From: a virus
Lineage: Duplodnaviria > Caudoviricetes
Direction: 5' to 3' (one strand)
Length of the DNA: 64,000 nucleotides
Virus record (IMG/VR): IMGVR_UViG_3300021400_001346
Location: 32,001 to 96,000 of that record
In this document: piece after piece, positions 1 to 64,000 of the stretch
Layout: each line of letters starts with the position of its first letter
How positions within the stretch are numbered: position 1 is the stretch's first letter
Notes under the pieces: generated by a model
Seen by the model: only the letters and a program-made list of their open reading frames with translations
What the model was told of the DNA's origin: nothing
Database searches by the model: none
Program-made: the position numbers and the translations under genes

Positions 1-82
1 GCCGCAGATCGAACCACGAAGTGGTGAGATGGAGAATCAAGCCCAACTAAATAAGAAGGCTGAAGTGATGACTCCAGCCTAA

Positions 83-538
83 TTATTTTAACTTATTCTT
101 TTTACTTGCTAACTCTGCCAACTTCGCCGCGCGTTTCTTTTCCAACTCGGCCTCGTGACGTGAACGTTCCTCTGCCTTAGCAAGACGCTTTGCAGTTTTT
201 TGGGCGCGCTCTTCATCGTAAGCAATGGCTTCAAGGAAGGGGTCAAAGTCAAGGCTTTTGATGGTGCTTTTTAACTCCCAACTAAATGTAAAACCACCAG
301 GTTCGTTTTCAACTGCGATGACGATGCCTTCTTTGGTTTCAAGAATGTCGAAATCGTCGCCTCATAGGGCTTTGAGGTCGCTAATAAGAGCCTCAAGTCC
401 GCGCTTACGAAGTTCATTACGAGCGCTTTGTTGAATAGTTACGGTGCCGGTGGAGGTAGTATTGGTAGCGTAGGTATTGATGGCTACTTCATGCAAGAAG
501 TCCTTAAAGAGAGAAGAACTATTATTACTTTCGTTCAT
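83..538 (-). CDS. Hypothetical protein, 151 aa, with a C-terminal charged coiled coil; one internal TGA (362-364)
   Basis: RBS AGGAGG before ATG 538, and a sigma70-like promoter (TTGACA-17-TATACT) at about 560-588. The frame stays open past TGA (..KAL*GDDFDILETKEG..) to TAA at 83. Confidence 0.75.
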
Positions 539-607
539 GTAATTTCCTCCTAACAGTATTAGTATATTTGAGAAAACTCGACTTGTCAAGCAAAAATTGG
601 TTTGGCA

Positions 608-641
608 AATAAAAAAGAAGGGACGATTGTCTCCCTTCTCT
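608..641 (-). terminator. Intrinsic terminator closing the ~700-nt non-coding transcript
   Basis: Minus strand GAGAAGGGA-GACAATCG-TCCCTTCT followed by a T-run. Confidence 0.8.
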
Positions 642-1323
642 ATTCGCAGTGGTTCATTATTTACTTTATGTTGCGTAGAACATCTGACGTAGCCGCAATG
701 TGGGTGGGAGATGGTATCTCCTCTTCGATGGTGCAAGGCCATCACCCCGTTCGATCGTGGGTCTAGTTTAGACCTGTTGCAGTATTTTCGGGCTTATCTG
801 ACTAGCCTTAGTAGCGAATGATGAGCGCTACGCCCACCAATAATAAGCATCGTTATTGGACTTAACCATTGACGGAGGTTGCCACCCGGAAGTTAGATAG
901 GAACTTCGCCTTGCTATTCGTAGGGTACTAGTATAATACTAACGGGCATAACTGACCGCATTGATTGTCTTCATTCGCAGTAGAAGGTAAGAACAATGAG
1001 ACTTATGTACTGCTTTGGTTGCGATGTTCATTTGACTTCGCCGTTAACGCGGACTGTCCACGCCAGTGAGCTAATTTTTGGTCTAGAAAATTAGATGAAA
1101 AGAATAGTTTGGTTTTTAGGCGTACGCTAGGATAGGTATCTATGGACTTACATACCATTGGGTAATGCCTCACCCTAACCCGAAATGTGATTTGGTTTTA
1201 GGCGTACACTAGGATAGGTTTTCTGGACTGACGCTTTAAAGCTGCCTACACCCAACCCGGTGATAGTAATGTCGCGAGTAAAGCCTTACAAACGCACGAT
1301 AGAGGTCTTTTTTAACTTTACTA
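610..1323 (-). ncRNA. Putative ~700-nt structured ncRNA, unclassified, with two tandem ~70-85-nt units at its 5' end
   Basis: Lies between a consensus promoter (1332-1360) and a terminator (608-641). No credible ORF or RBS, raised GC, at least 8 short hairpins. Confidence 0.6.
1107..1260 (-). repeat. Two imperfect tandem copies of a structured unit GGGTT(A)GGGTG(T)AGGC-[variable hairpin]-GTCCA..ACCTATCCTAGYGTACGCCTAAAA(A)CCAAA
   Basis: Direct alignment of 1191-1260 with 1108-1182. Confidence 0.85.
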
Positions 1324-1331
1324 TCTAATTT

Positions 1332-1360
1332 ATTATAACAAGTTTGCCAGGCTTAGTCAA
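1332..1360 (-). promoter_or_regulatory. sigma70/sigmaA promoter
   Basis: TTGACT-17 nt-TATAAT. Confidence 0.8.
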
Positions 1361-1466
1361 GCAATTCTTGATATAATCGAGAGAGTTATTCAATCGCGAT
1401 GAGGAAGGGTCGCTGCGCCTAGAGGGCGCGCTCCCCACTTCCTATCTTGTGTTTAGTTTAGCCTAA

Positions 1467-1982
1467 CTATTCGACTGGTGTTAAGTTAGCACTATTAACT
1501 CCGTCGCAAAGTGCGTAAGTATTAACTGTGCTGACTTTGATTGATGCTAATTCGACTTGGTCGCCTTTAGCGATATTACCTTTCTTAACGAGTCCGTTGA
1601 TACGTCCGCTAGAAAGTTTTTCAAGTTTCATGACATCTGCAAGTTCTTCAAGAGTGAAGCGACCTTCAAAACTTGCGGCTGCCTTTAAGACTTCTGCTTC
1701 ACCGTCAGTGTAGTTGTAGTTGCCTTTTCCATTTGGATTAGCGATTGGGTCAGCAGTAACGAAGGTATAAGTATTGACCTTACGTGTTGCTGGTTTGTTA
1801 ACTTCAACTGTTCCTGATGCAGCGATAAGTCCTTTTCTCATTGCGCCAACGATATGTCCAGCGACAAGTTTAAGACCTGTGCTTTCATTGAGTTGAGCAA
1901 GTGTTTGATTTGGTTGTGCTTCAAGTGCTTTAACGATAGCAATGTCATTTGCTGTGTAAACGATTTTCTTTTCTTTTGCCAT
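1467..1982 (-). CDS. Tandem double winged-helix-like DNA-binding protein, 171 aa
   Basis: Two internally similar halves (YT..E/D..I/V.KA..TL.EL....KL..G.I.G..KKG.I...V.....VNTY), similar to 5680, 8853 and 56845. RBS AAAGGAG before ATG 1982. Confidence 0.65.
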   Translation of the reverse strand: MAKEKKIVYTANDIAIVKALEAQPNQTLAQLNESTGLKLVAGHIVGAMRKGLIAASGTVEVNKPATRKVNTYTFVTADPIANPNGKGNYNYTDGEAEVLKAAASFEGRFTLEELADVMKLEKLSSGRINGLVKKGNIAKGDQVELASIKVSTVNTYALCDGVNSANLTPVE

Positions 1983-2143
1983 AATATTTTCTCCTTTGAT
2001 AAACCCCAACGTAGTTGTAAGGATCCCGGGGTCGGTCCTGAGAAGTAGTGAAGACTTAACTATTTCTTCTTTACTTCTTAACTATAATTATTATACGGTA
2101 GTTGCTCGGCTAATGCCAGAACAATTTTCATTTAGATGGATAA

Positions 2144-2371
2144 TTATTCCGTGCGCTGAATTGGGTGATTGCCTTGAATGACGGCGTCCTTAACCATTTC
2201 TAGCACTTGCTTCTTTGCGGTTCTCGCTGGCTGGTTAGGTATGGCGGCGGCGCTATATGAGTAGCCGTCGGCGCATTCGAAAGAGGCCGTCCAAGCATCA
2301 TTGACGTTTTTGTAATAATTAACATGCGCCTCAATATATTGCTCGTTAGTTAGTGGCTTTTTAGTTGGCAT
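2144..2371 (-). CDS. Hypothetical protein, 75 aa
   Basis: ORF with GGAGG RBS, overlapping the upstream gene. Confidence 0.6.
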   Translation of the reverse strand: MPTKKPLTNEQYIEAHVNYYKNVNDAWTASFECADGYSYSAAAIPNQPARTAKKQVLEMVKDAVIQGNHPIQRTE

Positions 2372-2672
2372 CGTCCTCGTCCTCCTTTGAATAGTAGAAG
2401 GCATCGTCACGCAAGTAAGCAGTTAATTCCTTGTCTTCCCATGGTGCTGGACGGACGTCTTCGAGGTCGCTATTGAACCAAATGTAGCCGCTACTTTCAT
2501 CGCAGGTAGTGTCATGAGCCTCGACGATGGTGCAATAGCCATCGCTACCAATACGGATTTCATAGCCCATGTCCATAAGAACATCGAGCAACTTGTTAAA
2601 ATTGCGGCGATCCTTCATTTCCTCTGGGGTGAATGGTATGCTTACATCTGGTCTGTGGTTATCTACTTTCAT
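2361..2672 (-). CDS. Hypothetical acidic protein, about 103 aa
   Basis: ORF directly after the sigma gene, GGAG RBS. Confidence 0.65.
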   Translation of the reverse strand: MKVDNHRPDVSIPFTPEEMKDRRNFNKLLDVLMDMGYEIRIGSDGYCTIVEAHDTTCDESSGYIWFNSDLEDVRPAPWEDKELTAYLRDDAFYYSKEDEDDAN

Positions 2673-2674
2673 AA

Positions 2675-3502
2675 TTATTTTCTCCTTTCCCAATTGAGTT
2701 TGATAGTTGATAAGGTTTCATTTAATATTTGACGGACACGTTCACGGGTGATGCCGAGTTCAAGTCCGATGGCTTCAAGTGTATGTTCAGAGCGCCAATC
2801 TTCTGGATCAGTAGGTTCGCCGAGTCCGAAACGCATTTTGATGATGGTTTGGACACGTGGTTTGAAGGTGCTGATGACAGACATAAGGCGGTCATGAGTT
2901 AAACTTTCTTCTGCGTAGCCGCTTGGTGTTGGTTCACTGGTATCGGCGCAAAGGTCGGACAAGGTGTCTTCACTGTCGTCGCCGAGTGGCATATCGATGC
3001 TGTAAGTGTCTGACTTCCAGCCGCGCAATGCTTCAACTTCATCTGCGGTAATACCCATGCGGGCCGCGATGGACTCGTTGGTGATGTCAACACCTTCGTT
3101 GGTGAGGTCGTTGATGGCCGCGCGATACTTTGAAAGTTTGGCGTAGATGTGGGCTGGAATACGAATATTACGACCCTTGTCGGTAATAGCTTTGGTGATG
3201 GCTTGTTTAATCCATGGAGTCGCGCAGGTGCTAAAACGATAGCCAAGGTCTGGGTTATATTTTTCTACTGCGGTGATAAGTCCGGTGTTGCCCTCCATGA
3301 TAAGGTCGAGCAAATCGAGATGTCTATTTTGATAGTTCTTCGCAATAGAAACAACTAGACGCAAGTTGCTATTGATAAGTTGTTCACGTGCGGCCGCATC
3401 GCCATTACGGTATTTATAGGCAAGGTCAAGTTCTTCCTCTGGTTTGAGAAGAGGATATTGACCGATGGTAATTAAATAATCTTTAAGTGTATTTGTGCTC
3501 AT
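2675..3502 (-). CDS. RNA polymerase sigma-70 family factor (RpoD/SigA-like, no region 1.1)
   Basis: Region 1.2 (DYLITIGQYPLL..EE), region 2 (LINSNLRLVVSIAK, DLIMEGNTGL..AVEKY, RFSTCATPWIKQAI), region 4 (TLEAIGLELGITRERVRQI). Confidence 0.95.
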   Translation of the reverse strand: MSTNTLKDYLITIGQYPLLKPEEELDLAYKYRNGDAAAREQLINSNLRLVVSIAKNYQNRHLDLLDLIMEGNTGLITAVEKYNPDLGYRFSTCATPWIKQAITKAITDKGRNIRIPAHIYAKLSKYRAAINDLTNEGVDITNESIAARMGITADEVEALRGWKSDTYSIDMPLGDDSEDTLSDLCADTSEPTPSGYAEESLTHDRLMSVISTFKPRVQTIIKMRFGLGEPTDPEDWRSEHTLEAIGLELGITRERVRQILNETLSTIKLNWERRK

Positions 3503-3540
3503 TTGCTTAAATCTCCTTTTTTAACTTTCCTTATACTAAT

Positions 3541-3686
3541 ATTATACATGATAATTTGCACTTGGTCAACAAATTTTTGCCCGGCCTGAATAACTTTTCG
3601 CGGCGAGCAACGCGCACTATCCCAATTTAATATTAGGTTTTTATTATTTATATATTAATTATATAGTAGAAGCACGGCTTCGTCAA
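3541..3686 (-). promoter_or_regulatory. Two tandem sigma70-type promoters upstream of the sigma gene
   Basis: TTGACC-17-TATAAT (about 3541-3569) and TTGACG-17-TATAAT (about 3658-3686). Confidence 0.7.
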
Positions 3687-3846
3687 CAATTTTTGCAGCA
3701 TAATCAACAAATTTCCGTCTAGCCCTGAGCAGCTGCTGAGCGCCGCGGAGTGGTAAGCCAAGTCCTGCTGCTGCCGGGAGTGAATGGCATGCCAATCGCT
3801 GCTTCTACCTAAGCCCACCCAACGTCGGGTCGGTCGGGGCAGACGG

Positions 3847-3937
3847 AAAAAGCCTAGTCAGTTTCGACTAGGCCAAACCCAAATAAAAAGGTCCCCTTGC
3901 AGGACCCGGTTCATAAAAAGATTGCGGCAACAATCTT
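3847..3937 (-). terminator. Three stacked intrinsic terminators
   Basis: Minus strand AAGATTG..CAATCTTTTT, GGTCC..GGACCTTTTT and GCCTAGTC..GACTAGGCTTTTT. Confidence 0.8.
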
Positions 3938-4586
3938 ACGTGGTATTGCCGTACCACGATTTACCGCTACATCTGCTGATGCTCACTTTCCGCGGCGAGA
4001 CGACCATTTCTATTTTACGCCACATGGTCGAGGAGTAGTTGGTCAATATTATTTTAGTTACTTGTTTGACTAAGCGCTTGCAACCATCGCGCTAAATCAG
4101 GGGTGCCCAATCCGCATCTGTTTTATTTTCTGTGGTACAGTCCCACGGACCATGCCGGTTTCTCTCCGGCGCCTCCGTGCCCAGGAGTCAGGGTGTCGTC
4201 AGCACATCGTTGGTCCTAGACGGTTGCGGCCGCCACAGACCATTGCCACCTGGATAGTTTTCAAGGCACTATCAATCGCCATCGGAGTTACCTTTGTCAG
4301 CGGCTCCTCAATATGACATATTCTTTCATTAGCGCTCTACCCTTACACGTCGGGTAATTAGCCGCGCTCCTCTACTACTTGCTGCGTGTCAGCTGCACCA
4401 CGTTTGGCCGAATCTCGGGACATACGTGTTACGTCTGTGCCTAACGGTAGATTACGCTCTACTGCACTGCACCGTGTTCTTCCCAGCCGAATTGGTCATG
4501 CCAATTTCTTACTCAACCTTAGTCCTGGTAGCCGAGATATACACGTCACGTTCGTGCGTCCGGCAAGTTATTGCTCTTGCTGCGCT

Positions 4587-4676
4587 AATTCTATACTTCA
4601 ATCGGAGTTGAACCGTCTATTCATCCTAGTCCCTTTGCTAGGCGCGCCTTTCCGCTCGGCCATTTATCATAGAATT
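4587..4676 (-). ncRNA. Degenerate tRNA-like element; anticodon not assignable
   Basis: D arm TGGCCGAGCGGAAAGGC, stem CCTAG/CTAGG with an 8-nt loop, T loop GGTTCAACTCC, outer stem AATTCTAT/ATAGAATT. Acceptor stem irregular. Confidence 0.6.
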
Positions 4677-4732
4677 CGGGAATTAATACTAATGTGGAGG
4701 TTGCCTCCACCCCGCATCGTCTGCGGATGCCT

Positions 4733-4819
4733 TAGTAGCCAATCGGAGTCGAACCGACATCTTCCTCTATCCGGTTTAGGGTGCTCTGTCCGCGGGTATT
4801 GCCCTTGAGCTATGGCACT
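4733..4819 (-). ncRNA. Degenerate tRNA-like element with an enlarged D loop
   Basis: AGTGCCA-TA-GCTC-[20-nt loop containing GGG-CAATA-CCC]-GAGC-A-bulged anticodon arm (loop AACCGGA)-GTCGG-TTCGACT-CCGAT-TGGCTACT. Confidence 0.65.
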
Positions 4820-5153
4820 GTATATGCTTTATAGTGCATTGGCTAGCACTTCGTTGACTTAGTGCAGTTTTGGTTGTTTAAAGGGGCGTTACTCCCTGCC
4901 AGCTAGTTTCTTGTCCACCCTCCGATCCTGTAAACCGAAGGGGCGGCGCACGACTGCCGCGTCGGAATGATTGGGGTCTATCCTACCCAGTGAGGTCTCG
5001 CTCACTTCGAGAGTCGCTTTGGCTAGATGCTATGCTCATCGTCCGGGTGTTTAGTCTCTTAAGCCCAACTACTTAACGGCTAGTTAACCGACAGCAGGCT
5101 CTTTCACGTTTTGACGTCTTAGTATTCACCCTGGTTACTGCTGCGTGGGTGTT

Positions 5154-5202
5154 TTGGGACCAGCCAAGGAGTTAAACCTCGGACTACCAGTCGTGCCGGC
5201 CA
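5154..5202 (-). ncRNA. Minimal tRNA-like domain (acceptor stem plus T arm, no anticodon arm)
   Basis: GGCCGGC..CTGGTAG..CCGAGG-TTTAACT-CCTTG-GCTGGTC-CCAA. Confidence 0.4.
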
Positions 5203-5420
5203 TAGTTATCATGGGGAAGAGTTGCAGGTAATCTGCCTGCCTCTTGCTACGGGGAATTTAAGCCCGTGCTCGGCGATTTCTCTGAGGTACGTTGTCCCCG
5301 CCTTGCGGCTGCCGGTCATTGGGTTCCAACCCATGTAATAGGGTGCTCTCTTCTTTGTTTTTTAACGAGGGGTATACGCCGAGCAGGGAGATGTTCCTCA
5401 ATTAATTTCTTACTATATTT

Positions 5421-5449
5421 ATTATACTACTTCGTGGCGGCTTAGTCAA
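5421..5449 (-). promoter_or_regulatory. sigma70 promoter for the 1.5-kb ncRNA
   Basis: TTGACT-17-TATAAT with no downstream ORF. Confidence 0.8.
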
Positions 5450-5639
5450 CAACTTCTTCAGTAATTTCGTACATATTGTCGAAGTCGAGCCAATAATGAC
5501 CGCTCTCTTGGTCTCCAACTATGCGGTATTGATTGTAGTTGGTGGTCGCCATTTCTTTAACCCAGGCGTTGAATTGGGCTTGGTCCATGACTATGGTGGC
5601 GCCGCCGTAGCAACGTCTAACTGTATATCTTTTGTTCAT
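5442..5639 (-). CDS. Hypothetical protein, 65 aa
   Basis: ORF with AAGGAG RBS. Confidence 0.6.
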   Translation of the reverse strand: MNKRYTVRRCYGGATIVMDQAQFNAWVKEMATTNYNQYRIVGDQESGHYWLDFDNMYEITEEVVD

Positions 5640-5679
5640 CTGTAATGGTGCTCCTTCCTGGGTGGTGCGACCAGCAAGA

Positions 5680-5928
5680 CTATTCAGTCTTGCTAGTTTC
5701 TAACGCAGTGTTGCCTAAAGCATATTCGGCAACTTCAACGTAAACGGTCTTTGCGACCTTGCGGGTACCGACCTTAACTAAGATACCTGCGGCGACCATA
5801 GCATTAGTAGTGCCGGTCTTAACTTCCTTGCCGACCTTTTCGCTGATTTCGGCTAAAGTCATGCCCTTTTCGGCTCCCTTTAATGCATTAACGACTGCAA
5901 CTCTAGTTTCATTTACTTTAACGTTCAT
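5680..5928 (-). CDS. Small winged-helix-like DNA-binding protein, 82 aa
   Basis: GMTLAEISEKVGKEVKTGTTNAMVAAGIL; paralogue of 8853..9128; strong RBS. Confidence 0.7.
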   Translation of the reverse strand: MNVKVNETRVAVVNALKGAEKGMTLAEISEKVGKEVKTGTTNAMVAAGILVKVGTRKVAKTVYVEVAEYALGNTALETSKTE

Positions 5929-5962
5929 AATCTTTTCTCCTTTCCTTAATCCTTATATTAAT

Positions 5963-6196
5963 ATTATACACCTTTTATTCGGTCTAGTCAAGAGTTATTT
6001 TGACTAGGTAGTTAATTTTTTAAGATGTATCTTTTTACTTCTTATTAACTAACTACATATATATTATACACCTTTTATTGGGTTTGGTCAATTGCAAATC
6101 TTGGCTAAGTAGTTTGCATTTTTGCGACCGTAAGATGTTTTCTTTTCTTCACCACCTTACATATAATATTATACGCCAAAACTTCGACTATGTCCA
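5963..6196 (-). promoter_or_regulatory. Three stacked promoters about 100 bp apart upstream of the wHTH gene
   Basis: TTGACT, TTGACC and TGGACA, each -17-TATAAT, at about 5963-5991, 6063-6091 and 6168-6196; no ORFs between them. Confidence 0.75.
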
Positions 6197-6237
6197 TTGT
6201 AAAAACTGGCTAGATAAGTTTGCATTTCTTGGCTTCC

Positions 6238-6430
6238 TGCTGCTTCTATGCAAGTTAGTCTTGACAAACCCGGCCCGAAGGGCAGACGGAAAATAAGCAC
6301 AACTCGGTAGAAAAGTCAAGCAAAAAATTGTGAAAGCGCTTTCTTGCTGCTGCTTCTCAAAAAACTCTTGACAAATCCGGATTTTTGGGGGCAGACGGAA
6401 ACAGACGGATCCGTCGGGCCAGACGGAACG
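6238..6430 (+). repeat. Two copies of CTGCTGCTTCT..CTTGACAAA.CCGG..GGGCAGACGGAAA plus clustered AGACGG motifs, oriented opposite to the array downstream
   Basis: Copies at 6238-6292 and 6346-6401, further AGACGG at about 6403 and 6421, palindrome GACGGATCCGTC. A related copy lies at 3798-3850. Confidence 0.8.
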
Positions 6431-6609
6431 CCGCGAAAAAAAGACGACCGAAGTGGTCATCTATCTTTTCTTTGGTTTCGTTCTTTTATTTTTGCCAGGC
6501 TTGAAATATGGATGCGGCAACAAGTCTTGACCGCTATAACTATTAGTATGGTAAGGACCTATTGACCCCAGCAAGTATAATAAGTTTCTTTGTGATGATT
6601 TCATATTTA

Positions 6610-6849
6610 CTACCTCTCATGATATGCGGCATCAAGCCATAGGTTAGTCCAGTGCCAACCTTTAATCGTGTCTTCTACCACCGCGGCATCTGTAATTTCA
6701 TACCAGCCATAAGGTTCTCTGTCAGTAGACCTAATAACAACTACATCATTTGGATTTGCTTTGCGAAGTACACTCATTAATTCTTTTACAGTCATTGTGT
6801 GGTCAGTGGCGGAGACCGAGACCACGGCTTTATTTTTGGAAAGCATCAT
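6610..6849 (-). CDS. Hypothetical protein, about 79 aa
   Basis: ORF; MTVKELMSVLRKANPNDVVVI resembles small phage proteins. Confidence 0.55.
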   Translation of the reverse strand: MMLSKNKAVVSVSATDHTMTVKELMSVLRKANPNDVVVIRSTDREPYGWYEITDAAVVEDTIKGWHWTNLWLDAAYHER

Positions 6850-7294
6850 AACTTTCTCCCATCCGTCTACTTGGTCTGTCATGAGCAAACAACCATGCGC
6901 CCTTATTTTGAATATAAACAGTAAAGTTTTCATTGTTATAGGTAAAATCTATATAATCGCCGAAGCATTTACTGTGATTTCTTTCAGTAATAACTATACC
7001 TTTATAATTGTGGTATTTTTCCCACACTTTACTTTTTATTGAAGGAAGTTGTATAGCAATTTTTCCGTCTACTGGTAAATGGTTATAATCAAACCCTACA
7101 TTTGGTTTTAAATTACTGAAAACTCGGTCAAAACGATTTTCTCTGATGGCATCTAAACATCCGTCTAAGATATCTTCAGGAGTAACTGCCATTGTATAAG
7201 TATTAGTAACGGTTGTTTTTGTATGTTTTAGTTTTCCGTCTGCATCATAAGATGCGTATGTAATAGTTGTTTCTTGTCTTTCTAAGATTTTCAT
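6830..7294 (-). CDS. Hypothetical protein, about 154 aa
   Basis: ORF with GGAGGG RBS. Confidence 0.65.
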   Translation of the reverse strand: MKILERQETTITYASYDADGKLKHTKTTVTNTYTMAVTPEDILDGCLDAIRENRFDRVFSNLKPNVGFDYNHLPVDGKIAIQLPSIKSKVWEKYHNYKGIVITERNHSKCFGDYIDFTYNNENFTVYIQNKGAWLFAHDRPSRRMGESYDAFQK

Positions 7295-7313
7295 AACTTC
7301 CGTCTCCCTCCGT

Positions 7314-7595
7314 CTAGTCTTCACCTAATTCTAATTCTTCTTTTGCCATTGCAATGAATTGGTCTTTACTTAAATCTAACTTGGCATTAAGTATTTCTGA
7401 TACTTCATAAGGGCTTACACTTGAATATATTGCGCCGTCCATATCTACAAACTTATAATTCCAATAGATTTGTTCTAATATTTCAGTGTCGCTCCAATCT
7501 GGATAATTATCACGATACCAATCATATTCTTGGCGCAAATTTTCTTCGTCTAGGTCAATTGTAAACTCTTGATTAATACTAAAAGTCAATTGCAT
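7314..7595 (-). CDS. Hypothetical acidic protein, 93 aa
   Basis: ORF with AAGGAG RBS; D/E-rich. Confidence 0.65.
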   Translation of the reverse strand: MQLTFSINQEFTIDLDEENLRQEYDWYRDNYPDWSDTEILEQIYWNYKFVDMDGAIYSSVSPYEVSEILNAKLDLSKDQFIAMAKEELELGED

Positions 7596-7613
7596 ACCTT
7601 CTTCTCCTTCCGT

Positions 7614-8231
7614 CTAGGCGCGGGCTAATTCCCACGCCTTTAATAAAATTGCTAACTCAATTTTACTATCTTCAAGTGCCGTGTGTTCTTCCTTATAGTC
7701 CGTCTGACCAGTTAAGTATCTAAACACGGTTTCGGCTTTTGCTTGGCAACGAGGTCTTTTGTGTTTTGTCATAAAGCCGTTTTTTCTACAAAATGTTTTA
7801 TACTCTTCCGTCTCAGTGATATGTGGGTCGGTTAAACCTTTCCATATATCTTTAATTCCGTCTGCGGTTGGATTGGTTTTGCTGTTAAGTTTTTCGCAAG
7901 TCTTTGCAATCGCACGGGTATCAAAGCGTGAATTATAAGCATAAATTCCGTCTACGCCATATTTATTCATATCTCGTTTTAACATACGCAAGATATAAGA
8001 CCATTTGGTTTTCTTACAATATCCGTCTGCTAAACGTTGGTAATAAATTGGCAACTTGTTGGCATAATATGCGGTCTTCATGAGGTTGGCATTATCAAAG
8101 ATTTCGCTGGTGAGATAATCACGAGCCTTAATGATGTTGTCCGTCTCACTATCGTAAACGACATAGCCTAAGTCGTAAACTGATGGGTTGAATACCCCTA
8201 ATGTTTCAGTGTCAAGAACAATAATTTTCAT
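7614..8231 (-). CDS. DEDDh 3'-5' exonuclease
   Basis: ExoI VLDTET, ExoII AYNSRFD, ExoIII HTALED. Confidence 0.9.
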   Translation of the reverse strand: MKIIVLDTETLGVFNPSVYDLGYVVYDSETDNIIKARDYLTSEIFDNANLMKTAYYANKLPIYYQRLADGYCKKTKWSYILRMLKRDMNKYGVDGIYAYNSRFDTRAIAKTCEKLNSKTNPTADGIKDIWKGLTDPHITETEEYKTFCRKNGFMTKHKRPRCQAKAETVFRYLTGQTDYKEEHTALEDSKIELAILLKAWELARA

Positions 8232-8303
8232 GTCCGTCTGGTTCCCCTTTCTCTCTTTCTTTTTTCTTCTTTATGATAATATTATATCATGAATAGATAT
8301 TGC

Positions 8304-8608
8304 TGTCAATACCTATTTAAGAATTCCGTCTACCGCGAGGTGATAAGCCATTATCCGCAGAATAATATTAACGTATGTAATATTAGAGAGTTTTGTATCC
8401 TTGCACTATCAACTGCAAGTTGTGGCAACGAAATTCTTAAATAGATACTATTGTCAATACCTATTTAAGAATTCCGTCTGCCGCGGGCTGGCTAGTGCCA
8501 TTATTCTCACGTGCGCTTATGGATTTCCACCTCAGGAATAGAAAGATTTGCCATTCTTACCTATTTGCCCCTGTTAAGTCGTGGCACGGAACTCTTAAAT
8601 AAGTATTG
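8304..8608. repeat. Two tandem ~150-bp cassettes, each with ~28-bp terminal inverted arms around a variable core
   Basis: Left arm TACCTATTTAAGAATTCCGTCTRCCGCG, internal GCCATTAT, right arm AAGTYGTGGCA(A)CGRAAYTCTTAAATA. The 60-70-nt cores are unrelated. Confidence 0.8.
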
Positions 8609-8852
8609 TTATTTCCGTCTGGTGGAAGGTTTCACTTAGGTTAACCATCATTTTACTAGTAATAAGTGAAGACCTTCCGTCTACCCATTTCTCCTTGGGC
8701 GGCTTACCCTTACGTGCGCCTACTATACCCTACGTGTCCGTCTGGCGAAAAACTTGATAGACAATGAGACCATTTTCTCATTAAGATAGGTTCAGGCTAA
8801 GGGGTCCGTCTGAGCCCATCTTAATGAGAGGAAGGAATTACCTTCCGTCTCC

Positions 8853-9128
8853 CTATTCAGCGACTAATTTGTAAACGGTGTCGCTATAAGATTTATGACC
8901 GATGACTTCTTTATCATAGACAATGTCGGCAACAAACTCTCTCTTTCCGTCTGTGTTGACAATACCTTTTGTCTTTAAGGTATTAATAGAGCCTGTTTTA
9001 AACTCTTTGCCACTGACTTTTTTGATTTCTCTTAAAGTCATTCCGTCTGGGAATTGCTCCTTATTGTTTGATAAGATTTCAACGAATGATTTTTGAGTGT
9101 CGTTCATAACCCATTTTCTGTCTGCCAT
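8853..9128 (-). CDS. Small winged-helix-like DNA-binding protein, 91 aa
   Basis: GMTLREIKKVSGKEFKTGSINTLKTKGIV; paralogue of 5680..5928. Confidence 0.7.
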   Translation of the reverse strand: MADRKWVMNDTQKSFVEILSNNKEQFPDGMTLREIKKVSGKEFKTGSINTLKTKGIVNTDGKREFVADIVYDKEVIGHKSYSDTVYKLVAE

Positions 9129-9163
9129 AGTTATTTCTCCTTTCCTTAACTTTCTACTATATA

Positions 9164-9620
9164 ATTATAGCATACTTGAAGCAATCGTTCAAGGGTTTAT
9201 TTCAGTTTTCCGTCTGCCGTTTTTCCTTTTTATAAGTGGAACTCTTTAACTTTCTTACCTTAATATTATATCATAATATTTAAGGCTTTGCAAGAACTAT
9301 TTTTAACTTTCCGTCTGCGAACTTTTGCTCGGCTTACGATTACTAGGTTAATTAATTCTTACTACTATATTATATCATATTCTCATATGATATTCAAGCA
9401 CTAATTTTAAGTTTCCGTCTGCGCCGTTCCTTTCAACCAGCGCCAACTCAACTTTCTTCTACCTTAATATTATATCATAATATTTAAGGCTTGTAAAGAG
9501 ATAATTTTATCTTTCCGTCTACCCCAAACTTATTTGAGGCACGGCTTACTTATCTCTTGTATGTAAATATTATATCATATTTACATATAAGAAACAAGTA
9601 GTTTCTACTCATTTCCGTCT
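9164..9620 (-). promoter_or_regulatory. Five tandem ~101-bp units, each AGACGG plus a -35/extended -10 promoter
   Basis: -35 boxes start at 9597, 9497, 9397, 9293 and 9192, each 17 nt from TG-x-TATAAT, with AGACGG exactly 23 nt upstream. Confidence 0.9.
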
Positions 9621-9937
9621 GAAGGTCCGCTCACGCTAACTCTACGATTTAATGTAGTCAACACCTCATAGAATTGACCTGCGACCAATTTATTCCATTT
9701 TCCGCCTGGGTTATCAATTGTGGCTTCTTCTTGAAACACAACCTTTCCGTCTGCATTTTGTCTGCCATATCTAATGTTATATTGTATAGACTTATAGTCA
9801 TCATCTGCAATTATGGTTGTGCTATCAATACAAACATAGGTTCCGTCTAGTGGCGCATATTCTTCACGCATAATGGCATTTAATTCTTTTTCTAACTTTT
9901 TTATTTGTCCGTCTGTGATTTTAATTTTGTTATTCAT
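9605..9937 (-). CDS. Hypothetical protein, about 110 aa
   Basis: ORF with its own promoter (9974-10002) and RBS. Confidence 0.65.
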   Translation of the reverse strand: MNNKIKITDGQIKKLEKELNAIMREEYAPLDGTYVCIDSTTIIADDDYKSIQYNIRYGRQNADGKVVFQEEATIDNPGGKWNKLVAGQFYEVLTTLNRRVSVSGPSDGNE

Positions 9938-10046
9938 AACTTTTTCCCCTTTCAATTTTTTCTTACCTATAATATTATATCATGCCTACTACGGCTTTGC
10001 AATACCCCAATTCATTCTTCCGTCTCTAAGACGGAAGGCTTAGGGC

Positions 10047-10517
10047 TCAACCTTGGAGCACCTTACCTTCGCTTCCGTCTACATCGGCATTTAATACTGT
10101 TGCAAGGATTGAGGTGTGAGGGTAAATCTTAATTGCGGTTCTTCCTCCGTCTGCCCATTGTTTGCAATTAACTCCATAGTCATCGAGTAAAATGCCTGTT
10201 TTAGTTTTTGCAAAGTCGCTCTTGTTTTGTCCATTGCGCATAATAATTACTCTACGCATAGGCAATTCAGGAAGGTATTTTTTAATCCGTCTGCGCTTAT
10301 CTTTATCGGCTTGTTTGTTTGGCGAGGCTGATAAAATACGAACGCTATAACCTAACCCAATTAAGGCTTTAATTCCGTCTAAGTGTCCTTGAATTGGTGG
10401 AAGATTTGCAAAGAAACCTTTTTCCGTCTCAAAACGATTTCTCCATCCGTCTGCGCTATAGAAATCGGCAATAACTCCGTCCATATCACAATAGATAAAC
10501 TTTTTTGTCTTTTTCAT
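10047..10517 (-). CDS. HAD-family 5'(3')-deoxyribonucleotidase (NT5C-like)
   Basis: IYCDMDGVIADF, FFANLPP, ILSA, ILLDDY..N..W. Ends at TGA; TAG follows 7 codons later if read through. Confidence 0.85.
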   Translation of the reverse strand: MKKTKKFIYCDMDGVIADFYSADGWRNRFETEKGFFANLPPIQGHLDGIKALIGLGYSVRILSASPNKQADKDKRRRIKKYLPELPMRRVIIMRNGQNKSDFAKTKTGILLDDYGVNCKQWADGGRTAIKIYPHTSILATVLNADVDGSEGKVLQG

Positions 10518-10705
10518 AGTGTTTCCCCTTTCTATCTGATATAATTATATCATGCTTACATCTGCTTGTCAACCCGTCTGCCTGATATAATTATGCAGTA
10601 GTTAGGAATGTTATGGAATGCTTAGAGGAGGTTCACCCCTAACTACTCTATAATTATATCATAGTGGCGGTGGCTTGTCAATGCCACCAACCACCTTTCC
10701 GTCTG

Positions 10706-10930
10706 CTAATATTCAACTCCAAGTTGATTACAAAGCCTTCTAATCATTTGCGACCTTGTTTCGAGTTTTCTAACAACCTGTCCGTCTGGCAAAGTCTTCA
10801 TATAGATTTGCTTTTGACTGCAAGCACTATGCCGTTTTCCGTCTGCACTTTTCTCTAGTAATGATACGGTTGTCCATCCGTCTCTATCAACGACCTTATA
10901 CTTTTTAACTTTTGGTTCTTTTGTTTTCAT
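10706..10930 (-). CDS. Small basic hypothetical protein, 74 aa
   Basis: ORF with its own promoter (10955-10983) and RBS. Confidence 0.6.
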   Translation of the reverse strand: MKTKEPKVKKYKVVDRDGWTTVSLLEKSADGKRHSACSQKQIYMKTLPDGQVVRKLETRSQMIRRLCNQLGVEY

Positions 10931-11009
10931 ACCCCTTAATTCCTTTCTAGTAATATTATATCATACTTTTTGTGGCTTGTAAATAGCCTATTTTATTTTT
11001 CCGTCTGCC

Positions 11010-11129
11010 CTATTGTCTTAAAGCAATCCAAACATAGAGTTGTTCGCTCTCTTTTTGTTCCGTCTCATCCGCCTTTCCGTCTGCGACCTTTTGCTTTAAT
11101 TCTTGTAAGCGTTGTTCTAATTCTTCCAT
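11010..11129 (-). CDS. 39-aa peptide MEELEQRLQELKQKVADGK..
   Basis: Own promoter (11155-11183) and RBS; in frame with the upstream kinase across its TGA. Confidence 0.55.
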   Translation of the reverse strand: MEELEQRLQELKQKVADGKADETEQKESEQLYVWIALRQ

Positions 11130-11165
11130 ACCCCTTAACTCCTTTTCTAATAATATTATATCATA

Positions 11166-11603
11166 TCAATATACTAATTGCAATAGTTTATCTTTTAAAT
11201 CCGTCTGGATTTTTTTCGCACATACTTTTATTTTACGGCAATTTAAATTATTATAATATTGCATATCTTTTTCAAAATTTTGTATACAATCCATTAAGGC
11301 TTTTAAATTTCCGTCCGTTTTATTACGTGCCCATCTAAACATTAAGCGGGCTATCCATTCTTCTTTACTTCCGTCTGGAATAATTAGAATAAAATTTACT
11401 TTTAATTTCATAAGTGTTTCAATAACACATGGGTGGGCTGATAAGAAAACATCTTTTCCGTCTGCTTCTATTTTGCGTGCAGTATAAATATAATTAACTT
11501 GCCAATTTTTTACTTTTTTAAAAGTATTACTATCTAAATCAATACCGTCCGTCTCAGCGCACAATGTTGTTTTACCTACGCCACTATATCCACAAAATAG
11601 CAT
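11166..11603 (-). CDS. P-loop NTPase, nucleotide-kinase-like, 145 aa
   Basis: N-terminal Walker A GYSGVGKTT followed by IDLDS; NMP-kinase-like size. Confidence 0.75.
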   Translation of the reverse strand: MLFCGYSGVGKTTLCAETDGIDLDSNTFKKVKNWQVNYIYTARKIEADGKDVFLSAHPCVIETLMKLKVNFILIIPDGSKEEWIARLMFRWARNKTDGNLKALMDCIQNFEKDMQYYNNLNCRKIKVCAKKIQTDLKDKLLQLVY

Positions 11604-11638
11604 ATTTTACCCCTTTCGCCCTTTCTCACTAGTTAGGT

Positions 11639-12124
11639 TTAAAACCTAACTAGTGTTTCTAATACTTTACTAACGCCCTTAATTTTTCCGTTTTTAGCAA
11701 AGTTGTAATATTTAGTATTTGAACGATAGACACCATAAGGGTCGACCATAATGAGTTCTTTATACTCGCCGTTTTCATAGTCTTGCAATTGTTTTTCACT
11801 AATACTTGCGTATGCGACCGAGTTCGTGTATTTAATTTCATAGTCGTGATTATTAAGTTTTAAATCTACACGACCAGCACTATATTTACTAGCACTTTTT
11901 TGATTTTTAAGTAATAATTTAATCAAGCATTCAACGACCGAGCCACGATTTAAAACTTTGCCATTTCTAGCGACCTCGCACGTAATTTGCGCTTTATTGT
12001 CTAGCATATTGCATAATGAAATTATAGCATCATTGCAAGTGTGATTTTTTGCGTTTGCTTTTGTGTCGTTGATATACATATCACGGACGGAACGAATAGA
12101 TAAAGTTTGAATTGTGTTTTCCAT
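11639..12124 (-). CDS. Putative PD-(D/E)XK restriction-endonuclease-fold nuclease
   Basis: RGSVVE ... RVD-LKLNNHDY-EIK pattern; first gene behind two strong promoters. Confidence 0.55.
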   Translation of the reverse strand: MENTIQTLSIRSVRDMYINDTKANAKNHTCNDAIISLCNMLDNKAQITCEVARNGKVLNRGSVVECLIKLLLKNQKSASKYSAGRVDLKLNNHDYEIKYTNSVAYASISEKQLQDYENGEYKELIMVDPYGVYRSNTKYYNFAKNGKIKGVSKVLETLVRF

Positions 12125-12162
12125 AAAATAACCCCTTAATTTATTCAACTTTTTAATAAGTC

Positions 12163-12301
12163 TTTTAACTTATTACACTTATAATTATAAACTTTTATTT
12201 TTTGTTGTCAATACTTTTTTTAAAAGTTTTTTAATTTTTTTTGTAATTCGTTTTTTAACTTATTACACTTATAATTATAAAGATATATTTTATAGTGTCA
12301 A
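12163..12301 (-). promoter_or_regulatory. Two tandem consensus promoters sharing a 28-bp direct repeat
   Basis: TTGACA-17-TATAAT and TTGACA-16-TATAAT; repeat TTTTAACTTATTACACTTATAATTATAA; A/T tracts upstream. Confidence 0.8.
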
Positions 12302-12420
12302 TTGCAAAAACGATTTTAATATATTGCAAAAATTATTATGTGGGGGGGGGTAGTATTAATTTTTTTCACATTTTTTCAAAAATTCCGGCCCACCTCTGGT
12401 AGAAAATTTATATGCTCCAT
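12300..12420. other. Poly-G tract with A/T tracts; candidate genome terminus or packaging-initiation site
   Basis: G9 at 12342-12350, an abrupt composition change, and position between the early module and the GIY-YIG/terminase genes. Confidence 0.4.
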
Positions 12421-12434
12421 TTTTTGATGACTGC

Positions 12435-13397
12435 CTACTTCTTATTCAACCCAATCTCCGTACACCCGTACCAGTCGATCCACCATCTTTCTCTTTCATT
12501 CAACAGTCTTCTATCATTCACCCTCTCAACTACTTCTCAGTAGAAATCTTCAATCAGATGGTCCTCATACAACTTCTCACCTCCACTACTCTCCACTCCT
12601 ATCATCTTTTTAGCGTGTTGGTACCATCTCTCCTTAATATTAACTGCCTGCCCAACATAGCAAACCCTAACATCATCTTTCAACACCAATCTATAAATGC
12701 CGCAACAACCGTCGGCTTCTTCTCTCTTCACCAATCGTTGCATGGCTGGCATTCAGACCTTTCTCCATTCGATGGCCGCCAATTCACTTTTCAAATCCCC
12801 GTACTCTTCCTCGATCGTCCTAATCAGTTTCACTAACTTCATGTCTCTCCCACTCACTTCAAGCGGCCAACCATTTTCGCCACCTTCTTCCTTTCAGCCG
12901 CGCAAGACCGCTAACCTATTCTCTGTCTGTAGCCTCTCCAATTCTTCCACCAGTCTTTGAACTTCTTCTTTGCGGCGACCCAACACGCTGTCGACTTGAG
13001 TCAATTCTTCCTTGGCATGCACCAAATCGGCCGCCACCTTCTCCATTTCAGCTTGGCGTTCATTGAGAGCCGCGAGTTGTTGTCCAGCATGGGCGCTCAA
13101 GTCTTCCTGTTGACCCTTCAGAATATTCGCCCTCTCTTCTCAATAATTCACCTGGTTTTGAAGTTCATCAATGCGGCCACATTTGGCTAATAGAGCCTCA
13201 TTTGACGCTGTTACCTTCTTTAACTCCTCAGCCGCCTTATCTCGTTCCTCAATAGCCTTAGTTAACTTAACTACCAATTGCCTAACTTCATCGGCATGGT
13301 CGTCACTTTTATCCTTCTTATATTTAATTAAAACGGTTGTAACAATTAACGCCGCGATTAATACCATCGCCACGCTTACGCATATTCCTATTACCAT
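12435..13397 (-). CDS. Membrane-anchored coiled-coil GIY-YIG endonuclease, 320 aa; four internal TGA
   Basis: TGA at 13140, 12894, 12753 and 12537 join three track ORFs. N-terminal hydrophobic helix, GIYRL..CYVGQAVNIKERW, and LNERERWWIDWY..GLN beyond the last TGA. Confidence 0.85.
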
Positions 13398-13444
13398 ATT
13401 ATCTCCTTTTTCCTATTATAATAAAAAAAGTTGGCCCGCGCCAA

Positions 13445-13669
13445 CTATTTTTCCTCATCGAAGCCTAAACTTTCCGCATCGTCTCCTTCCAGAGACGCCA
13501 TGATGCGGGCTCAAGTAGCCTCATCGAGTTCGATATCATCAATCAGTTTAGTTTCGGCATCGAATAAATGCACGAAATCAACTGTTTCATCTAATTGTTC
13601 ATCTGTTAAAAATTTTTCGGCATCTAATTCTACACCCGTAGGTCCGCCATTCTTATTTTCAATTTTCAT
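13445..13669 (-). CDS. Very acidic 74-aa protein; one internal TGA
   Basis: RBS GAGGT; MKIENKNGGPTGVELDAEKF..DEAT*ARIMASLEGDDAESLGFDEEK; absent from the ORF track. Confidence 0.6.
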
Positions 13670-13814
13670 ATAATACCTCTTGTTAATTTACTTTATAAAA
13701 GTTTCTATTAATTATCAAAAATACATTTTCAGGCTACCATTACTATGAAAAAGCATTTTTGAATTTTTCAGTTTTATTGCATTATACTGATAGAAAGGAG
13801 ATATTAGACATCCT

Positions 13815-14813
13815 ATGATAAAATATAACTATGGTACTTGCCCTAAATGCGGCCGCCATAACGTAAAGCTAGTTTATTCTAATAACCCATTAAGCGGCAC
13901 TACGATTTGTTTCAACTGTGTAAAAGATAACCTCGATTATCAAAACTTATCACATGCCGATTTTTTCTGCCGCACTTATAACATTCCATTCGATCCAGAA
14001 CTCTGGTTACAATATTGCGACGAAGTAGGCAACGACGTTTTTGAAGAATACACTTCTCTTCAACTTGAGTCTCAAGAAGACCACCAAAACCTTTATTATG
14101 GTTCGGCAACCGCCGACCTTTGGAACAAAGTTAATAAAGAATGGGAAAAATGCCGTTCTTTCTCTGAAATATTGCGCAAACTTCCAACCATCAAAGACTC
14201 TTATATGGAACGTGGCCATTTAAAATGGGGCGAGCAATATACTTTTGAAGAACTTATTAAACTCGATTCTATTTACACCCGCACTTTGCGTGCCAATAAC
14301 ATTACTAATCCGCTTCAACGTGAAGCCGTTAAGACGCTTTGCAAACTGCAAATCGAAATGGACGAAGCTATCCGCGCGAAAGACGCCAAGGCCATCCGTG
14401 ACTTTTCTAATGCATGGTCAACTTTTGCTAAACAAGCGGACCTTGAAACCATGATTAATGAAACCAAGACTGATGACATCACTACCGTCGCCGAATTATA
14501 CGACTACATGGAACGTCAAGGTTTCCAATTCAAATACTTTGATGGATTTGATCGTGATGAGGTTGACCGCACCATTCGAGATATCCAAGATGCCAACCGT
14601 CAACTCATTCTCGAATCAACTGGTCTTCAATCACTACTCGAGGAAATGCGCGATCAACGTAACCGCACCCTCGAAGAAGAAAAGACCAACCAAGTCATTA
14701 AGGAGGAAACTCCATTGGAAGACCTTCTCAACTTATCACCTGCCGACGTCGACATTGATACAGAAGACGATTCCGAAGCCATTGAAGAAGATTTTTCTGA
14801 AGGAACAAATTAA
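13815..14813 (+). CDS. Putative terminase small subunit-like protein with an N-terminal Zn ribbon
   Basis: CPKC..CFNC, helical body, acidic tail, directly upstream of TerL. Confidence 0.5.
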   Translation: MIKYNYGTCPKCGRHNVKLVYSNNPLSGTTICFNCVKDNLDYQNLSHADFFCRTYNIPFDPELWLQYCDEVGNDVFEEYTSLQLESQEDHQNLYYGSATADLWNKVNKEWEKCRSFSEILRKLPTIKDSYMERGHLKWGEQYTFEELIKLDSIYTRTLRANNITNPLQREAVKTLCKLQIEMDEAIRAKDAKAIRDFSNAWSTFAKQADLETMINETKTDDITTVAELYDYMERQGFQFKYFDGFDRDEVDRTIRDIQDANRQLILESTGLQSLLEEMRDQRNRTLEEEKTNQVIKEETPLEDLLNLSPADVDIDTEDDSEAIEEDFSEGTN

Positions 14814-14816
14814 CAA

Positions 14817-16625
14817 ATGCTAGTAGACGATTTTTTTGATGATAGTTATATAGATCCTGAAATTGAGGACTATATTAATTTTTTAGACGCAGATGAGCAA
14901 GAAACCACCGGCTTCTTAACTAAAAAGCGCATTGACGCGCATTTTCAAGAGTGCGGCGAAATGCTCAATTTTTTCATTGCCTATCCAGACCGCTTCGTTG
15001 ACATCATTACGCCGCATGAAAGCCACTTCCACCTATTCTTCTTCCAACGTATTATGATTCGTTGCATCGCGCGTGGAATTGCAACTTTCGAGACCTTCAG
15101 CCGTGGTACTTCAAAATCCTTCCTCGCCGACCTCGAAAGATACTTGCACTGCATGTTTGTGCCGCGCCATGATACAACCATCACCGCGGGTACAAATAAA
15201 CAGGCGGCCGAAATCGCTAAACAAAAGATAGTTGATGACTTATGGGTGAAGTTCCCTCTTCTCGCTAACGAAATGCAAAAGCGTAAAGTGGCCGGAAAAA
15301 TTTTAGACGCCTATAAAATGGGTAAAGACTATGTTGAATTTAATTTTAAAAATGGCTCTTCACTCGGCCTCGGAAACGTAAGAGGTTTGCGTCGTAAATC
15401 TCTAATCTTCGAAGAAGTTATCGAACAAGATCCAGTCAAAGTTAATGAAGTCTACATTCCTTTACTTAACGAACCTCGTAAACTTTACAACGGCCTTATT
15501 AACCCTTACGAACCACAATCTCAACAAATATATATTACTACTGCGGGCTATCAAGGCACCTTTGCCTATCAAAAGCTTATCGAAATTTTATGCCGCTCTG
15601 TCTTCGAGCCCGACCATTACTTTGTCCTTTGCGGTACTTATCGTTTGCCGCTCTCCGTGGGGCTTACCTCTAAAAAGCAAATCGAAGACATTATCAACGC
15701 ACCTTCATTCAGCCGCGCGTCCTTCGAACGTGAATATGAAAGCCGCTGAAGTGATGCCCCTGCCGGCGCGGCCTTTAGCAGTAGTGTTGTTTCTTCCTTA
15801 CGTCAAGTTAAAAAGGTTGAACTTAAGGATAAACGTACGGAACTTCAAGTCTCTGAACAGTCATGCTTCTATGTCATCTGCGCCGATATGGCGAAGGATG
15901 GTAGCGCAGACACGGCAGTAGGTGTAGCCAAGGTCACTCCAAAAGACCATTACTTCACTTACAAGTTCGTCAATCTCTTTACCATTCCATCTACTGACTA
16001 CATGGTAGTCGCAAATACTTTCAAGAAAACCGTTCTAGCCTATAATGCCCGATTACTCATTTACGATGCTAATGGTATTGGCGCCGCGATGAGAGACTGA
16101 TTAAACAAAGAAACTACTGACGAATTTGGCAATTTATTAGAAGGTTTAGGTATAATTAATCCGCCAACTTCCTCAGAACGAGACTTGATAAGATATCCAA
16201 AAGATAAGACAATATGTTATGAGATAAAATCTGGAGGAAAAATTGGAGAACAAATCCATTATTTCTTCTTTTCTCGTATGAGTACAGGCGCAATTACTTA
16301 TCCAATTAAACTTAACGAAGCGTTATCTCTTTACTCAAAGAACAAAACATTTATGCAAATGAGTATGCGCAAACAACAAGAATATCTACTTCCTTTCAAA
16401 ACAATGGATTTAATGGAAGAAGAACTTAAAAACTTAGATATCGTTAATACATCTGACAATATGTCCAACTCTTTGCGTATTGTAAGACGTAACCCCAACA
16501 TTCAAAAAGACTTTTTCTCCATGGCGGAGTATTTAGTCTGGGGAGTTAATCAACATTTAGAACTTGAATATTATCGTACTAAGCGTAGTCGTTCTCAAAA
16601 ACGTATTATCGCTTTAGTAAACTAG
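14817..16625 (+). CDS. terL: Terminase large subunit, 602 aa; TGA at 15747 and 16098
   Basis: LFFFQR, FSRGTSKS (Walker A), VRGLRR, LIFEE (Walker B), YITTAG, FEREYESR[W], ADMAK..D nuclease motif, KDFFS. Confidence 0.9.
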
Positions 16626-16638
16626 GAGGACGATTATT

Positions 16639-18186
16639 ATGGCGAAAAAACAAGATAAACCATTAACATCTGCTGAAGAAACTACCAACTTCAGAACCGA
16701 TCGAGCTAAAAAAATAAAAGAACTTTACGCCGATGATACGGCTGCTCGCCACAAAAGAGACGAAAGTCCTCGTAACTCCGGCTCGAACTACCTTACCGCG
16801 GCTCAAGTCAGGGAGGCGCTTTCAAAAGCCATTTCTGACCATACCAGTATTTCAGAGACCTCTAAGAAACTTTATGCTATCAATCCTATTTATGCATCTA
16901 TCATTGACTATATGGCAGATGTATACTTATGAAGATATAAAGTCATTCCTAGAAAATTATACAATAAAAGTAAAGCAAAACTTCATAAAACTAAAAAAGA
17001 AGACGACTTTACTATCATGTATAACCTCATGATTAACGTTGTAGATGGTTTAATGATTGAAACACAATTTCCAAACCTTCTTACCGCCCTCTACATTAAT
17101 GGCTCAGTTTATCTAACCACTTATTGTAACCCAGACAGCCTTACTATTGATACTCTAGTATTGCCTGACGCTTACTGCCGCAAAATTGGCGAAACACAGT
17201 ACGGAAGCGGCATTATCCAATTTGACTTTTCTTATTTTGACCAGTATACTTCTGAAGTAGATTTAAAAGACGCTTTAAAAATGTTCCCAAAAGAGTTTAC
17301 TAAACTCTATAATCGCTATAAGAAAGATAGAACTGACAAATGGCAAACTCTTGACCCACGTTTTTCTACCGGCGTCTTATTAAATGAATATGGTATTCCA
17401 ACTTACTTCTATTTATTAGGAGGCATCTTAGACTATGAACAATACCAAGATAATGAACTTGAACGTAATGAAAACTTACTTCGTTACCTTGTCGTTCACA
17501 CCATGCCACACTACGAAGATAAACTTATCTTTGAAATGGACGAAGTTAAAGCCATTCACCAATCTATTAAAAAGATTGTTGATACTGGCGACAAGGCTCG
17601 TTTAATTACTACTTTCGGTGACGTCCATGTTGACCGTATTGCCGATGAAGACACTACTGCCAACGAAGTTCTTGCTAAAGCATATGAAGCAATTTTCCAC
17701 AATGCCGGTTTCAATAGCGCTATGTTTATTAGCGACAGTGTTACCGCACTTGAAATGTCATTGATTCGTGACCGTGCAAAGGTCTGGAGATATGTTAATC
17801 AATTTTTAAATTTCTATACTATTGCAATCAATAATTGATTTGATTTTAAAGAGTACCAAGCGGATATTGATATTTTACAAATCTCTCCATATACTTATAA
17901 AGATGATATAAAATTGTTTAGAGATAATGCCACATTAGGTGTTGGAAAACTAGACTATTTTATCGCAGCCGGAATAAAGCAAAAGGACATTCCAGACCAA
18001 CTTAGTTTGGAAGACCATTTACATCTTAATGATATCACTCCAATGCAAACGTCTTATACACAAACTGCGGAAGACCGTGCGGCGGATGATAATAAATCAG
18101 ATGATACCAAATCAACTTCATCTGGGATTGAGCCATCAGACGAAGACGAAGAAACATCATCTTCTACTGCCACTAATGAGGACTAA
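16639..18186 (+). CDS. Portal protein, 515 aa; TGA at 16930 and 17836
   Basis: Position between TerL and protease, size, C-terminal PMQTSYTQ plus acidic tail; continuous frame. Confidence 0.75.
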
Positions 18187-18188
18187 AA

Positions 18189-19694
18189 ATGAAAAAGCAT
18201 CCTACTATTAATTATAGCTGGCCAGCCTTATTGTTTGATTTAAAAGCAGATCCAAGTAATGGCAACTATTCTCGTGGAAAACTTGGTGTTTTCTATAAAG
18301 GCGAGACAGCGGACCACCGTTATTTCTCAGATGCCTTTTGTGAAAAACTCATTAAAACCCTACCTTACGCACCTGTCGTAAGTCATTATGACGAAGAAAA
18401 GGACGATTTCGTAGGACACGCAACTCAACAAAACATTTATGGTATTGTTGACCCTTGTGTAGAACCAACTTTCCAAGTTATGGAAGACAACAACACTTGA
18501 GCAATCTGTGATGTCGTCCTCTATACAGATCGCCCTGACAAGGTTGGCGAAATAGCGAAAAAGATTATTGGTCATAGTCAATCTTTGGAGCTAAATCCAG
18601 ACACAGTGGATTATAAAATCAACTATGACGAAAAGAAACACTTCAAAAATATTGAATTTACCGCAGGAGACATTATTGGCGTAAGTGTATTAGGCTCTGA
18701 TCAACAGCCAGCATTTACAGGTTCCGCATTCTTCGAATACGACGAACAATTTGCCGCAAAGATGAAAATGCTTAAAGAATACTGTGAAAAGCAACATGAT
18801 CAAGATAACAGTGGAGGCAAAATAGTGAATTTACAAGAATTTATGAAGCTCTCCTGGGGTGACATTTCTCAAAAAGTCTACGAAGCAATTAGTCACGAAT
18901 ACGAAAATGACGCATTTGTTATGCCAGTTGACATGTTCGAAGACAGCGCAATTGTTCGTTTCTACTATTATGTAGAAGGTAATGTAAAACTTATGCGTGT
19001 AAAATACTCCATTAATGATAGCGGCGACGTTACATTAGGAGATGTGAACGAAGTTCATATTACATACGAAGACGTGATTGAGAATAGTGTAGGCGTTAAC
19101 AATGCCGAAGTCACAACAACAGAAGGTAGTTCTGTTGCCACACCTGAAACCAATGCAAGCGAAGGTATTTCAACCGCTAGTGAGCTTAGCACTACAACTG
19201 ACAATATCATCACCGCCGCATCTGATGTTTCAACAACTCCAACAGAAGACCCTGTTAATACTGATGAGGTAGCATCTGCTGCCGAAAATTCATCAGCAGC
19301 ACAACTTGAAAACGCTGAAGTCACCGACACAGAAAAGAAAGTGAGTGACGGTAATGAACAAAACTCAACAACAAAAGAAGAGGGTGCAAGTTCTGCCTCA
19401 TTTACTGATAGTGAAAGAGCGCAATTTGAAACCCTTAAAAGAGAAAAGAAAGTAAATCTTCTTAACTCTTACAAAGACAAAATTTCTGAAGAAGACTATA
19501 ATAACTTTTTAAATGCTATTGATACCTTCGCAGAAGAAAAAGACCTTGAGCTTGAAGTTCTTAAAGCTTACCAACGTAATCTTGAAGAAAATTCAACTCC
19601 AATACGCGGAGTTTTCTCATTGAACTCCATTATCAATCACAATGAGAACAAAGACGATTTAGCTACCTATATTCGTAGACAATTAAATCGTTAA
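18189..19694 (+). CDS. Prohead protease/scaffold, 501 aa; TGA at 18498
   Basis: FVGH, QSLEL, VSVLG..QPAF protease-like N-terminus; low-complexity acidic scaffold C-terminus. Confidence 0.75.
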
Positions 19695-19715
19695 TAGAAA
19701 TGAGGTAAAAATATT

Positions 19716-20210
19716 ATGGCAATTTATGATTACTTACCAAAATATCCATATATTGAAGCTAACAACCTTAAAGGTTTACAACCAGGTTTTGTTGTTTCTC
19801 AAATGGAAGTCGCCGCAGCTGATTTAAATGCTTTAACAGCTAAAGGTGTTACAGGTTCAATAATGCCTAATGGTGTTATTTGTTCCATTTCTGCTGATGG
19901 TATTTGCGAATGGTCAGAAGGTAAACCAATGTTTATCGTTTACAATGAACCATTAAATACTATTTATAATGCAGACGAATTCTATGCTACAAAATTAGCA
20001 AACGAAAACCCAAGACTTGTCCAATTAATCCCTGGTGATGAATGGATGGCAAGTGGTACAGTAGCAGATCACGTTGGTTTACAAGCTGCTATCACAGCAG
20101 GCTTAGTAGCAGTTGTTACTGGCACAAGTGGTATGTCAAACGATGATTGGTTCGACAGTGCTACAATGCCAAATGGCGACGCAGGCGTACATCTTGTTTA
20201 CCTTGGTTAA
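19716..20210 (+). CDS. Putative head decoration protein
   Basis: Between scaffold and capsid gene; highly biased codons. Confidence 0.5.
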   Translation: MAIYDYLPKYPYIEANNLKGLQPGFVVSQMEVAAADLNALTAKGVTGSIMPNGVICSISADGICEWSEGKPMFIVYNEPLNTIYNADEFYATKLANENPRLVQLIPGDEWMASGTVADHVGLQAAITAGLVAVVTGTSGMSNDDWFDSATMPNGDAGVHLVYLG

Positions 20211-20228
20211 TAGTGGAGGACGATAACA

Positions 20229-21233
20229 ATGAATGCACAATTAAGAAAAGCTTTAATCGCTGCCTATAATGGTCAAGCAGTTGCTGAATTCTCCGCAGAA
20301 GATGTCAACGCAGCAGCTATCAAAGGTATTAAAGAAGAATTAAATTTAACAGACGAATCTACATACAGAGATTTTAGAAAAGTTGAAAATGATGCATTTG
20401 CATTAATCGAAGAAACAGTTGATGAAATCTTACCAAAGAAATTAGAAAACGTTTTAGGTAACTTTGCTGAAATCAAATCTTTCCCAAGAGATGCAGAAGT
20501 AGTCTTCAATATTGAAAGAATTGGTAAAAATAGAGCAAAACTTACAATTAGTAAAGGTGCTCGTGGTGGTATTTACAGAGCAGCTAGATTAGGCAACAAA
20601 TACTTCTCACTTGATGTATCTGTCCAAACAGTTGCAGTTTATGTCACTTTAGAAGAAATTCTCTTAGGCACAATGTCCTTAGCAGAATTATTCAATAACA
20701 TTTTAGAAGGCTTCGAAGAAATCGTTTACAAAGAAGTTTTCAATGCATTAGCAACAGGTACTGCAGCAGTTGGTTCAAGAGTTCCTGGTTCAACAACAAC
20801 CACAAAAGCCGCTTTAGGTGGAGCAATTGACCAAGTTATGCCATACGTTAAACAATATGGTGTTCCAACTATCTTCGGTTCTTACGCAGCACTTAGTAAC
20901 TTATCAAATGATGCCGCTCAATATCACCCAGAACTTTTAGATTCTGCTGATAAGAGACGTTATGGCTTCATTCAAGAATATAAAGGTAGCCAAGTTGTTG
21001 AACTTCCTAACTATTTAGTTGATAGTTCCAACTCCGCATGGTTCTATGAAGAAAAATATGTCTTCGTTCTTCCAAGTGGTGCAAAACCAGTTAAAGTTGC
21101 TTTAAAAGGCGATATGACAATCATCAAAAATACACAAGCAGTTGGCTCTGAAAAATGGGAAGCTTCTAAGTTAATTGGTGTTGGTGTCGCAATGGCAAAC
21201 AACTTCGCAGTTCTTGAAGTTACAGACTTATAG
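20229..21233 (+). CDS. Major capsid protein
   Basis: 334 aa, synteny, strongly biased codon usage, followed by a terminator. Confidence 0.8.
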   Translation: MNAQLRKALIAAYNGQAVAEFSAEDVNAAAIKGIKEELNLTDESTYRDFRKVENDAFALIEETVDEILPKKLENVLGNFAEIKSFPRDAEVVFNIERIGKNRAKLTISKGARGGIYRAARLGNKYFSLDVSVQTVAVYVTLEEILLGTMSLAELFNNILEGFEEIVYKEVFNALATGTAAVGSRVPGSTTTTKAALGGAIDQVMPYVKQYGVPTIFGSYAALSNLSNDAAQYHPELLDSADKRRYGFIQEYKGSQVVELPNYLVDSSNSAWFYEEKYVFVLPSGAKPVKVALKGDMTIIKNTQAVGSEKWEASKLIGVGVAMANNFAVLEVTDL

Positions 21234-21257
21234 TTTTTAACTAAACTTAATATCCAC

Positions 21258-21292
21258 GGGAGGGGAGGGTTCCCTCCTCTCCTTTATTTTTT
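21258..21292 (+). terminator. Intrinsic terminator after the capsid gene
   Basis: GGAGGGGAGGG-TT-CCCTCCTCTCC followed by TTTATTTTTT. Confidence 0.8.
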
Positions 21293-21305
21293 ATAGAAAG
21301 GAGAC

Positions 21306-21809
21306 ATGTACATGTCTGACAATAAAAATTTTAAGCTTATTAAAGTTACACCAAATAATTTGTTTTTAAGAATTCGTCCACTTGGTATGAATGGAGTTGA
21401 AAGAGATTTCTTCTTAACAAATAGAAATCCAGTTCAAGTTTTGCCAATGGATTGGGCTCTTGGTATTTTCCAAGATAGCGGATTGTTTGAAATGTATCAA
21501 AAAGGTTTATTTACTTTTGACGATAATGAAGCCGCTGTTCAAGCCGCTTATGAAAAAGGTGTTTACTTTGCTGACAAATTAGAATTTACACCAGCAGATC
21601 CTAAATTAGCCGAACAAGTTTTAAATGTTTTAAAAAGCGGAAATAGAGCCGCAATTTTAGACGCTATTAAAACTCATGGTAAAACATTTGTTCAAAACGT
21701 TGCAGTTCGTAATTTAGCTGACTTAACACAAGGTGTTGTTTCTATGCTAGAAAGTACACTTAAAACTCAATTAGTAGTTGACGATTTAGCTGGAGACATC
21801 GAAGACTAA
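21306..21809 (+). CDS. Hypothetical morphogenesis-module protein
   Basis: ORF with AAAGGAG RBS. Confidence 0.7.
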   Translation: MYMSDNKNFKLIKVTPNNLFLRIRPLGMNGVERDFFLTNRNPVQVLPMDWALGIFQDSGLFEMYQKGLFTFDDNEAAVQAAYEKGVYFADKLEFTPADPKLAEQVLNVLKSGNRAAILDAIKTHGKTFVQNVAVRNLADLTQGVVSMLESTLKTQLVVDDLAGDIED

Positions 21810-21832
21810 TTTACTACAGGAGGTAGAGTAAT

Positions 21833-22354
21833 ATGCAAAACTGGGATGACATCCTTTATCCATCATTTAGAGCTACTATTCGTGGTGAGTATTATGGCAT
21901 TATTACTCAAGACGATATCGACGAAGAGTGTTTTTTCCTTGCGGAAAGAGCTGTCGCCGCGTTTAAATTTCCTCATATTTCTACTGACTATACAATCTTC
22001 TATGCGATAAGAGATGCCGACAATGGCTTAGAAACAGTTGACGCAGACACTGAAGGAGCAATCCCTCATGCTTACTTCAATAATGACCTTACTTATGCCG
22101 AAATCGAAATCATTATCGCATGGATGAAAGTTTATTGGGCAGAAAATCAAATCTCTAATGCCGATAACTTTGACGACATCTATACAGATGTTAATATTAA
22201 GACTTATAGCCGTGCCAACATGTTAGATAAGGCTACAAACTTATATAAAACTTATCGTGAAAATGCTCGTGAACTTGAAAATCGTTATAGTCGTGTTAAC
22301 GTTAAGAAAGCCCCAAGTATGGGCGATATTAATGAGGACGATGATAATGAATAG
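21833..22354 (+). CDS. Putative head-tail adaptor
   Basis: Synteny, helical character, LTYAEIEIIIAWMKVYW. Confidence 0.55.
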   Translation: MQNWDDILYPSFRATIRGEYYGIITQDDIDEECFFLAERAVAAFKFPHISTDYTIFYAIRDADNGLETVDADTEGAIPHAYFNNDLTYAEIEIIIAWMKVYWAENQISNADNFDDIYTDVNIKTYSRANMLDKATNLYKTYRENARELENRYSRVNVKKAPSMGDINEDDDNE

Positions 22355-23192
22355 TTTTGAACGTTTTCGTAATCGTCAAAAACAAAGAATAGCAGCAACT
22401 GACCAACTTAATAGTCAATTTATTTTTAAAGGTTATCCATCTATTAAAATCGAAAATCAAGACGGCATGTTAAAGCAAGCCGCGGTTGTCAACAAGCAAG
22501 AGAAAGATCAGGCTTATATTTATACACAACTTGATGACCCACTAACCATTGGTTCTGTTTGGTCCGCAAAAGGACTACATTGGTTGATTTCTGAAGAAAT
22601 TATCATTATTAAAGACGTAAAATGGCATAAGTATCTCGCCTTTTTGTGCAACGTTGAACTTGATGATATGTGGGGATATTTTGTTGGGCCTGAAAAGTCT
22701 TACATCAATATCGCATTGCGTGAGAACGTAATGATTGAATCCTTACAACATCCTCTTCTCATCTTACCATCTGATGCATTATCATACGAAGACAAAATTA
22801 TTATCAAAGGGAGACCTTGGATAATACAAGAATATGATAGCATTAGCACCGAAGGAATTACTTATTATTCTTTGCGCGCAACTACTGTTTCTAAAGAAGT
22901 CGCGGCTGAACATAAAGATGAAGAAGTTTATGTTGAAAAGCATGTTGACAACTTAATCATTCCATCTTTTGAAGATGAAGACGCATCTGATTTTAATGTT
23001 AAACCTCAACAACAAATTACTATTACAACCGTTGGTGGATATTTTAAATATTCAAACAAAAGTATTAAAGTAATTGCACATACAAGCACATCAGTTATTT
23101 TTTATCTACCTTTTGGTGTAGATAAATGTTCCATTGAAAGAAAGGACAGTGAAGGCAATATTATTGAAGAAACCTATACTGTGGTAGAATAA
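22347..23192 (+). CDS. Putative head closure/neck protein
   Basis: Synteny; beta-rich; start reassigned to ATG 22347 from the RBS. Confidence 0.5.
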   Translation: MNSFERFRNRQKQRIAATDQLNSQFIFKGYPSIKIENQDGMLKQAAVVNKQEKDQAYIYTQLDDPLTIGSVWSAKGLHWLISEEIIIIKDVKWHKYLAFLCNVELDDMWGYFVGPEKSYINIALRENVMIESLQHPLLILPSDALSYEDKIIIKGRPWIIQEYDSISTEGITYYSLRATTVSKEVAAEHKDEEVYVEKHVDNLIIPSFEDEDASDFNVKPQQQITITTVGGYFKYSNKSIKVIAHTSTSVIFYLPFGVDKCSIERKDSEGNIIEETYTVVE

Positions 23193-23193
23193 T

Positions 23194-23700
23194 ATGAAAA
23201 GTTTAAAAAATATTAATAAGGCGGTTTTTGAAATCGTTACTTTGCTTTTACAAAACGATAATATTAAGAAACTTTTGTTTTGGGACTCCGCCGATGCACT
23301 TAGTTTAGAGGTGCCAGACATTTCTATTCAACGTTATATTGATGATAAATACATCTGGCTTTATCCCGCCGTTGAAACTGGCATTCAAAATTTTGAACGC
23401 AATACTTTCTTAATCGTTAATTTGGAAGAAATTAATTTAAGAGGTATGGACGCAAACACTAGCGCAAGTGGAGCAATTTATGTAACAACTGATGCAAAAC
23501 ATTCTCTCCTTGATAATAATCAACTTAGATTATTAGTATTAGCAGATGAAGTTCGACAATCTTTAGATAATCATAAATTATCTGCGGCTGGTGAATTGCA
23601 AATCAATTCTATCCGTCAACAAATGATTAGTGAATTTCGTAGTGCTTATAGAATTTCTTTTAGTTTGTCAGACCAATCAACTAGAAAGGCGGAAATTTAA
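23194..23700 (+). CDS. Putative tail completion protein
   Basis: Synteny and size. Confidence 0.45.
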   Translation: MKSLKNINKAVFEIVTLLLQNDNIKKLLFWDSADALSLEVPDISIQRYIDDKYIWLYPAVETGIQNFERNTFLIVNLEEINLRGMDANTSASGAIYVTTDAKHSLLDNNQLRLLVLADEVRQSLDNHKLSAAGELQINSIRQQMISEFRSAYRISFSLSDQSTRKAEI

Positions 23701-24431
23701 TGCAAGATAATTTTGATTTATTCCGTCTTTTTTTAACTAAAGAAGTTACGATTTATAGTGACGACGGAGCGGCACTTCTTTCAATGAAATGTCCTTCTAT
23801 TCGTGATACATTAACAGAACATTATTTAAATCTTGCATATCAACTATGAACATCTGATATGGAAGAAATCACGAAGAAAACTGGATTACAAGTAAAAAGT
23901 TCTTGAGATTTGTTAACAACCATCTTATTTGATTTAGGCAAATATCGTCAATTCGCCAACTTATATTCCTGTTCTCTTCAAACACTTAAATTTCTTTTTA
24001 ATGACAAGGTATCTATCAATTTAGGTCTTCACACCCTAACCATTGGTGATGTTATTATGACAGAAGAAATTTGAGATTATGTAATTTATCTATTAAAATT
24101 ATGTTATGGGGTGAAGGTTTCAAAACCTATTCACTTTAATACAGACGAGGAACGCCAATGATATTTGGCTCAAAAGAAAAATGAAAACCGCATTCGTGCA
24201 TTAAGAGAAAAAGGCAGTAAAGATTCTCAAGATGCCATGCTTAAGATTTTTCTTAATATTACTTACGCGTTTCCTAATTTTACTTTTGATTATTTATTTG
24301 ATCAAACCATGGCTCAAATTCACTGACTCCAAAGCAAAGCCGCGGGAGCAGTGTCTTATGAAGTAAAAGCGCAAGCTTATGCGGCTGGTAATATGAAAAA
24401 GGGTTCACAACTCGATTTCTTTATTAAATAG
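23700..24431 (+). CDS. 243-aa morphogenesis-module protein in which all five Trp codons are TGA; invisible under code 11
   Basis: TAATG overlap start; TGA at 23847, 23904, 24072, 24159 and 24324; ends TAG; exactly fills the gap. Confidence 0.85.
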
Positions 24432-24443
24432 AGGTATAAAAAC

Positions 24444-25397
24444 ATGGCTTTAAATTATACAAGATTAGGCGGTAGTAGCGCTAATTTCCAACAAATGATT
24501 CAACGTTTTGGCGTCGTTACCGTTATGAACGCTAAAGTCTACGAACCATTCGAAAACGAAGAAATCAAAGATCTTCAAGCTGATGCAATTATTGCAAAAT
24601 ATGATAGCAAAACTGAACTTTGTAAATTAGATACTTTAAAAATTGCTAATGTTACAGAAGAAGGTCCAACTAAAACAGTTACTGGTGGTCAATATAACAA
24701 TCCATTAATCAAATTTGGTAAAACCGCAAGACTTGAAATGCAAGACGCTTTAGGTAATGCCGCAGCATTAGATGCTTTATGTGGTAGCGTTGCTGAAGTT
24801 GATGCATTAGTTAATGGAAAAATTGACTATAGTACAGTTTTTGCTCTTCATTTTGGTTCTGATTTCTCTGGTCCAAAATGTATTATTGGTGAGTCTTTCT
24901 TTATCGATCAAAAGAGCGGACAACAAGTTCCTGTTAAAATTATTTTCTATCAATTCCTTCCAGATTCATTATTTAATTTAACACAAGATGCTGAAGGAGA
25001 TGCAACTGTCTTCGATATGAATGGTGACTTATTAGCTACTGATATTACTATTAAAGATATTAATGGCAGCAAAATTCCTTATGGTGTTTTCTATTCAATT
25101 GTTGATGCAGAACCTAAGACTTCTTGGTTAGATAATGATTATTATACTTTAGAACAACAATCAACTGAAACTGAGGCCAATGGTATTGTAACTGTATATA
25201 GTGTCCATATCACAAACAATACTCGTAGCCTACTCTTAGATGGACAAGCAATTGCACCAGTTGAGACAGAAACGCCAACTCCAGTAGCTAGAATCCAAGA
25301 TCCAGATACTTTAGAAGACTTAGCTAGCGGAAAATTAATTATCACAGATATCAATGGTAAAAATATTAAGATGATCGTCCCACTTGTTTTTGCCTAG
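24444..25397 (+). CDS. Major tail (tube) protein with a C-terminal extension
   Basis: KTVTGGQYNNPLIKF..TARLEMQDAL, LTQDAEGDATVFDM; biased codons; terminator follows. Confidence 0.7.
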   Translation: MALNYTRLGGSSANFQQMIQRFGVVTVMNAKVYEPFENEEIKDLQADAIIAKYDSKTELCKLDTLKIANVTEEGPTKTVTGGQYNNPLIKFGKTARLEMQDALGNAAALDALCGSVAEVDALVNGKIDYSTVFALHFGSDFSGPKCIIGESFFIDQKSGQQVPVKIIFYQFLPDSLFNLTQDAEGDATVFDMNGDLLATDITIKDINGSKIPYGVFYSIVDAEPKTSWLDNDYYTLEQQSTETEANGIVTVYSVHITNNTRSLLLDGQAIAPVETETPTPVARIQDPDTLEDLASGKLIITDINGKNIKMIVPLVFA

Positions 25398-25421
25398 TAA
25401 TCTTTAACATTTCCATTCAGG

Positions 25422-25449
25422 CTCATAGGGTAAAACCTATGAGTTTTTA
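25422..25449 (+). terminator. Intrinsic terminator
   Basis: CTCATAGG-GTAAAA-CCTATGAG-TTTTT. Confidence 0.8.
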
Positions 25450-25450
25450 T

Positions 25451-25479
25451 TTGCCAAAATGAACAAATTTGATTATAAT
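25451..25479 (+). promoter_or_regulatory. sigma70 promoter of the nrd island
   Basis: TTGCCA-17-TATAAT. Confidence 0.75.
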
Positions 25480-25512
25480 ATATTTACACACTAGCGTGTA
25501 AAGGAGATTTAT

Positions 25513-25722
25513 ATGGACGATAGTATCAAAGTATATTCTTTGCCAACATGCGGCATGTGTAAAATGTTAAAGCGCTCTTTAGACGCACACAACATTCCTT
25601 ACACCACATGCGAAGATATAGACATCATGGCTAAAATGAATATCAAAAGCGTACCCGTCTTAAGCGTCAACGGGACACTTTACAATTTTAAAGACGCACT
25701 TGACTGAGTTAATAGGAGATAG
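25513..25722 (+). CDS. nrdH: Glutaredoxin-like NrdH redoxin; TGA five codons before the TAG
   Basis: CGMC and SVPVL; ends ALD[W]VNRR on readthrough. Confidence 0.75.
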
Positions 25723-25726
25723 CATC

Positions 25727-27574
25727 ATGAAACCAGACACAACTGAAAACAAAATTGCATTTATGCAAAAGTACATGGTTGCCCAAAATGCGGCGACCGG
25801 TAGTGACGTTGACTCAAATGCCAACGTTGCTAATAAAAACATCGCAACCTTATTTGCCGAACTTCCTAAAAAAGACATTATTGCACTTAATCGTGAATTA
25901 ATGCGCATTAAACTTACAGAACGTTTTGGTAAAACTCTTGCCGAACAATATGAAAAAGATTTAGCACATCATATCATTTACAAACACGATGAAACATCAA
26001 TCTATCCATATTGTTGTTCAATTTCCCTTTATCCATTCTTACTTGATGGACTTACTAAAATTGGAGGCTCTTCAACTGCACCAAAGCACTTAGATTCCTT
26101 CTGCGGCGGCTTTATTAACTTAATGTTCTTAGTTGCTGGCCAATTTGCAGGAGCAACCGCCACACCTGAATTCCTCACCTACTTCGATCACTTCGCGCGT
26201 ATCGACTATGGTGAAGATTACATTAGCCATCTTGACGATGTAGTTGAACATTTAAAGAGCGGCAAAATTACTTTGCGTGAAAAGATTTATCATTACTTTG
26301 CTCAAGTAGTTTATACAATCAATCAACCTGCGGGCGCCCGTGGCTATCAAAGCCTTTTCTGGAACATCGCATACTTTGATAAAGACTACTTTGCCTCAAT
26401 TTTTGAAAACTTCTACTTCCTAGATGGCGATGCACCAAAATGGGAAACTACAAAAGAACTTCAAAAACTCTTTATGAAATGGTTTAACCAAGAACGTTTA
26501 AAGAGTGTTCTTACCTTCCCAGTTGAAACCGCTAATATGCACACAGTTGGCGGCAAATATTCTGATACAGAAATGGCAGACTTTTTTGCTCAAATGTGGG
26601 CAGAAGGTGCATCCTTCTTCATGTATCAAAGTGATAGTGTAGATTCACTTTCATCTTGTTGCAGACTTCGTAACGGCATTGAAGATAACACCTTCTCATA
26701 TACACTTGGCGCCGGCGGCATTGAAACTGGCTCTAAAGGTGTTATTACTCTCAACCTTAATCGTATTGTTCAAGATTGGTCTAAATCTACTTCCGACGAC
26801 TTAAAAGAATATTTAACTGTCATCGTAAAACGTGTTCATCAATACCTCGATGCCTTTAATGACATCATCTGGGATTATAAGCGCGCGGGATTATTAACTA
26901 TCTATAACGCCGGATTCATCGACCTTGACAAGCAATACCTTACTATTGGTATTAATGGTTTCGTTGAAGGTGCTGAATTCTTAGGCATCCCAATTAATCC
27001 AGACGACGCCGCTTACCAAGACTATGCTAAAGCCATTCTTGAAACAATTAAAGACCTCAACATCGCGGCACGTACTGAACACTGCAAATTCAATACAGAA
27101 TTCGTTCCTGCCGAATCATTAGGTGTTAAAAATGCAAAATGGGACCGCAAAGATGGCTATGAAGTTCCAAGAGATTGTTACAACTCTTATTTCTACATCG
27201 TTGAAGACCACGATATTGACCCAGTAATTAAATTCCGCTATCAAGGAATTAAGTTCACCGGATGCTGTGATGGCGGCAGTGCCTTACACAACAACCTCGA
27301 TGAACATCTCAGCGCGGCGCAATATAGACTTCTTATGGACATTGCTATCGCCGAAGGTTGTAACTACTTCACTTACAATGTCATGAATACCATCTGTAAT
27401 CATTGCGGTCACATTAGTAAGCATACCTTTGATAAGTGTCCAAAATGTGGTTCAACAGATGTAGATTATGCAACTCGTGTTATTGGATATTTAAAACGTA
27501 TTAGTTCATTTAGCGCGGCTCGTCAAGCAGAGGCCGATCGTAGAGCATATTTGGGGTTAAAAGAAGAAAAATAG
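25727..27574 (+). CDS. nrdD: Anaerobic (class III) ribonucleotide reductase, no obvious ATP cone
   Basis: YKHD..PYC, TFPV, SSCCRL, EFVPAESL, CNHC..CPKC, TRVIGYL glycyl-radical loop. Confidence 0.95.
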   Translation: MKPDTTENKIAFMQKYMVAQNAATGSDVDSNANVANKNIATLFAELPKKDIIALNRELMRIKLTERFGKTLAEQYEKDLAHHIIYKHDETSIYPYCCSISLYPFLLDGLTKIGGSSTAPKHLDSFCGGFINLMFLVAGQFAGATATPEFLTYFDHFARIDYGEDYISHLDDVVEHLKSGKITLREKIYHYFAQVVYTINQPAGARGYQSLFWNIAYFDKDYFASIFENFYFLDGDAPKWETTKELQKLFMKWFNQERLKSVLTFPVETANMHTVGGKYSDTEMADFFAQMWAEGASFFMYQSDSVDSLSSCCRLRNGIEDNTFSYTLGAGGIETGSKGVITLNLNRIVQDWSKSTSDDLKEYLTVIVKRVHQYLDAFNDIIWDYKRAGLLTIYNAGFIDLDKQYLTIGINGFVEGAEFLGIPINPDDAAYQDYAKAILETIKDLNIAARTEHCKFNTEFVPAESLGVKNAKWDRKDGYEVPRDCYNSYFYIVEDHDIDPVIKFRYQGIKFTGCCDGGSALHNNLDEHLSAAQYRLLMDIAIAEGCNYFTYNVMNTICNHCGHISKHTFDKCPKCGSTDVDYATRVIGYLKRISSFSAARQAEADRRAYLGLKEEK

Positions 27575-27575
27575 T

Positions 27576-28040
27576 ATGTTAAAATACGATTCTACACTAG
27601 TCACTTTTACCGAAGTGCCTGATGAAATTTCTTTATGTTTTAACATTTCCAACTGCCCTTGTCATTGCCAGGATTGCTTCGAACCTTGGCTTAGAGAAGA
27701 TCGCGGCGACCCATTGACTTTAAAGGCAGTGTGCAGCGAATTGGAAAAACATCCTCATGTAACCTGTGTATGCTGGATGGGAGGAGATGCAGATTATGAT
27801 GCATTAATCAGACTATCAACTGCTTTAACATTTGTTATGCCTTCCTTAAAAATTGCTATGTATAGCGGCAGACCTGAAATGTCATTTCCTCTCGCCGATT
27901 ATCTTGACTATTATAAAATTGGCCCTTATATGCCGCAATATGGTCCGCTTAATAAAACTACCACCAATCAACGTTTTTATAAAAAGGTAAACGATAATTG
28001 AACTGATATTACTTATCGTTTCCAAGAAAAGAAGGATTAA
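27576..28040 (+). CDS. nrdG: Class III RNR activase; TGA at 27999
   Basis: FTEVPDEISL, CPCHCQDC, KIGPY..GPLN..TTNQRFY, then [W]TDITYRFQ. Confidence 0.9.
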
Positions 28041-28124
28041 TTCCTTCTTTTTTCTTTATGCTGGAAATTGATAATTTCGTTTTAGCTGGTTATACTATGA
28101 CTAGAATTTGAGGAATTATTTTTT

Positions 28125-28826
28125 ATGGAAACTTATAAAATCGGAAATAAAATCAAATGTACAATTAGTACATATGCGCCAATTACTATTGGGGATACGC
28201 AATTACTCTACGATCAACAACCTTACACTGTATTGAATGAAGTTGAAGCAAGATTAACTTTTGACGATATCGATACAGTAGGACGTAGTGTCTTTAATCA
28301 ACTCGTTTACAACAATGCAAATTTACGTTCAATTTCATTTTCTGATGTAACACTCAATAATAAAATTTTGAATTTAATTTTCCATAAAATTGACGCAAAA
28401 TTATGCCGCAAATCAGAAAATTGCAACTCAGAAGATAAAATTTTATATCTTTCTACTGGGGCAGACACTATTTACCAAGTATTCATTTATGACGCTGATG
28501 GTCAACTCGCGGCCGCATTTGGCTCATATGACAATCCAGATGAAGGAGTACAATTGCCTGAGGAAGTTGAAGATGGTAATTACATTATCTTTTATTCAGT
28601 ATTTAGCAATTTAAGTTATGAATTTAAAAATAATCCAAACAACTATTTTACTTTAGATTTAGAAATTACTGGAAATAAAAATGATACTACTCATACAATG
28701 TTTATACATCTTGATAAATGCGGATTACAAATAGATAAAAATATGGTCTTTAGTCGTAACGCTAATACAGTTGATTTACGCTTTACGATTATTGATAATA
28801 ACAACAATTATATTGCATTAGAATAG
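28125..28826 (+). CDS. Hypothetical tail-module protein
   Basis: ORF with a TTGATA-17-TATACT promoter upstream. Confidence 0.65.
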   Translation: METYKIGNKIKCTISTYAPITIGDTQLLYDQQPYTVLNEVEARLTFDDIDTVGRSVFNQLVYNNANLRSISFSDVTLNNKILNLIFHKIDAKLCRKSENCNSEDKILYLSTGADTIYQVFIYDADGQLAAAFGSYDNPDEGVQLPEEVEDGNYIIFYSVFSNLSYEFKNNPNNYFTLDLEITGNKNDTTHTMFIHLDKCGLQIDKNMVFSRNANTVDLRFTIIDNNNNYIALE

Positions 28827-28840
28827 AAAGGAGTCGCAAT

Positions 28841-29185
28841 ATGAATAATCAAGAATTACAACAAGCAATTCAAGAAATTTTAGATAAAGACAACTACTTT
28901 GATGCTATTGAAGCAGCAAATGAGTTTGAAAAAGAATATAAAAATAGTGAATTTTTTAAGAAAACTAAAAAGCCTTTAAAAGAAGTTTTACGCGAAGCTA
29001 AGGTTTTCTATACATTCAACTTTAAAAAGTTAGGTGAAAAGGTTCAAACTTTTATTAATGAACTTGACGTTAGTAAACTTAACTCTTTATTTGACCAAAT
29101 CGCAGCCACTTTTGGTCAAGAAAATCAAGAAATTAATTCGCAATTAGAAAGTTTAGCAGATTTTAAAAATATTATTGGTAAATAA
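28841..29185 (+). CDS. Putative tail assembly chaperone
   Basis: Small helical ORF directly before the tape measure gene. Confidence 0.45.
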   Translation: MNNQELQQAIQEILDKDNYFDAIEAANEFEKEYKNSEFFKKTKKPLKEVLREAKVFYTFNFKKLGEKVQTFINELDVSKLNSLFDQIAATFGQENQEINSQLESLADFKNIIGK

Positions 29186-29205
29186 TTTTTACCTGGAGGG
29201 AGGCT

Positions 29206-32200
29206 ATGGCTACAGACAATGAAATTAAAATTACATTAGAAGCTGCAAAATCAGTTAGAGACACCATCAAACAAGAAGGTGGTTTTTCTGGTAGAAAAGG
29301 CGAAGCCTCATTAGATAAAGTTAATAATGTTATTAAGACTATTGAAAAATTAGACCCTTCAAAAACTGACCTATTAAATAAAGAATTAAAAAACTTATCT
29401 TCTTTATTATTGAATGCATCTAAATATACTAAAGGAGTTAATTCTGACCTTGCGCAAGCAGTTACCAAATTACAAGAATTAAAAACTCAACAAAAGGATT
29501 TACAAAAAGAATTACGTGAGGCTTATAAAGCCCGTAAACAATCTATTGAACAATTAAAAGAAGATAAAGAAATTAGTAAATATACCTTTAGAAGTAAAAA
29601 AACAGGTGAAAATGTTTCTTCTTATAAAACAATTTCTGCTTTACATCAAGAAGGAAATCTACAAATTTATAATCAAGCGGGAACTCTTTTGAAAGGCGCT
29701 GCCGCAGACACTGTTTATCAAAATAGTTTTGGACAAGCAGACCTTGCCAGCCAACAAGTTGAAGCATTAAAAGAAAAACTTCAACAAAGCAAAACAAGTG
29801 CTGAACAAGTACAACTTCAAGTTGACCAATTAGAATTACAAGCAAAAGATGGAAAAGCTATTGCTGAAACACTTAAATTTGCTGGACAAATAGACAAAAT
29901 GACTGAGCCACCTGAACAAGATGTCGGTGGATTAGATACTGATGATATTAACTTACAAACTAATGCCATTGACAAACAAAATACTTCTCTTGGTAAAGCA
30001 TTTAAGCAATTTTCTATTTATGCAATTGCTTTAAGAACAGTTAAATCTGCTTTACGTGAAGCCACTCAAACTATTGCTCGTTTAGACCAATATCTTACTG
30101 AACAAGCAATGGTTACTGGTAAAACTCGTAAAGAAACTTATCAATTGCTTGAATCTTACCAAAGCATGGCAGGATCTCTTGGCACCACTACCAAAGAAGT
30201 TGCAGAAGTTACTACTCAATTCTTACGTCAAGGTAAAAGTGTTCAAGACTCTCTTAAATTAACAGAAGCCGCAATTTCTGCCGCAAAAGTTGCAGGTATT
30301 AGTGCGACTGAATCTGTTAACTATTTAACCACCGCTTTAAACGGTTTCCAATTAAGTGCGGATCAAGCTATCCGTGTTTCTGATAAATTCGCCGCAGTCG
30401 CTGCAACCGCCGCTACATCATACGACGAAATTGCTATTGCATTAAGTAAGGTTGCTGCACAAGCCAATCTTGCTGGTATGTCTATCGACTATACAACTGC
30501 CCTTTTAACAAAAGGTCTTGAAACAACTCGAGAAGCGCCAGAAACAATTGGTACTGCACTTAAAACTATTATCGCTCGTATGCGTGAGCTTTCCGATTAT
30601 GGTGAAACTCTCGGCGGCGATACTGATATCAACAACGTTGAATCACAATTGGCATATGTTGGTATTCAATTACGTGATAATAATGGAGAATTACGTTCAA
30701 CTGAAGACGTTTTAAATGATTTAGGACAAAAATGGGATACTTTAAATAGTAACCAACAAGCGGCTGTTGCAAAAGCACTTGCTGGTACACGTCAACAATC
30801 ACGTTTAATCGCTATGATGTCTGATTATGAACGTGTTCTTGAATTACAACAAATTTCTGAAAGATCTGCAGGTGCAACTGTTGCACAAATGGCAACCTAC
30901 CTTGAAGGTATGGAGGCCGCAACAAATCGTGTTCGTGTTGCATGAGAAACCATTATTACTACTGTTGCTAACAATGATTTAATTATAGGCTTAGTTAATA
31001 TTGGAGCTAATATATTAGACAGCATAAATGGTATCCTTGGAACTATGCCAGGTATGATTGCGGCCGTTACAATGTTATCTATACTTGGTTTAAATATTGT
31101 TGGTAACAAATTACGTGAATATCAAATTAGTAAAATACAAGCCAATTTAGACTTACAACGCGCTCAAGCTGACAATAAGGCTAATCAAGGACAAATTCGT
31201 GCAAATATTATTCAATTAGCACAAGAAAAGAAATTACAAAATGCTCAAGCAATAACAACAAAATTAACAGAAGCAGAAACTGCAGCTAAAATGGGAGATT
31301 TAGCCCAAGCTAAAAAATTAACTGCTGAAGCTAAACTTTTAAATACTGAAGGTGATGACCAAATTAATCAGCAATTCGAACTTTTAGAAGGTTTTCAATT
31401 ACAAGCTGATAATTTGGCTTTACAATCTTCTAATCTTTTAGGTCTTGCTGGAGCTTGAAGTGGTATTTTGACAATAGTTAATGCGATCAATACTGCATTA
31501 GGCATTGGCAATCTCCTTCAAATGGCAAGAGTTGCTTTAAAAGGTGCAGAAAATAAAGAAGATAAAAAAGCAATTGCTAACACGATGTTAAAAAATAAGG
31601 CAGAACTTAAAGGTTTACCTGGCCTTATTGCTAAAGCTTATGCTAAATCTGTTGCAAGTTTAGGACCAATTGCTGGCTCTATTGCATTTGCGTCTATTGC
31701 GGCTGCAATCACTGCCTTAGGAGTTATGGGTGGTATTGCAATCGCTGGAGGATTTAAACAAGCGGATCCATTAGACGATATTAATAAAACTTCTAATTCT
31801 ATTTACCAGCTTAATAAATCTACAACCGCTATTAAATCTACTATTTCTTCTTTTGAAAAGTTAGATGAACATATTATTAAAACTAAAAAAGATGCAGAAG
31901 ATATGGCTACCGCCCTCGAAGGTGCAGCAGATAAATTATCTTCTGATACTGAAGGTACTCTTCACAATATGTTAGGTCTTCGTGCCGGACAATCTGCACA
32001 AGATTATTATAAAACTTTAACTAGTGATAAACAACGTTTAGAATTTTTAAAACGTTATACAGAACTTTCTAATACATTAATTCGTCAACAACATGAACAA
32101 ATTATTAGAACTATTCGACAAAATAAACTTAATTTATCATTAGCTGAAAATGCTACTGCGGCAGCCGCAGTATATGCCCGTAACAATCTCGTACTCTATG

Positions 32201-33837
32201 ATTACATTGATGGTTTAGAGATGGAAGCCAATGGGCTTCAAGAAGTAACTCAAGCTATTCTTGAACAAATTGATGCAAATCAAGCCCTTAATCTTACACA
32301 ACAACAAATTCAAGACTTAGCACAAAAAATTCAAGACAGCGGCGCGGCTAGTATCTTCTCCGAAGAAGGCGGTTCTATTTTAGAACGTGCCCGTGCATTT
32401 AGAGACCTTAGTTCCGCTTTACAAAGTGACGCAGAGGCTCTTAAAGCCCTTAATAAGGCTTATTCCGAATGAGTTACTTTCGCCGGCATGGATGATGATA
32501 CTTTAGAGATACTTGATAAACTTAAATTAAATGCAGATAAACTTAATGATTTAAATGCAGCATATACTAAGTTACAAAAGAATGGAGTACCCATTTCTCA
32601 AGAAAGTTATCAGGCTCGTATTCCAATTTTACTTAATACCCTTGCGGCAACTAGCGGAGATGTCGCAGCTACAATTCGTACTGTCTTTGCATCTGAACTT
32701 GATCGCGCCGGCCAAGATTATGAAAAATGGTGGAATGCATTTGTTAGCGTATTAGGAGATTCCCTTACTGTTGGTATTCTCAACATGGGACAAAGTATAG
32801 ATACTCTTCAAAACAATATCAATGCCTTTTACGAAAAAGCATCTAAATGGACCACTCTTACTGAAACTGAGAAAAATGAGTTCTTAGCCGATTACGCTGA
32901 TCTCTTCTCTGGAGAGAATGGTGCAAAATTAAAAGCGGCTTTTGAAAGTGGCAATTACAATCTGATTCATGAAGCCTTACTTAATAATGAAGTCTTACAA
33001 GAACAAGTCGACAAACAACTTCAACAAGTTGAACAAGAACTTGCGGTTGAAAAAGCTCGTATTGGTAGCGCCCGTAATGAGGCTTATATCGCCGAACTTG
33101 AAGAATACAAAAAGCAACTTCAAAACCGCAACAAACTTTTCCAAGCCGATCTCAACTTACGCTTGGAACAACAAAATAAACAATTAGATGAATATAAATC
33201 TTATTTACAAGAACAAGAAAAAGCACTCACTGATTCGCTCAATAAGCGTCGTGATGCTTATGAAAAATACTTCGATGCTATTAATGAAAGCAAAGAAGAC
33301 GAAGAATATGAAGAACAAGCGCAACTATTGGCATCCAACCTTAGTAAACTTGGTTCTACCACTAACGCGGCCGCAGTTAACCAACGTGCCGAATTAGAAC
33401 AACAACTTCGTGACCTTGAAAAAGAAAGACTTGAAACTTTGCGTGAACGTGCGCAAGAAGCTATTTTAAATGAAATGGACGACACACTTAATGCTATTAG
33501 TGAAAAGTTTGATAAGTTATTAGAAAACAATCAAGCGCTTTTAATGGCATTAACAGGACAACTTAACAATCCAGTTGCCTTCCTTACCAGCATGTTGGCT
33601 AACCGTATTGCTGGAGGCGCAACTGAACTCGAAATGCAAGATTACTTCGGCACCTTAAGAAGTACTTATGGTTCTATCTTAAGTGATATTGATTGGGATA
33701 GTTTCTCATTTGGTACAGACGTCAGCAACAATTTAACATTAAATGTTGCCGGCCAAGAAGTAAACTTATCTGCCGCTGATTCAAGAGTCGTCTTTGCTGC
33801 AATTGAAACTGCATTAAAACAAATCGGATACAAATAG
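29206..33837 (+). CDS. Tape measure protein, 1543 aa; TGA at 30943, 31456 and 32470
   Basis: TP901-type core (DKFAAV.., ETTREAPETIGTALKTIIARM, LAGTRQQSRLIAMM), hydrophobic segment, coiled coils. Confidence 0.9.
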
Positions 33838-33850
33838 AGGAGGAAAAATT

Positions 33851-35017
33851 ATGGCTTTAACATCACAGATTTATCCAGGCGTTAGTAGCGATGCCACTAA
33901 AACTGCCAAAAGAAAGCAATTAAAATCCATGATGGATAATTTTTCCACCTTCTCTTGAGATGGATATAATGCATTTGATAGTTTCGGGGCCTTTATTATT
34001 AATGACCGCAATGGACTTAAATTCTACAACGGCCCTACCTTTTCAAATACATATTCTAAACCACAATTCAGCCGCACTAATGCGACTTTATCTGGAGTTT
34101 CATTTAATCAACAAAAAATTCAATTCACTATTGGTGTTTATTGGATTACTGAAGAAGATTATCGTTTATTTTTAAACTGGTTAAACCCATATGTCATTGG
34201 TAACTTATGCTTTGGCTATGATAGTCAATATAGATATGTTTGTAAATTATCAAATATACAAGATAGCACACGTTATGTTTTAGGTTATACTAATCCAACC
34301 CCCAATAATGACTCTTCAGTCAATTCCAAACTTAATTATTCCAAATTATTAGGTGGCAATGAACCCGCTTATTATACAGAATTACAATTAACTTTTGAAT
34401 TACAAGGTGAAAGTTGCGCTATTACTAATACTAGTTACCAATTTAATACAGACGCCATTTTAAGCAACCCTAATGAGGGCATTCAAGCCTATCCTCTTAT
34501 GGTTGGTGACAATCCTCAATTATCTGACTTGCCAATGCCATTTGTTATTTATAGCAACTTTGTTATTAATCACCCATTGGTAACTGAACCTTTAAATATT
34601 ACTTGCCATGTCTGTTACTATGATGGAGAAAATGTAACCTTAAATGCCCTTTCACAAGCAGTTGAAACCGGCGGTAAATTATTATTCTCTATCGCACTTA
34701 AAAATTTAACTTATAATACTTCTGGTGCAACTGATAATAGTTTACCATTAAATTTGCAACTATCTTACGATTCTGAAGCCGGCTTATTATATCTCACCTA
34801 CAACAACTCTAAAAAATACTTAGCAAGCCTTTTAAATACTTCAACAGATGGCAAACACATCGTTAATGCCTTAGACATTAACAGAACTTACATTCCTGGC
34901 CGTTTTGATTTTAGAGGACTCGACTATACCAAACTTTATTTCGTTTTCCAATATGATACGCAATTAACCGCCGAAACTCCTTCTATCGAAGCTTACGGCC
35001 GCACTAATATATTATAG
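33851..35017 (+). CDS. Putative distal tail (Dit-like) protein, 388 aa; TGA at 33956
   Basis: Follows the tape measure gene; STFS[W]DG.., ITEEDYRLFLNWL. Confidence 0.6.
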
Positions 35018-35030
35018 GAGGTAAGACATT

Positions 35031-35654
35031 ATGGCAGATTTAAAACACATAAATTATGGATACGACTTACCATCTCCTACTGGTAGTTTTAACACTTACA
35101 TTCAAGAACTTGATGCGCATTTAGATGCATTAGAAAGAGTTAATTCCTACTGGGATATGATTAGAATTGCAGATGTCGCAAACTCTGCATCTCAAATTCA
35201 ATCTAAAATTAATTCCTTACTTCCTAATACTTCCTTAATCATTAATACAAACGAAGATTCAAACTATAAAAAAGGAGACATTGTCGTTAAAAAGTACGAC
35301 AATTCTACCATTTTAATTCCAGCAGGCAATACCATTACTTATCAACCTGTTAGTCTTACTACTGATAATACCAACATTTATATTAATTATCAATACCAAC
35401 CTAACCCAGTACCTGGCAATATTTCTATTTCCGGCACTATTACAACTCCTACTGGTATTACTACTTATAATAAACAATATACTGTTGCTAGCGGCATCGT
35501 AAGATTTCCTATAATTGAAAATTTAACCCCTATTATCAAATTATACAGTGCAGAAAATGAATTAGTCTACGCTGACTACAATTTGTCAGTTAGTGGTCCT
35601 AATTATCAAATATCTAACTTGCCTCTTGTCGTTACGCACGTTGTGGTAAAATAA
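35031..35654 (+). CDS. Hypothetical tail tip protein
   Basis: ORF, GGAGG RBS, synteny. Confidence 0.6.
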   Translation: MADLKHINYGYDLPSPTGSFNTYIQELDAHLDALERVNSYWDMIRIADVANSASQIQSKINSLLPNTSLIINTNEDSNYKKGDIVVKKYDNSTILIPAGNTITYQPVSLTTDNTNIYINYQYQPNPVPGNISISGTITTPTGITTYNKQYTVASGIVRFPIIENLTPIIKLYSAENELVYADYNLSVSGPNYQISNLPLVVTHVVVK

Positions 35655-35655
35655 T

Positions 35656-37089
35656 ATGAGAGTTTTTGATGATTATTTAAATAATCCCCAATACTGAAAG
35701 AAACATTGGGCACATCTGCTTTATAATCGTGCCAAGTCTATGTACGATTATATTCGTTATTTTAATCCAAACTGGGTTATTTTAAACGACGCCGCAAATA
35801 AAGATCCATGGAAAAGATTTAGTGAATTTGCGACACCTGATAGTAGCATTATGCCTTTTAGCAGCGAGGAAGAGCTAATTGATAATGGATACCTTAAGAT
35901 TTTGCATGTCGATGGAGAAAGAGACAACCGTTATATTATTTTGGCTAGTAAGTTATACTGGCGAGAAGGTATTCTCAATTCTTTCTTAACAAAAGCTTAT
36001 GTTTGAGGAGGAGATGAAAAATCTTGGGAAGACTATGGCGGTACAGTTGTTTCTGACACCGAATGAAGCATTAACCCATTTTTACTTGAACAATTAAATT
36101 CAGTAAATGAAAAACCTTTAGACTTTGAAAATTTAGAGTTTTATAATCCAAGTTTAGATATTTTTGTACCAATTCATCCATTAGCAAGAGACAGCAATTT
36201 ATCTCTTGCTTCATCAGGCTCAAATCTTCCAACTGGAGCCGATGTTACATCTACAGATATTGACCTTTTACCTTCTGATATAGATTTCGAACCTACAGGC
36301 ATTGATATTACTCCTACTGGAGAACTTACTCCTACAGGCGCTACGCCAGTTACAGTTCTCACAGCGAAAATTGATTTGACCGCCACCGATTTACATCGTG
36401 AAACTCCTGCAAAGACTATAGACATTGAAACTAAAATTAATGATGGTGGCATTTCTATTTACTATGGTTTAAGCGATTCATTAATACCAGATTTAACAGG
36501 CAGACCTTTATTACAATTGCCAACTAGTTATGTAGTTTTTAACAATTATCAACCAATTTTTGACGACCCACAAGGAGCAGTACGTAACATTCCTTCATTT
36601 GAAAAACACATGTTGATTATTCCAATGAGCAGTTCATTAGTTTATTCAATCATTGCCGCATACGATAATAACACAATATCTTTTATTGGTCGTCCTGTTG
36701 AAACAAACGGTAATATTCGTCAAATCCTTTTCTCTTACAACCCTTTGCCAAGCCGCTTTACTTCAAAAAAGCCACTTACTGGCAATCTTAGTGTAAATAA
36801 AACTTATTACAACCACTCATATAATGCTAATACTGGGCAAGACGATATTAATATTTACGATTTTACAAACCATGCTGTTTGGAACGGAGAATCTTTCCTT
36901 GAACATGAAACCTACTTTGATAATGCCAATACTTCACCAACAGGCGCAGCCTTGCCAATAGACGAAATGATTTTAGATGAGACCGTTGAATTCGCTTTCT
37001 TTAATATTGATAATTCCATTTCTCATGGTTATACTATAAATGTAAAAAATAATCCATCACCACGCACACACTTGAGGGTATTATATTAG
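35656..37089 (+). CDS. Hypothetical tail tip protein, 477 aa; TGA at 35695, 36004 and 36064
   Basis: Continuous frame joining two track ORFs; PTG micro-repeats. Confidence 0.7.
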
Positions 37090-37102
37090 GAGGTAGTATA
37101 CT

Positions 37103-40100
37103 ATGGCATATTTTAAACTTGAACTACTTACTCCCAATATCGTTTTTGGTACTAATAAAAACTATGGGAATATTACATATTTTAAAGACACCATTAGTGA
37201 ATTTGATTTATCAAATACTACTTTTCAATCCACTCGCTCTTCTGACGAAATGTGGGCTACTACTAATTTTACTTACACATATAATGAAAAGCTATCTATT
37301 CATCAAAATAGTCAAAAAGATTTAACTTTTTCTTTAAATCTTAAAACTTTTTCACATAACAACTGGATAAACAATCCTTTCGCGGATTTACTCCATGTTG
37401 GTAGCAAATTGCTTTTAACTGATAAATATAATAACACTTATATTTTTAATGTTACTAAAATTGAATACAAACCTAATGAAATCAACACTGAGCTCGCTTT
37501 TACTTGCCAAGATACTTTCTCTTATCAACTGGCACGTCAAAACAGCGGCTACACCATTAAGAATGATGAAACATCAGAAGACTTCATTGGCGCCCGCACA
37601 TTAGACTATTGGGCATTAAAAATTGCTCAAGAATGTCATATTAGTTTCGCGGACTACTTACGTCTCGACCAAGGATTATGTCGCCTTACTTTAGCAGATG
37701 GCACAATTGAATATCACGTTACTAATAGTTTTGATAATGTAATGCCTTATGGCGCCGCAGAAGTAGTAGATTTTACTATTGTTAAACCTATTTTTCCTAA
37801 ACCAACTGAATTAGATAAAACTTATGCGGACTACTATGAGGAAATTCCTTTTGCGGTTAGCGGTTCAACTGCCAGTGCGGCACTTATTGCCCTCGGCAAT
37901 GAATTGTCCTTTAACTTAACTACTTGCGATACTTTTGATGCCGAATCTAAACAACAAAAGTCTTATTTCTGGTTTGCGCCTGCACATAATGACCAAATTA
38001 GTGGTCTTACCTATTCTCCTTATAAGAATATTCAATCTTTCTCTTTTGGTAACTCAGGTGAGGCGCTTACTACTGTACTTAATGTCGAAGCGCGCAAATT
38101 ATCTGATGATAGTTTGGTTACTATGCTTCCTGAAGTTAATGGCTTCTTTACTCAATATTTCTTAGATACCGAATGAGAGCAAAGTGTCTTTACAACTGGA
38201 ATGTTTAGTGAAATTTGTCAAGGCAATACTAAAGTGGCCACCACAGACGCTTCTTTTGAAAACGCCTATTTAATCGCTACTACTTACGAAGCCGTTGCGC
38301 CTGAAGCTTTCCGTAACTTATGGTATCAAAGAAAGTTTAGCAAGGTGGTATTAAATGATACTCCTTACATTTGCATACCTTGTTACCAAAATAGTTATTC
38401 CGCACTTTTCCATACTCCTAAATGGTATGGTCGCATTAACTTCCGCACTCATAATCAAGAAGTTACTAATGTTTTAGAAAGCGCAGCCAGCCATATTAGT
38501 TTTAATACTTTTGGTGTTTATTTTGATATTAATACCGCCTTCTTAGGTTTATTCTCTGAAGATGAGACACCTGAATTATTATATTTAGTTGGCGAAGATG
38601 ACCAAGAACTTGCTGTCGAAGCTCGTAATCAAGACTATCTCGCGGCGATTTTAATTCCTGTAGGTCAATTTTATCAAGGCGGCGAGGATTCCATTGATGA
38701 GGCCAACCTTTCTGACATTACCAATTATCACGTCTACTTCAATTGGAATCGTGTACCAACTGAGTCTGAATTACAATTCGCGGCGATCGCAGACCAAGCC
38801 CCTTGGTTAGAAAATAAAATTATTGATTTCTCTTACTTTGTTAAACAACACATCATTAACCAAGACGAATATAGACATTTAATTGATATGCTTTACAACG
38901 AATTGCGTATCGTTAATGGTCAATTGCTCGTTTACTATAAATCTTACGTTGCGGCCGTACAAGCCAAAACTAAAATTGTGGCAGAAGTACTTAACAGTTT
39001 GGATGCCCTTGGCGCGGCGTTGCAAGCAGATGTTATTGATGTTTATGCAACCAAAGGGAAACTCGAAGACTTTTCTTACTTTAATCAAGCCTACAACACA
39101 GTACTTGAAACACAAAAACAAAATAAAACTTTATTCAATCTTCCTTCTTTATTAGAAGAATACTTCCGCAAATATTTCAATGCCGAACAACGTTTCTTAA
39201 AGAATATTCATAGATTCCAAGAATACTTTAATGCACCTGTTTCATTTGGTAAAGAAGGCACCGCTATTTATCAACATGATGTTAGATTGTCTAATAGCAC
39301 CTTACCTGCCGGAACTACTCGTTATGCATTTTTAACCTTTCCAAATGCACAATTCCGCACTTTACCACAAGATTTTGCGGAATGGATAAATGATAAAGAG
39401 AGCATTAATTACGGTCAACCTTATAATACAATCTATTATAAGAATATGGCTTCACCTGTAAAAATTGTTACTCAAGATACATTAGCTAATTACTATTTAC
39501 CATTAATTCGTCAAGATCAAGACTTATTATCTTGCGCAGGTCAAAAATATTCTGCAACACAATCTTATTATTATAAAGAGAATAATGAGTGAAAACAAGC
39601 CGATTTTAGTTATCTTGCTGAACATTACTTACAAGGTAGTAATAGAAACAAATTCTATCTTAGAGACCAAGAATATAAATCTGTTAACAGTCCTGAACCA
39701 TATTTAAACTGGGGCGAAGTTGGCACATTAACAAGTTGGCTTTACAATGAAGATGACTCGAATAAGACGAATGATTTGTTAAGAGTTTTATGTGCATTAA
39801 CCTACAGCGACGCAGAGTTAACTTTAACTGACGCCAACTTGGCACAAACTTTATTTGATGCTTTCAAAAAAGTAAACTTGCCTAAAAATGCTACTCCTTC
39901 TTATACATATACATCTTGTTTTCCTTTAGCTAATGTATATGTTAAAGACTATAAATATAATATTATTAACGGTAGTAACTTATCTATTTCAGTTTTAAAT
40001 CAACAAGGGTTAACATATCAACAATGGTATGACGCACAACTCCAAAAATACCCAGGTGAAGAACCTGTCGCGACAGATTTTACTAACAGTCGAACTTATT

Positions 40101-42703
40101 ATCCAGTTTCATTAGTTACTCCTAATAACTATACTGCTTTTTATCATAGAATCAGTCGTCTTGATACTCAAGTTGTACATCAAAAGAATCTTGATAAACC
40201 TTATTGGCAAACCGAATACGAATTACGATGCTATCCTTCTGTTGAACACTGGGGTCATATGCCTGAAGCTATTAAAAATAACTGGGCAACTGAAGGTAAT
40301 GAATGATTTTATGATTTCTTTAATCATCAAATTGATACTGATATTAATGAAGACTGGTCTAAGGAAGCCGCATGGAACGACTGCTATACTTTAAATCATG
40401 GCAAAAGCGCTGATGCATACGACCTTTATCAATCTTATGTATCATACTTCCAAAGCCATCAAAACGATAGCGGGTTACGTATTGGTGAAGACCTTTATCA
40501 AAATAATGTACATAACTGGGGTACTTTCTATAATTTAACCGGTTGGACATACAACACTATTCGTTCTGATACTTATAATAATGTCTTCTACTATCAACCT
40601 AGATTCTGGAGAATTTTACATAGTCCTACTGATATTATAAACAATACTGACGATTATTATTATTTGCCTATCTACATGTTGGAAACAACTAGTCCTCAAC
40701 CTTTTGATAGTGTTAAAAATAATATATCATCAGCAGCAGGAACCGTTTGCGCTTTATATAAGAATCATGATGCTTTTCTTACTTGACTTTCAAGCAATAG
40801 TCATGAGCTATACGAAGGCGTTACCGATTATATTATTAATCAAGACACTTATTACTTCTTACGTCCGCTTTTACAACCTTTACCAAATATTCCTACCGCT
40901 TCAATGGTACCTATGTCTGCAGTTCCAGATGTAGATAGAACTCTTACTAATTCTACTTTCACATCTGTACATTATCATATGGAAATCACCGAAAAAGATG
41001 GTATGATTCTTCGTATCGCATATTACGATGGTAGCAAATACTTTGTTACTTATGGTTATATTGTACACGATGAAAAATATTTACGTAAAGCAGTACCTGC
41101 CGATTACACCTTATCTATGGGCGTACCATATCAATGCGCAGACGATTTGTCTCCAGCATGGGGTAAATTATCTGACTTTGTAGATGATTTCTATACACCT
41201 GCACAATTAGATGATAACTTTATTAATGCTCAAACTTATTTAGTTAATAATAATATCTCTGATTTCTTAGACGATAATTATATTAACTTACATTTCTATT
41301 ATAAAGACAACGATGAATATTTACGCGCTTATACCATTAAGCAAGTTATTAATCAATCTGATTTCTTCTATTTAAGTAATAATATCCATCAAGAAATTAA
41401 TTTTACTGAAAAGCCTAGTGAATTCACCACAGCGGCGATATTAAATATTGTCCAAGGTGATGATACTACTAATTCTACTTTAGAGAAAATTGAATTATCA
41501 GACCCTATTGTATTTAATTACGATGGAACAACCATTAAGACGGACTTAAATGTAGAACTACAAAAGTATATTAATGCGGACCTTCCATTAATTACTTCTT
41601 ATGCCGTTGCTACTACTCAAATTGGTATGATTGATAGTTCAATTACTAACGGCACCTTCTGGTATAAATACCATGATAAGTTAGATTGGTCTCAAATTTG
41701 AGAATACTCTGCCATTATTGAGTCCGAGTTAGAAACTTACTGGCAAGTGGCTTATGCCGCAAGTAAAAATTGCGAGTATTTCTTACCTGAACATTGGCAA
41801 CAATCTATTAATGGCGTTGTTAACTATTTCAACAATGCAATCATTCAAACAGATGGTACTAATGTAACACTTAGTTCAGAATACTTACCAATAGTTGAAG
41901 TTGTATCTCACAATGGACAAACAAACTTACCAAATTATGTTTTATCCCGCACAGAGAATTTAAAATTTAAATGAACAACCAACCAGGAAAGCGTCGATAC
42001 TTCGGCCTTCCATTTACCTTCCGCGGTTTTCGGCTCTAATCAGGCTATTCAAAACGTCATGAAAGAATTAGGTTTAACCACTCTTGATGACTACTGGACC
42101 GCCGAAAGCTCTGGTTCTACCGTTTATTACTACTCCAATCATGGTGGTATTAAGTGGCGCGATCTCATTCCACATATCAATATGGTAAATACATCTGGTT
42201 ACGATGGATTGGGCGGCTTATATCAAATGATGTTTAAATATTTTAATGAGAACTTCATTAACCAAGATATGGAAACTTATAATCGCCTTGTTGAACGTCA
42301 ATCTAGTGTTTGGAAGCGCATTTATAATTTATACCCTGGTATAGTATTAGAAAGCACATATCAAAATGACTCTGCGACAACATCTGCAGATTTATATAAA
42401 ATGGCCACTTATTACTTTAAAGATTTAAGCGCGCCAGAAAAATCATATAACATTGCATTAATTAACGCTGACCAACTTGAAGGCTATAGCGGCAATGAAT
42501 TACACATTGGTGATTCAATCAAACTTAATATATTTGATTATTACCAAAATACTGAATTATCTATATACAATGCACTTGATCAATATTTATTTATTACAGA
42601 TATGAATTATTCATTGAGAACTGACCATGATTTAAGTCTAACTGTTAATAACATTAAATATCAAGACAAGATGATTCAACGTTTAGCAAAACTTATCCAG
42701 TAG
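37103..42703 (+). CDS. Large tail hub/central fibre (Tal-like) protein, 1866 aa; six TGA
   Basis: TGA at 38174, 39590, 40304, 40784, 41699 and 41972 join six track ORFs; hub-like ends (QKDLTFSL..NPF; ELHIGDSIKL). Confidence 0.75.
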
Positions 42704-42755
42704 AAGCTTTGACTTCTACGGATAAGTAGCGTAAATTTTAAAGAGAGGTATAAAA

Positions 42756-43544
42756 ATGGCAATTTTTTATCAATATATTAAAGGTTATAGTCCAGCCGGT
42801 CCTACTGGTCCTACAGGTGCTGGTGCTTTTGCATTTTTAAGTTTTGGTCCATCTGGAATATCTTTAAAAACCACTGAAGCAAATTCTTTTAGTGCTACTG
42901 GCACTGAACATGGAGATTTATTAACTACTGCAGGGGTCACACAAACAGTAACAAAACGTGTCAATTTTAATGGGCAAGTTGATTTTACTAATAGAGTAAA
43001 CGTTGGTCCTTCTGGAACAGTAGTAGTCTCCGCAGAACGTCCTATTCTTTTTGGTCCTTCCGGCGCGCAAATTAAATCCGGACCATCAGGTATCAGTCTT
43101 GATATTATTGGCGGACCAACTGGAATTTCTATGCAAGGTCCTATTAAAGCCACAGGCGGAATGGCTCTATCTGGAGATTTAAGTGTAACTGGTTCAATTC
43201 GTGCAACATCATTGGTTGAAGGCACATATTTTAACGCTACATCAGATGCTCGTTTAAAAGAGAATATAGAACCGCTTACTTCATCTGCTTTAGACTATCT
43301 TAATCATATTAAAGTCTGCTCTTTTAATTACTTATCTATGCCTGAAGAAAAATGTATTGGTGTAATTGCACAAGACTTAGAAAAATTAGGCTTATACAAT
43401 GATATCGATTTCGTTGCAGAAAACGGCAGTGCTTTAACTGTCAAAGAAAGTAAGTTTGTTTATCTTCTTATGAAGGCTATTCAAGAGCAACAAGAAGAAA
43501 TTAAAGAACTTAAAAAGCAATTGGAGGAATTAAGACATGAGTAG
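42756..43544 (+). CDS. Tail fibre/spike with a C-terminal intramolecular chaperone (peptidase S74-like)
   Basis: TSDARLKENI, IGVIAQDL, LMKAIQEQQEEI coiled coil; GPSG/GPTG repeats. Confidence 0.85.
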   Translation: MAIFYQYIKGYSPAGPTGPTGAGAFAFLSFGPSGISLKTTEANSFSATGTEHGDLLTTAGVTQTVTKRVNFNGQVDFTNRVNVGPSGTVVVSAERPILFGPSGAQIKSGPSGISLDIIGGPTGISMQGPIKATGGMALSGDLSVTGSIRATSLVEGTYFNATSDARLKENIEPLTSSALDYLNHIKVCSFNYLSMPEEKCIGVIAQDLEKLGLYNDIDFVAENGSALTVKESKFVYLLMKAIQEQQEEIKELKKQLEELRHE

Positions 43545-44136
43545 TTATTCTTTACCGTCTGATAAATTTTATTTTAGAAATAAGGAAACAGAAGAAGCTA
43601 TCGATCTTTGGGCTCCTTATGCTGGAATAGCCACTTATGCTGAATTTGCCGGTGCACCAACTGGAACTTTAGCAACAACTATTACACAACTTCGACAAGA
43701 TATTACAAGTGTTTCAGGTAGTCTTGGTACTTTACGAGTAGATTTTGATACTCTAAACTCTACTGTCACTCGTGACATGAACAAGTTTTTAGCCGTATCT
43801 GAGCGTATTCAAGTTGCATCAGGCACTTTTAATACAGGAAAAAATATAGGAAGTATTCCTTCTGGTATATATGAACTACAAATGTGAACTGATAGTGATA
43901 CAGATGGCTTTATGAACAATCTTGTTTTAGTTTATATAAATGGAATTGATTGGTATCAAGATCAAACAATATATTCTCACAATACATCTGATGAAAACTG
44001 ATATCAAATTACAACACAAATTCTTTCTACTAATACAATGACAGTTTCTGTAGAACGTTTTAGTTTTTATAATCCAACCGATCGTGATACTGTATCCGGT
44101 GGTTGAACTTTATATCGTATTACAACTTTAAAATAA
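43537..44136 (+). CDS. Putative tail fibre accessory/receptor-binding protein, 199 aa; TGA at 43885, 43999 and 44104
   Basis: Readthrough ends at TAA adjoining the terminator. Confidence 0.6.
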
Positions 44137-44166
44137 AAACCTCTCTTAAAATAGAGAGGTTTTTTC
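44135..44166. terminator. Bidirectional terminator between the structural and replication modules
   Basis: AAAAACCTCTCT-TAAAAT-AGAGAGGTTTTTT. Confidence 0.85.
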
Positions 44167-44781
44167 ATTATTGTCTTTTTTCTTCCATCTATCTGGATGT
44201 ACTTGTGGGTCTACATAGAAGAAAATATTTTTAAGCATCAATACATCTTCTAAAGCGTCATGCGCTCCTTCGTTATCAAATCCTAAGATTTCAGCAACAA
44301 GACTTAAACGCCATTTGCGTCCTAATTTATCTTTTAAACCATGCCAATTCATTTTCTTTGCATCATAGATACAATCGTAATAACCATCAATGCCAGGGAA
44401 TTTTTCTTTATTAAAGAAGTCGTAATGAATGCCTAAAATGCGGCAACGCTCATTTAACATACGACGGTCAAATGCTTCGCCGTTATAAGTCAATACCAAG
44501 TCTACATCATGTTCTTTCATTCATACACAAAAATCACCTAAAACTTCACTTTCGCGGCGGCAGTTAACTAAATCTTTTTGATAGATGCCGTGAACTGCAG
44601 AGGCGTCAGGTGCGATAGTATGAGTTGTTTTAATACGCTCATTAAAACTATCAATGATTTTTCCATCTGTATTAACAATTACTGCGGCGATTTGAATTGG
44701 CGCGGCAGTATTCCAATAACGGTCGGTTGTTTCAGTATCTAAAATACATATGCTTTTAAAGTCGTGAATATTAAAGTCCAT
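44146..44781 (-). CDS. DnaQ-like DEDDh 3'-5' exonuclease, 211 aa; TGA at 44521
   Basis: LDTETT and VHGI before the TGA; YNGEAFD and AHDALED after it. Confidence 0.88.
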
Positions 44782-45907
44782 AAGTAAACTCCTTTTCTCA
44801 AATTGATCATGGTATTGTAATGTCGTTCTCTTTTTTATTTCCCCATTCGGTAAGTAAAAATTCTTTGTTTTGATAAGTTTGTCGTAATAAATCACGGAAT
44901 ACTGGATGCCATTCGTAAGGGCGACACCAGTATAATTGTTGTCTGTCTCGGCTGTATCCAACATAGCGGGCTGATAAATAGGCTAACCAGCTGCGCTTAT
45001 AAGATTTACTATTAGTCCATTCTGACACCATTTGAAACATAAAGAAATAAGGTGTCTCAGTATATTCTTTAGGTCCAATTACTTGCAACTGGATTTTATT
45101 TTCCTTGCAGAGAGTTATCCTACTACACAATAAATTAAATTCGTTTTGCGCTATTTTTGTATCTACCCAATGTTTGGAAGGAACCGGGCTGTATTTCATA
45201 GATAGCGGGCCAATTTTGGCGTTAGGAAAGGCTGTTTTTATTCGCACTAGTCCTTTTAACGCAACGTCAAATTCATTTCAACTGATAACATACCACTTTA
45301 AGTTTGAACCAGCACCAATTGATAATTCTAAGAAGATTTGAAACAATTCTTCATTCATCACCAGACGCATTAAATCAATTGGCTTGGTAAAATATAAGTT
45401 CTTGTGTCCCTTTAGTAAAGTGAATACTTCGATAAGGTCTTCTGTCGCGGCGTGTCATAAGGCAGGATCAGTTAACATTAAACGCTTGTGTTGAAATGCG
45501 TTCGTATAATCTTGAGTTAATGGTAAACGCTTGCCGTCATTATCAAAGAAACGCACTTGTTCTGCCCTTTCCAGTTGTGTATTTAATTCTGGATAAAGTA
45601 AATAATCAGGTCGACATCCTAACATTGCAGGTGTCATTTTCCATTTGACCTTTACTCTATATGCATCTCCCCACCATCTGACCTTTTTATTTAACAAGAA
45701 GTCTAGTGGTGGGTTAGGTGTTTCACTTTTCTCTTTAATAATATAATAGATATCATATGGTCGGCGAATATCGTCTTCCTTAGTAACGAAATTAATAGTA
45801 TCACCTAATTGCTTGTGATAACTACTAATTTTCATTACATCTGGATTAAAACAATTTACTTTTTCAGGCGCATAGTAATAATCTAAATCTCAAATACTAA
45901 CCTTCAT
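44771..45907 (-). CDS. 378-aa protein with five TGA; N-terminus resembles phage radical-SAM-type proteins but has no CxxxCxxC
   Basis: MKVSI[W]DLD..NPDVMKISSYHKQLGD..RPDYLLYP; TGA at 45890, 45455, 45278, 44807 and 44798; overlaps both neighbours. Confidence 0.65.
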
Positions 45908-48900
45908 TTTGTACGCTCCTCTTTTCTTCGAGTTCTACAAAATTACCCATATCGTCTAATACAATTCTTTCAATTGCTTGACGACCTGTATTCTTATATA
46001 CCTTTGGAATAAATGTTGCGCCTCTTTGAATACCTGTAACTAATAAGTGCACTCCTTTTTCAAAGAAACTGTCTTGTTCGATATCTTTTTCGCCGTTTTC
46101 ATTAATATCACCAATGACGGCAACAAATGTTGAATATAAATCTTTATATACCTTCAAACTGACAACACCATCGACCGTTTGTAAAGTTACTAAGCCTTTA
46201 ACTTTATCTCTATCAATGACTGTGCCCGCTAAAGTATATAATTTCATTTTTGGAATTTGTTTACCTTTAATTAAGAAGAAACCATCTGGCGCACCTTCAA
46301 CTACTTCTTCTAAGAAATTAACTTCAATGCCAAGTTGAGGAATAACTTTTGTTAATGGATGCCCATCAAAATAGAAGTTAACACTATCAAGTTCCCATTG
46401 TAACTCATCACCATTACAATATTTATTCCACTCTGTCATAAACAAACGATTATTTAATTTCTCCAATAATTCGTCGTGATGAGCTTTAATATAATTCTTA
46501 ATCGTTAACATTTTGCGGTCATAGAAGTTATCCCACAAATTACTATCCATTACACGACATGGAACTCCATCTAATACCAAGTCTTGTCCACGTACGCCGG
46601 CATCCACAATAATTTGTTTCCAAATATCTATTTTATCTACTGGCACTTCTAATGCATCGCCAATATACCATAACTTATTCTTATCTCTATGTTTTCTTAA
46701 TTCTTTTGTGAGTTTATAAACTTCACTTTCATAAGATAGTTCAGGTGGCAATAATCCTTGGTCAATTAACATATTTGCATTTTGCATAGTTAACTTTTGC
46801 TTTGCATCACATACTTGCCAAATAAAATCTGTTAAAATCTCTTTTCTATCCTTCTTTTCAATGCGGTCAAATGCGCCGCATTTAATTAAATTAATAACTT
46901 TATCTTTTGTAACAATACGACTTGTTGTTCTATTTAAGAAATCTTTTAGTGAAGAATATGGTCTATTAATCATAATTTCTTCAATAACTGGCGCCGTTAC
47001 TCTACTAATACCTTTTAAACCATACAAAATAGAATTATCTTTTACATCTGGTGTAAATCCTAATCGAGATTCATTTATATCTGGTAAACGTACTTTACAG
47101 CCGCTACCTCTAAAGTTATCGAGTGCTTGTGCAATCTTTGCATAATCCATTTTATTTTGCACTCTCTTACCTTCAACTTCATCGATTTCAACGATGTTTT
47201 CATCGACCAAGTTATAAAAATCTTGCGCGTTAATTGCACTACTATCAACTGATAAACATGCTGTGTTCCAATAAATAATTGGCCATTTGTGCGCCAAGTT
47301 CATTTCTTGAACCGCAATAATTGAATAACCTGTTGTATGTAAACGGCTAAAAGAATAACCTAATGACATACCGATTTGAACTTTCCAAACATAATCTAAT
47401 AATACTTTTCTAGTTCCCGCGGCTAATCCTTTTTCATAAAATAATTGTCTAACATTTTCAATTTCTCTAAATGCCTTCTTTGCAATTGTTTTTCTTAATC
47501 GGTTGGCTTCTTGCATTGTAAAGTTACTAATATGTGGATCCATGGAAAGTTCCATAACAACTTCTTGAGATTCGGCAAGTCCGCAAGAACCTTCCAAATA
47601 CTTTTTTAATACTTTTACTTCATCTGCATTTAAACCATATTCGTTCATCTCATCATACCAAAGTTGAGGTGAAGTTTTAAATTTAACATATTTATCTAAT
47701 GGAAGTTCCGCACCTTTTTCGCCCATTAATCTCATGATTGAGTTTGCAACCGCTAATTCAGTTAAACTGTGCGGACGAATTTGCTTAATTGCCTGGCCAC
47801 CGACTAATGTATCGAACTGGAATAAACTTCTAATTTCACCATTTGCGGCCTTATCCCACATTTCTTTATCATTATAATCAATTACTTGCGGCGACAAATA
47901 TTTATTATAAGTACTTCTTAAATCGCCTTGCCATTCAAGAGTACCATCTTCTAACATATAATTCATGGTTTGGTGAATACGGTCAAGCGCTGAAACTGTT
48001 AATAAATCGTATTTAACTAAACCACAACGCTCCAATTTGTGTAAATCAAAACAGGTGACTAATTGTTCCTTATTAGTCTTCATGAAACCTGCATAATCAG
48101 TTAATGGACTATTCAAACAAACAACACCTGAAGCATGAACACCTAATCTGGTGACCAATCCTTCAATGCCTTGCGCAACTTCCCATAACATTGGGTTTTC
48201 GTCCATTACTTGTTTAAATGCGGCACGACCTTCTCTATCCTCACCGTTACCATAATAACAATCATGCAAGCTCCAGTCAAAACCTCTTTCATTAGGTATC
48301 ATTGAAGTTACATATGTAATTAAGTCATCATCTATATTTAAACCACGACCTGCGGTCTTTAATGCACTCTTAGTTCCTTCTGTACCAAAAGTACAAACAT
48401 TAACAACATCTCCACCTAAGCTTTGGAAATATTCTCTAATGTTATTAAAAACGGCGGCTCTCTTATCTGACTCTGAGTCAACATCAATATCAGGTAAGTC
48501 TGGTCTAGATGGGTGCATAAATCTCCAAACATATGGAAGATTTAATTCAATTGGGTTCATTTGTGTGATACCTAATAAATAATTAATCAACATCGCACCT
48601 GCCGAACCACGGCTTGGACCAACAATTGAACCGGCTTCCCACATTAAGTCAATCATTTTTGCCATTGAAATAAAATAATCAGACATGTGTTGACCAATCT
48701 TTTCGCCGACTTCTTTAATTGTCCATAATTCTTCTTCTAATCTATTATAATATGTTTCACTATTCCAAGTTTCATCATATTTATTAATATACCCATGTGC
48801 AATTAATCGTGCCAAATAATTATCGGCTTGATTATCTGTATGTAAATAATAATAAAAGTTTGGATAAGTTTGTTCGTCTACATCATCAAAAAACTCTAAA

Positions 48901-49955
48901 TCTTCTTTATATTCATCAAAATGTTCATATGCAACACGTGCTATAACTTGTTTTTGGTCTAATGTATAATAAGAGCACATTTGTTGAATACGATTTGTAT
49001 TATTAATCATTTCTTGGAATTGTTCTTCGGTTATATAACTTTTCATAAAGCCATAAACTTCTTCCGCGGCCATCATATATGCATAACCATAAAATTCGTC
49101 GACATCTCTAGTTCCACTGGAACGGCTATTTAAAAATGCCTTATGAACTTCTCTTAAAGCTGGCTTTAAATAATGCGCGTCTGTTGTAAAAATAAAAGGA
49201 TACTTGCCCCAATAATTATTAATTAACCATTTATTATAATCTATTTGGTCAAACTTTTCACTTGGTTGTAACTCTAAATAATAATTCCCCTTACCAAATA
49301 ATTCTTCCATCATTTGTAAGTGATTATCAATTTGTTGTTTAATCGCACGTTTTTGTTCTTCGTCTAAGCATGCCACCATCTCGTTATATTTACGCGCGAC
49401 ATATCCAGCCAAACATGCTGTTGAACATACTATATGTCCACCTTTAACAATTTCAAATAAATCAGATGGATAGGTTGGTGTTCTCATCATACGTCCATAA
49501 AAGAACCCACGACTCCATGCGCGACTACTTAATTGACGTATTTGTTTAAAACCTTCGGCATCTTTTGCTACTAAAAGATAATGATAAAAATAGGTCTTTT
49601 CACCATTCTTATAGTTTTCTCTTTGCGTTTCTTCAGTGACACCTTCGGCTGTTAGATAAATTTCATTACCCAACATAATTTTAAAGTTTAATTCAGCAGC
49701 CATTTCTTCTACTGATGGTACTTCTTTGTCTGGATTTAATTTTGTCCATTCATCAGTTATTTTTCTTTTATAACAATCTAATTCTTCAATGGCACCTGAA
49801 ATACAATCATGGTCAGTAAAAGCGAGACCAGAAAACCCTAAGTCCCACGCATAATTAATCATATCCATTGGACGATTAATACTATCTATAACATGGACAT
49901 TTGAATATTCTGTATGATTATGTAATGATGTATAAAATTGATGTTCTGATCTCAT
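45897..49955 (-). CDS. dnaE: DNA polymerase III alpha subunit
   Basis: PHP domain (LHNHTEYS, FTDH, TTDAHY), GPSRGSAG, PDIDVD, GVHASG, KYDLL, GYSFSRLH, PDINES. Confidence 0.97.
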   Translation of the reverse strand: MRSEHQFYTSLHNHTEYSNVHVIDSINRPMDMINYAWDLGFSGLAFTDHDCISGAIEELDCYKRKITDEWTKLNPDKEVPSVEEMAAELNFKIMLGNEIYLTAEGVTEETQRENYKNGEKTYFYHYLLVAKDAEGFKQIRQLSSRAWSRGFFYGRMMRTPTYPSDLFEIVKGGHIVCSTACLAGYVARKYNEMVACLDEEQKRAIKQQIDNHLQMMEELFGKGNYYLELQPSEKFDQIDYNKWLINNYWGKYPFIFTTDAHYLKPALREVHKAFLNSRSSGTRDVDEFYGYAYMMAAEEVYGFMKSYITEEQFQEMINNTNRIQQMCSYYTLDQKQVIARVAYEHFDEYKEDLEFFDDVDEQTYPNFYYYLHTDNQADNYLARLIAHGYINKYDETWNSETYYNRLEEELWTIKEVGEKIGQHMSDYFISMAKMIDLMWEAGSIVGPSRGSAGAMLINYLLGITQMNPIELNLPYVWRFMHPSRPDLPDIDVDSESDKRAAVFNNIREYFQSLGGDVVNVCTFGTEGTKSALKTAGRGLNIDDDLITYVTSMIPNERGFDWSLHDCYYGNGEDREGRAAFKQVMDENPMLWEVAQGIEGLVTRLGVHASGVVCLNSPLTDYAGFMKTNKEQLVTCFDLHKLERCGLVKYDLLTVSALDRIHQTMNYMLEDGTLEWQGDLRSTYNKYLSPQVIDYNDKEMWDKAANGEIRSLFQFDTLVGGQAIKQIRPHSLTELAVANSIMRLMGEKGAELPLDKYVKFKTSPQLWYDEMNEYGLNADEVKVLKKYLEGSCGLAESQEVVMELSMDPHISNFTMQEANRLRKTIAKKAFREIENVRQLFYEKGLAAGTRKVLLDYVWKVQIGMSLGYSFSRLHTTGYSIIAVQEMNLAHKWPIIYWNTACLSVDSSAINAQDFYNLVDENIVEIDEVEGKRVQNKMDYAKIAQALDNFRGSGCKVRLPDINESRLGFTPDVKDNSILYGLKGISRVTAPVIEEIMINRPYSSLKDFLNRTTSRIVTKDKVINLIKCGAFDRIEKKDRKEILTDFIWQVCDAKQKLTMQNANMLIDQGLLPPELSYESEVYKLTKELRKHRDKNKLWYIGDALEVPVDKIDIWKQIIVDAGVRGQDLVLDGVPCRVMDSNLWDNFYDRKMLTIKNYIKAHHDELLEKLNNRLFMTEWNKYCNGDELQWELDSVNFYFDGHPLTKVIPQLGIEVNFLEEVVEGAPDGFFLIKGKQIPKMKLYTLAGTVIDRDKVKGLVTLQTVDGVVSLKVYKDLYSTFVAVIGDINENGEKDIEQDSFFEKGVHLLVTGIQRGATFIPKVYKNTGRQAIERIVLDDMGNFVELEEKRSVQNEG

Positions 49956-49984
49956 ATTTGTTTTCCTTTACTTATTTTATTATA

Positions 49985-50200
49985 TTATATCTTTTTGGCT
50001 TCGTCAATACTTTCTTGGCCTATATCCCAAAACTCATTATAAAGAGTGTCTGCATTATCGTAGTAATCAGTAATTAATTCAATGGCTTGTTCTTTTGTGC
50101 AGTCAATGTAAATATCATCCATAATAGACATAAAGAACTCTGGATAATCTGACCTAGACATAACTGCGCCCCATTTCTTTTTAAACTCTTGTAAATTCAT
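49985..50200 (-). CDS. Hypothetical protein, 71 aa
   Basis: ORF coupled to recJ. Confidence 0.6.
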   Translation of the reverse strand: MNLQEFKKKWGAVMSRSDYPEFFMSIMDDIYIDCTKEQAIELITDYYDNADTLYNEFWDIGQESIDEAKKI

Positions 50201-51993
50201 TATATTAAATCTCCTAAATTATTAGAACGAACAATTTGTGTAGACAACAGTGGTTCTACAACATAATCGTCCATAACGATTTGTATGCTTGAACGCCCCA
50301 TAAACTCATTTAAGCTTGGCGCACCAACAATCGTGATGTGTCCAGATGTATAAGTTTGTAATAATTTAACAAGCGCGGCATCTTTGAAAGTTACAAAATC
50401 TATACCATCGTATTTAATTTTTACTGAGCTCTTGTCTTTACCCATGATTTGAACATTTGAAGGCGAATAGTTAAAATCAAATGCAAATAATGGACGAGGT
50501 AAACCATTACCCCATAATTTATCTTGTTGCGCGAACTCATATAACATACCTTGGTCAATAAAGTCACTGCTATGGAACCAATAATCAACCTCAAACACTG
50601 TATCATTAAATGATTCGGCGTTTAACATCTTGTCTGAATAAGCGCGCAATGCATCAACATTTTCTTTAGTGATAAATAAGCCATGCGCATTGGCGTGTCC
50701 AGCCGCGTATAAAACCAAGCCACTTTGTTTTAGAAAGTCAAGTAAACTTGGAATGCCGTAGAAATTACCATTACGTCCACTACCTCCATAAACCATCTGT
50801 CCTTCGTATTCAGTGGTACGTAAGACTAAACATGGTTTGCCGAACTCTTTAACAAGTTCCATGGCGATAAGCCCCGTAACGTTTTGATTTACTTTTTTAC
50901 TATCTTCTTCATTAATTGTAGCAATGACAATATTATGTTGGTCCCACCCGTTTTTGCGGATTTCGTCGCATAACCATTCAAAGGACTTTTTCTTTGCACT
51001 GTCTTGTCTACTCTTGGCATTTACTGCAAGACGAACGGCATGTTGATATAACGTTTCATAGTTCTTTACGCCGCGCCATTCGTGAAGGAAGTTCTCAGTG
51101 CAATTTTCTTCCCATAAGGCACGGAAGACTAAGTTCTTATCTTCAGCAGTGCCGCTACGAATAACACCATTAATAACAGGTGCAATATAGAAGGCAACAT
51201 CAATCTTGCTAAGGTGAGCCGCGTCTTTGATGCCTCTTTCTTGTTTTTCTGCCAATTCCTTTAAAAATTTATTTTTAATATTATTAAGACCATTATAAGC
51301 AATCCAGTTATTGCCGAGAGTAGTCATATTCATGGCATCTGCAATAATTCCTACCGCGGTTAAATCTAAGTAATCGTCTGCGATAGGCGAATCGGCGAAA
51401 TGTTTTTCGTCCATGGCTCGTAAGAACATATAGACGATACCAACACCGCTTAAGTTCTTATTGAAGAACTCAGGACTAAATTGGTTATTAACCAAGATGG
51501 CGCCGGTCTCTTCATAATTTTCATTAACTTCGTGATGGTCTAAAATAATAACAGTCTTATTTGCGGCGATAAGTTCTTTTTGTTGTTCATAATCATTTGA
51601 ACCGGCATCAGGAATAAATATTAACTTATCATCTGTTTTGATGTAGTCGCAATTAATACCATGTTCCTTGCCATTATGTAATTCATAATTAATTCTTACT
51701 GTTGGCCATCTGCGTTTAATGTATGAGATTAAAATCGCAGATGATGTAAAACCATCTGTATCAGAGTCCGGTTGAACATATACATTCGCGCCGCCATTAA
51801 GCAACTGATAGGCGGTTTCAACGGCATAGTCTAAGTTCAATAACTTGTGAGGATTATCAACATCTGAGAAACGTGGAGCCGCCAAAAAACTATTAACATC
51901 TTGGATTTTAATACCCAAGCTAGTTAAATAACTGGTTAAATAACTTTTATCGCCAGGATTGATGTGGTTTACTTTTAATTCAATACGTTTCAT
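50200..51993 (-). CDS. recJ: RecJ-like ssDNA exonuclease (DHH/DHHA1)
   Basis: DSDTDGFTS, HG, ILDHH, GIIAD, APVIN, GSGR, AGHANAHG. Confidence 0.93.
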   Translation of the reverse strand: MKRIELKVNHINPGDKSYLTSYLTSLGIKIQDVNSFLAAPRFSDVDNPHKLLNLDYAVETAYQLLNGGANVYVQPDSDTDGFTSSAILISYIKRRWPTVRINYELHNGKEHGINCDYIKTDDKLIFIPDAGSNDYEQQKELIAANKTVIILDHHEVNENYEETGAILVNNQFSPEFFNKNLSGVGIVYMFLRAMDEKHFADSPIADDYLDLTAVGIIADAMNMTTLGNNWIAYNGLNNIKNKFLKELAEKQERGIKDAAHLSKIDVAFYIAPVINGVIRSGTAEDKNLVFRALWEENCTENFLHEWRGVKNYETLYQHAVRLAVNAKSRQDSAKKKSFEWLCDEIRKNGWDQHNIVIATINEEDSKKVNQNVTGLIAMELVKEFGKPCLVLRTTEYEGQMVYGGSGRNGNFYGIPSLLDFLKQSGLVLYAAGHANAHGLFITKENVDALRAYSDKMLNAESFNDTVFEVDYWFHSSDFIDQGMLYEFAQQDKLWGNGLPRPLFAFDFNYSPSNVQIMGKDKSSVKIKYDGIDFVTFKDAALVKLLQTYTSGHITIVGAPSLNEFMGRSSIQIVMDDYVVEPLLSTQIVRSNNLGDLI

Positions 51994-53069
51994 TATTTTA
52001 TTATCTCCCTTTCAGCTAATAGTTTTTCAAAAGTCTCTTTGCCGCCATCAATTGGACTACTCTTGTATGGTAATACAAAGTCGTAATCTATTAAGATGCT
52101 TACATTAAAGTAAGGCGATAATAGACGCGCTTTGGCAATATACTTTTCTCGTACTTCTTGTAGTTGCTGATAATCTTCATAATCGGTATCATATGCTAAA
52201 ATAACATTTGCGACACCCAATTTTAATAAATATTGTATGTGTTCTCGTGTAATATTTTGACCTAAAGTTGCAAGTGCAATATTTTGGTCATCTCCATAAA
52301 TGGTTCCATAGTGCAATACTGACTTTTCACCCTCAAAAATAATACACATATGTTTTCTTCTTATGTTCTTTTGGTTTTCCCATATGCCATAAAAGGTGCG
52401 GCCCGTTGGGTGATTGAATAATTGATTGTCCAAATAGGCTGGACGATACTTACCTTTTAAAATATCTTCTGGTTTGAAAAAACGTTCTCGAATCCCTATT
52501 AAATTACCTTTCATGTCAAAGTTAGGGATTAGAATGGCATCGTGGGCTTTATTATATTTAATATTAAACTTCTGCAAAGTTTCGATGCTGATGCCTTCTT
52601 CAATCCAAGGCATTAACCCTGCAAAATCAAAACTAAATTTTCTTAAGATACTTTTGTCGTATACCTTAAAATTTAAGTTGTCGATATCTGGTATATACAT
52701 ATTGTTTAAAGTTTGCATATACTTAATATCTTCAGACGTATTATATTTTCTATCTTCTACTACAATGTGACTTGCATCTAAATCACATAAACTAACCGCT
52801 TGTTGTAATGTAATCTCTTGGTCACGCAATTTATACATCTTTTGCAATAATGTAAAGATGTCAAATGTATCCGCGCATTCAGTAAAGCAGTGGAAGAGTT
52901 TACTATTTTTATAATAATATAACTTTGGACTGCCGCCTTCCAAGTTGTGGCAACAAGTAGGGAATATTATTACTTCGCTAGTTTCATCATATGGTTCTAC
53001 ATTAAATTGACCTAAAATATTTTTAATCATTTCATCTGTCAATTGTTCTCTTAACTCTTTAAAATTCAT
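51993..53069 (-). CDS. DNA primase (Zn finger plus TOPRIM)
   Basis: CCH..HCFTEC, IFEGEKS, LAYDTD. Confidence 0.88.
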   Translation of the reverse strand: MNFKELREQLTDEMIKNILGQFNVEPYDETSEVIIFPTCCHNLEGGSPKLYYYKNSKLFHCFTECADTFDIFTLLQKMYKLRDQEITLQQAVSLCDLDASHIVVEDRKYNTSEDIKYMQTLNNMYIPDIDNLNFKVYDKSILRKFSFDFAGLMPWIEEGISIETLQKFNIKYNKAHDAILIPNFDMKGNLIGIRERFFKPEDILKGKYRPAYLDNQLFNHPTGRTFYGIWENQKNIRRKHMCIIFEGEKSVLHYGTIYGDDQNIALATLGQNITREHIQYLLKLGVANVILAYDTDYEDYQQLQEVREKYIAKARLLSPYFNVSILIDYDFVLPYKSSPIDGGKETFEKLLAEREIIK

Positions 53070-53070
53070 A

Positions 53071-54657
53071 CTATATGACTCCTTTTGAAACTAATTCTAA
53101 ATAATCATACAGTTTCTTATCATACTTTAAGAGACCATAATCAGCAATTGCTTTATAACTTGAGTCTGTAACAAACAAGTCTTCGCAATGGCAGGTGGCA
53201 AAATCAAAGTATCTAAATATTTTAACACAGTTCATTTCGCCGCGTCGATTTTTATATACGTCTATAACAATATTTGGCTCTTTTGTAAAACGACCCGCCT
53301 TTTGATTTTTTAATTCAGTCCAAATCGTTTCAATTTGTTTCTTTTCTTCGTCACCTAATCTAACACCAATTAAACCAATATCAATTTTATCGGCAATGGC
53401 TTTAGACCCTCTTAAACAGTTTTGGTCACGCAATCCTATTTCGCGTTTACTCCAGTTTTCATTCAACTGTGTGGCGCTTTGAATAAATACATTATATGTC
53501 ATCGCAATTTCTTTTAAAGTATTACTTAACATCATTAATGCTACATATTCTTTAACATCTGCACTTGCAAACTCTGTGATTAAACTTGGAGAAGTAAAAA
53601 TATAATCATAAAAGATATATTCTACATTATCTTGCACTATGTATTTTGTTAAACGCGCCTTAATCATGGCGATACTTGGGTCAGGAATACACTCAATAAT
53701 AAAATTACTTCCATACTTATCTATAATCTTGAGTGCCCTTTGAACTCTATCTAATTCGTCTGGTGAATAATTACCTAACAAAATAGTTTTTTCATTAACA
53801 CCGCTAACATATGCTAAAATTAAAGTTTGAATTTCATCTGCTTGCATTTCAGTTGCAACAAATAAAACTTTTTGATAATCTGCGCCGTCTTCTCCACGCA
53901 CCACGACATGGCCATCTTTATCAATATATGGCATACTAATCGCGCATGCGTTGCCGACCATATAACGAGTTTTACCTGAACCTGATGGTGCACTATAAAT
54001 ATATAATTTGCCAAGTCTGGCTCCTCTCGCGGCCCAATTTATTATATCGCCGTCAAGTGGCAATCCGACTTCTGGATGCGCCTGTAATTCGGCAACCAAG
54101 TCTCTTAAACCCGCAGATGCTGGTTGAGATGTTCCTTGGTCCTTTCCAATATGTCTATTTTCAATATCAACTACTTCACTACGCAATGTCTCCAGAATCG
54201 AATTAATCGACATACGATTTAATTTTTCATCTTCGATATCACGATTTAAAGTATTCGCCGTATTGTAAAAATTAGAAGTGTCAATACCAAGACTTTCTAA
54301 ATCTCTCAGTACTGAAAACTTTTTGACTCTTGCATAATAATAGTCAAATTGCTTTTCGTCACTTCCTTCGGCAGTTTGATAACATTGAGTTACATACTCG
54401 TAGCCTTTATTTTCTTTATAATATGTATATTGTCCGTCGTATTGATGTATATATAAATCTACATCTTGCGGCGTAATTTTTTCGACTCCTTGGTTTGCCA
54501 TATTAAAAATGGCATAAAATATTATTTGTTCCAAAGGTTTATAAAAGTCCGTCTTTACAAATGCATATCTCTCATCTTGTAATAAAAGCGGCTTTCTCAT
54601 TAAACAACTAAGTACATACAATGAAGCACTGGAGTCGAAGAGGTCTTTAGTTATCAT
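53071..54657 (-). CDS. dnaB: DnaB-like replicative helicase
   Basis: SAPSGSGKT, ATEM, FYDYI, ATQLN, LRGSKAIADKID, KNRRG. Confidence 0.92.
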   Translation of the reverse strand: MITKDLFDSSASLYVLSCLMRKPLLLQDERYAFVKTDFYKPLEQIIFYAIFNMANQGVEKITPQDVDLYIHQYDGQYTYYKENKGYEYVTQCYQTAEGSDEKQFDYYYARVKKFSVLRDLESLGIDTSNFYNTANTLNRDIEDEKLNRMSINSILETLRSEVVDIENRHIGKDQGTSQPASAGLRDLVAELQAHPEVGLPLDGDIINWAARGARLGKLYIYSAPSGSGKTRYMVGNACAISMPYIDKDGHVVVRGEDGADYQKVLFVATEMQADEIQTLILAYVSGVNEKTILLGNYSPDELDRVQRALKIIDKYGSNFIIECIPDPSIAMIKARLTKYIVQDNVEYIFYDYIFTSPSLITEFASADVKEYVALMMLSNTLKEIAMTYNVFIQSATQLNENWSKREIGLRDQNCLRGSKAIADKIDIGLIGVRLGDEEKKQIETIWTELKNQKAGRFTKEPNIVIDVYKNRRGEMNCVKIFRYFDFATCHCEDLFVTDSSYKAIADYGLLKYDKKLYDYLELVSKGVI

Positions 54658-55066
54658 ACTTATCTACTCCTTCGACATGAATTTCATTCATATCTAATTG
54701 TTTAGGTTGTCTCTTTTTATGTTCTAATGATTTTATGTTGAATATTATATTATTGTCTTGATACTCTACTATCTTTTTTGCCTCGATAGCTTGATTTCGT
54801 TGGTCAAGTTCCAACTTTTTAAAATACTTATCAACTTCTTCTCTTATAGACGCAAAGATTTTAACGCCGTAAAGTGGTGATATCTCTTTCTGCGCTACTT
54901 CCACATACCAAACGGCGCAACGTGCAACTTCTTTTAACGTAAAATTATCATCTAATACTAATGAATTAATTTGACGTTTAATCATATTAGGGAGCGGGCC
55001 GCTTAGACCCATATACTCCCTAATTAAATCTTCTACATAAGTTCTAGTTATTAGAGTTTCTTCCAT
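54647..55066 (-). CDS. Hypothetical replication-module protein
   Basis: ORF overlapping both neighbours. Confidence 0.6.
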   Translation of the reverse strand: MEETLITRTYVEDLIREYMGLSGPLPNMIKRQINSLVLDDNFTLKEVARCAVWYVEVAQKEISPLYGVKIFASIREEVDKYFKKLELDQRNQAIEAKKIVEYQDNNIIFNIKSLEHKKRQPKQLDMNEIHVEGVDKYDN

Positions 55067-55817
55067 TAAGAGCTGCCTCAATTTCGCCTAAGAAATAAGA
55101 AACCTTTTGCATATTGGCGCAGTCTTCTGTGAAGGTTGTTGTTGATAATTTTTTACCTGGGAATAATTTTGTAACATATGCAACAATTGCGTTACTTGCA
55201 TTTTTATCTTTTTGTCCGCTGGCAATAATTTGAATAACATGTTCTTTAAGTTTTTCAAAATCTGCTTCTGAAAGTGTTTGACAATTATAATTATCTGCGG
55301 CTACTGCAATACCATCGAAATCAATTGCCATTTTGACTTTTTCATCTTCTGGTAAATCTTCACCTGCATAAATATATAATCCTAAGCCATGTCTTGCACA
55401 TACTTTAACAAATGCTCTTTGTAAAGCCTTATTAACTGCGGTTGAAGTAACAACTTCGGCACGGATAGCATTTTGTTTGTTATCCATAACTGGAAGATAT
55501 TCAATATATTGACGATTATCAATAGTTAAACCAACTTTAACATAACAAGTTTTTCCATCTGTAAAATATGGAACTTCGTTAGTTGTTTCTTCAACGGTTA
55601 CTGATTCATAACCATCTGCTATACTTTTAGTAGTAGTAGTTGAAGTTACTTCTCTGGTAAAAATTGTATAAACGGCATCGGGATATCTTTTCATGATTTC
55701 TCCCCATGCGTATGCCCAACTTAAATATGTTAAACCTATTTTTTCTTTTGTCTTATCTTTTAAACTAATTGAATTTAATATATCAAAACTGGTTAATTTC
55801 TTTTCTTCGCCTGTCAT
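55044..55817 (-). CDS. Single-strand annealing protein (DUF1071/Sak-like)
   Basis: LTYLSWAYAW, YLPVMD, QRAFVK..ARHGLGLYIYAGEDLP. Confidence 0.88.
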   Translation of the reverse strand: MTGEEKKLTSFDILNSISLKDKTKEKIGLTYLSWAYAWGEIMKRYPDAVYTIFTREVTSTTTTKSIADGYESVTVEETTNEVPYFTDGKTCYVKVGLTIDNRQYIEYLPVMDNKQNAIRAEVVTSTAVNKALQRAFVKVCARHGLGLYIYAGEDLPEDEKVKMAIDFDGIAVAADNYNCQTLSEADFEKLKEHVIQIIASGQKDKNASNAIVAYVTKLFPGKKLSTTTFTEDCANMQKVSYFLGEIEAALNGRNSNN

Positions 55818-55876
55818 TTTTATTCTCCTTTATTAAATAAGTCTAACGAATAAGCGGCGGTGTTATTTTCCACCGC

Positions 55877-56761
55877 TTAAATTAAACTAGCTTGTCTAGC
55901 ACTAATTGTTTTACTTGCAGGAACTTCAGTGTTGTCTCCAGCTGCGGCGCTATTAGCAGCATTTGCTTCTAATTCTTTACCTTCAGCCTTATAAGAATTG
56001 ACTAAACTATTGATAATAGGTCTTCCATATTGTCTATTATCTGTAATAACTGTTGAACCGCTTTCAATGAAGTAGTTATTTTGTTTATTAGTGTATGTTC
56101 TTGTAACTGGTGTACCGAAAGCTGCATTGTCGTCTTGAACAGTAACTTGTTCAACTTTGAAGATTAATGAACCACTGAATTGAACAGTATCACCGGCTTG
56201 GTATAATTTTTGAATACTATTAACAACATCAGTTCTTGCTGGATCAACGTGAAGAGTGAATAAACTCATCTTGTCACCTGCATAATTTGCTTGAGCAAGT
56301 CCTAAATCATAACGATAAATTTCGTTTTCTTTATTTTTCTTTTCAGTTAAAGTTGTAACAATGAATCCACCTAAAATGAAACGAGCGACATCTGGTTCAG
56401 TAACTACAACGCCTTTAACGAAGTTGCCTGATAATTGAGTTGCAGATGCTAATTGTTTTGTTTTAGTGCTGAAGAATCTGTTTTCTCTTAATGAACCATC
56501 AATTTGAACTTTCTTGCCAACTAATGAACCCATTTTAGAATAAGATTCATAAAGTTTATTTGGAGTTTTATCTGCTTTTAATTGATTTGAGTAGAATCTA
56601 ACTGGATATTCACAATGAATACCGTTAATTTCTGCACCAACAAGTGCTTCTACTGAAATGTAACCAGCTCCATCTGATTTCTTATTACCATACTTAATTT
56701 GTGCATCTAGTAATGTTCCAACGATTGTAAATGAGTTTTCTCTGTAAAATGTGTCTGCCAT
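55877..56761 (-). CDS. Putative ssDNA-binding protein (tandem OB-like)
   Basis: ENSFTIVGTL.., VQIDGSLRENRF; adjacent to the SSAP; biased codons. Confidence 0.6.
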   Translation of the reverse strand: MADTFYRENSFTIVGTLLDAQIKYGNKKSDGAGYISVEALVGAEINGIHCEYPVRFYSNQLKADKTPNKLYESYSKMGSLVGKKVQIDGSLRENRFFSTKTKQLASATQLSGNFVKGVVVTEPDVARFILGGFIVTTLTEKKNKENEIYRYDLGLAQANYAGDKMSLFTLHVDPARTDVVNSIQKLYQAGDTVQFSGSLIFKVEQVTVQDDNAAFGTPVTRTYTNKQNNYFIESGSTVITDNRQYGRPIINSLVNSYKAEGKELEANAANSAAAGDNTEVPASKTISARQASLI

Positions 56762-56844
56762 AATTTCTCCTTTTTAATTTTCTCTTTTAATTATTCTAGC
56801 AAAGTTTTTTCTTTTGCGCAAGCTACATTTCAATTGCGCAGAAG

Positions 56845-57114
56845 TTAATTTTGATATGAACGACCAAAGTCGGTCAATAAATATGTTTGATATTCTTTAG
56901 GTTTTGTTTCGCCCTTAATATTAGTAAAGTTTCTAGTGATAGGGTCTCCCTTTTGGACTAGTTTTCTGTTTACTAAAGAGTTAAGGACAGGATAAATACC
57001 TTTAATTCCTGTTGCATCAGCGATGTCTTTTCCAACTAATAATTCGTCATGCCCTTGCATATATTCAAGAACAACCTTACCATTATCAGTTAAAATAATC
57101 TTATCATCATTCAT
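56845..57114 (-). CDS. Small winged-helix-like protein, 89 aa
   Basis: LTDNGKVVLEYM..GKDIADATGIKGIYPVLNSLVNRKLV..TYLLTDFG. Confidence 0.7.
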   Translation of the reverse strand: MNDDKIILTDNGKVVLEYMQGHDELLVGKDIADATGIKGIYPVLNSLVNRKLVQKGDPITRNFTNIKGETKPKEYQTYLLTDFGRSYQN

Positions 57115-57216
57115 GCTTGTGTCTCCTTTTAATATTTTGTCTTATTAATACTATGTAGCGAGTAATTAACAAATACATTATATTAATGTAAATGGGCTTA
57201 GTCAATATTGTTTTGC

Positions 57217-59460
57217 TTAAATAATATCTTCTAGTACCCTGTTAGTGATAAGCGCTCCAGTCGCAGTTTTACTCTTAATGGATACTTTATCGCGGCTAAT
57301 TGATAATACTTTGCCGCCTTTCAAGATACCATAAATAGTATCTCTACCATTGACAAAAGGTTTAATCCATTTAGTTTTTTCAAGAACGAGCTGTCCTTTA
57401 TTTCCGCGGCTATCGACTCCAAAGTCTTGAACGGCGGTTAATTTACCTTTGCGGTCGTCGGTTACCATTAATAAGTAATCTTGGTTGTTAACTGCCATTG
57501 CGGCCACAATGTTGGTGAATCCGGTTTTTACACCAAGCGTAAGTCTGCCTGCAACTGGCAAGTCTTTAACTGCCAACTTTAAGATATGTTCAGCGCCGTC
57601 ATATAACACAATAAAGTCATTATCGTCTACAAATCCAACGAAAACTAAGCTATCGTTTTCTTTGAGTTTCATAACCTTATCGGCCTTTTTAAGTTTATAA
57701 TCACTAACTAAACTAACTTTAATATTACCATTTTTGGTAACTGCTACCAATTTGTCTTTTGAACTATCGTGAACCGTAGCGCCGCGAATAATTACGCCGC
57801 TGTAGTTATTAACAGGTGCAAATTGTTCTTTATCATATACAAAGATGTCATCTGTTGAATAAGCAAAGACGATGTCTTTTAAGCAACTGCCGAGATCCGC
57901 GATGGAGTTAGTACTACTATGTACACCGTCATCAAAGATTTTCCATTCTTTGCGGATAACAATTGGTGCGGTGGCACTATTATTGCTTACTTCTTCAAGA
58001 GGACGGCGATAAACAATTTCGGTTAAACGCTTATCTTCGCCAACAACTTTCTTAATCTCTGCCAAATCAGCACGAATTACTTTATAACGTTCTTGTTCAT
58101 CTGTAATGATTTTGTTTAATTTGGCAAGTTGTTCTTCTAAATCACTACGAGTTTGATTTAATTCCTTAATGTCAAGTCGATTTAGGCGGCTTAATTTCAT
58201 ATCTAAAACCGCATTGGCTTGTTCTTCATTAAGTTCAAAAGTCTTCATAAGCGATTGTAGAGCCGCAATTCTACTTGGGGCATTGCGGACAATTTGAACA
58301 AGTAAATCAATATCACTCATACATTTTTGTAAGCCAAGAGTAATAGTTAGTTTATGATTAGTCTTGTCGTAGTCTGTTTGGGCAATCTTTCTAATGATGC
58401 CGCTACGATAGTTTACCCAATACTCTATCATCTGTTTAAGATTAAGAATACGAGGTTCACCATTAATGATAAGGGTTTGGTTAATTTTTACTGTTTCTGC
58501 GAGTCTTGTTTTTGTCATTAAGAGATTTAAACATTCTTGAATGTTAGCGTCTTTACTTAATACAACAACAATATCTACACGCCCCATATCATCTTTCTTT
58601 AAGGTGTAAATATTTTGAAATGCTTCATAACCATCTTCTAAAATTAATTTTTTAAGAGGCGCCTTAACACCGTCTTCAACATTAACCCCATAAGGAAGGT
58701 CATGAAAGGTAATTAATGTTTCTTTTCCTTGTTTAGAAATATCATAATGTGCGGTCATTTTTACATTGCCGCGACCAGTAGAATATATATTTAACAATTC
58801 ATCGCCATTAGTAATGATACCGCCAGTTGGAAAATCAGGACCTTTAATATATTGCATTAAATCAATGATTTTACAATCTGGGTGCGCCATATAATAATTA
58901 ATGGCGTCTGCTACTTCTGTAAAGTTATGCGATACCAAATTACTGCCCATACCAACTGCAATGCCTTCATTATTGCCGCAAAGTAAATAAGGGAATTTAG
59001 AAGGTAAAGTAACTGGTTCTTGCAATGTGCCATCATAATTTGGCTTCCAGTTAATACAATTCTTATCAAGGTCTTCAAGCATTAACATACCGATTTCACT
59101 TAAACGGCATTCTGTATATCTTGAAGCCGCAGGTCCGTCACCTAAAACGTTACCAGCATTACCTTGAATATAAACTAATGGATATCTTAATTTCCACCAT
59201 TGTCCTAAACGAACTAATGCACCATAAGCAGATGCATCGCCATGAGGGGAATACTTCATGGCGGAACCTACCTCAGTCGCACATTTTTTAGTTTTCTTAT
59301 CGGCATACACTTTATCTTCATATAAAGTATAAAGTATTTTACGATGAATTGGCTTTAAATTATCTTCTGCGTATGGAATTGCACGGCTTTTAATAACACT
59401 ATTGGCATAAACAAGAAAATCATTTTTACTACGTTCGTTTAAAAGATTTTCATTAGCCAT
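57217..59460 (-). CDS. gyrA: Type IIA topoisomerase subunit A (GyrA/ParC)
   Basis: DNLKPIHRKILY, PHGD, AASRYTE (catalytic Tyr), GPDFPTGG, C-terminal blade repeats. Confidence 0.92.
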   Translation of the reverse strand: MANENLLNERSKNDFLVYANSVIKSRAIPYAEDNLKPIHRKILYTLYEDKVYADKKTKKCATEVGSAMKYSPHGDASAYGALVRLGQWWKLRYPLVYIQGNAGNVLGDGPAASRYTECRLSEIGMLMLEDLDKNCINWKPNYDGTLQEPVTLPSKFPYLLCGNNEGIAVGMGSNLVSHNFTEVADAINYYMAHPDCKIIDLMQYIKGPDFPTGGIITNGDELLNIYSTGRGNVKMTAHYDISKQGKETLITFHDLPYGVNVEDGVKAPLKKLILEDGYEAFQNIYTLKKDDMGRVDIVVVLSKDANIQECLNLLMTKTRLAETVKINQTLIINGEPRILNLKQMIEYWVNYRSGIIRKIAQTDYDKTNHKLTITLGLQKCMSDIDLLVQIVRNAPSRIAALQSLMKTFELNEEQANAVLDMKLSRLNRLDIKELNQTRSDLEEQLAKLNKIITDEQERYKVIRADLAEIKKVVGEDKRLTEIVYRRPLEEVSNNSATAPIVIRKEWKIFDDGVHSSTNSIADLGSCLKDIVFAYSTDDIFVYDKEQFAPVNNYSGVIIRGATVHDSSKDKLVAVTKNGNIKVSLVSDYKLKKADKVMKLKENDSLVFVGFVDDNDFIVLYDGAEHILKLAVKDLPVAGRLTLGVKTGFTNIVAAMAVNNQDYLLMVTDDRKGKLTAVQDFGVDSRGNKGQLVLEKTKWIKPFVNGRDTIYGILKGGKVLSISRDKVSIKSKTATGALITNRVLEDII

Positions 59461-59462
59461 GG

Positions 59463-59705
59463 TTATTCTCCTTTCTTTTCAGCAGCCGCCTTCGCAGCCT
59501 CTTCTTGTAATTTAAAAAGTTCTGTAACTGTAACAACTCTACCGTCATCTAATTTAATAGATACATGGTCCTCAAGAAGACAAAGTCTTTGATTAAGAAC
59601 ATTGATAAAAGATATTAAAACTGAAACAGGGGTATCTGGTCCCAAGTTAATATCTTTCCAACTTTGAGGGGCGGTTGATTGTTGTTGTTGTTTATTTTCT
59701 TCCAT
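59463..59705 (-). CDS. Hypothetical protein, 80 aa, between gyrB and gyrA
   Basis: ORF with AAGGAG RBS. Confidence 0.6.
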   Translation of the reverse strand: MEENKQQQQSTAPQSWKDINLGPDTPVSVLISFINVLNQRLCLLEDHVSIKLDDGRVVTVTELFKLQEEAAKAAAEKKGE

Positions 59706-59759
59706 ATTATTATGCTCCTTTATATTATTATATGTTTGTCAATTCTTATTGTCAATAAA

Positions 59760-61700
59760 TTATTCTATATCATCGTCATCATATTCTTCTTCAAAAAGGT
59801 CATCATCACCTTTAATTGATGATAATCTGTTTTGAATAATGAAATCACGACGTAATTGTGCACTTTTACCCATTAAACTGTCGTATAAGTCTAGTGTGGC
59901 TTGCATGTCGTCAGTTGTTAACTGGACTAAATGACGATTAGCAGGGTCCATGGTCGTTGAGTAGAGTTCTTCCGCGTCCATTTCGCCCAATCCTTTGTAC
60001 CTTGTGATCTCGCATTTGTGGCTTTTGATATATTTTCGATATTCTGCATTGTCTTCGTACCAATATTTAGTTCCATCACGAGCCGCGACGGTTCTATATA
60101 ATGGAGGTGTGGCCGCGTAAACTTTGCCAGCCTCGACTAATTCAGGCAGATGATGTAAAAATAGTGTCATGAGTAAAAGTTCTATATGTTTCCCATCTGA
60201 GTCAGCATCCGTTAATATAATTAGCTTATCATATCTTAAATTTTTAATGTTGAAGTATTCACCGACGCCGCACCCCAAGCAATTTAAGATACCTTGTATG
60301 ATTTCACTTTTGATTGCATCTGCTAATTCTAGGCTAGTGCAATTTTTAATCTTGCCTCTTAAAGGAAGCACTGCCTGATTTTTTGCTTTACTGAGCTTAA
60401 GATTGCCTGCTGCTGAATCACCTTCACAGAAGAATAATTCCGCATTGTTGAAATCAATAGCATCGCATAACTTCTCTGGTAAATCTCTTAAACTATTAAG
60501 ATTTTTACCGCCTTTTGTAATTTTTTCTTGGGCTTCACGTTTTCTCGCGGCGGCATCTTCAGCCTTTTGCTCAATCATAATCTTCTTAAAGATTTGTTCA
60601 CCAACTTTCTTTTCAAAAGTTAATTGCCCAACGGCTTGACTGCACCATTTACGGGCTTCAGGTGAATTTAAAGTAAGTTTAGTTTGTTCACCGAATAAAG
60701 GACGTGTACTCATCTTAATAGATAAAACCAATACTAATCCTTTACGAACAATATCGCCGCTAAAGTTTTTATCCTTATCTTTAAGAATTTCTAACTCACG
60801 CGCGGTTTTATTTATTAATGATGTATAAGCGGTTTTCCAACCTGTAACGTGTGTACCATCGTTTGGTGTGTAGCCGCCATTGACGAAGGAATAAATGGTT
60901 TCAAATGCCTTGTCGCAATAGGCAAAAGCCATTTCAACTTCGCAGGTGCCTTTATCATCGCTCACGGTAGTCTTGAAGTAATTTGGGTCGGTTAGCATGG
61001 TTAGACCGGCGCATTTTATCTTTAGCATATCTTTGATGCCGTTAGAATAGCAGAAGGTATTTCTCTTTTTACCATCTGCCCAAAGTTCAAAGGTAATGCC
61101 ATTATTTAAGAGTGCGTGTAATTGCAATTCGTCAGCAATACGATTAAGATCCCACTTATTATCATTACCAAAAACGGTAGCATCTGGTATAAAACTAACA
61201 ATTGTGCCGCTTGTGTGTCCTTTGGCGGGTTCAATGAATGGGTCATCGTCATAACTGCCGTCAAACACTTCAAACTTACAATGTTCGTCATCTCTCCAAA
61301 CTTCTATAGAAAATTCAGATGAGAGTGCGTTAGTTACGGTGGCACCAACACCATTTAGACCAAGAGAACTTTTATAGTTACCTTGTCCAGTGAATTTACC
61401 TCCTGAATGAAGGTTAGTACACATTTCAATTATCGCCCATTGACCACTTGCGTTGCGGCGGAATGGAATACCACGACCGTTATCAATAACAGTAGCTCGA
61501 TTTTCTTCTGTATTGATTTTTACGGTAATTAATTTACCATATCCCGCGGCGGCTTCGTCCATAGCATTGGCTACGATTTCAGTAAGCAGATGGTGTAAAC
61601 CATTAGAGTCTGCTGCACCGATATACATACCTAAACTTTCTCGTGCCGCTTGTCGATAGTCAAGAGTGATGATTGAATTTTCATCATACTTTTGTATCAT
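59760..61700 (-). CDS. gyrB: Type IIA topoisomerase subunit B (GyrB/ParE)
   Basis: GMYIG, EIVANAMDE, DNGRGIP, LHSGGKF, EGDSA, PLRGK, TDADSDG, RYKGLGEM. Confidence 0.93.
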   Translation of the reverse strand: MIQKYDENSIITLDYRQAARESLGMYIGAADSNGLHHLLTEIVANAMDEAAAGYGKLITVKINTEENRATVIDNGRGIPFRRNASGQWAIIEMCTNLHSGGKFTGQGNYKSSLGLNGVGATVTNALSSEFSIEVWRDDEHCKFEVFDGSYDDDPFIEPAKGHTSGTIVSFIPDATVFGNDNKWDLNRIADELQLHALLNNGITFELWADGKKRNTFCYSNGIKDMLKIKCAGLTMLTDPNYFKTTVSDDKGTCEVEMAFAYCDKAFETIYSFVNGGYTPNDGTHVTGWKTAYTSLINKTARELEILKDKDKNFSGDIVRKGLVLVLSIKMSTRPLFGEQTKLTLNSPEARKWCSQAVGQLTFEKKVGEQIFKKIMIEQKAEDAAARKREAQEKITKGGKNLNSLRDLPEKLCDAIDFNNAELFFCEGDSAAGNLKLSKAKNQAVLPLRGKIKNCTSLELADAIKSEIIQGILNCLGCGVGEYFNIKNLRYDKLIILTDADSDGKHIELLLMTLFLHHLPELVEAGKVYAATPPLYRTVAARDGTKYWYEDNAEYRKYIKSHKCEITRYKGLGEMDAEELYSTTMDPANRHLVQLTTDDMQATLDLYDSLMGKSAQLRRDFIIQNRLSSIKGDDDLFEEEYDDDDIE

Positions 61701-61940
61701 ATCTATCTCCTTTAATAATAAATCATGTAAATAAAAAGTACCGGTTTAACGGTACTTATAGTCTGCCTTAAGTATGTGTATATTGATTAATGGTAAGTAA
61801 TGATTAATGATTAATCTCAACACCCTAATTCCTTTTTCCCGGTTCCCTAATTATATAGTAGTAAATTAAGCGACTTTTGTCAAGGAAAAGTTTATTAGTT
61901 AAGATAAAGATTTTAATTTTTGAGTTCAATTTGGCTTAAA

Positions 61941-63773
61941 TTATTCGTCAATTGGGTCCTTAAAGAGAATGTATAAGTCATCATCATACCACAAAAAGCG
62001 TGGAGAATTTTTAGTAGCCTGAATGGTTGTTGGATCGACATCTGAATATTCAACAAATTCGAAGATACCTGTTGGACCAATATCACCTTGCGCACCGGTT
62101 GGGCCTGTACTTCCTGTTGGACCAACACTGCCTGTAGCACCAGTTTGTCCAGTTGGACCGATATTACCTTGTTTACCTGTTGGGCCAATAGTACTAACGA
62201 ACACGGCATTACCACTTGGGTCATAGATATAGATGCCGTTCTCTGCTACTTCAATGCTGTAATTGGCTGGAGTTAAACCAGTTGGACCAATATCACCAGT
62301 TTCACCCTTTTCGCCCTTTTCACCAGTTGGACCAGTAGGACCTACATTTCCTTGAGGACCAGTTGGACCCATTAAACCTGTAGGACCAATATCTCCAGTT
62401 GGGCCAGTGTCACCTTTTGCGCCTGTAGGGCCTACGGTACTTACAAAGATGGCATTACCAGATGGATCGTATATGTAAATGCCACTATCTGTAGTTTCAA
62501 TTGAATATGATTCAGGAGTTAAACCTGTAGGACCAACACTGCCGGTTGGACCTTGAGGGCCTGTGTTTCCTTTCGCGCCTGTTGGACCAGTAGGACCGAC
62601 AGTAGAAACAAACACGGCTTGACCAGATGGGTCATATATATAGATACCATTATTAGTGGTTTCAATAGCATAAGAATCGGCACTTGGACCAGTTGGACCA
62701 ATACTACCAGTTGGACCAGTAGGACCTTTTTTACCTTGTGGACCAGTAGGACCGATACCGCCTGTTAATCCAGTTGGACCTCTTTCACCAGTTGGACCGA
62801 TTGGACCGGCGTTTCCTTTTGGACCTGTTGGACCTACACTACCAGTTGGACCAATGCTACCTGTTGGACCTGGTGCGCCAGTTCTACCTTGCGGACCAGT
62901 TGCACCTGTAGGACCTTGAGCGCCTGGAATACCAGTTGGACCAATAGCACCAGTATCACCTTTTATACCTCGTGCACCTGTTGGACCAGTATAACCTATT
63001 TGCCCTTGCGGACCTGTTGGACCAGGAACACCTTTTTCACCTTGTGGTCCTCTTATACCAGTTGCACCTGTAGCACCTATTGCACCTTGAGGACCAGTAG
63101 GACCTATTGGACCACTTTGTCCCGCGCTACCTTGCGGACCTGTTGGACCAATATTGCCTTGTTCGCCTTTAGGACCTGTAGGACCAATATCTCCAGTTGG
63201 ACCTTTTTTACCGTCAGAACCAGTTGGACCGGTTTTACCTATTGGACCCATTGCGCCAGTAGGACCGATTGCGCCAGTAGGACCGATTGCGCCAGTAGGG
63301 CCAGTGTCTCCTTGCATACCAATTGGTCCAGTGTCGCCTTGCGCACCGGTTGGACCGACGCTACCAGTTTCACCAGTTGGACCAACTTCACCTTGCGGAC
63401 CTGTTGGACCGATATCTCCAGCAGGACCAGTTGGACCGATGTCACCCTTTTGACCCGCGGAACCTGTAGGACCAGGTTGTCCTTGTGGACCCGTAGGACC
63501 GATTTCACCCGTTGGACCGATTGGGCCGCCATGAGGACCAGTTGGCCCCATTGGACCAGTAGGACCTAAACCACCAGGTTCACCTTTGTCTCCCTTAGGA
63601 CCTTGAGGACCTTGCGCGCCATTAATATATGTTGTAGAATGTAAAGAGGAAGTTTCACCTTCTTGCTGAAAAGAGCCGGTCACATGAACGGCTTGATGAA
63701 CATCAACTTTTTGGGTTTGTCTAATACTATTAAGTGTTATTAATTCAACTTGACGAGTAGATGTTTTATCCAT
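61941..63773 (-). CDS. Collagen-like (G-P-T) fibre protein, 610 aa
   Basis: Long Gly-X-Y run interrupted by three copies of SY(S/A)IE...[10 protein letters not shown](V/I)FVST. Confidence 0.88.
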
Positions 63774-63777
63774 ACTA

Positions 63778-63999
63778 CTATTCTCCTGAAGAAATTTCTA
63801 CGACATTAACTTTTCTTTTAACTACCAATTCACCATTATAAACAATGGTCCATACATCATCATTAGAAAAATGTACAGTAATATCATAAGAATATGTGCC
63901 AACTCTTAAAGTTTTAGTAGTTTCTGGGCTAAGAGTAACTGTCCAAACACCAGAATTGTTTGTACGTTGTTCACATTCTTTTTGTATATTTAATACTTT
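63778..63999 (-). CDS. 3' end of a BppU-N/Ig-like structural protein (partial)
   Basis: ..[24 protein letters not shown].. open to the window edge. Confidence 0.55.
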
Positions 64000-64000
64000 A

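Follow-up and report, generated by a model that had tools for sequence, protein, structure and literature searches.

The closest described systems are the TGA-recoded 'Agate' phages of the cattle gut (Borges et al., bioRxiv 10.1101/2021.08.26.457843), which, in the passages of that preprint that deal with them, show the same recoding pattern as the genome presented here. Their TGA codons gather in structural genes but not in those for DNA replication; endonucleases of group I introns contain many TGAs, and the phages carry a suppressor tRNA. The 'Jade' phages, as the same preprint describes them, carry a 'code change module' made up of tRNA-Sup, TrpRS, and RF1 (Borges et al., 10.1101/2021.08.26.457843).

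The phage analyzed in this work has a complete, SPbeta-like genome of 115.7 kb (~116 kb) from the cattle/ruminant gut, in which TGA makes up about one quarter of the Trp codons. A 64-kb stretch of this genome (hereafter, the window) was followed up together with the remaining genome and related contigs. Re-calling genes with code 4 instead of code 11 joins fragmented ORFs across the whole genome: greedy ORF coverage goes up from 85.8% to 91.9%, and ORFs have a mean length of 609 nt instead of 445 nt. A first-pass annotation had recognized this recoding and counted 40 TGAs in 16 genes; the recoding stands, while the recount gives 41 in-frame TGAs across 17 ORFs with a length of 100 aa or more, and the DnaQ-like gene (44146-44964) has a further one. 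In orthologue alignments, the codons opposite TGA are TGG (30%) or TGA (28%), followed by those for Phe (6.7%), Tyr (6.3%), and Leu (4.6%), with Ser (1.9%), Cys (0.6%), and Gly (0.4%) being rare. Since TGA columns pair mainly with TGG or TGA, and then with Phe, Tyr, and Leu, TGA is read as Trp in this phage. The share of Gly rules out code 25 (TGA = Gly), and that of Ser rules out that the tRNA described below, with its long arm and G73, is a seryl one. The first-pass annotation had stated that readthrough restores catalytic motifs, and conserved regions do run across TGA codons in RNase_T/DnaQ, GIY-YIG, and TerL (Table 1). TerL aligns over its full length with 604-aa relatives, and both of its TGAs fall on invariant Trp columns (seven relatives, 80-84% identity). 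Its name comes from the first-pass annotation, no PHROG, Pfam, or PDB match naming it a large terminase; PDB sequence searches with TerL and the UvrD-like helicase did not extend over the TGA columns.

Table 1. Features discussed in the text, in window coordinates or, where marked, in genome coordinates
Feature	Position	Strand	Details
Phage sigma-70-family factor	2675..3502	-	Pfam Sigma70 r1.2, r2, r3, r4; 0 TGA/4 TGG
Probable true TGA stop of early gene 11169-11603	11166..11168	-	Promoter and RBS-like signals at the junction
GIY-YIG endonuclease gene	12435..13397	-	4 TGAs; Pfam GIY-YIG (residues 231-311) spans TGA codon 287
Probable large terminase (TerL)	14817..16625	+	TGA at codons 311 and 428; two PHROG halves in one ORF
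Portal (2 TGA) and head maturation protease (1 TGA)	16639..19694	+	PHROG portal E=7e-47, protease E=1e-5
Capsid/virion-core genes	19716..25397	+	TGA-free except 243-aa gene 23700-24431; PHROG 'virion structural protein' matches
NrdD, anaerobic ribonucleotide reductase	25700..27574	+	Pfam NRDD E=1.6e-93; 0 TGA/7 TGG; 0/9 in relative G001
Tape measure and tail genes	29206..44136	+	3, 1, 3, 6, 3 TGAs; PHROG tape measure E=8e-53
DnaQ-like 3'-5' exonuclease	44146..44964	-	TGA codon 149 inside Pfam RNase_T (residues 74-248)
378-aa TGA-rich gene	44771..45907	-	Overlaps dnaE 3' end by 11 nt; 5 TGA/10 TGG
Replication block	45897..61700	-	DnaE, RecJ-like, primase (Toprim), DnaB-like helicase, Sak annealing protein, GyrA-like, GyrB-like (Pfam names)
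tRNA-Trp-like tRNA(UCA), intron-split	genome 7726-8389 (outside window)	-	5' exon 8389-8356, 3' exon 7789-7726
Group I intron, 566 nt	genome 8355-7790	-	Between tRNA positions 34 and 35
PD-(D/E)XK endonuclease ORF in intron	genome 8343-7894	-	PF11645; 1 TGA
Sigma-70 promoter of tRNA(UCA), perfect consensus	genome 9103-9075	-	Outside window
Terminator-like hairpin	genome 7710-7690	-	Outside window

TGA codons are distributed very unevenly. The replication block has none, with 52-55 TGG codons, 23 of them in DnaE; the recount agrees exactly with the first-pass annotation, which had reported a TGA-free block with about 55 Trp codons, 23 in DnaE. The partition proposed there is also borne out by Fisher tests, both between the block and the rest of the genome (0/52 vs. 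114/279 TGA/TGG, p=9.5e-8) and within the window alone (p=3e-6), and TGA use is heterogeneous among genes (p<2e-4). In seven related contigs, block orthologues have 1 TGA and 265 TGG codons vs. 125 and 291 in other genes (p=2.4e-29), and the replisome pooled over eight genomes has 1 TGA and 320 TGG. The per-gene TGA fraction is correlated between genomes (rho 0.67 and 0.70). Invariant columns of DnaE frequently mix A- and G-ending codons, as in 33/40 Lys (AAA/AAG) and 20/32 Glu (GAA/GAG) columns, vs. 0/19 of the invariant Trp columns, in which all 133 codons are TGG. GC3 (0.259 vs. 0.245) does not explain the partition, which is real, conserved, and under purifying selection against UGA. It might be argued that a standard-code phage was the recent source of the block and that TGA has had no time to build up in it, as SPbeta-like replisome genes are widespread among standard-code Bacillota phages. 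This is very improbable, given that eight contigs all have a block free of TGA although their DnaE proteins share only 61-65% identity and synonymous sites are saturated, and that its GC3 equals that of late genes.

The partition follows the gene, and not only time or module. The first-pass annotation described late genes as recoded and early ones as not, and many structural genes do carry TGAs while the replisome does not, but the capsid and virion core departs from this rule. Pooled with orthologues over three genomes, these genes have 1 TGA and 35 TGG vs. 57 and 48 in the other late genes, namely TerL, portal, tape measure, and tail genes (p=6e-9), the abundance classes of late genes being assigned from annotation and position. 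Among them, 20229-21233 is, judging by its position only, the likely capsid gene, and the exceptional 243-aa gene has 5 TGA and 0 TGG codons. The gene 42756-43544, with PHROG tail fibre matches, lies in the tail region. The absence of TGA from nrdD (0/7) and from the sigma gene (0/4), noted earlier, is confirmed by counts, and most of the leftward early region is TGA-free. The division by module fails also beside the replisome. Here, the 378-aa gene overlapping dnaE has six orthologues with 2 to 18 TGAs each, and TGAs are found in the DnaQ-like gene (PHROG annotation 'DNA polymerase exonuclease subunit'), as well as in the UvrD-like helicase and RuvC-like resolvase genes.

These observations bear on the possibility of a strict temporal switch, in which early genes use the standard code, late genes use code 4, and the code change times late expression. 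In the passages of Borges et al. (10.1101/2021.08.26.457843) concerned, this is the model published for recoded phages, and it would fit the lack of TGA from the sigma factor, from the replication block, and from the greater part of the leftward early region, together with the TGAs of many structural genes. For the present phage, we regard it as unlikely, because late capsid/virion-core genes avoid TGA in three genomes, it is found in the gene overlapping the end of dnaE and in the DnaQ-like, UvrD-like, and RuvC-like genes, and the perfect sigma-70 consensus promoter of the tRNA(UCA) suggests early transcription.

TGA is at most rarely a stop codon, since no overall excess of TGA was found near ORF ends. 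Two early genes had been proposed to end at TGA. For one of them, 11169-11603, the signals at the gene junction support the proposal: a TTGCAA-17-TATAAT promoter spans the TGA, and downstream lies AAAGGAG-N8-ATG of a separate 39-aa ORF (11010-11129). On these grounds, this TGA probably acts as a true stop; a search for orthologues of the gene found none. For the other, the candidate stop at 10047, orthologues end at differing places.

The first-pass annotation saw neither a suppressor tRNA nor a release factor in the window. This holds for the window, which contains no tRNAs, but a search of the remaining genome revealed a split tRNA(UCA) gene 23.6 kb upstream of the window start. ARAGORN found no intact tRNA(UCA) genome-wide at normal or lowered thresholds, and the split gene was found only by its intron-aware mode combined with manual reading. 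The intron call of ARAGORN itself (anticodon CCA, 3' exon starting in the second hairpin) was rejected, as intron-less homologues fix the junction at CUU|CAAA; that call would additionally require a G.G mismatch within the stem and would place C ahead of the splice site. Excision of genome 8355-7790 gives an in silico spliced product of 98 nt that is 96% identical to an uninterrupted tRNA(UCA) gene in L208 and 95% identical to that of L220; relatives G001 and G002 also have uninterrupted tRNA(UCA) genes. The exon GUCUU pairs with intron GAGAU, the junction itself being a U.G pair, and ...GUAAG forms the end of the intron. The intron core contains the conserved GACUA and AAGAUAUAGUCC elements and scores 26.7 bits against Rfam RF00028 (E=1.2e-4), short of the gathering score (50), and the 3' end of the intron is almost identical to that of phage introns of the tRNA-Leu type. 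The boundaries of the tRNA and of its intron are thus shown at the level of sequence. An Rfam scan of the window at the gathering threshold gave no matches, and the tRNA/intron region had no blastn match among GenBank phages. RNA and DNA contigs covering genome 5000-12000 contain no exon junction, these contig-level data being uninformative on splicing. Since the gene lies behind a perfect sigma-70 consensus promoter, the tRNA(UCA) is probably made early.

The body of this tRNA is tRNA-Trp-like, with G73 and an encoded CCA end. Its long variable arm forms a second hairpin, the loop of which copies the CCA anticodon loop of tRNA-Trp (N-U-C-C-A-A-A). Among 46 unique long-arm tRNA(UCA) genes, the extra loop contains UCCA in 38, and 35 different stems close these loops. 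A tRNA-Sec identity, which would be expected to show an 8-bp acceptor stem, a 6-bp D stem, and Sec/Cys at UGA columns, was rejected: the acceptor stem has 7 bp, the D stem has 4 bp, and UGA columns correspond to Trp. The ARAGORN label 'SeC' reflects only the long arm plus UCA. A release factor elsewhere in the genome, considered in the first pass, is not encoded, as no RF-1 domain or class Ib synthetase was found in three genomes rated 100% complete (the phage and two relatives). Release factor and TrpRS genes are absent from the phage, and the only part of a code change that it encodes is one tRNA.

A standard-code host is favored, though not proven, because of the avoidance of TGA in essential genes, the phage tRNA(UCA), the presence of prfB in metagenome-assembled genome (MAG) bins, and the stop-like TGA site. 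The code-11 host suggested in the first pass, with suppression driven by the phage, is the better-supported reading; the early/late division suggested with it is too simple. The bins are weak evidence, with prfB scoring above the curated cut-off in both of those that contain relatives ('Bacilli bacterium' and Oscillospiraceae). A DNA search of 106 genomes, from the order of one MAG, for a CRISPR-type host link gave short imperfect matches only, none of them in a repeat array. The alternative is a code-4 host of a Mycoplasma-like lineage, in which the TGA/TGG bias would merely track expression level or composition. It would agree with the lack of a phage release factor or TrpRS, with TGA almost never being needed as a stop, and with the binning of one relative with the small-genome 'Bacilli bacterium' MAG. 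We consider it improbable, as both MAGs have prfB, and a phage of such a host would be expected to use TGA across all gene classes, while TGA accounts for 1/321 replisome Trp codons in eight genomes, even though A/G synonymous turnover is saturated and GC3 is low. Moreover, the phage family keeps its tRNA(UCA), whose CCA-loop arm would presumably be unneeded if the host TrpRS were already used to UCA, and the TGA at 11166 sits in promoter/RBS-like sequence.

Taken together, we give a probability of roughly 0.72 to the explanation in which UGA is read as Trp by a lone phage tRNA, in a probable standard-code host, with UGA avoided gene by gene. Judging from the sequence, splicing of the group I intron would yield mature tRNA(UCA), which the host TrpRS presumably charges and which would then compete with host RF2 at UGA. 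Suppression would be absent at first and probably never fully efficient; therefore, selection would keep UGA out of genes whose products are needed at once or in bulk, namely those for the replisome, gyrase, sigma factor, NrdD, and, by their presumed copy number, capsid/virion core. UGA would be tolerated or preferred in genes for late proteins of presumably lower copy number (probable terminase, portal, tape measure, and tail fibres), in homing endonucleases, and in accessory genes. Only tentatively do we extend this explanation to UGA as a per-gene throttle on the timing and amount of translation, set by RF2 against one intron-matured tRNA, with a decoy CCA arm promoting charging by host TrpRS and an intron endonuclease gene that itself needs the suppressor.

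The recoding pattern is already published, and in this respect, the genome is a further example of it. What it adds is quantitative evidence of purifying selection against UGA that follows the gene rather than the module, a complete phage whose sole code-change part is one tRNA, and a suppressor tRNA that is interrupted by a group I intron and has a second hairpin mimicking the CCA anticodon loop. No description of a suppressor with such a variable arm, or of an intron-split one, was found in the searchable literature. Should the second arm serve host TrpRS as a handle, it would be nature's solution to a difficulty that arises when suppressor tRNAs are engineered, and the idea is directly testable.

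Group I introns in the anticodon loops of bacterial tRNAs include those of the tRNA-Leu(UAA) type and a tRNA-fMet intron with the PD-(D/E)XK endonuclease I-Ssp6803I. The present intron resembles them in that it is inserted after U34, has U at the 5' splice site, ends in G, and contains a PD-(D/E)XK ORF. Unlike these introns, it interrupts the gene of a stop-codon suppressor, and there is a TGA within its endonuclease ORF. Among phages, SPbeta-like ones of Bacillus and Enterococcus have a YorL-type DnaE (38% identity to SPbeta YorL), a weakly matching portal (~24%), and a similar genome size, but they use the standard code, and their similarity to the present phage is distant. The Agate phages resemble it in their cattle-gut origin, genome size (~115-127 kb), TGA = Trp, and recoding pattern, the likeness being confined to these traits; the uneven use of TGA within the late module, the overlap of a TGA-rich gene with dnaE, and a suppressor that is intron-split and two-armed go beyond the passages on them. 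In the Jade phages, as far as the preprint's account of them goes, a phage tRNA(UCA) likewise causes UGA to be read as Trp in a Firmicutes host that uses the standard code. In contrast to them, the present phage and its two complete relatives have neither TrpRS nor RF1, and the tRNA of the present phage carries a copy of the CCA anticodon loop.

The in-frame TGA codons of this phage are read as tryptophan. Its genome is a single virus contig of 115,739 bp (completeness rating 100%, GC content about 35%), of which positions 32001-96000 form the window; identical or near-identical sequences occur in gut metagenomes of bovines and sheep from several studies. DnaE shares 38% identity with YorL of SPbeta-like Bacillus phages, and the portal gives a weak match to large phages of Enterococcus and Bacillus. 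In many cases, open reading frame (ORF) fragments under code 11 (TGA as stop) are joined by code 4 (TGA as Trp), and greedy ORFs then cover 91.9% of the genome instead of 85.8%. The 40 readthrough TGAs in 16 genes reported by the first-pass annotation became 41 in 17 window ORFs of at least 100 aa, plus one in a DnaQ-like gene, while readthrough itself was upheld. Conserved domains are continuous across TGA in the DnaQ-like gene (RNase_T), in a GIY-YIG gene, and over the full length of TerL, the probable large terminase. Code-4 ORFs were aligned with orthologues from two complete related genomes, G001 (119.6 kb) and G002 (112.8 kb), and five partial contigs. Opposite TGA, these carry TGG-encoded Trp (30%), another TGA (28%), a gap (7%), Phe (6.7%), Tyr (6.3%), or Leu (4.6%). 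Trp has just this substitution profile, and both TGAs of TerL occupy Trp columns invariant in seven relatives. The same profile excludes Gly (0.4%), the code 25 reading, and Ser (1.9%), which would be conceivable from a long-arm tRNA with G73.

As annotated from the sequence alone, TGA use is partitioned by gene. The replication block holds 55 TGG codons, 23 of them in DnaE, and no TGA; nrdD and the sigma gene also lack TGA. Genes of at least 100 aa contain 114 TGA and 331 TGG genome-wide, and the block differs from the remainder (TGA/TGG 0/52 vs. 114/279; Fisher test, p = 9.5e-8). Use differs from gene to gene (heterogeneity p < 2e-4), and GC3 is alike in the block and elsewhere (0.259 vs. 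0.245). Eight IMG/VR relatives found by DnaE (61-65% identity) share this pattern; among the seven in the orthologue alignment, replication-block orthologues carry 1 TGA and 265 TGG, against 125 and 291 in other orthologues (p = 2.4e-29), and the TGA fraction per gene is correlated between genomes (rho 0.67 and 0.70). Of the invariant columns of DnaE, 33 of 40 for Lys and 20 of 32 for Glu mix A- and G-ending codons, but none of the 19 for Trp does (133 TGG). Judged from the orthologue counts and this column contrast, TGG-to-TGA changes are purged by selection in replication-block genes.

The TGA-free replication block suits the early/late switch originally proposed, but the late virion core is practically TGA-free as well (p = 6e-9 against other late genes, with this genome and its orthologues pooled), and TGAs occur near the replisome, in the DnaQ-like exonuclease, a UvrD-like helicase, and a RuvC-like resolvase. 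Five TGAs lie in a same-strand 378-aa gene that overlaps the end of dnaE (2 to 18 in orthologues). TGA is commonest in the genes for tail proteins, collagen-like proteins and endonucleases, together with a pair of uncharacterized genes, each about 560 aa long with 9 TGA/3 TGG. By these codon counts, the partition follows the gene and not a plain early/late division.

The conserved pattern per gene is broken most clearly by a 332-aa gene directly upstream of TerL (0 TGA/5 TGG; 4 TGA/1 TGG in both complete relatives). Two collagen-repeat proteins show opposite codon use, and in an NrdG-like gene of 154 codons, whose profile match extends to residue 145, the TGA at codon 142 may be read or act as a stop.

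Coordinates of the features discussed (L001, a locus numbered as the genome; pooled, this genome with orthologues)
Feature	Position	Strand	Details
tRNA(UCA) 5' exon	genome 8389-8356	minus	3' end ...GCGGU-CUU
tRNA(UCA) 3' exon	genome 7789-7726	minus	5' start CAAA-ACCGU
Promoter of tRNA(UCA) unit	genome 9103-9075		TTGACA-17-TATAAT, perfect
121-aa ORF	L001:8391-8756	minus	2 TGAs
P1/ribosome-binding site overlap	L001:8340-8360	minus	
41-nt contig match	L001:8356-8387		5' exon only, 1-nt deletion
tmRNA	L001:17984-18368	minus	Rfam, 72 bits; adjoins tRNA-Gly
ROOL RNA, full-length	L002:6878-7455 = genome 23878-24455	minus	Rfam RF03087, 215 bits; within phage tRNA cluster
Early-gene TGA	window 11166-11168		
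GIY-YIG gene	window 12435-13397		
332-aa gene	window 13815-14813		
Capsid/virion core	window 19716-25397, excluding 23700-24431		1 TGA/35 TGG, pooled
Other late genes			TerL, portal, protease, tape measure, tail; 57 TGA/48 TGG, pooled
nrdD			0 TGA/16 TGG, pooled
NrdG-like gene	window 27576-28040		
Replication block	window 45897-61700		DnaE, RecJ-like, primase, DnaB-like helicase, Sak annealing protein, GyrA/GyrB-like subunits
Collagen-repeat protein	window 61941-63773		0 TGA/1 TGG
Collagen-repeat protein	L001:43-1416		6 TGA/0 TGG

About 31 tRNA genes, one tmRNA (also present in G001), and one ROOL RNA all lie outside the window. No suppressor had been seen in the window, which indeed contains no tRNA gene; a tRNA(UCA) is encoded elsewhere in the genome (7726-8389), in two exons. 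Joined, they form a tRNA of 98 nt that has a 7-bp acceptor stem, a 4-bp D stem, the anticodon loop CUUCAAA, G73, an encoded CCA end, and a long variable arm. The product is 95-96% identical to uninterrupted genes of other IMG/VR phages, and G001 and G002 carry uninterrupted versions of 96-97 nt; the splice junction is therefore fixed. The 566-nt insert has the features of a group I intron: the U preceding the 5' splice site pairs as U.G in a 5-bp P1 (exon GUCUU/intron GAGAU), the last base is G, the core elements GACUA and AAGAUAUAGUCC are present, and RF00028 matches partially (26.7 bits, E = 1.2e-4; gathering score 50). Its ORF encodes a PD-(D/E)XK endonuclease (PF11645), itself with one TGA. 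The 3' end of the intron differs little from those of tRNA-Leu-type introns in other phage contigs, and introns split UCA tRNAs in three further contigs.

In many phage contigs (IMG/VR loci L233-L261), a group I intron interrupts the anticodon loop of a tRNA; the 3' exons begin AAAAUCC (tRNA-Leu(UAA)-like), and the 3' intron ends are nearly identical to that of the suppressor. The 121-aa ORF, whose N-terminus looks GIY-YIG-like by eye from the DNA, stops two bases before the 5' exon; with the intron ORF, two mobile-element genes thus flank or interrupt the suppressor. Pairing in P1 might hide the ribosome-binding site (AAGGAG) of the endonuclease ORF, with which GAGAU overlaps. A 41-nt contig from the probable source run (depth 56; phage about 13) may derive from a related tRNA gene of another, more abundant phage.

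Patterns leaving the variable arm unspecified recovered 46 unique long-arm tRNA(UCA) genes; the arm loop contains UCCA in 38, and the other eight resemble true tRNA-Sec. These 38, the predicted spliced tRNA of this genome, and those of G001 and G002 make up a set of 41, of which 27 have exactly GUCCAAA or CUCCAAA as the loop and 39 close it with a 4-8-bp stem (35 distinct stem sequences). In tRNA-Trp(CCA), the anticodon loop reads CUCCAAA. Bacterial TrpRS relies on the anticodon and G73 as identity elements, and no TrpRS gene was found in this phage or its complete relatives. On these grounds, the second arm is most simply read as a putative charging handle that would keep tRNA(UCA) chargeable by host TrpRS. 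We found no published description of a two-armed tRNA(UCA) in the searchable literature.

The unit ending with tRNA(UCA) is followed by a terminator-like hairpin. Because the promoter is perfect, host RNA polymerase probably transcribes the tRNA as soon as infection begins; processing, splicing, charging, or RF2 competition would account for any delay in suppression. None of the three complete genomes encodes an RF-1-domain protein. Relatives were binned with a 'Bacilli bacterium' MAG and an Oscillospiraceae MAG, both with prfB above the curated cut-off, which points weakly to a standard-code host. A TGA taken at first for the stop of an early gene lies inside a TTGCAA-17-TATAAT promoter and precedes AAAGGAG-N8-ATG of a separate 39-aa ORF, a context in which it most likely does end that gene. 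Together with TGA-free essential genes and the retained tRNA(UCA), these signs favor the proposed code-11 host, with a probability of about 0.85; a CRISPR-type search of 106 genomes from the order of one MAG yielded nothing beyond short, imperfect hits, all outside repeat arrays. Most likely, limited suppression of UGA in a host with the standard code controls both timing and dosage. The observation is borne out, and the original interpretation holds in part: it keeps its Trp reading and, as the more probable case, its host code, but its early/late switch is too simple.

In the searchable literature, we found no account of a partition inside the late module, a DnaE test for conserved selection, a lack of all RF and synthetase genes, or an intron-split, two-armed suppressor. 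Borges et al. (bioRxiv 10.1101/2021.08.26.457843) describe TGA-recoded 'Agate' phages of about 127 kb, with cattle among the samples; in these, TGAs gather in structural genes and spare the DNA replication machinery. The present genome agrees with this description, which makes the gene-partitioned recoding a further case of a published pattern.

Follow-up and report, generated by a model that had tools for sequence, protein, structure and literature searches.

The question raised by this locus is what an uncultured phage encodes in a gene-free stretch of 1.5 kb within the window (the whole 64,000-nt piece of the phage record that was analyzed) and what role the tRNA-like elements embedded in this stretch could play. 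The sequence evidence confirms a predicted long non-coding RNA encoded on the minus strand, which is the strand of all features described below.

A predicted non-coding transcription unit

The preliminary description of this region had outlined a transcript that runs from a clean promoter to three terminators. A sigma-70-type promoter is indeed located at 5421-5449 (-35 element TTGACT at 5449-5444, 17-nt spacer, -10 element TATAAT at 5426-5421); it matches 11 of the 12 consensus positions and places the putative transcription start at about 5414, and promoters of the same form align with it in L090 and L003. The terminator cluster (3846-3937) consists of one weak and two strong hairpins, each followed by a T run. 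Both strong terminators stand (3907-3889, with a 7-bp stem, and 3874-3851, with a 10-bp stem), whereas the third hairpin (3937-3918; stem 3937-3931 with 3924-3918) contains just two G-C pairs, was not called by the terminator scan and is at best a weak terminator. The 3.5 kb that were scanned contain 10 promoter-like and 7 terminator-like sites, compared with 4.4 +/- 2.2 and 4.1 +/- 2.2, respectively, in shuffled sequences, so that these signals are plausible but no proof by themselves. Taken at face value, the region would be the gene for a single early transcript of about 1.5 kb that is expressed from a host-type sigma-70 promoter.

The GC content reaches 0.50-0.53 over 3750-5400, in line with the high value noted earlier, against 0.31-0.45 in the flanks. 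No conserved ORF is present in the ~1.5 kb downstream of the promoter: the longest minus-strand ORFs in the region are 41-47 aa in length, and the plus-strand ORFs have no PHROG match. One ORF lies within the domain denoted module A below; its start codon is lost in homologs, the changes involved are compensated in the closing stem of the module, and the homologs differ in length by +2, +3, +8 and +41 nt. Together with the compensatory base changes that back every module tested, the lack of a conserved ORF bears out the description of the locus as a densely structured non-coding transcript.

A narrow family with mobile modules

About ten homologs of the RNA were identified in related phage and metagenome contigs (L090, L003, L099, L102, L103, L104, L108, L106, L100), and two more contigs, L118 and L120, have single modules in common with it. 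The order winged-helix gene - RNA - sigma-factor gene is kept in all homologous loci; the winged-helix protein encoded next to the RNA is 82 aa long. Within this constant frame, the matrix of domain presence and order reveals that the relatives differ by the gain, loss, duplication or movement of whole domains; the block that consists of tRNA-like element 3 and the adjacent pseudoknot is even found alone, in a different non-coding stretch of more than 2 kb in another phage. Relatives share identical blocks of 16-20 nt despite sigma factors that are just 49-55% identical.

Judging from the sequence searches, the family is narrow and comprises about ten contigs from one small phage clade. A BLAST search of 50,697 phage records with the region yielded no match; a word search of viral contigs with a 19-mer from module A returned L003-type contigs only; the T-arm pattern of tRNA-like element B had no match in viral contigs; and none of the 96 sources (0.96 Mb in total) searched with the T3-pseudoknot model R1 contained another copy. 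Relatives of the sigma factor at about 60% identity are many, and among the 80 viral loci collected with the sigma factor as a guide, the RNA is present only in L010 and L011. A pattern scan of genome contigs produced six matches, approximately the number expected by chance, and a match in a Clostridia MAG (L109) was dismissed, being accompanied by no other similarity. The phage clade also carries about 30 tRNAs, a ROOL RNA and late genes with in-frame TGA codons.

A chain of self-closed domains

About ten domains follow one another along the RNA, and every one of them has its own closing helix. At the 5' end, the leader hairpin P1 (5366-5400) combines a 5-bp stem, in which 3 of the 5 pairs have changed on both sides among 7 homologs, with a near-invariant loop of ~25 nt; it is followed by an A-rich linker, TAAAAAACAAAGAAGA (5337-5365), which is invariant in the alignment and single-stranded. 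Module A (5209-5336) is a self-closed multi-helix domain with GNRA-type loops, in which 11 of the 40 predicted pairs are compensatory, 6 of these in the closing stem; its folding z-score is -2.15, and its position shifts between relatives, so that in L103 and L003 it lies behind the pseudoknot block. Directly 3' of tRNA-like element 3 comes an H-type pseudoknot (5091-5151) formed by the stems S1 (5151-5147 with 5131-5127) and S2 (5144-5138 with 5097-5091), with an inner hairpin between them. When the T arm of the element and the pseudoknot are analyzed together, 92% of the cells are paired, compared with 31-44% with the partners slid, and the observed value, with 7 compensatory pairs, is reached in none of 500 shuffles. 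Module M3 (4856-5065) is a self-closed domain of ~210 nt, opening with GGCTTA and closed by TAAGTC, with 12 compensatory pairs among the 48 predicted (5 homologs). Further downstream, modules M5 and M6 (4395-4586) are paralogous to each other, a single stretch of L090 being matched by both; M7 (4314-4394) is common to L103 and L108; module C (4151-4313) is a conserved structured domain in which 12 of the 41 predicted pairs are compensatory (4 homologs); and M9 (3938-4150), the 3' terminal domain, is common to L108, L102, L090 and L099.

The pairings were assessed in per-module alignments; alignments of the whole RNA with MAFFT are misleading because the modules are rearranged. Several of the homologs are close kin, and the independent events are therefore fewer than the covariation counts suggest. 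The collection of homologs with a check for covariation, which the preliminary description had put forward as a test, came out in favor of a structured RNA, with about ten homologs and compensatory pairs in six modules. The folding z-scores are weak (-2.15 to +0.88) and mostly no better than those of shuffled sequences; it is because of the homologs and the compensatory changes, not the folding energy, that the region appears to be more than chance. These data bear on the possibility that the locus is a decayed tRNA array, other non-functional DNA or a set of hidden small protein genes. The folding energies near those of shuffled sequences, the weak similarity to tRNAs and the existence of short ORFs are what such a view can draw on, but it is hard to square with dozens of compensatory pairs over six modules, with identical 16-20-nt blocks in phages whose sigma factors have diverged so far, with indels that are not multiples of three and with mimics that are no nearer to the phage tRNAs than shuffled controls. 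We find this explanation scarcely credible.

The long-range pairing included in the preliminary description is not borne out: what emerges instead is a chain of movable, self-closed modules in which no conserved helix joining distant parts was found. Neither the minimum free energy fold of the 1.5 kb nor searches for leader-to-body duplexes revealed any pairing kept across the homologs, and a candidate pairing between the leader and M3 was rejected, being absent from L090 and L118. This outcome weakens the idea that the transcript works intact, like GOLLD and ROOL, as an RNA-only and possibly multimeric scaffold, with the tRNA-like modules either structural or displayed in a linker. The GNRA-type loops, the pseudoknot and the T loops are typical tertiary-contact motifs, as such a scaffold would employ, and tRNA-like element 3 is inseparable from its pseudoknot. 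Yet the domains are self-closed, movable and deletable, in contrast to the ROOL and GOLLD models with their fixed cores, and neither model matches the RNA. On balance, an intact scaffold seems somewhat unlikely.

tRNA-like elements conserved in their upper half

The three tRNA-like domains with T arms, D-loop GG and broken or missing anticodon arms are present where they had been described and are supported by covariation. tRNA-like 3 (5157-5201) is a minimal mimic of the upper half, without an anticodon arm: its acceptor stem has 7 bp (5201-5195 with 5164-5158), its D hairpin carries GG, and its T arm consists of a 5-bp stem and a loop of 7 nt. The acceptor stem covaries, pair 6-67 being GC, UG, AU, CG or UA in different homologs. 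Anticodon and variable arms are present in the 82-91-nt forms of this element (L090, L099, L102, L103, L106, L100 and L003) and missing from the 45-49-nt forms; the anticodon arm is either absent or bears a 6-nt loop. In all 10 aligned homologs, a U at -1 precedes G(+1), and the same pseudoknot always follows directly on the 3' side, the two never being separated.

The two other mimics belong to an optional cassette (4584-4853) that encompasses a linker, tRNA-like A, two predicted spacer hairpins and tRNA-like B. The window, L102 and L103 contain the cassette, and L104 contains its beginning, where the contig is cut off; L090, L099 and L108 lack it. The cassette alignment, which includes three complete sequences only, contains at least 14 compensatory pairs. 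tRNA-like A (4734-4819) folds into a cloverleaf: its 7-bp acceptor stem is interrupted by one bulge, its D stem bears an enlarged loop with a mini-hairpin inside, and a T arm is present. Its 'anticodon' hairpin varies in length and sequence across all three copies; position 33 of the loop is an A, and L102 and L103 have shorter hairpins instead. Of the spacer hairpins (4694-4726), the second shows 5 compensatory pairs. In tRNA-like B (4587-4676), the outer stem has 8 bp and the internal loop is rich in purines; the element further includes a D arm resembling that of class II tRNAs, a hairpin whose loop AAAGGRA is conserved, and a T arm. Compensatory pairs occur in the outer stem (3), the hairpin (4) and the T stem (1), and the loop in place of the anticodon loop is 8 or 11 nt long. 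Because a 5-nt spacer and an irregular internal loop lie between its T stem and outer stem, tRNA-like B lacks the canonical 12-bp acceptor-T stack. At -1, the bases of these two mimics are C and G, not U.

tRNA-like 3 and A have a 7-bp acceptor stem stacked on a T stem of 5 bp, a T loop of 7 nt and the D-loop GG, a pattern from which B departs. All three mimics lack a 5-bp anticodon stem topped by a conserved loop of 7 nt (U33, purine at 37), and none of them encodes CCA, which is present at both phage tRNA 3' ends examined (n=2). In an attempt to link the mimics to the phage's own tRNAs, they were aligned globally to 28 of these, and the scores were similar to those of shuffled controls. As far as covariation can tell, the acceptor/T/D upper half is the conserved part of these elements, and the anticodon arm is variable or deleted; the existence of 82-91-nt and 45-nt forms of one mimic points to the acceptor/T/D elbow as the part under selection.

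A proposed role as non-decoding punctuation

The preliminary description had offered three functional ideas: punctuation by RNase P and RNase Z, decoys for tRNA-targeting defenses, and participation in the code switch. The first fits best because the upper half covaries, the anticodon arm is variable or deleted, and one mimic has an invariant U(-1)/G(+1); cleavage is what we infer from these features. U(-1) is the preferred leader base of RNase P. Each of the three mimic domains would present an acceptor stem stacked on a T arm, plus a D hairpin that contains GG, and would lack a usable anticodon; host enzymes that recognize only the upper half could bind them. RNase P would then act on the 5' side of the mimics, and RNase Z together with the CCA-adding enzyme on the 3' side, so that the chain would be cut up like a tRNA operon and yield stable pieces, approximately the leader with module A, the pseudoknot with M3, and a 3' part of ~670 nt. 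The mimics would, in effect, be non-decoding punctuation. We put at about even the chances that this new family of large modular phage RNAs uses mimics of the tRNA upper half to engage host tRNA-end enzymes, which probably cut the chain.

The constant adjacency of tRNA-like 3 and the pseudoknot fits a single functional unit as well as a cut site. Counting against punctuation are the irregular stack of tRNA-like B and the lack of U at -1 in the cassette mimics.

The conservation of the upper half with the loss of the decoding parts would also be expected of decoys or sponges, that is, of an abundant early RNA that soaks up proteins binding the acceptor/T half and so protects the 30 tRNAs of the phage. 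A strong early promoter, the heavy investment of the phage in tRNAs and the optional presence of the cassette, as is often the case for accessory counter-defense elements, are all compatible with this role. The best-known tRNA-targeting defenses are anticodon nucleases, which mimics without anticodon loops cannot distract, and no defense or counter-defense gene is linked to the RNA in the loci examined. The host factors soaked up could be, for example, acceptor-end-modifying toxins, tRNA nucleotidyltransferase-type defenses or tRNA-modifying enzymes. We regard decoys as unlikely.

As for the code switch, the late genes read through in-frame TGA, and no tRNA with a UCA anticodon was detected at normal stringency in the phage genome, which is listed as 100% complete; the tRNA-like elements could, in principle, be unusual suppressor tRNAs or release-factor traps. 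A low-stringency 'tRNA-SeC(tca)' at genome positions 28362-28452 was discarded as full of mismatches. Direct decoding is disfavored, however: no element has a 7-nt UCA loop, the loops being 6, 7, 8 or 11 nt long and varying between homologs, and the minimal form of the mimic lacks an anticodon arm entirely. Moreover, the RNA of L090 lacks the cassette although the tape-measure gene of the respective genome (G003) contains 8 in-frame TGAs, and recoded G005 has no match to the RNA (by BLAST only, in a genome 74% complete). The phage tRNA-Trp(CCA), with its U11-A24 pair, is an alternative candidate for reading UGA. A part in the UGA switch thus appears very improbable.

Returning to punctuation, it can be extended to an 'operon of RNA domains', in which host RNase P and RNase Z would cut the mimics and thereby free functional, independently folding RNAs that are exchanged as recombination cassettes. 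We offer this extension as a tentative possibility.

Comparison with known RNA families and tRNA-like elements

By the criterion of covariance model searches, the RNA belongs to a family not catalogued before, whose members are very large, modular and structured phage RNAs. A known family over the region would have contradicted its novelty; no Rfam 15 family exceeds its threshold at the locus, and ARAGORN at default stringency calls no tRNA or tmRNA in this region of the window. The preliminary description could not match the RNA to GOLLD or ROOL by eye, and the covariance models likewise find no match at the locus.

Few RNAs with no known function are as striking as the large phage RNAs GOLLD and ROOL. 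The present family adds a still larger RNA, in which the natural presence, absence and movement of domains among close relatives does much of the dissection; it could also supply compact natural modules of a tRNA mimic and a pseudoknot for RNA engineering. GOLLD, too, is a structured RNA of great size; it occurs in phages and prophages close to tRNA islands, and its variable and conserved parts are accompanied by a linker in which tRNAs are sometimes embedded. In the present RNA, the optional cassette likewise occupies a linker, but its two tRNA look-alikes are not real tRNAs; the tRNA island of the phage lies ~8 kb away. Unlike in GOLLD, the embedded elements cannot decode, the domains move and get lost between close relatives, and the RNA is about twice as long. 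The GOLLD model (RF02032; threshold 150 bits) has its best match in the genome at 10.3 bits, elsewhere, and none in the window or the homologs. ROOL is likewise a large phage RNA near tRNAs, and in the related phages L004 and L005 it is located just upstream of the same sigma-factor gene, but it shares no sequence or model similarity with the RNA, and its model (RF03087; threshold 99.1 bits) has no match at the locus. Because the same phage carries a genuine ROOL elsewhere (215 bits; genome positions 23878-24455, outside the window; its sole ROOL), the two RNAs coexist, and the one described here is no diverged ROOL; ROOL is also present in G003 and G004.

The mimics share with canonical tRNAs (RF00005) the acceptor stem, the D arm with GG and the T arm with a U54/A58-type loop; they differ in lacking the conserved 7-nt anticodon loop and CCA, and their loops are enlarged or irregular. 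The Rfam tRNA model scores 21.8 bits at 4818-4734 (threshold 29) and has no match to the other two mimics; the L103 copy of tRNA-like A, at 31.9 bits, is the only one to reach the threshold. The single promoter and shared terminators resemble the layout of phage tRNA operons, such as the tRNA cluster of phage T4, in which tRNAs are co-transcribed with stable RNAs. YrlA, a bacterial Y-RNA-like RNA, and the tRNA-like domain of tmRNA also imitate tRNAs without decoding and retain their acceptor, T and D features, and the phage elements are alike in this respect; neither has an Rfam match at E values up to 10, ARAGORN finds no tmRNA, and neither a Ro-binding stem nor a tag reading frame was recognized.

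A parallel in form is provided by MALAT1/mascRNA, mitochondrial tRNA punctuation and plant t-elements, in which tRNA-shaped elements poor in anticodon features are cut by RNase P and RNase Z; in MALAT1/mascRNA, as here, such an element resides inside a long non-coding transcript. The mascRNA model (RF01684) is the best Rfam match to tRNA-like 3, yet far below threshold (22.5 bits, E = 0.16, at 5210-5158; threshold 42.5 bits). All these systems are eukaryotic or organellar, and the likeness is one of shape and proposed mechanism, not homology. Cutting by RNase P and RNase Z at the elbow would bear on why phage tRNA islands often hold big RNAs. If the operon of RNA domains exists, it would provide a general logic behind many uncatalogued modular RNA arrays near such islands and would be the phage counterpart of mitochondrial tRNA punctuation and MALAT1/mascRNA processing.

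Transcription unit and absence of a protein gene

The putative non-coding RNA is encoded as one transcription unit on the minus strand of the window. The preliminary description of a clean promoter followed by three terminators stands for the promoter, TTGACT-17-TATAAT at 5449-5421 (-), which has 11 of 12 matches and is directed to lower coordinates, and for two terminators, the hairpins with T runs that a hairpin scan places at 3907-3889 (-) and 3874-3851 (-); the third, read from the sequence at 3937-3918 (-), is a weaker hairpin with two G-C pairs. Two homologous loci (L090 and L003) have a promoter of this form upstream of the RNA as well. The high GC content was likewise confirmed, at 0.50-0.53 between promoter and terminators versus 0.31-0.45 in the flanks. 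The longest minus-strand ORF in the region comprises 47 aa. A 41-aa ORF over module A (5336-5209, -) was dismissed as a gene because its start codon varies between homologues (ATG, ATA, GTG or GCA), with matching changes on the opposite strand of the module A stem. The lengths of the modules vary by 2, 3, 8 and 41 nt between homologues. Judged by its sequence, the region is a structured RNA with no protein gene.

Between the terminators and the promoters of the sigma-factor gene lies a stretch of 62% GC (3700-3850, -) with the motif AGACGG 23 nt upstream of a TTGACG box at 3686; this stretch is kept in the closest relative (L108) only.

Homologues and database searches

Homologues were obtained by three routes: loci fetched via the sigma factor (L002 and L003); words common to the window and L003, which led to L090 within a 130-kb phage; and the same word approach, which yielded nine JGI metagenome contigs. 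Two more phage contigs share single modules with the RNA. ARAGORN reports neither a tRNA nor a tmRNA in the window, and none of the Rfam 15 families reaches its gathering score in the 1.5-kb RNA. At relaxed thresholds, the only relevant matches, both sub-threshold, overlap the tRNA-like elements: the tRNA model at 4818-4734 (21.8 bits) and the mascRNA model at 5210-5158 (22.5 bits). Inspection by eye had found no match to GOLLD (RF02032) or ROOL (RF03087), and when membership was tested the RNA fell outside both families. The homologues have no Rfam match except for the L103 copy of tRNA-like A (tRNA, 31.9 bits), and nothing resembling the RNA was found in the phage GenBank records searched. 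The RNA very probably represents a new family of modular structured RNAs with mimics of the tRNA upper half. The 8,495 unnamed viral candidates of PMC10690425 could include short pieces of this family. A block of about 0.7 kb elsewhere in the window (610-1323, -) shows neither an Rfam match nor similarity to the family.

Conserved structure and modular architecture

Folding-energy z-scores are unremarkable (-2.15 to +0.88), so the case for a structured RNA rests on comparison. Changes on both sides of a predicted pair were counted for 3 of the 5 pairs of the leader stem (5400-5366, -), 11 of 40 in module A (6 of these in the closing stem), 7 of 20 in the T arm of tRNA-like 3 and the adjoining pseudoknot (5151-5091, -), 12 of 48 in M3 (5065-4856, -) and 12 of 41 in C (4313-4151, -), although these are not all independent events, several homologues being close relatives. 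In the T arm and pseudoknot, 92% of the cells are paired, compared to 31-44% with slid partners, and the observed value was reached in none of 500 shuffles.

The RNA is a chain of autonomous folded domains. In the window, it starts with the leader and continues through A, tRNA-like 3, pseudoknot, M3, cassette (4853-4584, -), M5/M6, M7 (4394-4314, -), C and M9 (4150-3938, -) to the terminators, the cassette consisting of tRNA-like A, two hairpins and tRNA-like B. Every domain tested closes with its own helix; as to the long-range pairing noted at first sight, no helix joining distant parts was found that is kept across homologues. The cassette is missing from L090 and L099, where M3 is joined straight to M5; in L108, the leader loop, M5/M6 and C are absent along with the cassette; and L102 has neither M6 nor M7. 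Module A has another position in L103 and L003, where it follows the pseudoknot block instead of preceding tRNA-like 3. M5 and M6 (4586-4395, -) are paralogues, diverged tandem copies that both match one stretch of L090.

The tRNA-like elements

The three tRNA-like elements lie where the preliminary description had placed them, at 5201-5157 (tRNA-like 3), 4819-4734 (A) and 4676-4587 (B), all on the minus strand, and its claim of broken or absent anticodon arms is borne out; tRNA-like 3 has no such arm, and the corresponding hairpin of A is not conserved. tRNA-like 3 combines an acceptor stem of 7 bp with a short, GG-containing D hairpin and a T arm (5-bp stem, 7-nt loop). Its acceptor pair 6-67 is GC, UG, AU, CG or UA among homologues, and its first G follows a U in the 10 that were aligned. 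Besides versions of 45-49 nt there are longer ones of 82-91 nt that have extra arms, one of these arms with a terminal 6-nt loop. The minimum-free-energy fold of tRNA-like A is a cloverleaf with a covarying D stem and an acceptor-stem bulge with a variable base; the 'anticodon' hairpin has a different length and sequence in each of its three copies. Compensatory pairs in tRNA-like B number three in the outer stem, four in a hairpin with the kept loop AAAGGRA and one in the T stem, and an irregular purine-rich loop occupies the expected junction of acceptor and T stems. CCA is present in none of the three elements, and none is closer to the tRNAs of the phage than shuffled controls. Selection keeps the acceptor/T/D upper half of the mimics, not the decoding half. 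The mimics could possibly act as decoys, a role that is excluded against anticodon nucleases.

Genomic neighborhood and UGA recoding

The phage genome (115.7 kb), of which the window covers bases 32001-96000, carries 28-33 tRNA genes at 17.9-27.9 kb. Apart from the 1.5-kb RNA and outside the window, it encodes a genuine ROOL within this tRNA island (own-genome 23878-24455, -; 215 bits); ROOL is also found inside the tRNA island of two relatives that carry the 1.5-kb RNA, G003 (69793-70386) and G004 (93404-93998), with scores of 196-222 bits over the three genomes. In loci L004 and L005, the sigma-factor gene is immediately preceded by ROOL instead. A sigma-70-family factor is encoded directly downstream of the 1.5-kb RNA, and the order exonuclease-like ORF, 82-aa winged-helix gene, RNA, sigma gene is kept in homologues. 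In all homologues with enough flank, the winged-helix gene (5928-5680, -) immediately precedes the RNA promoter; its product could serve as a regulator or a binding partner.

In-frame TGA codons are read through in the late structural genes of the phage (13794-43544, +): a single unbroken match to PHROG 4211 runs across three TGAs of the tape-measure ORF (29182-33834, +), and the homologous tape-measure genes of three related phages contain 5-8. The large minus-strand ORFs at 45897-63797 are mostly free of in-frame TGA. As to the suggestion that the mimics take part in this code switch, a direct role in UGA decoding is unlikely given that their loops are unsuited to decoding, that G003, whose copy of the RNA (L090) lacks the cassette, has 8 in-frame TGAs in its tape-measure gene, and that the genome of another related phage, G005 (74% complete), is recoded with no BLAST match to the RNA. 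At normal stringency, no tRNA with a UCA anticodon was found in the genome of the phage. Its tRNA-Trp(CCA) (own-genome 27309-27383, -; outside the window) has a U11-A24 pair in the D stem, the change that enables UGA reading in the Hirsh suppressor, and is therefore a candidate UGA reader.

Possible processing and comparison with known RNAs

Recognition by RNase P, RNase Z and the CCA-adding enzyme is limited to the upper half of tRNA, and in MALAT1/mascRNA and in organellar tRNA punctuation, tRNA-shaped elements direct the cutting of long non-coding transcripts. By analogy, host enzymes might cut the chain at the mimics and so release stable RNA pieces, a mechanism that we propose tentatively. 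The main rival explanation is an intact scaffold like GOLLD, which is favored by the observation that tRNA-like 3 is never parted from its pseudoknot. The two occur alone in one of the single-module contigs (L120 650-2850, from the 146-kb phage G001), within a region of over 2 kb with few ORFs, and show compensatory changes in both pseudoknot stems; this region, which has nothing else in common with the 1.5-kb family, may be another large modular RNA. The RNA belongs with the large structured RNAs that phages carry in association with tRNA islands. The nearest kinds are ROOL, by setting and size class, and GOLLD, by these and by its tRNA-bearing linker, which, unlike the RNA described here, sometimes contains real tRNAs.

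Follow-up and report, generated by a model that had tools for sequence, protein, structure and literature searches.

A dense, one-directional AGACGG field across the early operon of an uncultured phage, possibly the sites of a polar regulator

Among described systems, the stoperators of mycobacteriophage L5 offer the closest known parallel to the locus reported here: just over 20 sites of 13 bp lie in short intergenic gaps over a genome of ~50 kb, and L5-type polar sites block elongation in one orientation only (PMC9283540). The Cluster A repressors (L5 gp71, TipsytheTRex) belong to temperate phages and are monomeric, combining an HTH with a stoperator domain (PMC9283540). A 15-bp element, SPBRE, is found at about ten promoter regions of the Bacillus phage SPbeta, where the repressor MrpR (YopR) has an integrase fold (PMC10516654).

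In this study, we analyzed a window of 64,000 nucleotides (positions 32,001 to 96,000 of the IMG/VR record IMGVR_UViG_3300021400_001346), to which all coordinates refer. The phage is uncultured, with a genome of 116 kb, and its host group is gut or rumen Firmicutes; a Firmicute host is what its promoters, its ribosome-binding sites and its relatives indicate. Between 6863 and 11554, the plus strand carries 50 exact copies of CCGTCT and the minus strand a single one (at 10029), compared to 0.95 expected per 4,692 bp from the base composition of the region; this recount agrees with an initial sequence-only reading, which had reported 50 copies against one and fewer than one by chance. Across the window, both strands together hold 67 copies (11.9 ± 3.5 in shuffles). 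Since the rest of the 115,739-bp genome contains only 15 plus-strand and 13 minus-strand copies, which is the chance level, the array is unique in the genome. On the minus strand, the sense strand of the genes, 49 of the 50 copies take the form AGACGGA, and the full word of ~11 bp reads c-g-C-AGACGGA-a along a leftward early operon. The pooled logo of 253 sites from five phages is asymmetric, without a symmetric partner, and no flanking element was conserved around 211 non-promoter sites; the site is self-contained. The field crosses 9 genes, 11 promoters and non-coding DNA, and the region is laid out as follows.

12184-12301, minus strand: two perfect sigma-A-type promoters (12/12 matches) at the operon head, with no word upstream
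11639-12148, minus strand: first gene of the operon, 169 aa, word-free, weak PD-(D/E)XK-like fold, D...E-x-K motif
11627-11655, no strand: hairpin with a 13-bp stem that separates the first gene from the array and bounds the field upstream
11166-11603, minus strand: Walker-A P-loop protein, 145 aa, phrog_4182, 4 sites
6863-11554, minus strand: AGACGG(A) field, by counts 50 co-oriented sites and one antisense site (10029)
10047-10517, minus strand: NT5C-family 5'-(deoxy)nucleotidase (Pfam E 1e-7), 6 sense sites
9164-9597, minus strand: five tandem sigma-A-type promoters with a 100-bp pitch, feeding the 91-aa winged-helix gene
8853-9128, minus strand: gene of a 91-aa protein predicted to fold as a winged helix (pLDDT 84) whose beta wing is long
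8240-8852, minus strand: ~600 bp without ORFs that separate the exonuclease gene from the winged-helix gene, with 7 sites, hairpins and a promoter (8281-8309)
7614-8231, minus strand: DEDDh-type exonuclease (PHROG 'DNA polymerase exonuclease subunit', E 3e-7), 6 sense sites
6610-7595, minus strand: three small genes with no function assigned (93, about 155-164 and 107 aa), holding the last sites of the field
6442-6462, minus strand: intrinsic terminator, the downstream edge of the field
6284-6426, plus strand: cluster of four reverse-oriented copies just past the terminator, including the near-palindrome AGACGGATCCGTCg
5680-5928, minus strand: 82-aa winged-helix paralogue outside the field, with its own promoters (5963-6091)
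2675-3502, minus strand: phage sigma-70-family factor with regions 1.2, 2, 3 and 4

The sequence-only reading had named five of these genes. Its nucleotidase, exonuclease and winged-helix calls held up, as did the host-takeover-like gene content, whereas its P-loop and PD-(D/E)XK calls drew only weak matches: to AAA proteins for the 145-aa protein, and by Foldseek to PD-(D/E)XK nucleases such as Hjc, RecU and NaeI (E 0.04-0.3; pLDDT 73) for the 169-aa protein. Homologues of the latter hold the first operon position in field-bearing and field-less relatives alike. The operon adjoins and diverges from the packaging genes (portal gene at 16639-18186). Both contig ends fall inside collagen-like repeats and are thus assembly breaks, and the 'terminal repeat' of G007 lies within the tandem-promoter repeats of the array.

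As had been claimed from the sequence, the word is written into protein sequences. Coding sequence contains 31 of the 50 copies and intergenic DNA the other 19; the copy at 6863 sits in two overlapping ORFs, which gives 32 gene placements. Most of these (23/32) are in the phase xxA-GAC-GGx and yield A/V/L/P/T/S-D-G, seven yield E/Q-T-D/E and two R-R. The word constrains the protein sequence at one position per ~30 codons. The spacing of about 100 bp was likewise reproduced (mean 96 bp, median 92; 31/49 gaps within 60-130 bp). Its coefficient of variation (CV) is 0.51, compared to about 0.96-0.97 for random placement, and 0 of 10,000 simulations were equally even; no helical phasing of the sites was found in the array. 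The same evenness in all five arrays (CV 0.45-0.63, see below) points to coverage over stops. Both ends of the array are sharp, as reported before: it begins just after the hairpin and ends before the terminator. Reverse or palindromic clusters also occur at the array ends in the relatives L006 and L009.

The position of the word at promoters is fixed. At 10 of the 11 promoters within the array it lies 16-17 nt upstream of the -35 box, a position taken by 42 of the 253 sites pooled over five phages, and in the five tandem promoters the distance from AGACGG down to the -35 box is 17 nt throughout. Opposite-strand promoters beyond the array in L003 and L006 have the word right behind the -10 box, where the predicted transcript start falls inside it. 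Sites away from promoters are followed by no promoter-like hexamers downstream. Between ribosome-binding site and start codon, the word occurs three times in the window (7300/7310, 7610, 8234) and ~10 times in L006.

Next, we compared the field with the corresponding regions of related phages. The same field is present in four further lineages, even with exonuclease identities of just 35-83%, and the sense-to-antisense counts in the five phages are 50:1, 50:1, 83:0, 44:2 and 35:0. Between the exonuclease genes of the window and L003 (77% DNA identity), four of six sites occupy the same columns, one lies 5 bases off and the last has a substitute at a distance of 24 bases; some site positions are common to orthologues at 35-41% protein identity. 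The exonuclease and nucleotidase orthologues carry 5-9 sense copies in field-bearing phages, compared to 0-1 in close field-less relatives, whose nucleotidase orthologues have 0 sites. These comparisons support selection that targets the DNA word rather than the proteins, in line with the earlier suggestion, as sites vanish and arise anew within a few bases. Because the word persists while the proteins drift to 35% identity, its reader probably matters strongly for fitness.

The nuclease, nucleotidase and exonuclease genes are also found without the field, in L005, L007, L008 and dozens more. Early promoters of the relatives have phage-specific operator-like elements just upstream of each, for example TTAGACGT-N3-ACGTCTAA and TTCGTACGT-N3-ACGTACGAA. 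In the sister phage L005, a variant of the word, CCCGACGGAA, occurs 43-45 times in clusters that lie only between genes, use both strands and have a dominant pitch of 30 bp; such phasing is typical of proteins that bind cooperatively. These clusters occupy spacers that follow terminators and are mostly antisense, and no good antisense promoters were found at the spacers. The sigma-70-family factor is present in 3/3 field-bearing genomes compared and missing from two partial field-less genomes.

Compared to the known systems, the field shares with the operators and stoperators of Cluster A phages an asymmetric one-direction site that is found at promoters and inside transcribed DNA, an orientation that tracks transcription, and lineage-specific sites. 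In contrast to L5, it is ~20 times denser (50 sites of ~11 bp in 4.7 kb, 31 of them in coding sequence), evenly spaced and confined to one module, in a phage with a Firmicute host. No integrase was found in the phage genome (no match to PF00589), which makes a temperate lifestyle doubtful and gives lysogenic silencing no evident purpose. By its YorL-type DNA polymerase (38% identity), the phage is distantly related to SPbeta, whose SPBRE resembles the field as a repeated element at many early promoters; however, SPbeta has no counterpart to the dense intragenic field, and searches of the whole genome for MrpR/YopR or YopP homologues gave none (best tblastn E 2.1 and 0.15, phmmer E 0.1 or worse). 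The first-step-transfer region of phage T5 (dmp, A1, A2) is an early region with a 5'-nucleotidase, nuclease-type genes and small DNA-binding proteins. The field module appears to resemble it in this gene content, which is a functional analogy, and to our knowledge T5 has not been described as carrying a dense polar word. Finally, Chi, KOPS, the Neisseria DUS and the Haemophilus USS are oriented words found across host genomes at one per 1-12 kb. Like the field, these short words run through coding sequence and constrain peptides, whereas the field is local, with one word per 96 bp and the rest of the phage at chance level. The plus-strand form TCCGTCTG has 7 bases in common with the DUS of Neisseria, GCCGTCTGAA, but the host features given above indicate a Firmicute and not Neisseria.

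The persistence of the field in distant relatives makes it most probable that a DNA-binding regulator of early transcription docks on this lattice of sites, and we tentatively hold, at a little less than even confidence, that the field consists of binding sites of a putative sequence-specific protein for direction-dependent control. A single reader, probably phage-encoded, would bind the asymmetric sites of ~11 bp and thereby control the first-expressed host-takeover operon. At promoters, a protein bound to the site (about -58 to -52) would be positioned to act on RNA polymerase, and same-direction sites each 70-110 bp in transcribed DNA would let it cover the entire operon. There it may stop or hinder RNA polymerase by direction, as L5 stoperators do; that the effect would be repression rather than activation is our guess. 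The purpose could be the rapid, tight shut-off or timing of the nuclease, exonuclease and nucleotidase, which would be dangerous once phage DNA replication begins. Regulator sites are supported by the promoter distance, which is fixed at the DNA level, by a polarity that follows transcription, by the selection on the word, by the self-contained site, by the winged-helix family in the module and by the one-orientation blocks published for L5-type sites; the operator-like promoter elements of the relatives and the phased clusters of L005 are also consistent with them. Against this stands that a simple roadblock needs neither 50 sites nor even spacing, and that the L005 clusters, behind terminators and mostly antisense, appear to misfit a block of elongation. 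It is rather unlikely that the field is more than a dense operator set and forms the scaffold of a new nucleoprotein structure, in which a ~90-bp polar coat or a polymerase-sized complex on each site would allow the module to be switched, timed or shielded as one unit by a reader outside known families.

The sequence-only reading had proposed that a sequence-specific protein marks this DNA as self. Such a protein remains the best candidate for reading the word, with transcription control as its most likely task. As a shield, the field would nucleate a coat that guards the first-entering, first-expressed DNA during host DNA destruction, either from the phage's own nucleases or from host restriction, CRISPR or AddAB. 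Even spacing in all five arrays suits gap-free coverage, the first gene of the module is nuclease-like and others encode an exonuclease and a 5'-nucleotidase, and the 91-aa winged-helix protein is probably abundant, because five tandem consensus promoters drive its gene. Moreover, if packaging starts at the adjoining genes and runs rightward, the operon would enter the capsid last and leave it first. We nevertheless consider a shield unlikely: L005, L007, L008 and dozens more manage with the same enzyme genes but no field, which speaks against a shield required for self-protection, the nuclease gene, its promoters and the other 110 kb of the genome are unmarked, and a coat encoded inside the field gives no protection at time zero. 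The word could instead act in RNA, as T4 RegB or RegA switch off early transcripts as a class, with AGACGGA in early mRNAs being cut by an endoribonuclease of phage or host origin or recognised by an RNA-binding repressor. Strict sense polarity within one transcription unit only would be a natural consequence, and many copies precede start codons as described above. The constant distance of 16-17 nt to the -35 box is however a property of DNA, the transcript would lack a word placed right behind the -10 box, and the L005 clusters lie behind terminators, mostly antisense, where no good antisense promoters were found. Single-strandedness of the word in predicted RNA folds (0.07-0.12) also matches that of 7-mers of the same composition (0.09-0.12), and altogether an RNA signal seems quite unlikely.

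Two further explanations have less to recommend them. As decoys, the sites would titrate a regulator and so delay a switch-like shut-off, or they would dock polymerase-sized complexes each ~90-100 bp and draw host polymerase. The spacing of 70-110 bp agrees with the 100-bp pitch of the tandem promoters, one site per promoter, and the sites far outnumber the promoters (50 vs 11), but titration requires numbers and neither evenness nor a single direction, no direct link between word and RNA polymerase emerged, and the missing hexamers downstream of non-promoter sites add to making this improbable. The Chi-like reading had also been put forward from the sequence: the word would tame AddAB/RecBCD from a genome end or orient a translocase. 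It is short, asymmetric, strictly polar and purine-rich, similar to Bacillus Chi (AGCGG), and the large array and its small reverse-oriented neighbour both run towards 6421-6863, the arrangement expected of Chi sites flanking a DNA end. However, in the sole candidate host genome, a MAG of 3.9 Mb holding the relative L130, whose host link is by binning only, the word was not enriched (179 copies vs 191 of the control word; ~1 per 27 kb after removal of 34 phage-contig copies). Promoter phasing, the 30-bp clusters of L005 on both strands and the 0-1 copies in close, field-less relatives are easier to reconcile with a phage-specific reader than with a host enzyme, which leaves a DNA-motor signal very improbable. 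Both the shield and the Chi reading are thus weaker than regulator sites.

For the regulator that we favour, the 91-aa winged-helix protein is a candidate reader. Its family, so far uncharacterised, is represented by 2-4 paralogues in each phage and stands behind five tandem consensus promoters in the window and in L005. Since the recognition helix K-T-G-S-I-N-T-L is identical in phages with different words, and also in the word-less L008, the family is unsupported as the specific reader.

The early region of a phage is usually pictured as a row of small genes driven by strong promoters. Should a regulator read the word, the field would represent an extreme polar operator system, which could explain how large phages shut off toxic takeover genes and may provide a source of compact, orientation-dependent parts for transcription control. 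If the reader builds a protective or docking coat instead, this would be a new way to handle first-expressed DNA. In both cases, the word gives a simple means of finding the early module by computer in this large group of uncultured, stop-codon-recoded gut and rumen phages.

An exact count over the array (window positions 6863-11554) gave 50 copies of CCGTCT on the plus strand and one on the other strand, where about 0.95 copies are expected from base composition. This confirms the strongly one-sided array described in the sequence-only reading. Shuffles of the whole 64-kb window, which spans positions 32001-96000 of a single virus record, yield 11.9 ± 3.5 copies over both strands. Across the complete 115,739-bp record the density of the array is not repeated elsewhere, and the remaining sequence holds 15 plus-strand and 13 minus-strand copies, i.e. 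chance level. All genes in the array have the minus strand as their sense strand, and read in this direction 49 of the 50 copies extend to AGACGGA. The logo pooled from 253 sites of five phages reads c-g-C-AGACGGA-a and showed no further conserved position in the 40-50 bases on each side of the word. While 19/50 copies are intergenic, 31 copies account for 32 placements in genes (the copy at 6863 is counted in two overlapping ORFs), encoding x-Asp-Gly (23), Glu/Gln-Thr-Asp/Glu (7) or Arg-Arg (2). The copies are evenly spaced, with a mean gap of 96 bp and a coefficient of variation (CV) of 0.51 compared to 0.97 for random placement; none of 10,000 simulations was equally even. No helical phasing was found at the tested periods of 10-11.5, 30, 50 and 100 bp.

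The array occupies the opening 4.7 kb of a ~39-kb block of small genes that runs leftward and diverges from the head genes (portal at 16639-18186). The features of this region are the following:

12184-12301: two perfect sigma-A-type promoters at the head of the leftward block
11639-12148: first gene of the block, without the word, weak PD-(D/E)XK-like fold
11627-11655: hairpin between the first gene and the array
6863-11554: array, with genes for a P-loop protein, an NT5C 5'-nucleotidase, a 91-aa winged-helix protein, a DEDDh exonuclease and several small unknowns
6442-6462: intrinsic terminator at the array end
6284-6426: four opposite-direction copies of the word, partly as a near-palindrome, just past the terminator
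2675-3502: sigma-70-family factor, regions 1.2-4, present in the field-bearing genomes G000, G007 and G008 and missing from the field-less G009 and G010

Eleven sigma-A-type promoters lie within the array, and in 10/11 the word is located 16-17 nt upstream of the -35 box. Hidden promoters behind each of the other sites were ruled out, as the 211 non-promoter sites lack conserved downstream hexamers. An ORF-free stretch of about 600 bp (8240-8852) between the winged-helix and exonuclease genes contains several hairpins and seven copies of the word and could represent a leader or a small RNA; similar hairpin text follows the winged-helix genes of the related loci L006 and L009.

In order to trace the field in relatives, IMG/VR was searched with the exonuclease, resulting in 79 loci. 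When bacterial genomes were scanned for a pattern of three spaced copies, most matches were due to chance or to tandem repeats, and the sole true relative among them was L130, a short contig that had been binned into a Clostridium MAG. The same word and the same kind of field were present in four other lineages, each with a strong excess of sense copies:

Fields in other lineages (exonuclease identity; copies of the word)
L003/L004: 83% identical; 50 sense, 1 antisense
L006: 64% identical; 83 sense, 0 antisense
L009: 41% identical; 44 sense, 2 antisense
L130: 35% identical; 35 sense, 0 antisense

The arrays show mean spacings of 70-112 bp with CVs of 0.45-0.63, and each is more even than random (P <= 0.0006). 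In the two complete relatives, the field is likewise the sole cluster of the word in the genome. At the ends of the L006 and L009 arrays, a few copies are reversed or palindromic (AGACGGATCCGTCT). Downstream of the arrays, L003 (13776) and L006 (14321; minus strand) contain a small conserved unit in which an extended -10 promoter, opposing the direction of the early genes, has the word placed directly at its start site; some 25 bases rich in A/T and then a terminator hairpin follow. The unit may give rise to a regulated transcript of ~45 nt.

Comparing the window with L003, most array genes are non-homologous at the DNA level, yet the density of sites is equal. In the shared exonuclease gene (77% DNA identity), four sites occupy the same columns, a fifth has moved by five bases, and the sixth has disappeared, with a substitute 24 bases away. 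Some site positions are common even at 35-41% protein identity. In field-bearing phages, the exonuclease orthologues contain 5-9 and the nucleotidase orthologues 6-7 sense copies, compared to 0-1 in the orthologues of the field-less L005, L007 and L008; none of these genes, with or without a field, holds an antisense copy. These comparisons agree with the earlier proposal of selection acting on the DNA itself and bear the signature of lasting selection on how dense the sites are and which way they point, while individual sites turn over.

A swapped motif, which had been proposed as a check, was found in relatives as well. L005 (exonuclease 74% identical) lacks AGACGGA; the word CCCGACGGAA, with the core GACGGAA in common, occurs there 43-45 times instead. 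All of these copies lie in the early module and exclusively in intergenic regions, where the spacers follow a common order of terminator, 1-3 sense copies, 3-5 antisense copies mostly 30 bp apart, an A/T-rich stretch and 1-5 consensus promoters. Antisense small RNAs from these clusters were discarded as an explanation because good antisense promoters are missing there. The nucleotidase and exonuclease genes persist in more distant relatives; L003, L005-L009 and L130, which are closer, are the only ones in which the nuclease-like first gene was traced. Just upstream of each early promoter, the distant relatives carry a lineage-specific palindrome: TTAGACGT-N3-ACGTCTAA, TTCGTACGT-N3-ACGTACGAA or TTAGT-N6-ACTAA. 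In dozens of related uncultured phages, including the loci L031, L025, L020, L008 and L007, every early promoter is preceded by an operator-like palindrome peculiar to that phage, 10-25 nt ahead of the -35 box. Each locus holds 15-20 copies, and together these elements look like an extensive natural collection of exchanged operator specificities.

In the best-supported reading, a single sequence-specific DNA-binding protein would dock at the sites of the field and act on early-operon transcription. From the sequence we infer binding, its direction-dependence and the function of the word. Chi, an uptake sequence or any comparable host-wide word is an unlikely explanation: in the 3.9-Mb MAG that includes L130 there are 179 copies compared to 191 of the reversed control, and 34/179 lie on the phage contig itself, the host assignment being weak. 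A signal read only in RNA would leave unaccounted for both the fixed distance between the word and the -35 box and the sites directly after the -10 box in L003 and L006. It is further at odds with the phased clusters in L005 spacers without good antisense promoters, and the predicted RNA accessibility of the word is the same as that of controls. The phage is a distant relative of SPbeta, based on a YorL-type DNA polymerase III alpha (38% identity); membership in the SPBRE/MrpR repeated-element and repressor system was rejected, as no MrpR (YopR) or YopP homologue is detectable in the genome.

Among candidate proteins recognising the word, the winged-helix family is well placed, inside the module. 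In the window (9164-9597), five of the ten word-bearing promoters stand in tandem at a 100-bp pitch ahead of its gene, and in L005 (6919-7375) the gene likewise follows five tandem consensus sigma-A promoters at ~100-bp pitch. This promoter amplification is conserved between the two phages; three-promoter runs also precede other L005 genes. The family occurs in L008, which has no word, and its recognition helix is unchanged between differing words, so that no co-variation was observed. When gene presence and absence were compared between three field-bearing genomes and two partial genomes without the field, i.e. few and partly incomplete genomes, the field-only genes comprised the sigma-70-family factor, two phosphoesterases, the genes of the anaerobic ribonucleotide reductase and several unknowns, with no evident DNA-binding reader among them. 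In G010 the place syntenic to the sigma factor is covered by sequence, and its co-occurrence with the field rests on very few genomes.

Also kept in G008, partly in G007, and missing at the syntenic place of the field-less G010 is a GC-rich (~49%), ORF-free stretch of ~1.8 kb (3560-5420, minus strand) behind a consensus promoter (5421-5449). It contains sequences resembling tRNA T-arms, without a match by ARAGORN or Rfam, and is probably a large structured RNA.

The record encodes topoisomerase II, a RecJ-like nuclease, DnaB helicase and anaerobic ribonucleotide reductase; neither a tyrosine nor a serine recombinase was found in it (rated 100% complete). Pfam gave no name for the presumed terminase, and tRNA and Rfam scans of the window returned no matches. 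Several late genes, including a 602-aa ORF upstream of the portal, the portal and a protease-like gene, and a GIY-YIG homing-endonuclease-like gene (14817-19694 and 12435-13397) are open over their full length only when TGA is taken to encode Trp. Such codons are absent from the early module, which fits a stop-codon-recoded phage whose early genes are still host-readable. DNA matches to deposited phages, near or distant, were limited to about 100 bp (6207-6303), for which two ~140-kb Staphylococcus phages have a counterpart of 77-81% identity in unannotated sequence close to one end. A repeated unit (cttgctgctgcttc ... TTGACAAA ... GGGGCAGACGGAAA) overlaps this match and occurs twice in the window, with similar text in L006 and L009. 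The contig ends of G000 and G008 match one another only via collagen-like repeats. In distant relatives, contig ends near the exonuclease gene are likely assembly breaks, because they fall on both sides of a duplicated gene; the Phass-1-type genomes G001, G003 and G005 carry two paralogous exonuclease genes ~3.3 kb apart, and many contigs break beside them.

Among known systems, the operators and stoperators of Cluster A mycobacteriophages come nearest, sharing the asymmetry, the polarity with transcription and the location of sites at promoters and within transcription units. There, an L5-type repressor binds asymmetric sites as a monomer and halts elongating polymerase only if the site points with transcription (PMC9283540). 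However, the field is ~20 times denser, evenly spaced and restricted to one module, most of its sites lie inside coding sequence at a visible cost to the proteins, and the phage is apparently non-temperate with a Firmicute host. A literature search for a description of such a field found no paper. Bound to the promoter-linked copies (about -58 to -52), the protein would be able to act on initiation, and same-direction copies inside the operon would resemble L5 stoperators. Simple roadblocks have no need of even spacing; the evenness suggests that each site organises ~90 bp, so that the operon would be covered without gaps. There is a small but genuine chance that this coverage reflects something previously undescribed. 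A plausible purpose would be the fast and complete shut-off of the nuclease, exonuclease and nucleotidase genes before replication, with activation as the alternative effect.

Each of the distant lineages has its own palindrome at the early promoters, and a lineage-specific operator at this position is therefore the rule across the phage group as a whole. The AGACGGA field appears to be an elaboration of such an operator, in which half-site-like single words would have spread through the transcribed DNA.

Follow-up and report, generated by a model that had tools for sequence, protein, structure and literature searches.

A nine-base word, (G/C)(C/T/G)AGACGGA(A) (9–10 bp), fills the early region of this phage and looks like an undescribed, direction-dependent control signal, which is probably read by a small DNA-binding protein of the phage itself. 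The word is strictly polar and evenly spaced, is selected at the DNA level, follows three positional rules, is conserved among related phages and co-occurs in them with a family of small winged-helix proteins (family A). An earlier note on this DNA had described the fixed position of the word upstream of early promoters; the observation is correct, and the phenomenon is much broader than was stated, extending to other phages, to reversed clusters of the word, to a motif-free first gene and to candidate readers. The signal is so strong that it reshapes protein sequences, is conserved over an abundant group of rumen phages and is bound to promoters with single-base precision, yet neither a reader nor a function has been described for it. 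An answer would reveal how the first minutes are organized in a large virulent phage of Gram-positive anaerobes, with the capture of host polymerase, the insulation of strong promoters and the closing or protection of early DNA all at stake.

A strand-locked word in the early region

Within the 64,000-nucleotide stretch of DNA analysed here (the window), AGACGG occurs 67 times against an expectation of 12.8 (s.d. 3.5), a count that none of the shuffles reached. Fifty copies form an array at about 6863–11554 on the minus strand (mean gap 96 bp, about one site per 90 bp), all 50 of them in the sense of transcription and distributed over genes, untranslated stretches and promoters, with 33 of the 50 intragenic. 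The 50 exact cores of this region are accompanied by just eight one-mismatch variants, and the 115.7-kb genome has 57 extended copies in all, 55 of them within the early region. Gaps vary less than under random placement (CV 0.51 versus 0.97), few exceed 130 bp, and no helical phasing was detected between neighbouring sites (Rayleigh p above 0.1 for periods of 9.5–12). The array region had no megablast match among deposited phages, a full-text literature search for the word returned primers only, and Rfam gave no credible match over window positions 1–16000 at E up to 1.

Selection in the array genes acts on the DNA and not on the protein. Asp-Gly is 5.8 times enriched in these genes, and its codons are GAC-GGA for 19 of the 21 occurrences, as opposed to 9 of 122 elsewhere. 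Six copies of the word lie inside each of two minus-strand genes, one for an NT5C-type 5′-deoxyribonucleotidase (10047–10517; PF06941, 32 bits, above the cut-off) and the other for a DEDD-type exonuclease-like protein (7614–8231). In the alignment of the nucleotidase, one position reads ETE (GAG ACG GAA) in two phages and A/P-D-G (GCA GAC GGA) in four, the orthologues keeping the word and shifting the reading frame. We rejected the possibility that the intragenic sites are hidden weak promoters, as conservation is confined to positions −3 to +8 of the word.

Arrays of 45–84 copies are carried by at least seven diverged phage contigs (G001–G004, L055, L101 and L108) and by 17 further metagenome loci, all of which have little nucleotide identity to the window, and a distant lineage employs CCCGACGGA as its word. 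The array phages are a clade of virulent, TGA-recoded, distantly SPbeta-like cattle-rumen phages. The YorL-type polymerase of the present phage is 38% identical to its SPbeta counterpart, and the phage looks virulent, as neither PF00589 (Phage_integrase, searched over the 115.7-kb genome) nor PF07508 gave a match; the assemblies are circular or have arbitrary ends, and the contig ends of the present one fall in a repeated fibre gene. It is present, together with strain variants, in bovine gut samples (contigs of public runs, in which no molecule ends show), and one RNA library holds contig pieces matching 5404–6038, 7831–8159, 8860–9489 and 11757–11959, which are no proof of transcription. The sigma-factor relatives G006, L034 and L035 have neither an array nor any other one-strand word.

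A host reader of the word seems unlikely, because there is no excess of the word in five candidate host MAGs (Clostridia; about 16–70 non-phage copies versus 21–46 of a control word, counted with phage contigs set aside, the host not being known with certainty) and because single matches at bacterial promoters are preceded by an A, a letter hardly ever found at that place in array copies. Scanning 185,579 genomes gave 57 stretches, three of them phage contigs binned into MAGs. Given this preceding A, and a number of single bacterial matches that lies within a rough chance estimate, a reading of the word as a host-promoter element was rejected.

The same counts bear on the idea that a DNA-moving machine reads the word as a polar signal, be it a Chi- or KOPS-like sign for a host helicase-nuclease or translocase, or a ratchet and stop for stepwise genome entry, in which the array would play the part of a first-step-transfer segment like that of T5, with the reversed cluster as its stop. 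Like Chi and KOPS/SRS, the word is short, purine-rich, strand-biased and tolerated in coding sequence, and its copies face one point from both sides, as Chi sites face a DNA end; it also resembles the Chi sites of Firmicutes (AGCGG, GAAGCGG). Entry would fit the many strong co-oriented promoters, which resemble the T7 entry region, and the gene content of the module, which recalls the pre-early region of T5 (deoxyribonucleotidase, nuclease-like genes, small DNA-binding proteins). However, Chi and KOPS/SRS are genome-wide host words for host motors, whereas the array word is limited to 5–7 kb of phage, is not enriched in the candidate hosts and is tied to a promoter geometry for which a polar machine gives no account. 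Moreover, the motif-free first kilobase would be left unprotected, and convergence points recur every kilobase in the CCCGACGGA lineage. We consider such a machine quite improbable, and the suggestion in the earlier note that the word couples transcription to protection or entry found no direct support.

Promoter geometry

At nine promoters, whose −35 boxes start at 9192, 9293, 9397, 9497, 9597, 10002, 10681, 10983 and 11183, AGACGG begins exactly 23 nt upstream, as had been claimed; the spacings of 22 at 8309, 34 at 3686 and 7 at 10572 were likewise re-measured, and that at 9597, where the −35 is TTGTTT, was verified by hand. Nine of the ten array promoters share TGATATAAT, while 9192 has TGCTATAAT. 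On the minus strand, cassettes with a spacing of 23 lie at 11155–11206 (word, 17 nt, TTGCAA, 17 nt, TGATATAAT), 10955–11006 (−35 TTTACA), 10653–10704 (−35 TTGACA) and 9974–10036, whose word supplies one arm of the inverted pair TTCCGTCT-cta-AGACGGAA. Five further cassettes of the same strand and spacing stand in tandem at 9164–9620, 100–104 bp apart with no ORF between them, and feed the winged-helix gene at 8853–9128. The cassette with a spacing of 22 is found at 8281–8331 and the exceptional promoter, with the word 7 nt above its −35, at 10544–10579 (both minus strand), and a decayed cassette copy without a −10 is left at 8452–8479. Outside the array, a minus-strand promoter at 3658–3720 has the word at 34 nt, that is, one helical turn more, which is the sole alternative of this kind in the window; a spacing of 34 recurs.

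The cassette consensus is ggGCAGACGGAAA, 3–4 nt, AAAAA, gntc, TTG, with the 1-nt slack located between the word and the A-tract. The word stands two helical turns upstream of the −35 and adjoins the A-tract at the position of the UP-element proximal subsite, which agrees with its earlier placement where class I activators and the alpha-CTD sit. Across the early regions of eight phages there are 82 promoter-like sites with the word at 21–23, and in the 17 metagenome loci, for whose selection a protein served instead of the pattern, it stands at 22 or 23 in 105 of 121 array promoters. With about one site per 90 bp, the chance that a site falls on either of two given positions is roughly 0.02 per promoter, so that the spacing is far beyond chance, and the data support the word as a real, selected signal tied to promoter geometry.

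A fixed spacing might also be mere inheritance from one duplicated promoter unit, the word having no promoter role. The tandem 100-bp units at 9164–9620 would suit this, and cassettes do recombine, strain variants joining them at 9277–9549, 9620–10991 and 10971–11139. But the 17 nt between word and −35 differ among cassettes to the point of being unalignable, while the spacing of 21–23 is kept in 187 promoter counts (82 + 105, near-duplicate loci included), among them those of related phages that share little detectable nucleotide identity. Furthermore, both 22 and 23 occur, which implies that indels happen and never accumulate, and the intragenic sites turn over between distant orthologues. 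The earlier note had thought recent duplication the less likely cause; pure inheritance now appears highly improbable and is already close to refuted.

What the promoter-bound copies do is less evident from the promoters themselves. They had been proposed as a new promoter class, activated by one factor that also coats the intragenic sites. The first part is overstated, the core being an ordinary sigma-A-type promoter plus an added upstream element. Nor is activation indicated: every motif promoter has a perfect extended −10, and their −35 boxes are not weaker (1.43 mismatches versus 1.27 in motif-less promoters, p = 0.39, not significant), core-element strength being only a proxy for activator dependence. 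As these promoters are already near-consensus, the word may or may not activate them. The idea of one factor fares better, however, since the same word carpets the genes and it is simplest to assume one reader for promoter and intragenic sites alike.

Class I activator sites are known from CAP at −61.5, from P2 Ogr near −55 and from phi29 p4 upstream of A3. The word is like them in its fixed helical phase above the −35, with an alternative one turn further, and in its place beside an A-tract where the alpha-CTD would bind. It differs in that the core promoters are near-consensus, in that the site is asymmetric and single, and in that the word also fills the transcribed region and is reversed after terminators.

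Terminators, reversed copies and a proposed early domain

No terminator occurs in the interior of the array. It is closed by an intrinsic terminator at 6442–6462, the sole minus-strand terminator between 12300 and 6442, and four reversed (plus-strand) copies follow at 6284–6426, the first of them 9 nt past the T-run, the cluster including the head-to-head palindrome GACGGATCCGTC. Farther on, a long non-coding transcript ends at two tandem terminators (3841–3907), with a reversed copy (3841–3846) fused to the T-run. Counted over five phages, nine terminators have such reversed copies beginning 0–20 nt past the T-run, and forward copies before terminators with reversed clusters after them are found in G000, G001, L101, L108 and G016; in the CCCGACGGA lineage every unit runs from a terminator through 4–5 reversed copies to tandem promoters. 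In L011, L101, L108, G001 and G002 a reversed copy starts 1–3 nt after the −10 of a consensus promoter facing back to the array, a position suited to repression. No promoter with a −10 faces the reversed clusters of the window itself.

Our preferred reading, which we hold only tentatively and a little short of probable, is that a winged-helix protein of the phage binds the word in a direction-dependent manner, makes contact with RNA polymerase at promoters and sets the bounds of an early transcription domain. The word would be a cis-acting, direction-dependent site peculiar to the earliest, host-takeover module, and its most likely binder would be family A, the product of 8853–9128 and its paralogues, with CAGACGGAA DNA as the predicted site. 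At almost every module promoter one site lies 22–23 bp above the −35, and a protein bound there would abut the upstream edge of the sigma-A RNA polymerase; across the read-through transcription unit, sites about every 90 bp would present the same protein always pointing with transcription; and at the tight reversed clusters 0–20 bp past intrinsic terminators, the complex would halt polymerase reading through, so that the domain is closed. Family A as reader, the one-way barrier and the polymerase contact are what we infer here, and several observations sit uneasily with them: 50 to 84 one-way barriers seem more than antisense blocking needs, the promoters look strong unaided, family A is predicted as a symmetric dimer whereas the sites are isolated and asymmetric, and each copy may also be transcribed as AGACGGA, which is compatible with a reading at the RNA level.

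On that alternative, AGACGGA(A) would be a signal in early transcripts that some factor of phage or host binds or cuts, with shut-off or protection of the message as the outcome, much as T4 RegB acts at GGAG and switches off early messages. A strand-locked, codon-embedded word is the look expected of such a signal. All array copies are in the transcription sense, the array lacks internal terminators, no copy lies upstream of the first promoters, and many reversed copies lie just downstream of same-facing promoters and would also be transcribed as AGACGGA. Yet an RNA signal accounts neither for the 22–23 bp rule nor for the variant at 34, no promoter with a −10 faces the reversed clusters of the window, and at the back-facing promoters the first copy is upstream of the likely start. 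In addition, the first gene, the 82-aa gene, the long non-coding RNA and sigma are early transcripts without the word. We judge this alternative distinctly unlikely.

Asymmetric sites in opposed groups that form a trap are shared with the Tus–Ter system of E. coli and with RTP–Ter, though a direction-dependent effect is here only proposed. Ter sites act on replication forks, and a chromosome has about ten of them, whereas the array has about one site per 90 bp. RTP of B. subtilis is a winged-helix protein; family A showed no specific similarity to it outside the common fold class, RTP coming just 19th in Foldseek with a probability of 0.25.

Candidate readers and related systems

Family A was found in all eight array phages, often as two or three paralogues, and a search of the motif-less relative G006, which is only 74% complete, did not detect it. 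The prime candidate reader is the 91-aa protein encoded inside the array (8853–9128, minus strand) behind the five tandem promoters; an 82-aa paralogue follows just after the array behind three motif-less promoters (5680–5928, minus strand), and a 180-aa paralogue has two winged-helix domains (1467–2009, minus strand). The predicted model (pLDDT 85; helices 10–21, 32–39 and 45–53, strands 57–71 and 74–88) has the H-H-H plus beta-hairpin arrangement of the winged-helix fold and scores Z 8–9 to the globular domain of H1, to ScpB and to ArsR/MarR-type domains. The recognition helix KTGSINTL is common to both lineages, as is the GACGGA core, and between lineages both the wing and the 5′ flank differ (nCA versus CCC). 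Profile searches of family A and of the other candidate, family B, against sequences of solved structures returned nothing. A 9-bp site and a protein of about 90 aa would make a compact, portable and possibly direction-dependent element, of use for one-way insulators or promoter modules in Firmicutes.

The wing is the predicted interface of a family A homodimer with two-fold symmetry, which scores 0.42 against 0.04 for the best control; 20 of 30 solved homodimers reach the mark set for this score, compared with 1 of 23 monomers. The runs agree in 100% of contacts, at pLDDT 87–88. A symmetric dimer fits isolated asymmetric sites only if it bridges two of them. It is conceivable, if on balance rather doubtful, that the carpet makes the first-expressed 5–7 kb of a just-injected linear genome a sequence-programmed one-way domain, in which such dimers bridge co-oriented sites. 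Only co-oriented sites would pair across the antiparallel arms of a DNA hairpin or plectoneme; topological loops would be closed and RNA polymerase held at every promoter, sense transcription would pass, opposite movement would be stopped, and the reversed clusters would serve as an exit gate. If true, this would be a nucleoprotein organization of phage early DNA without a described counterpart.

The co-occurrence of family A with the array is matched by that of family B, the 169-aa product (gene 11639–12148) of the first early unit (11639–12301, minus strand; AT-rich consensus promoters with −35 at 12301 and 12211), whose fold is nuclease-like. Family B is the first gene in all eight phages, and in all eight neither the gene nor its promoters contain the word, the array beginning 70–440 bp further on; it co-occurs with the array as strictly as family A, is conspicuously motif-free and is therefore an equally placed candidate reader. 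As such it would bind the word or introduce a nick into a single strand there. Sense transcription would pass where the non-template strand is nicked, and nicks in the template strand (at reversed copies past terminators, and for antisense traffic in the array) would stop polymerase. Residues E65, D87 and E96-x-K98 are invariant, and in fold comparisons every top match is either a PD-(D/E)XK restriction enzyme or Hjc (DpnI Z 5.0, NhoI 4.9, PvuII 4.8), although these scores are weak (Z at most 5.0, Foldseek E at least 0.14). Family B was not detected in the array-less G006 (74% complete), but neither was it found in a 79-kb contig of the CCCGACGGA lineage (71% complete), in which family A is present. 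Nicking would moreover leave the 22–23 bp promoter rule without explanation, and fifty or more nicks per 5 kb would endanger replication, so that family B as the reader strikes us as unlikely.

Among repeated phage elements, SPBRE of the temperate phage SPbeta is a 15-bp element at about ten promoters, bound by the tyrosine-recombinase-like repressor MrpR (YopR) (PMC10516654). Both systems place a short repeated element at early-gene promoters, with one phage protein as its reader, which is only a candidate here. The array word differs in being 9–10 bp long, present in 50–84 copies, mostly intragenic and strictly polar, and it belongs to a phage that has no Phage_integrase-family protein and looks virulent.

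The pre-early region of T5 includes dmp and the A2 DNA-binding protein. Gene content of the T5 pre-early type is predicted for the present module as well, with its NT5C match, its DEDD-exonuclease-like gene and its protein of PD-(D/E)XK-like fold, and the word bears on the question, raised by T5, of what marks the earliest-entering phage DNA. The two blocks share a deoxyribonucleotidase and small DNA-binding proteins. They are also alike as earliest-expressed segments with functions of host-DNA degradation and a repeat-rich, cis-acting boundary (10.1101/866236). The first-step-transfer boundary of T5 consists of DnaA boxes and palindromes in an untranslated stretch (10.1101/866236), whereas the array word is written through the genes.

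A one-strand word under selection

In the window, 67 copies of the hexamer AGACGG are present where 12.8 are expected. Fifty of them form an array at 6863-11549, and every one of these is on the minus strand, the sense strand for all genes there. When 215 non-promoter copies from five phages were aligned, the consensus was (G/C)(C/T/G)AGACGGA(A), with no further conserved position from 40 nt upstream to 90 nt downstream. Fifty-five of the 57 genome copies of this extended word lie in the early region, and the array contains only eight one-mismatch variants. Copies are more evenly spaced than by chance (CV of gaps 0.51 vs 0.97), with a modal gap of 50-100 bp and few gaps above 130 bp; we looked for helical phasing among neighbouring copies and found none. 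The single 300-bp gap corresponds to the one array ORF that lacks the word (7314-7595). This ORF looks like a recent insertion; in a strain variant from a public run, 7296 is joined to 7598 and it is gone. Two other local features were seen: a 600-bp ORF-less stretch (8240-8850) with seven copies holds a decayed duplicate (8452-8479) of the 8309 promoter module in which the -35 is kept and the -10 is absent, and a perfect 8-bp inverted word pair (TTCCGTCT-cta-AGACGGAA, 10017-10036) lies directly upstream of the 10002 promoter.

Intragenic copies are mostly read in the frame xxA-GAC-GGA. Asp-Gly is written GAC-GGA in 19 of 21 cases in array genes vs 9 of 122 elsewhere, and array genes are 5.8-fold richer in Asp-Gly itself. 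At one aligned position of the orthologous nucleotidase, two phages encode E-T-E (GAG ACG GAA) and four encode A/P-D-G (GCA GAC GGA), such that the word is kept and the protein changed, and in distant orthologues word density is maintained as positions turn over. Along with the even spacing, these codon patterns show that the target of selection is the DNA. The AGACGG observation of the earlier note is upheld: the signal is real, conserved and under strong selection. A pattern scan recovered the same architecture in the viral contigs G001 (130 kb, with 84 copies in 6.9 kb), G002, G003 and G004, as well as in three phage contigs inside MAGs, with patchy nucleotide identity to the window (67-88%, in short pieces).

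Spacing from the word to the promoter

The earlier note had reported that AGACGG begins 23 nt upstream of the -35 box at nine promoters, with distances of 22 at 8309, 34 at 3686 and 7 at 10572, and all of these spacings are correct. Across eight early regions the word stands at 21-23 in 82 promoter-like sites, and the 47 such sites that have no copy within 90 nt upstream are placed before or after the arrays. Seventeen further metagenome loci, fetched via the winged-helix protein described below and so unbiased for the pattern, carry the word at 22 (48) or 23 (57), that is, at 105 of 121 array promoters. The consensus of 154 unique cassettes is ggGCAGACGGAAA, 3-4 variable nt, AAAAA, gntc, TTGaat, 14 nt, TGaTATAAT, with its one-base slack between word and A-tract. 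Duplication alone, which the earlier note had thought the less likely cause of the spacing, cannot account for it, as the intervening bases are randomised and differ among cassettes, yet the distance is held. The proposal that a factor at the word activates these promoters fares less well: their cores come close to consensus, and motif-less promoters do not have stronger -35 boxes, so activation as such is not supported.

This promoter rule would require a reader of the word that acts on DNA, in fixed relation to RNA polymerase. If the word were instead an RNA signal, part of the pattern would be accounted for, but the promoter rule would be left unexplained. The same holds for a Chi-, translocase- or entry-type signal, which also accounts for part of the pattern but offers no explanation of the promoter rule; Chi and KOPS match the word in strand bias alone. 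Class I activator sites match it solely in position.

Two side observations concern the cassettes themselves. A subfamily with a TTGTTT -35 (window 9569-9600; L013 6466, 6822 and 6938; L016 10087 and 10956, the L numbers being loci) has an inverted repeat around TGATATAAT, formed by the spacer and first transcribed bases, whose arms vary among copies with complementarity kept, which points to a conserved hairpin that may serve for processing of read-through RNA. Related-strain contigs fuse cassette to cassette (9277-9549, 9620-10991, 10971-11139), and cassettes appear to be recombination points for early-gene swapping.

Module boundaries and reversed copies

In all eight phages the module opens with a word-free unit, made up of AT-rich consensus promoters and one ~165-aa gene. 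No minus-strand terminators were found inside the window's array, which stops at a terminator (6442-6462). Copies on the opposite strand start 0-20 nt past the T-run of this and later terminators. The window (6284-6426; also 3841), G001, L101 and L108 have three to six of them per cluster, and G002 has one copy only. In several phages, a reversed copy begins 1-3 nt past the -10 of a consensus promoter facing back to the array. In a distant lineage (G016 and L146-L157) the word takes the form CCCGACGGA (43 copies in 9 kb, zero in the control) and the 23-nt rule is absent; each unit there runs from a terminator through four to five reversed copies 30 bp apart to about three tandem promoters. Since reversed copies follow the terminator here as well, the feature common to both lineages is a terminator preceded by forward copies and followed by reversed ones. 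This order, together with the strict polarity, suggests that the effect of the reader depends on direction of approach; polarity is the sole match to Tus/RTP-Ter.

Other elements lie near these boundaries. A second one-strand word, (A)AGCAGCAG, has 6-12 copies near post-array winged-helix paralogues (window 3765, 6237 and 6347; L130, L133, L137 and L139; L028 10440-11100), and G001 has ten copies of TGTAGGTTAA after its reversed cluster; these may be further cognate sites of the paralogues, or an origin. A GC-rich, ORF-less stretch of ~1.5 kb (3900-5440, minus strand) is preceded by a consensus promoter with its -35 at 5449 and ends in two tandem terminators. The stretch, parts of which look like tRNA T-arms, is also conserved in G002 (L031 7600-9240). 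An Rfam search up to E 1 gave no match for it, and it is probably a large structured RNA.

Candidate readers and the phage

The word is confined to phages and not enriched in candidate hosts, which suggests that the reader is phage-encoded. The papers searched contain no mention of the word in this sense. Two protein families accompany every array, and neither was detected in a motif-less relative (G006, 74% complete). The first, family A (~90 aa; 8853-9128 and 5680-5928, with a two-domain form at 1467-2009), fits best as candidate reader. Its array copy lies downstream of five tandem promoters, and its predicted structure is a winged helix. Both lineages keep the helix KTGSINTL and the GACGGA core; the wing and the word's 5′ flank both differ between them. 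A symmetric dimer via the wing is predicted with a score of 0.42 (best control 0.04); among solved structures, 20 of 30 homodimers and 1 of 23 monomers reached the mark. Contacts agree at 100%, with pLDDT 87-88, and the dimer could link a pair of sites of the same orientation. Family B, the motif-free first gene of the module (11639-12148), has invariant E, D and ExK residues, and its fold weakly resembles that of small restriction enzymes (Z no higher than 5). Its binding or nicking at the word would account for part of the pattern but leaves the promoter rule unexplained, and no family B gene was detected in the CCCGACGGA contig. An NT5C nucleotidase and a DEDD-type exonuclease are also encoded in the module, whose gene content is reminiscent of the T5 pre-early genes (10.1101/866236). 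By phylogeny and logic the closest known system is SPBRE/MrpR of SPbeta (PMC10516654), although three of its features have no counterpart here.

The window covers bases 32001-96000 of a 115.7-kb viral contig, complete by CheckV, with 37% GC and a YorL-type DNA polymerase 38% identical to its counterpart in SPbeta-like Bacillus phages. The phage is probably virulent, with rumen Clostridia as hosts, because neither an integrase nor a large serine recombinase is encoded in the 115.7-kb genome, public runs holding the window stretch come from bovine gut, and the MAGs into which related contigs were binned are Ruminococcus and Clostridium. ORF cover of the whole genome rises from 62% to 77% once TGA is a sense codon; in-frame TGA joins ORFs at 12435-13397 (minus) and 14817-16625 (plus), a GIY-YIG-like gene requires four TGA readings, and the array genes have none, unless 11130 is a read-through, which is possible. 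A sigma-70-family factor with regions 1.2, 2, 3 and 4 is encoded immediately downstream of the early module (2675-3502, minus strand), and relatives at 35-49% identity are present in other viral contigs.
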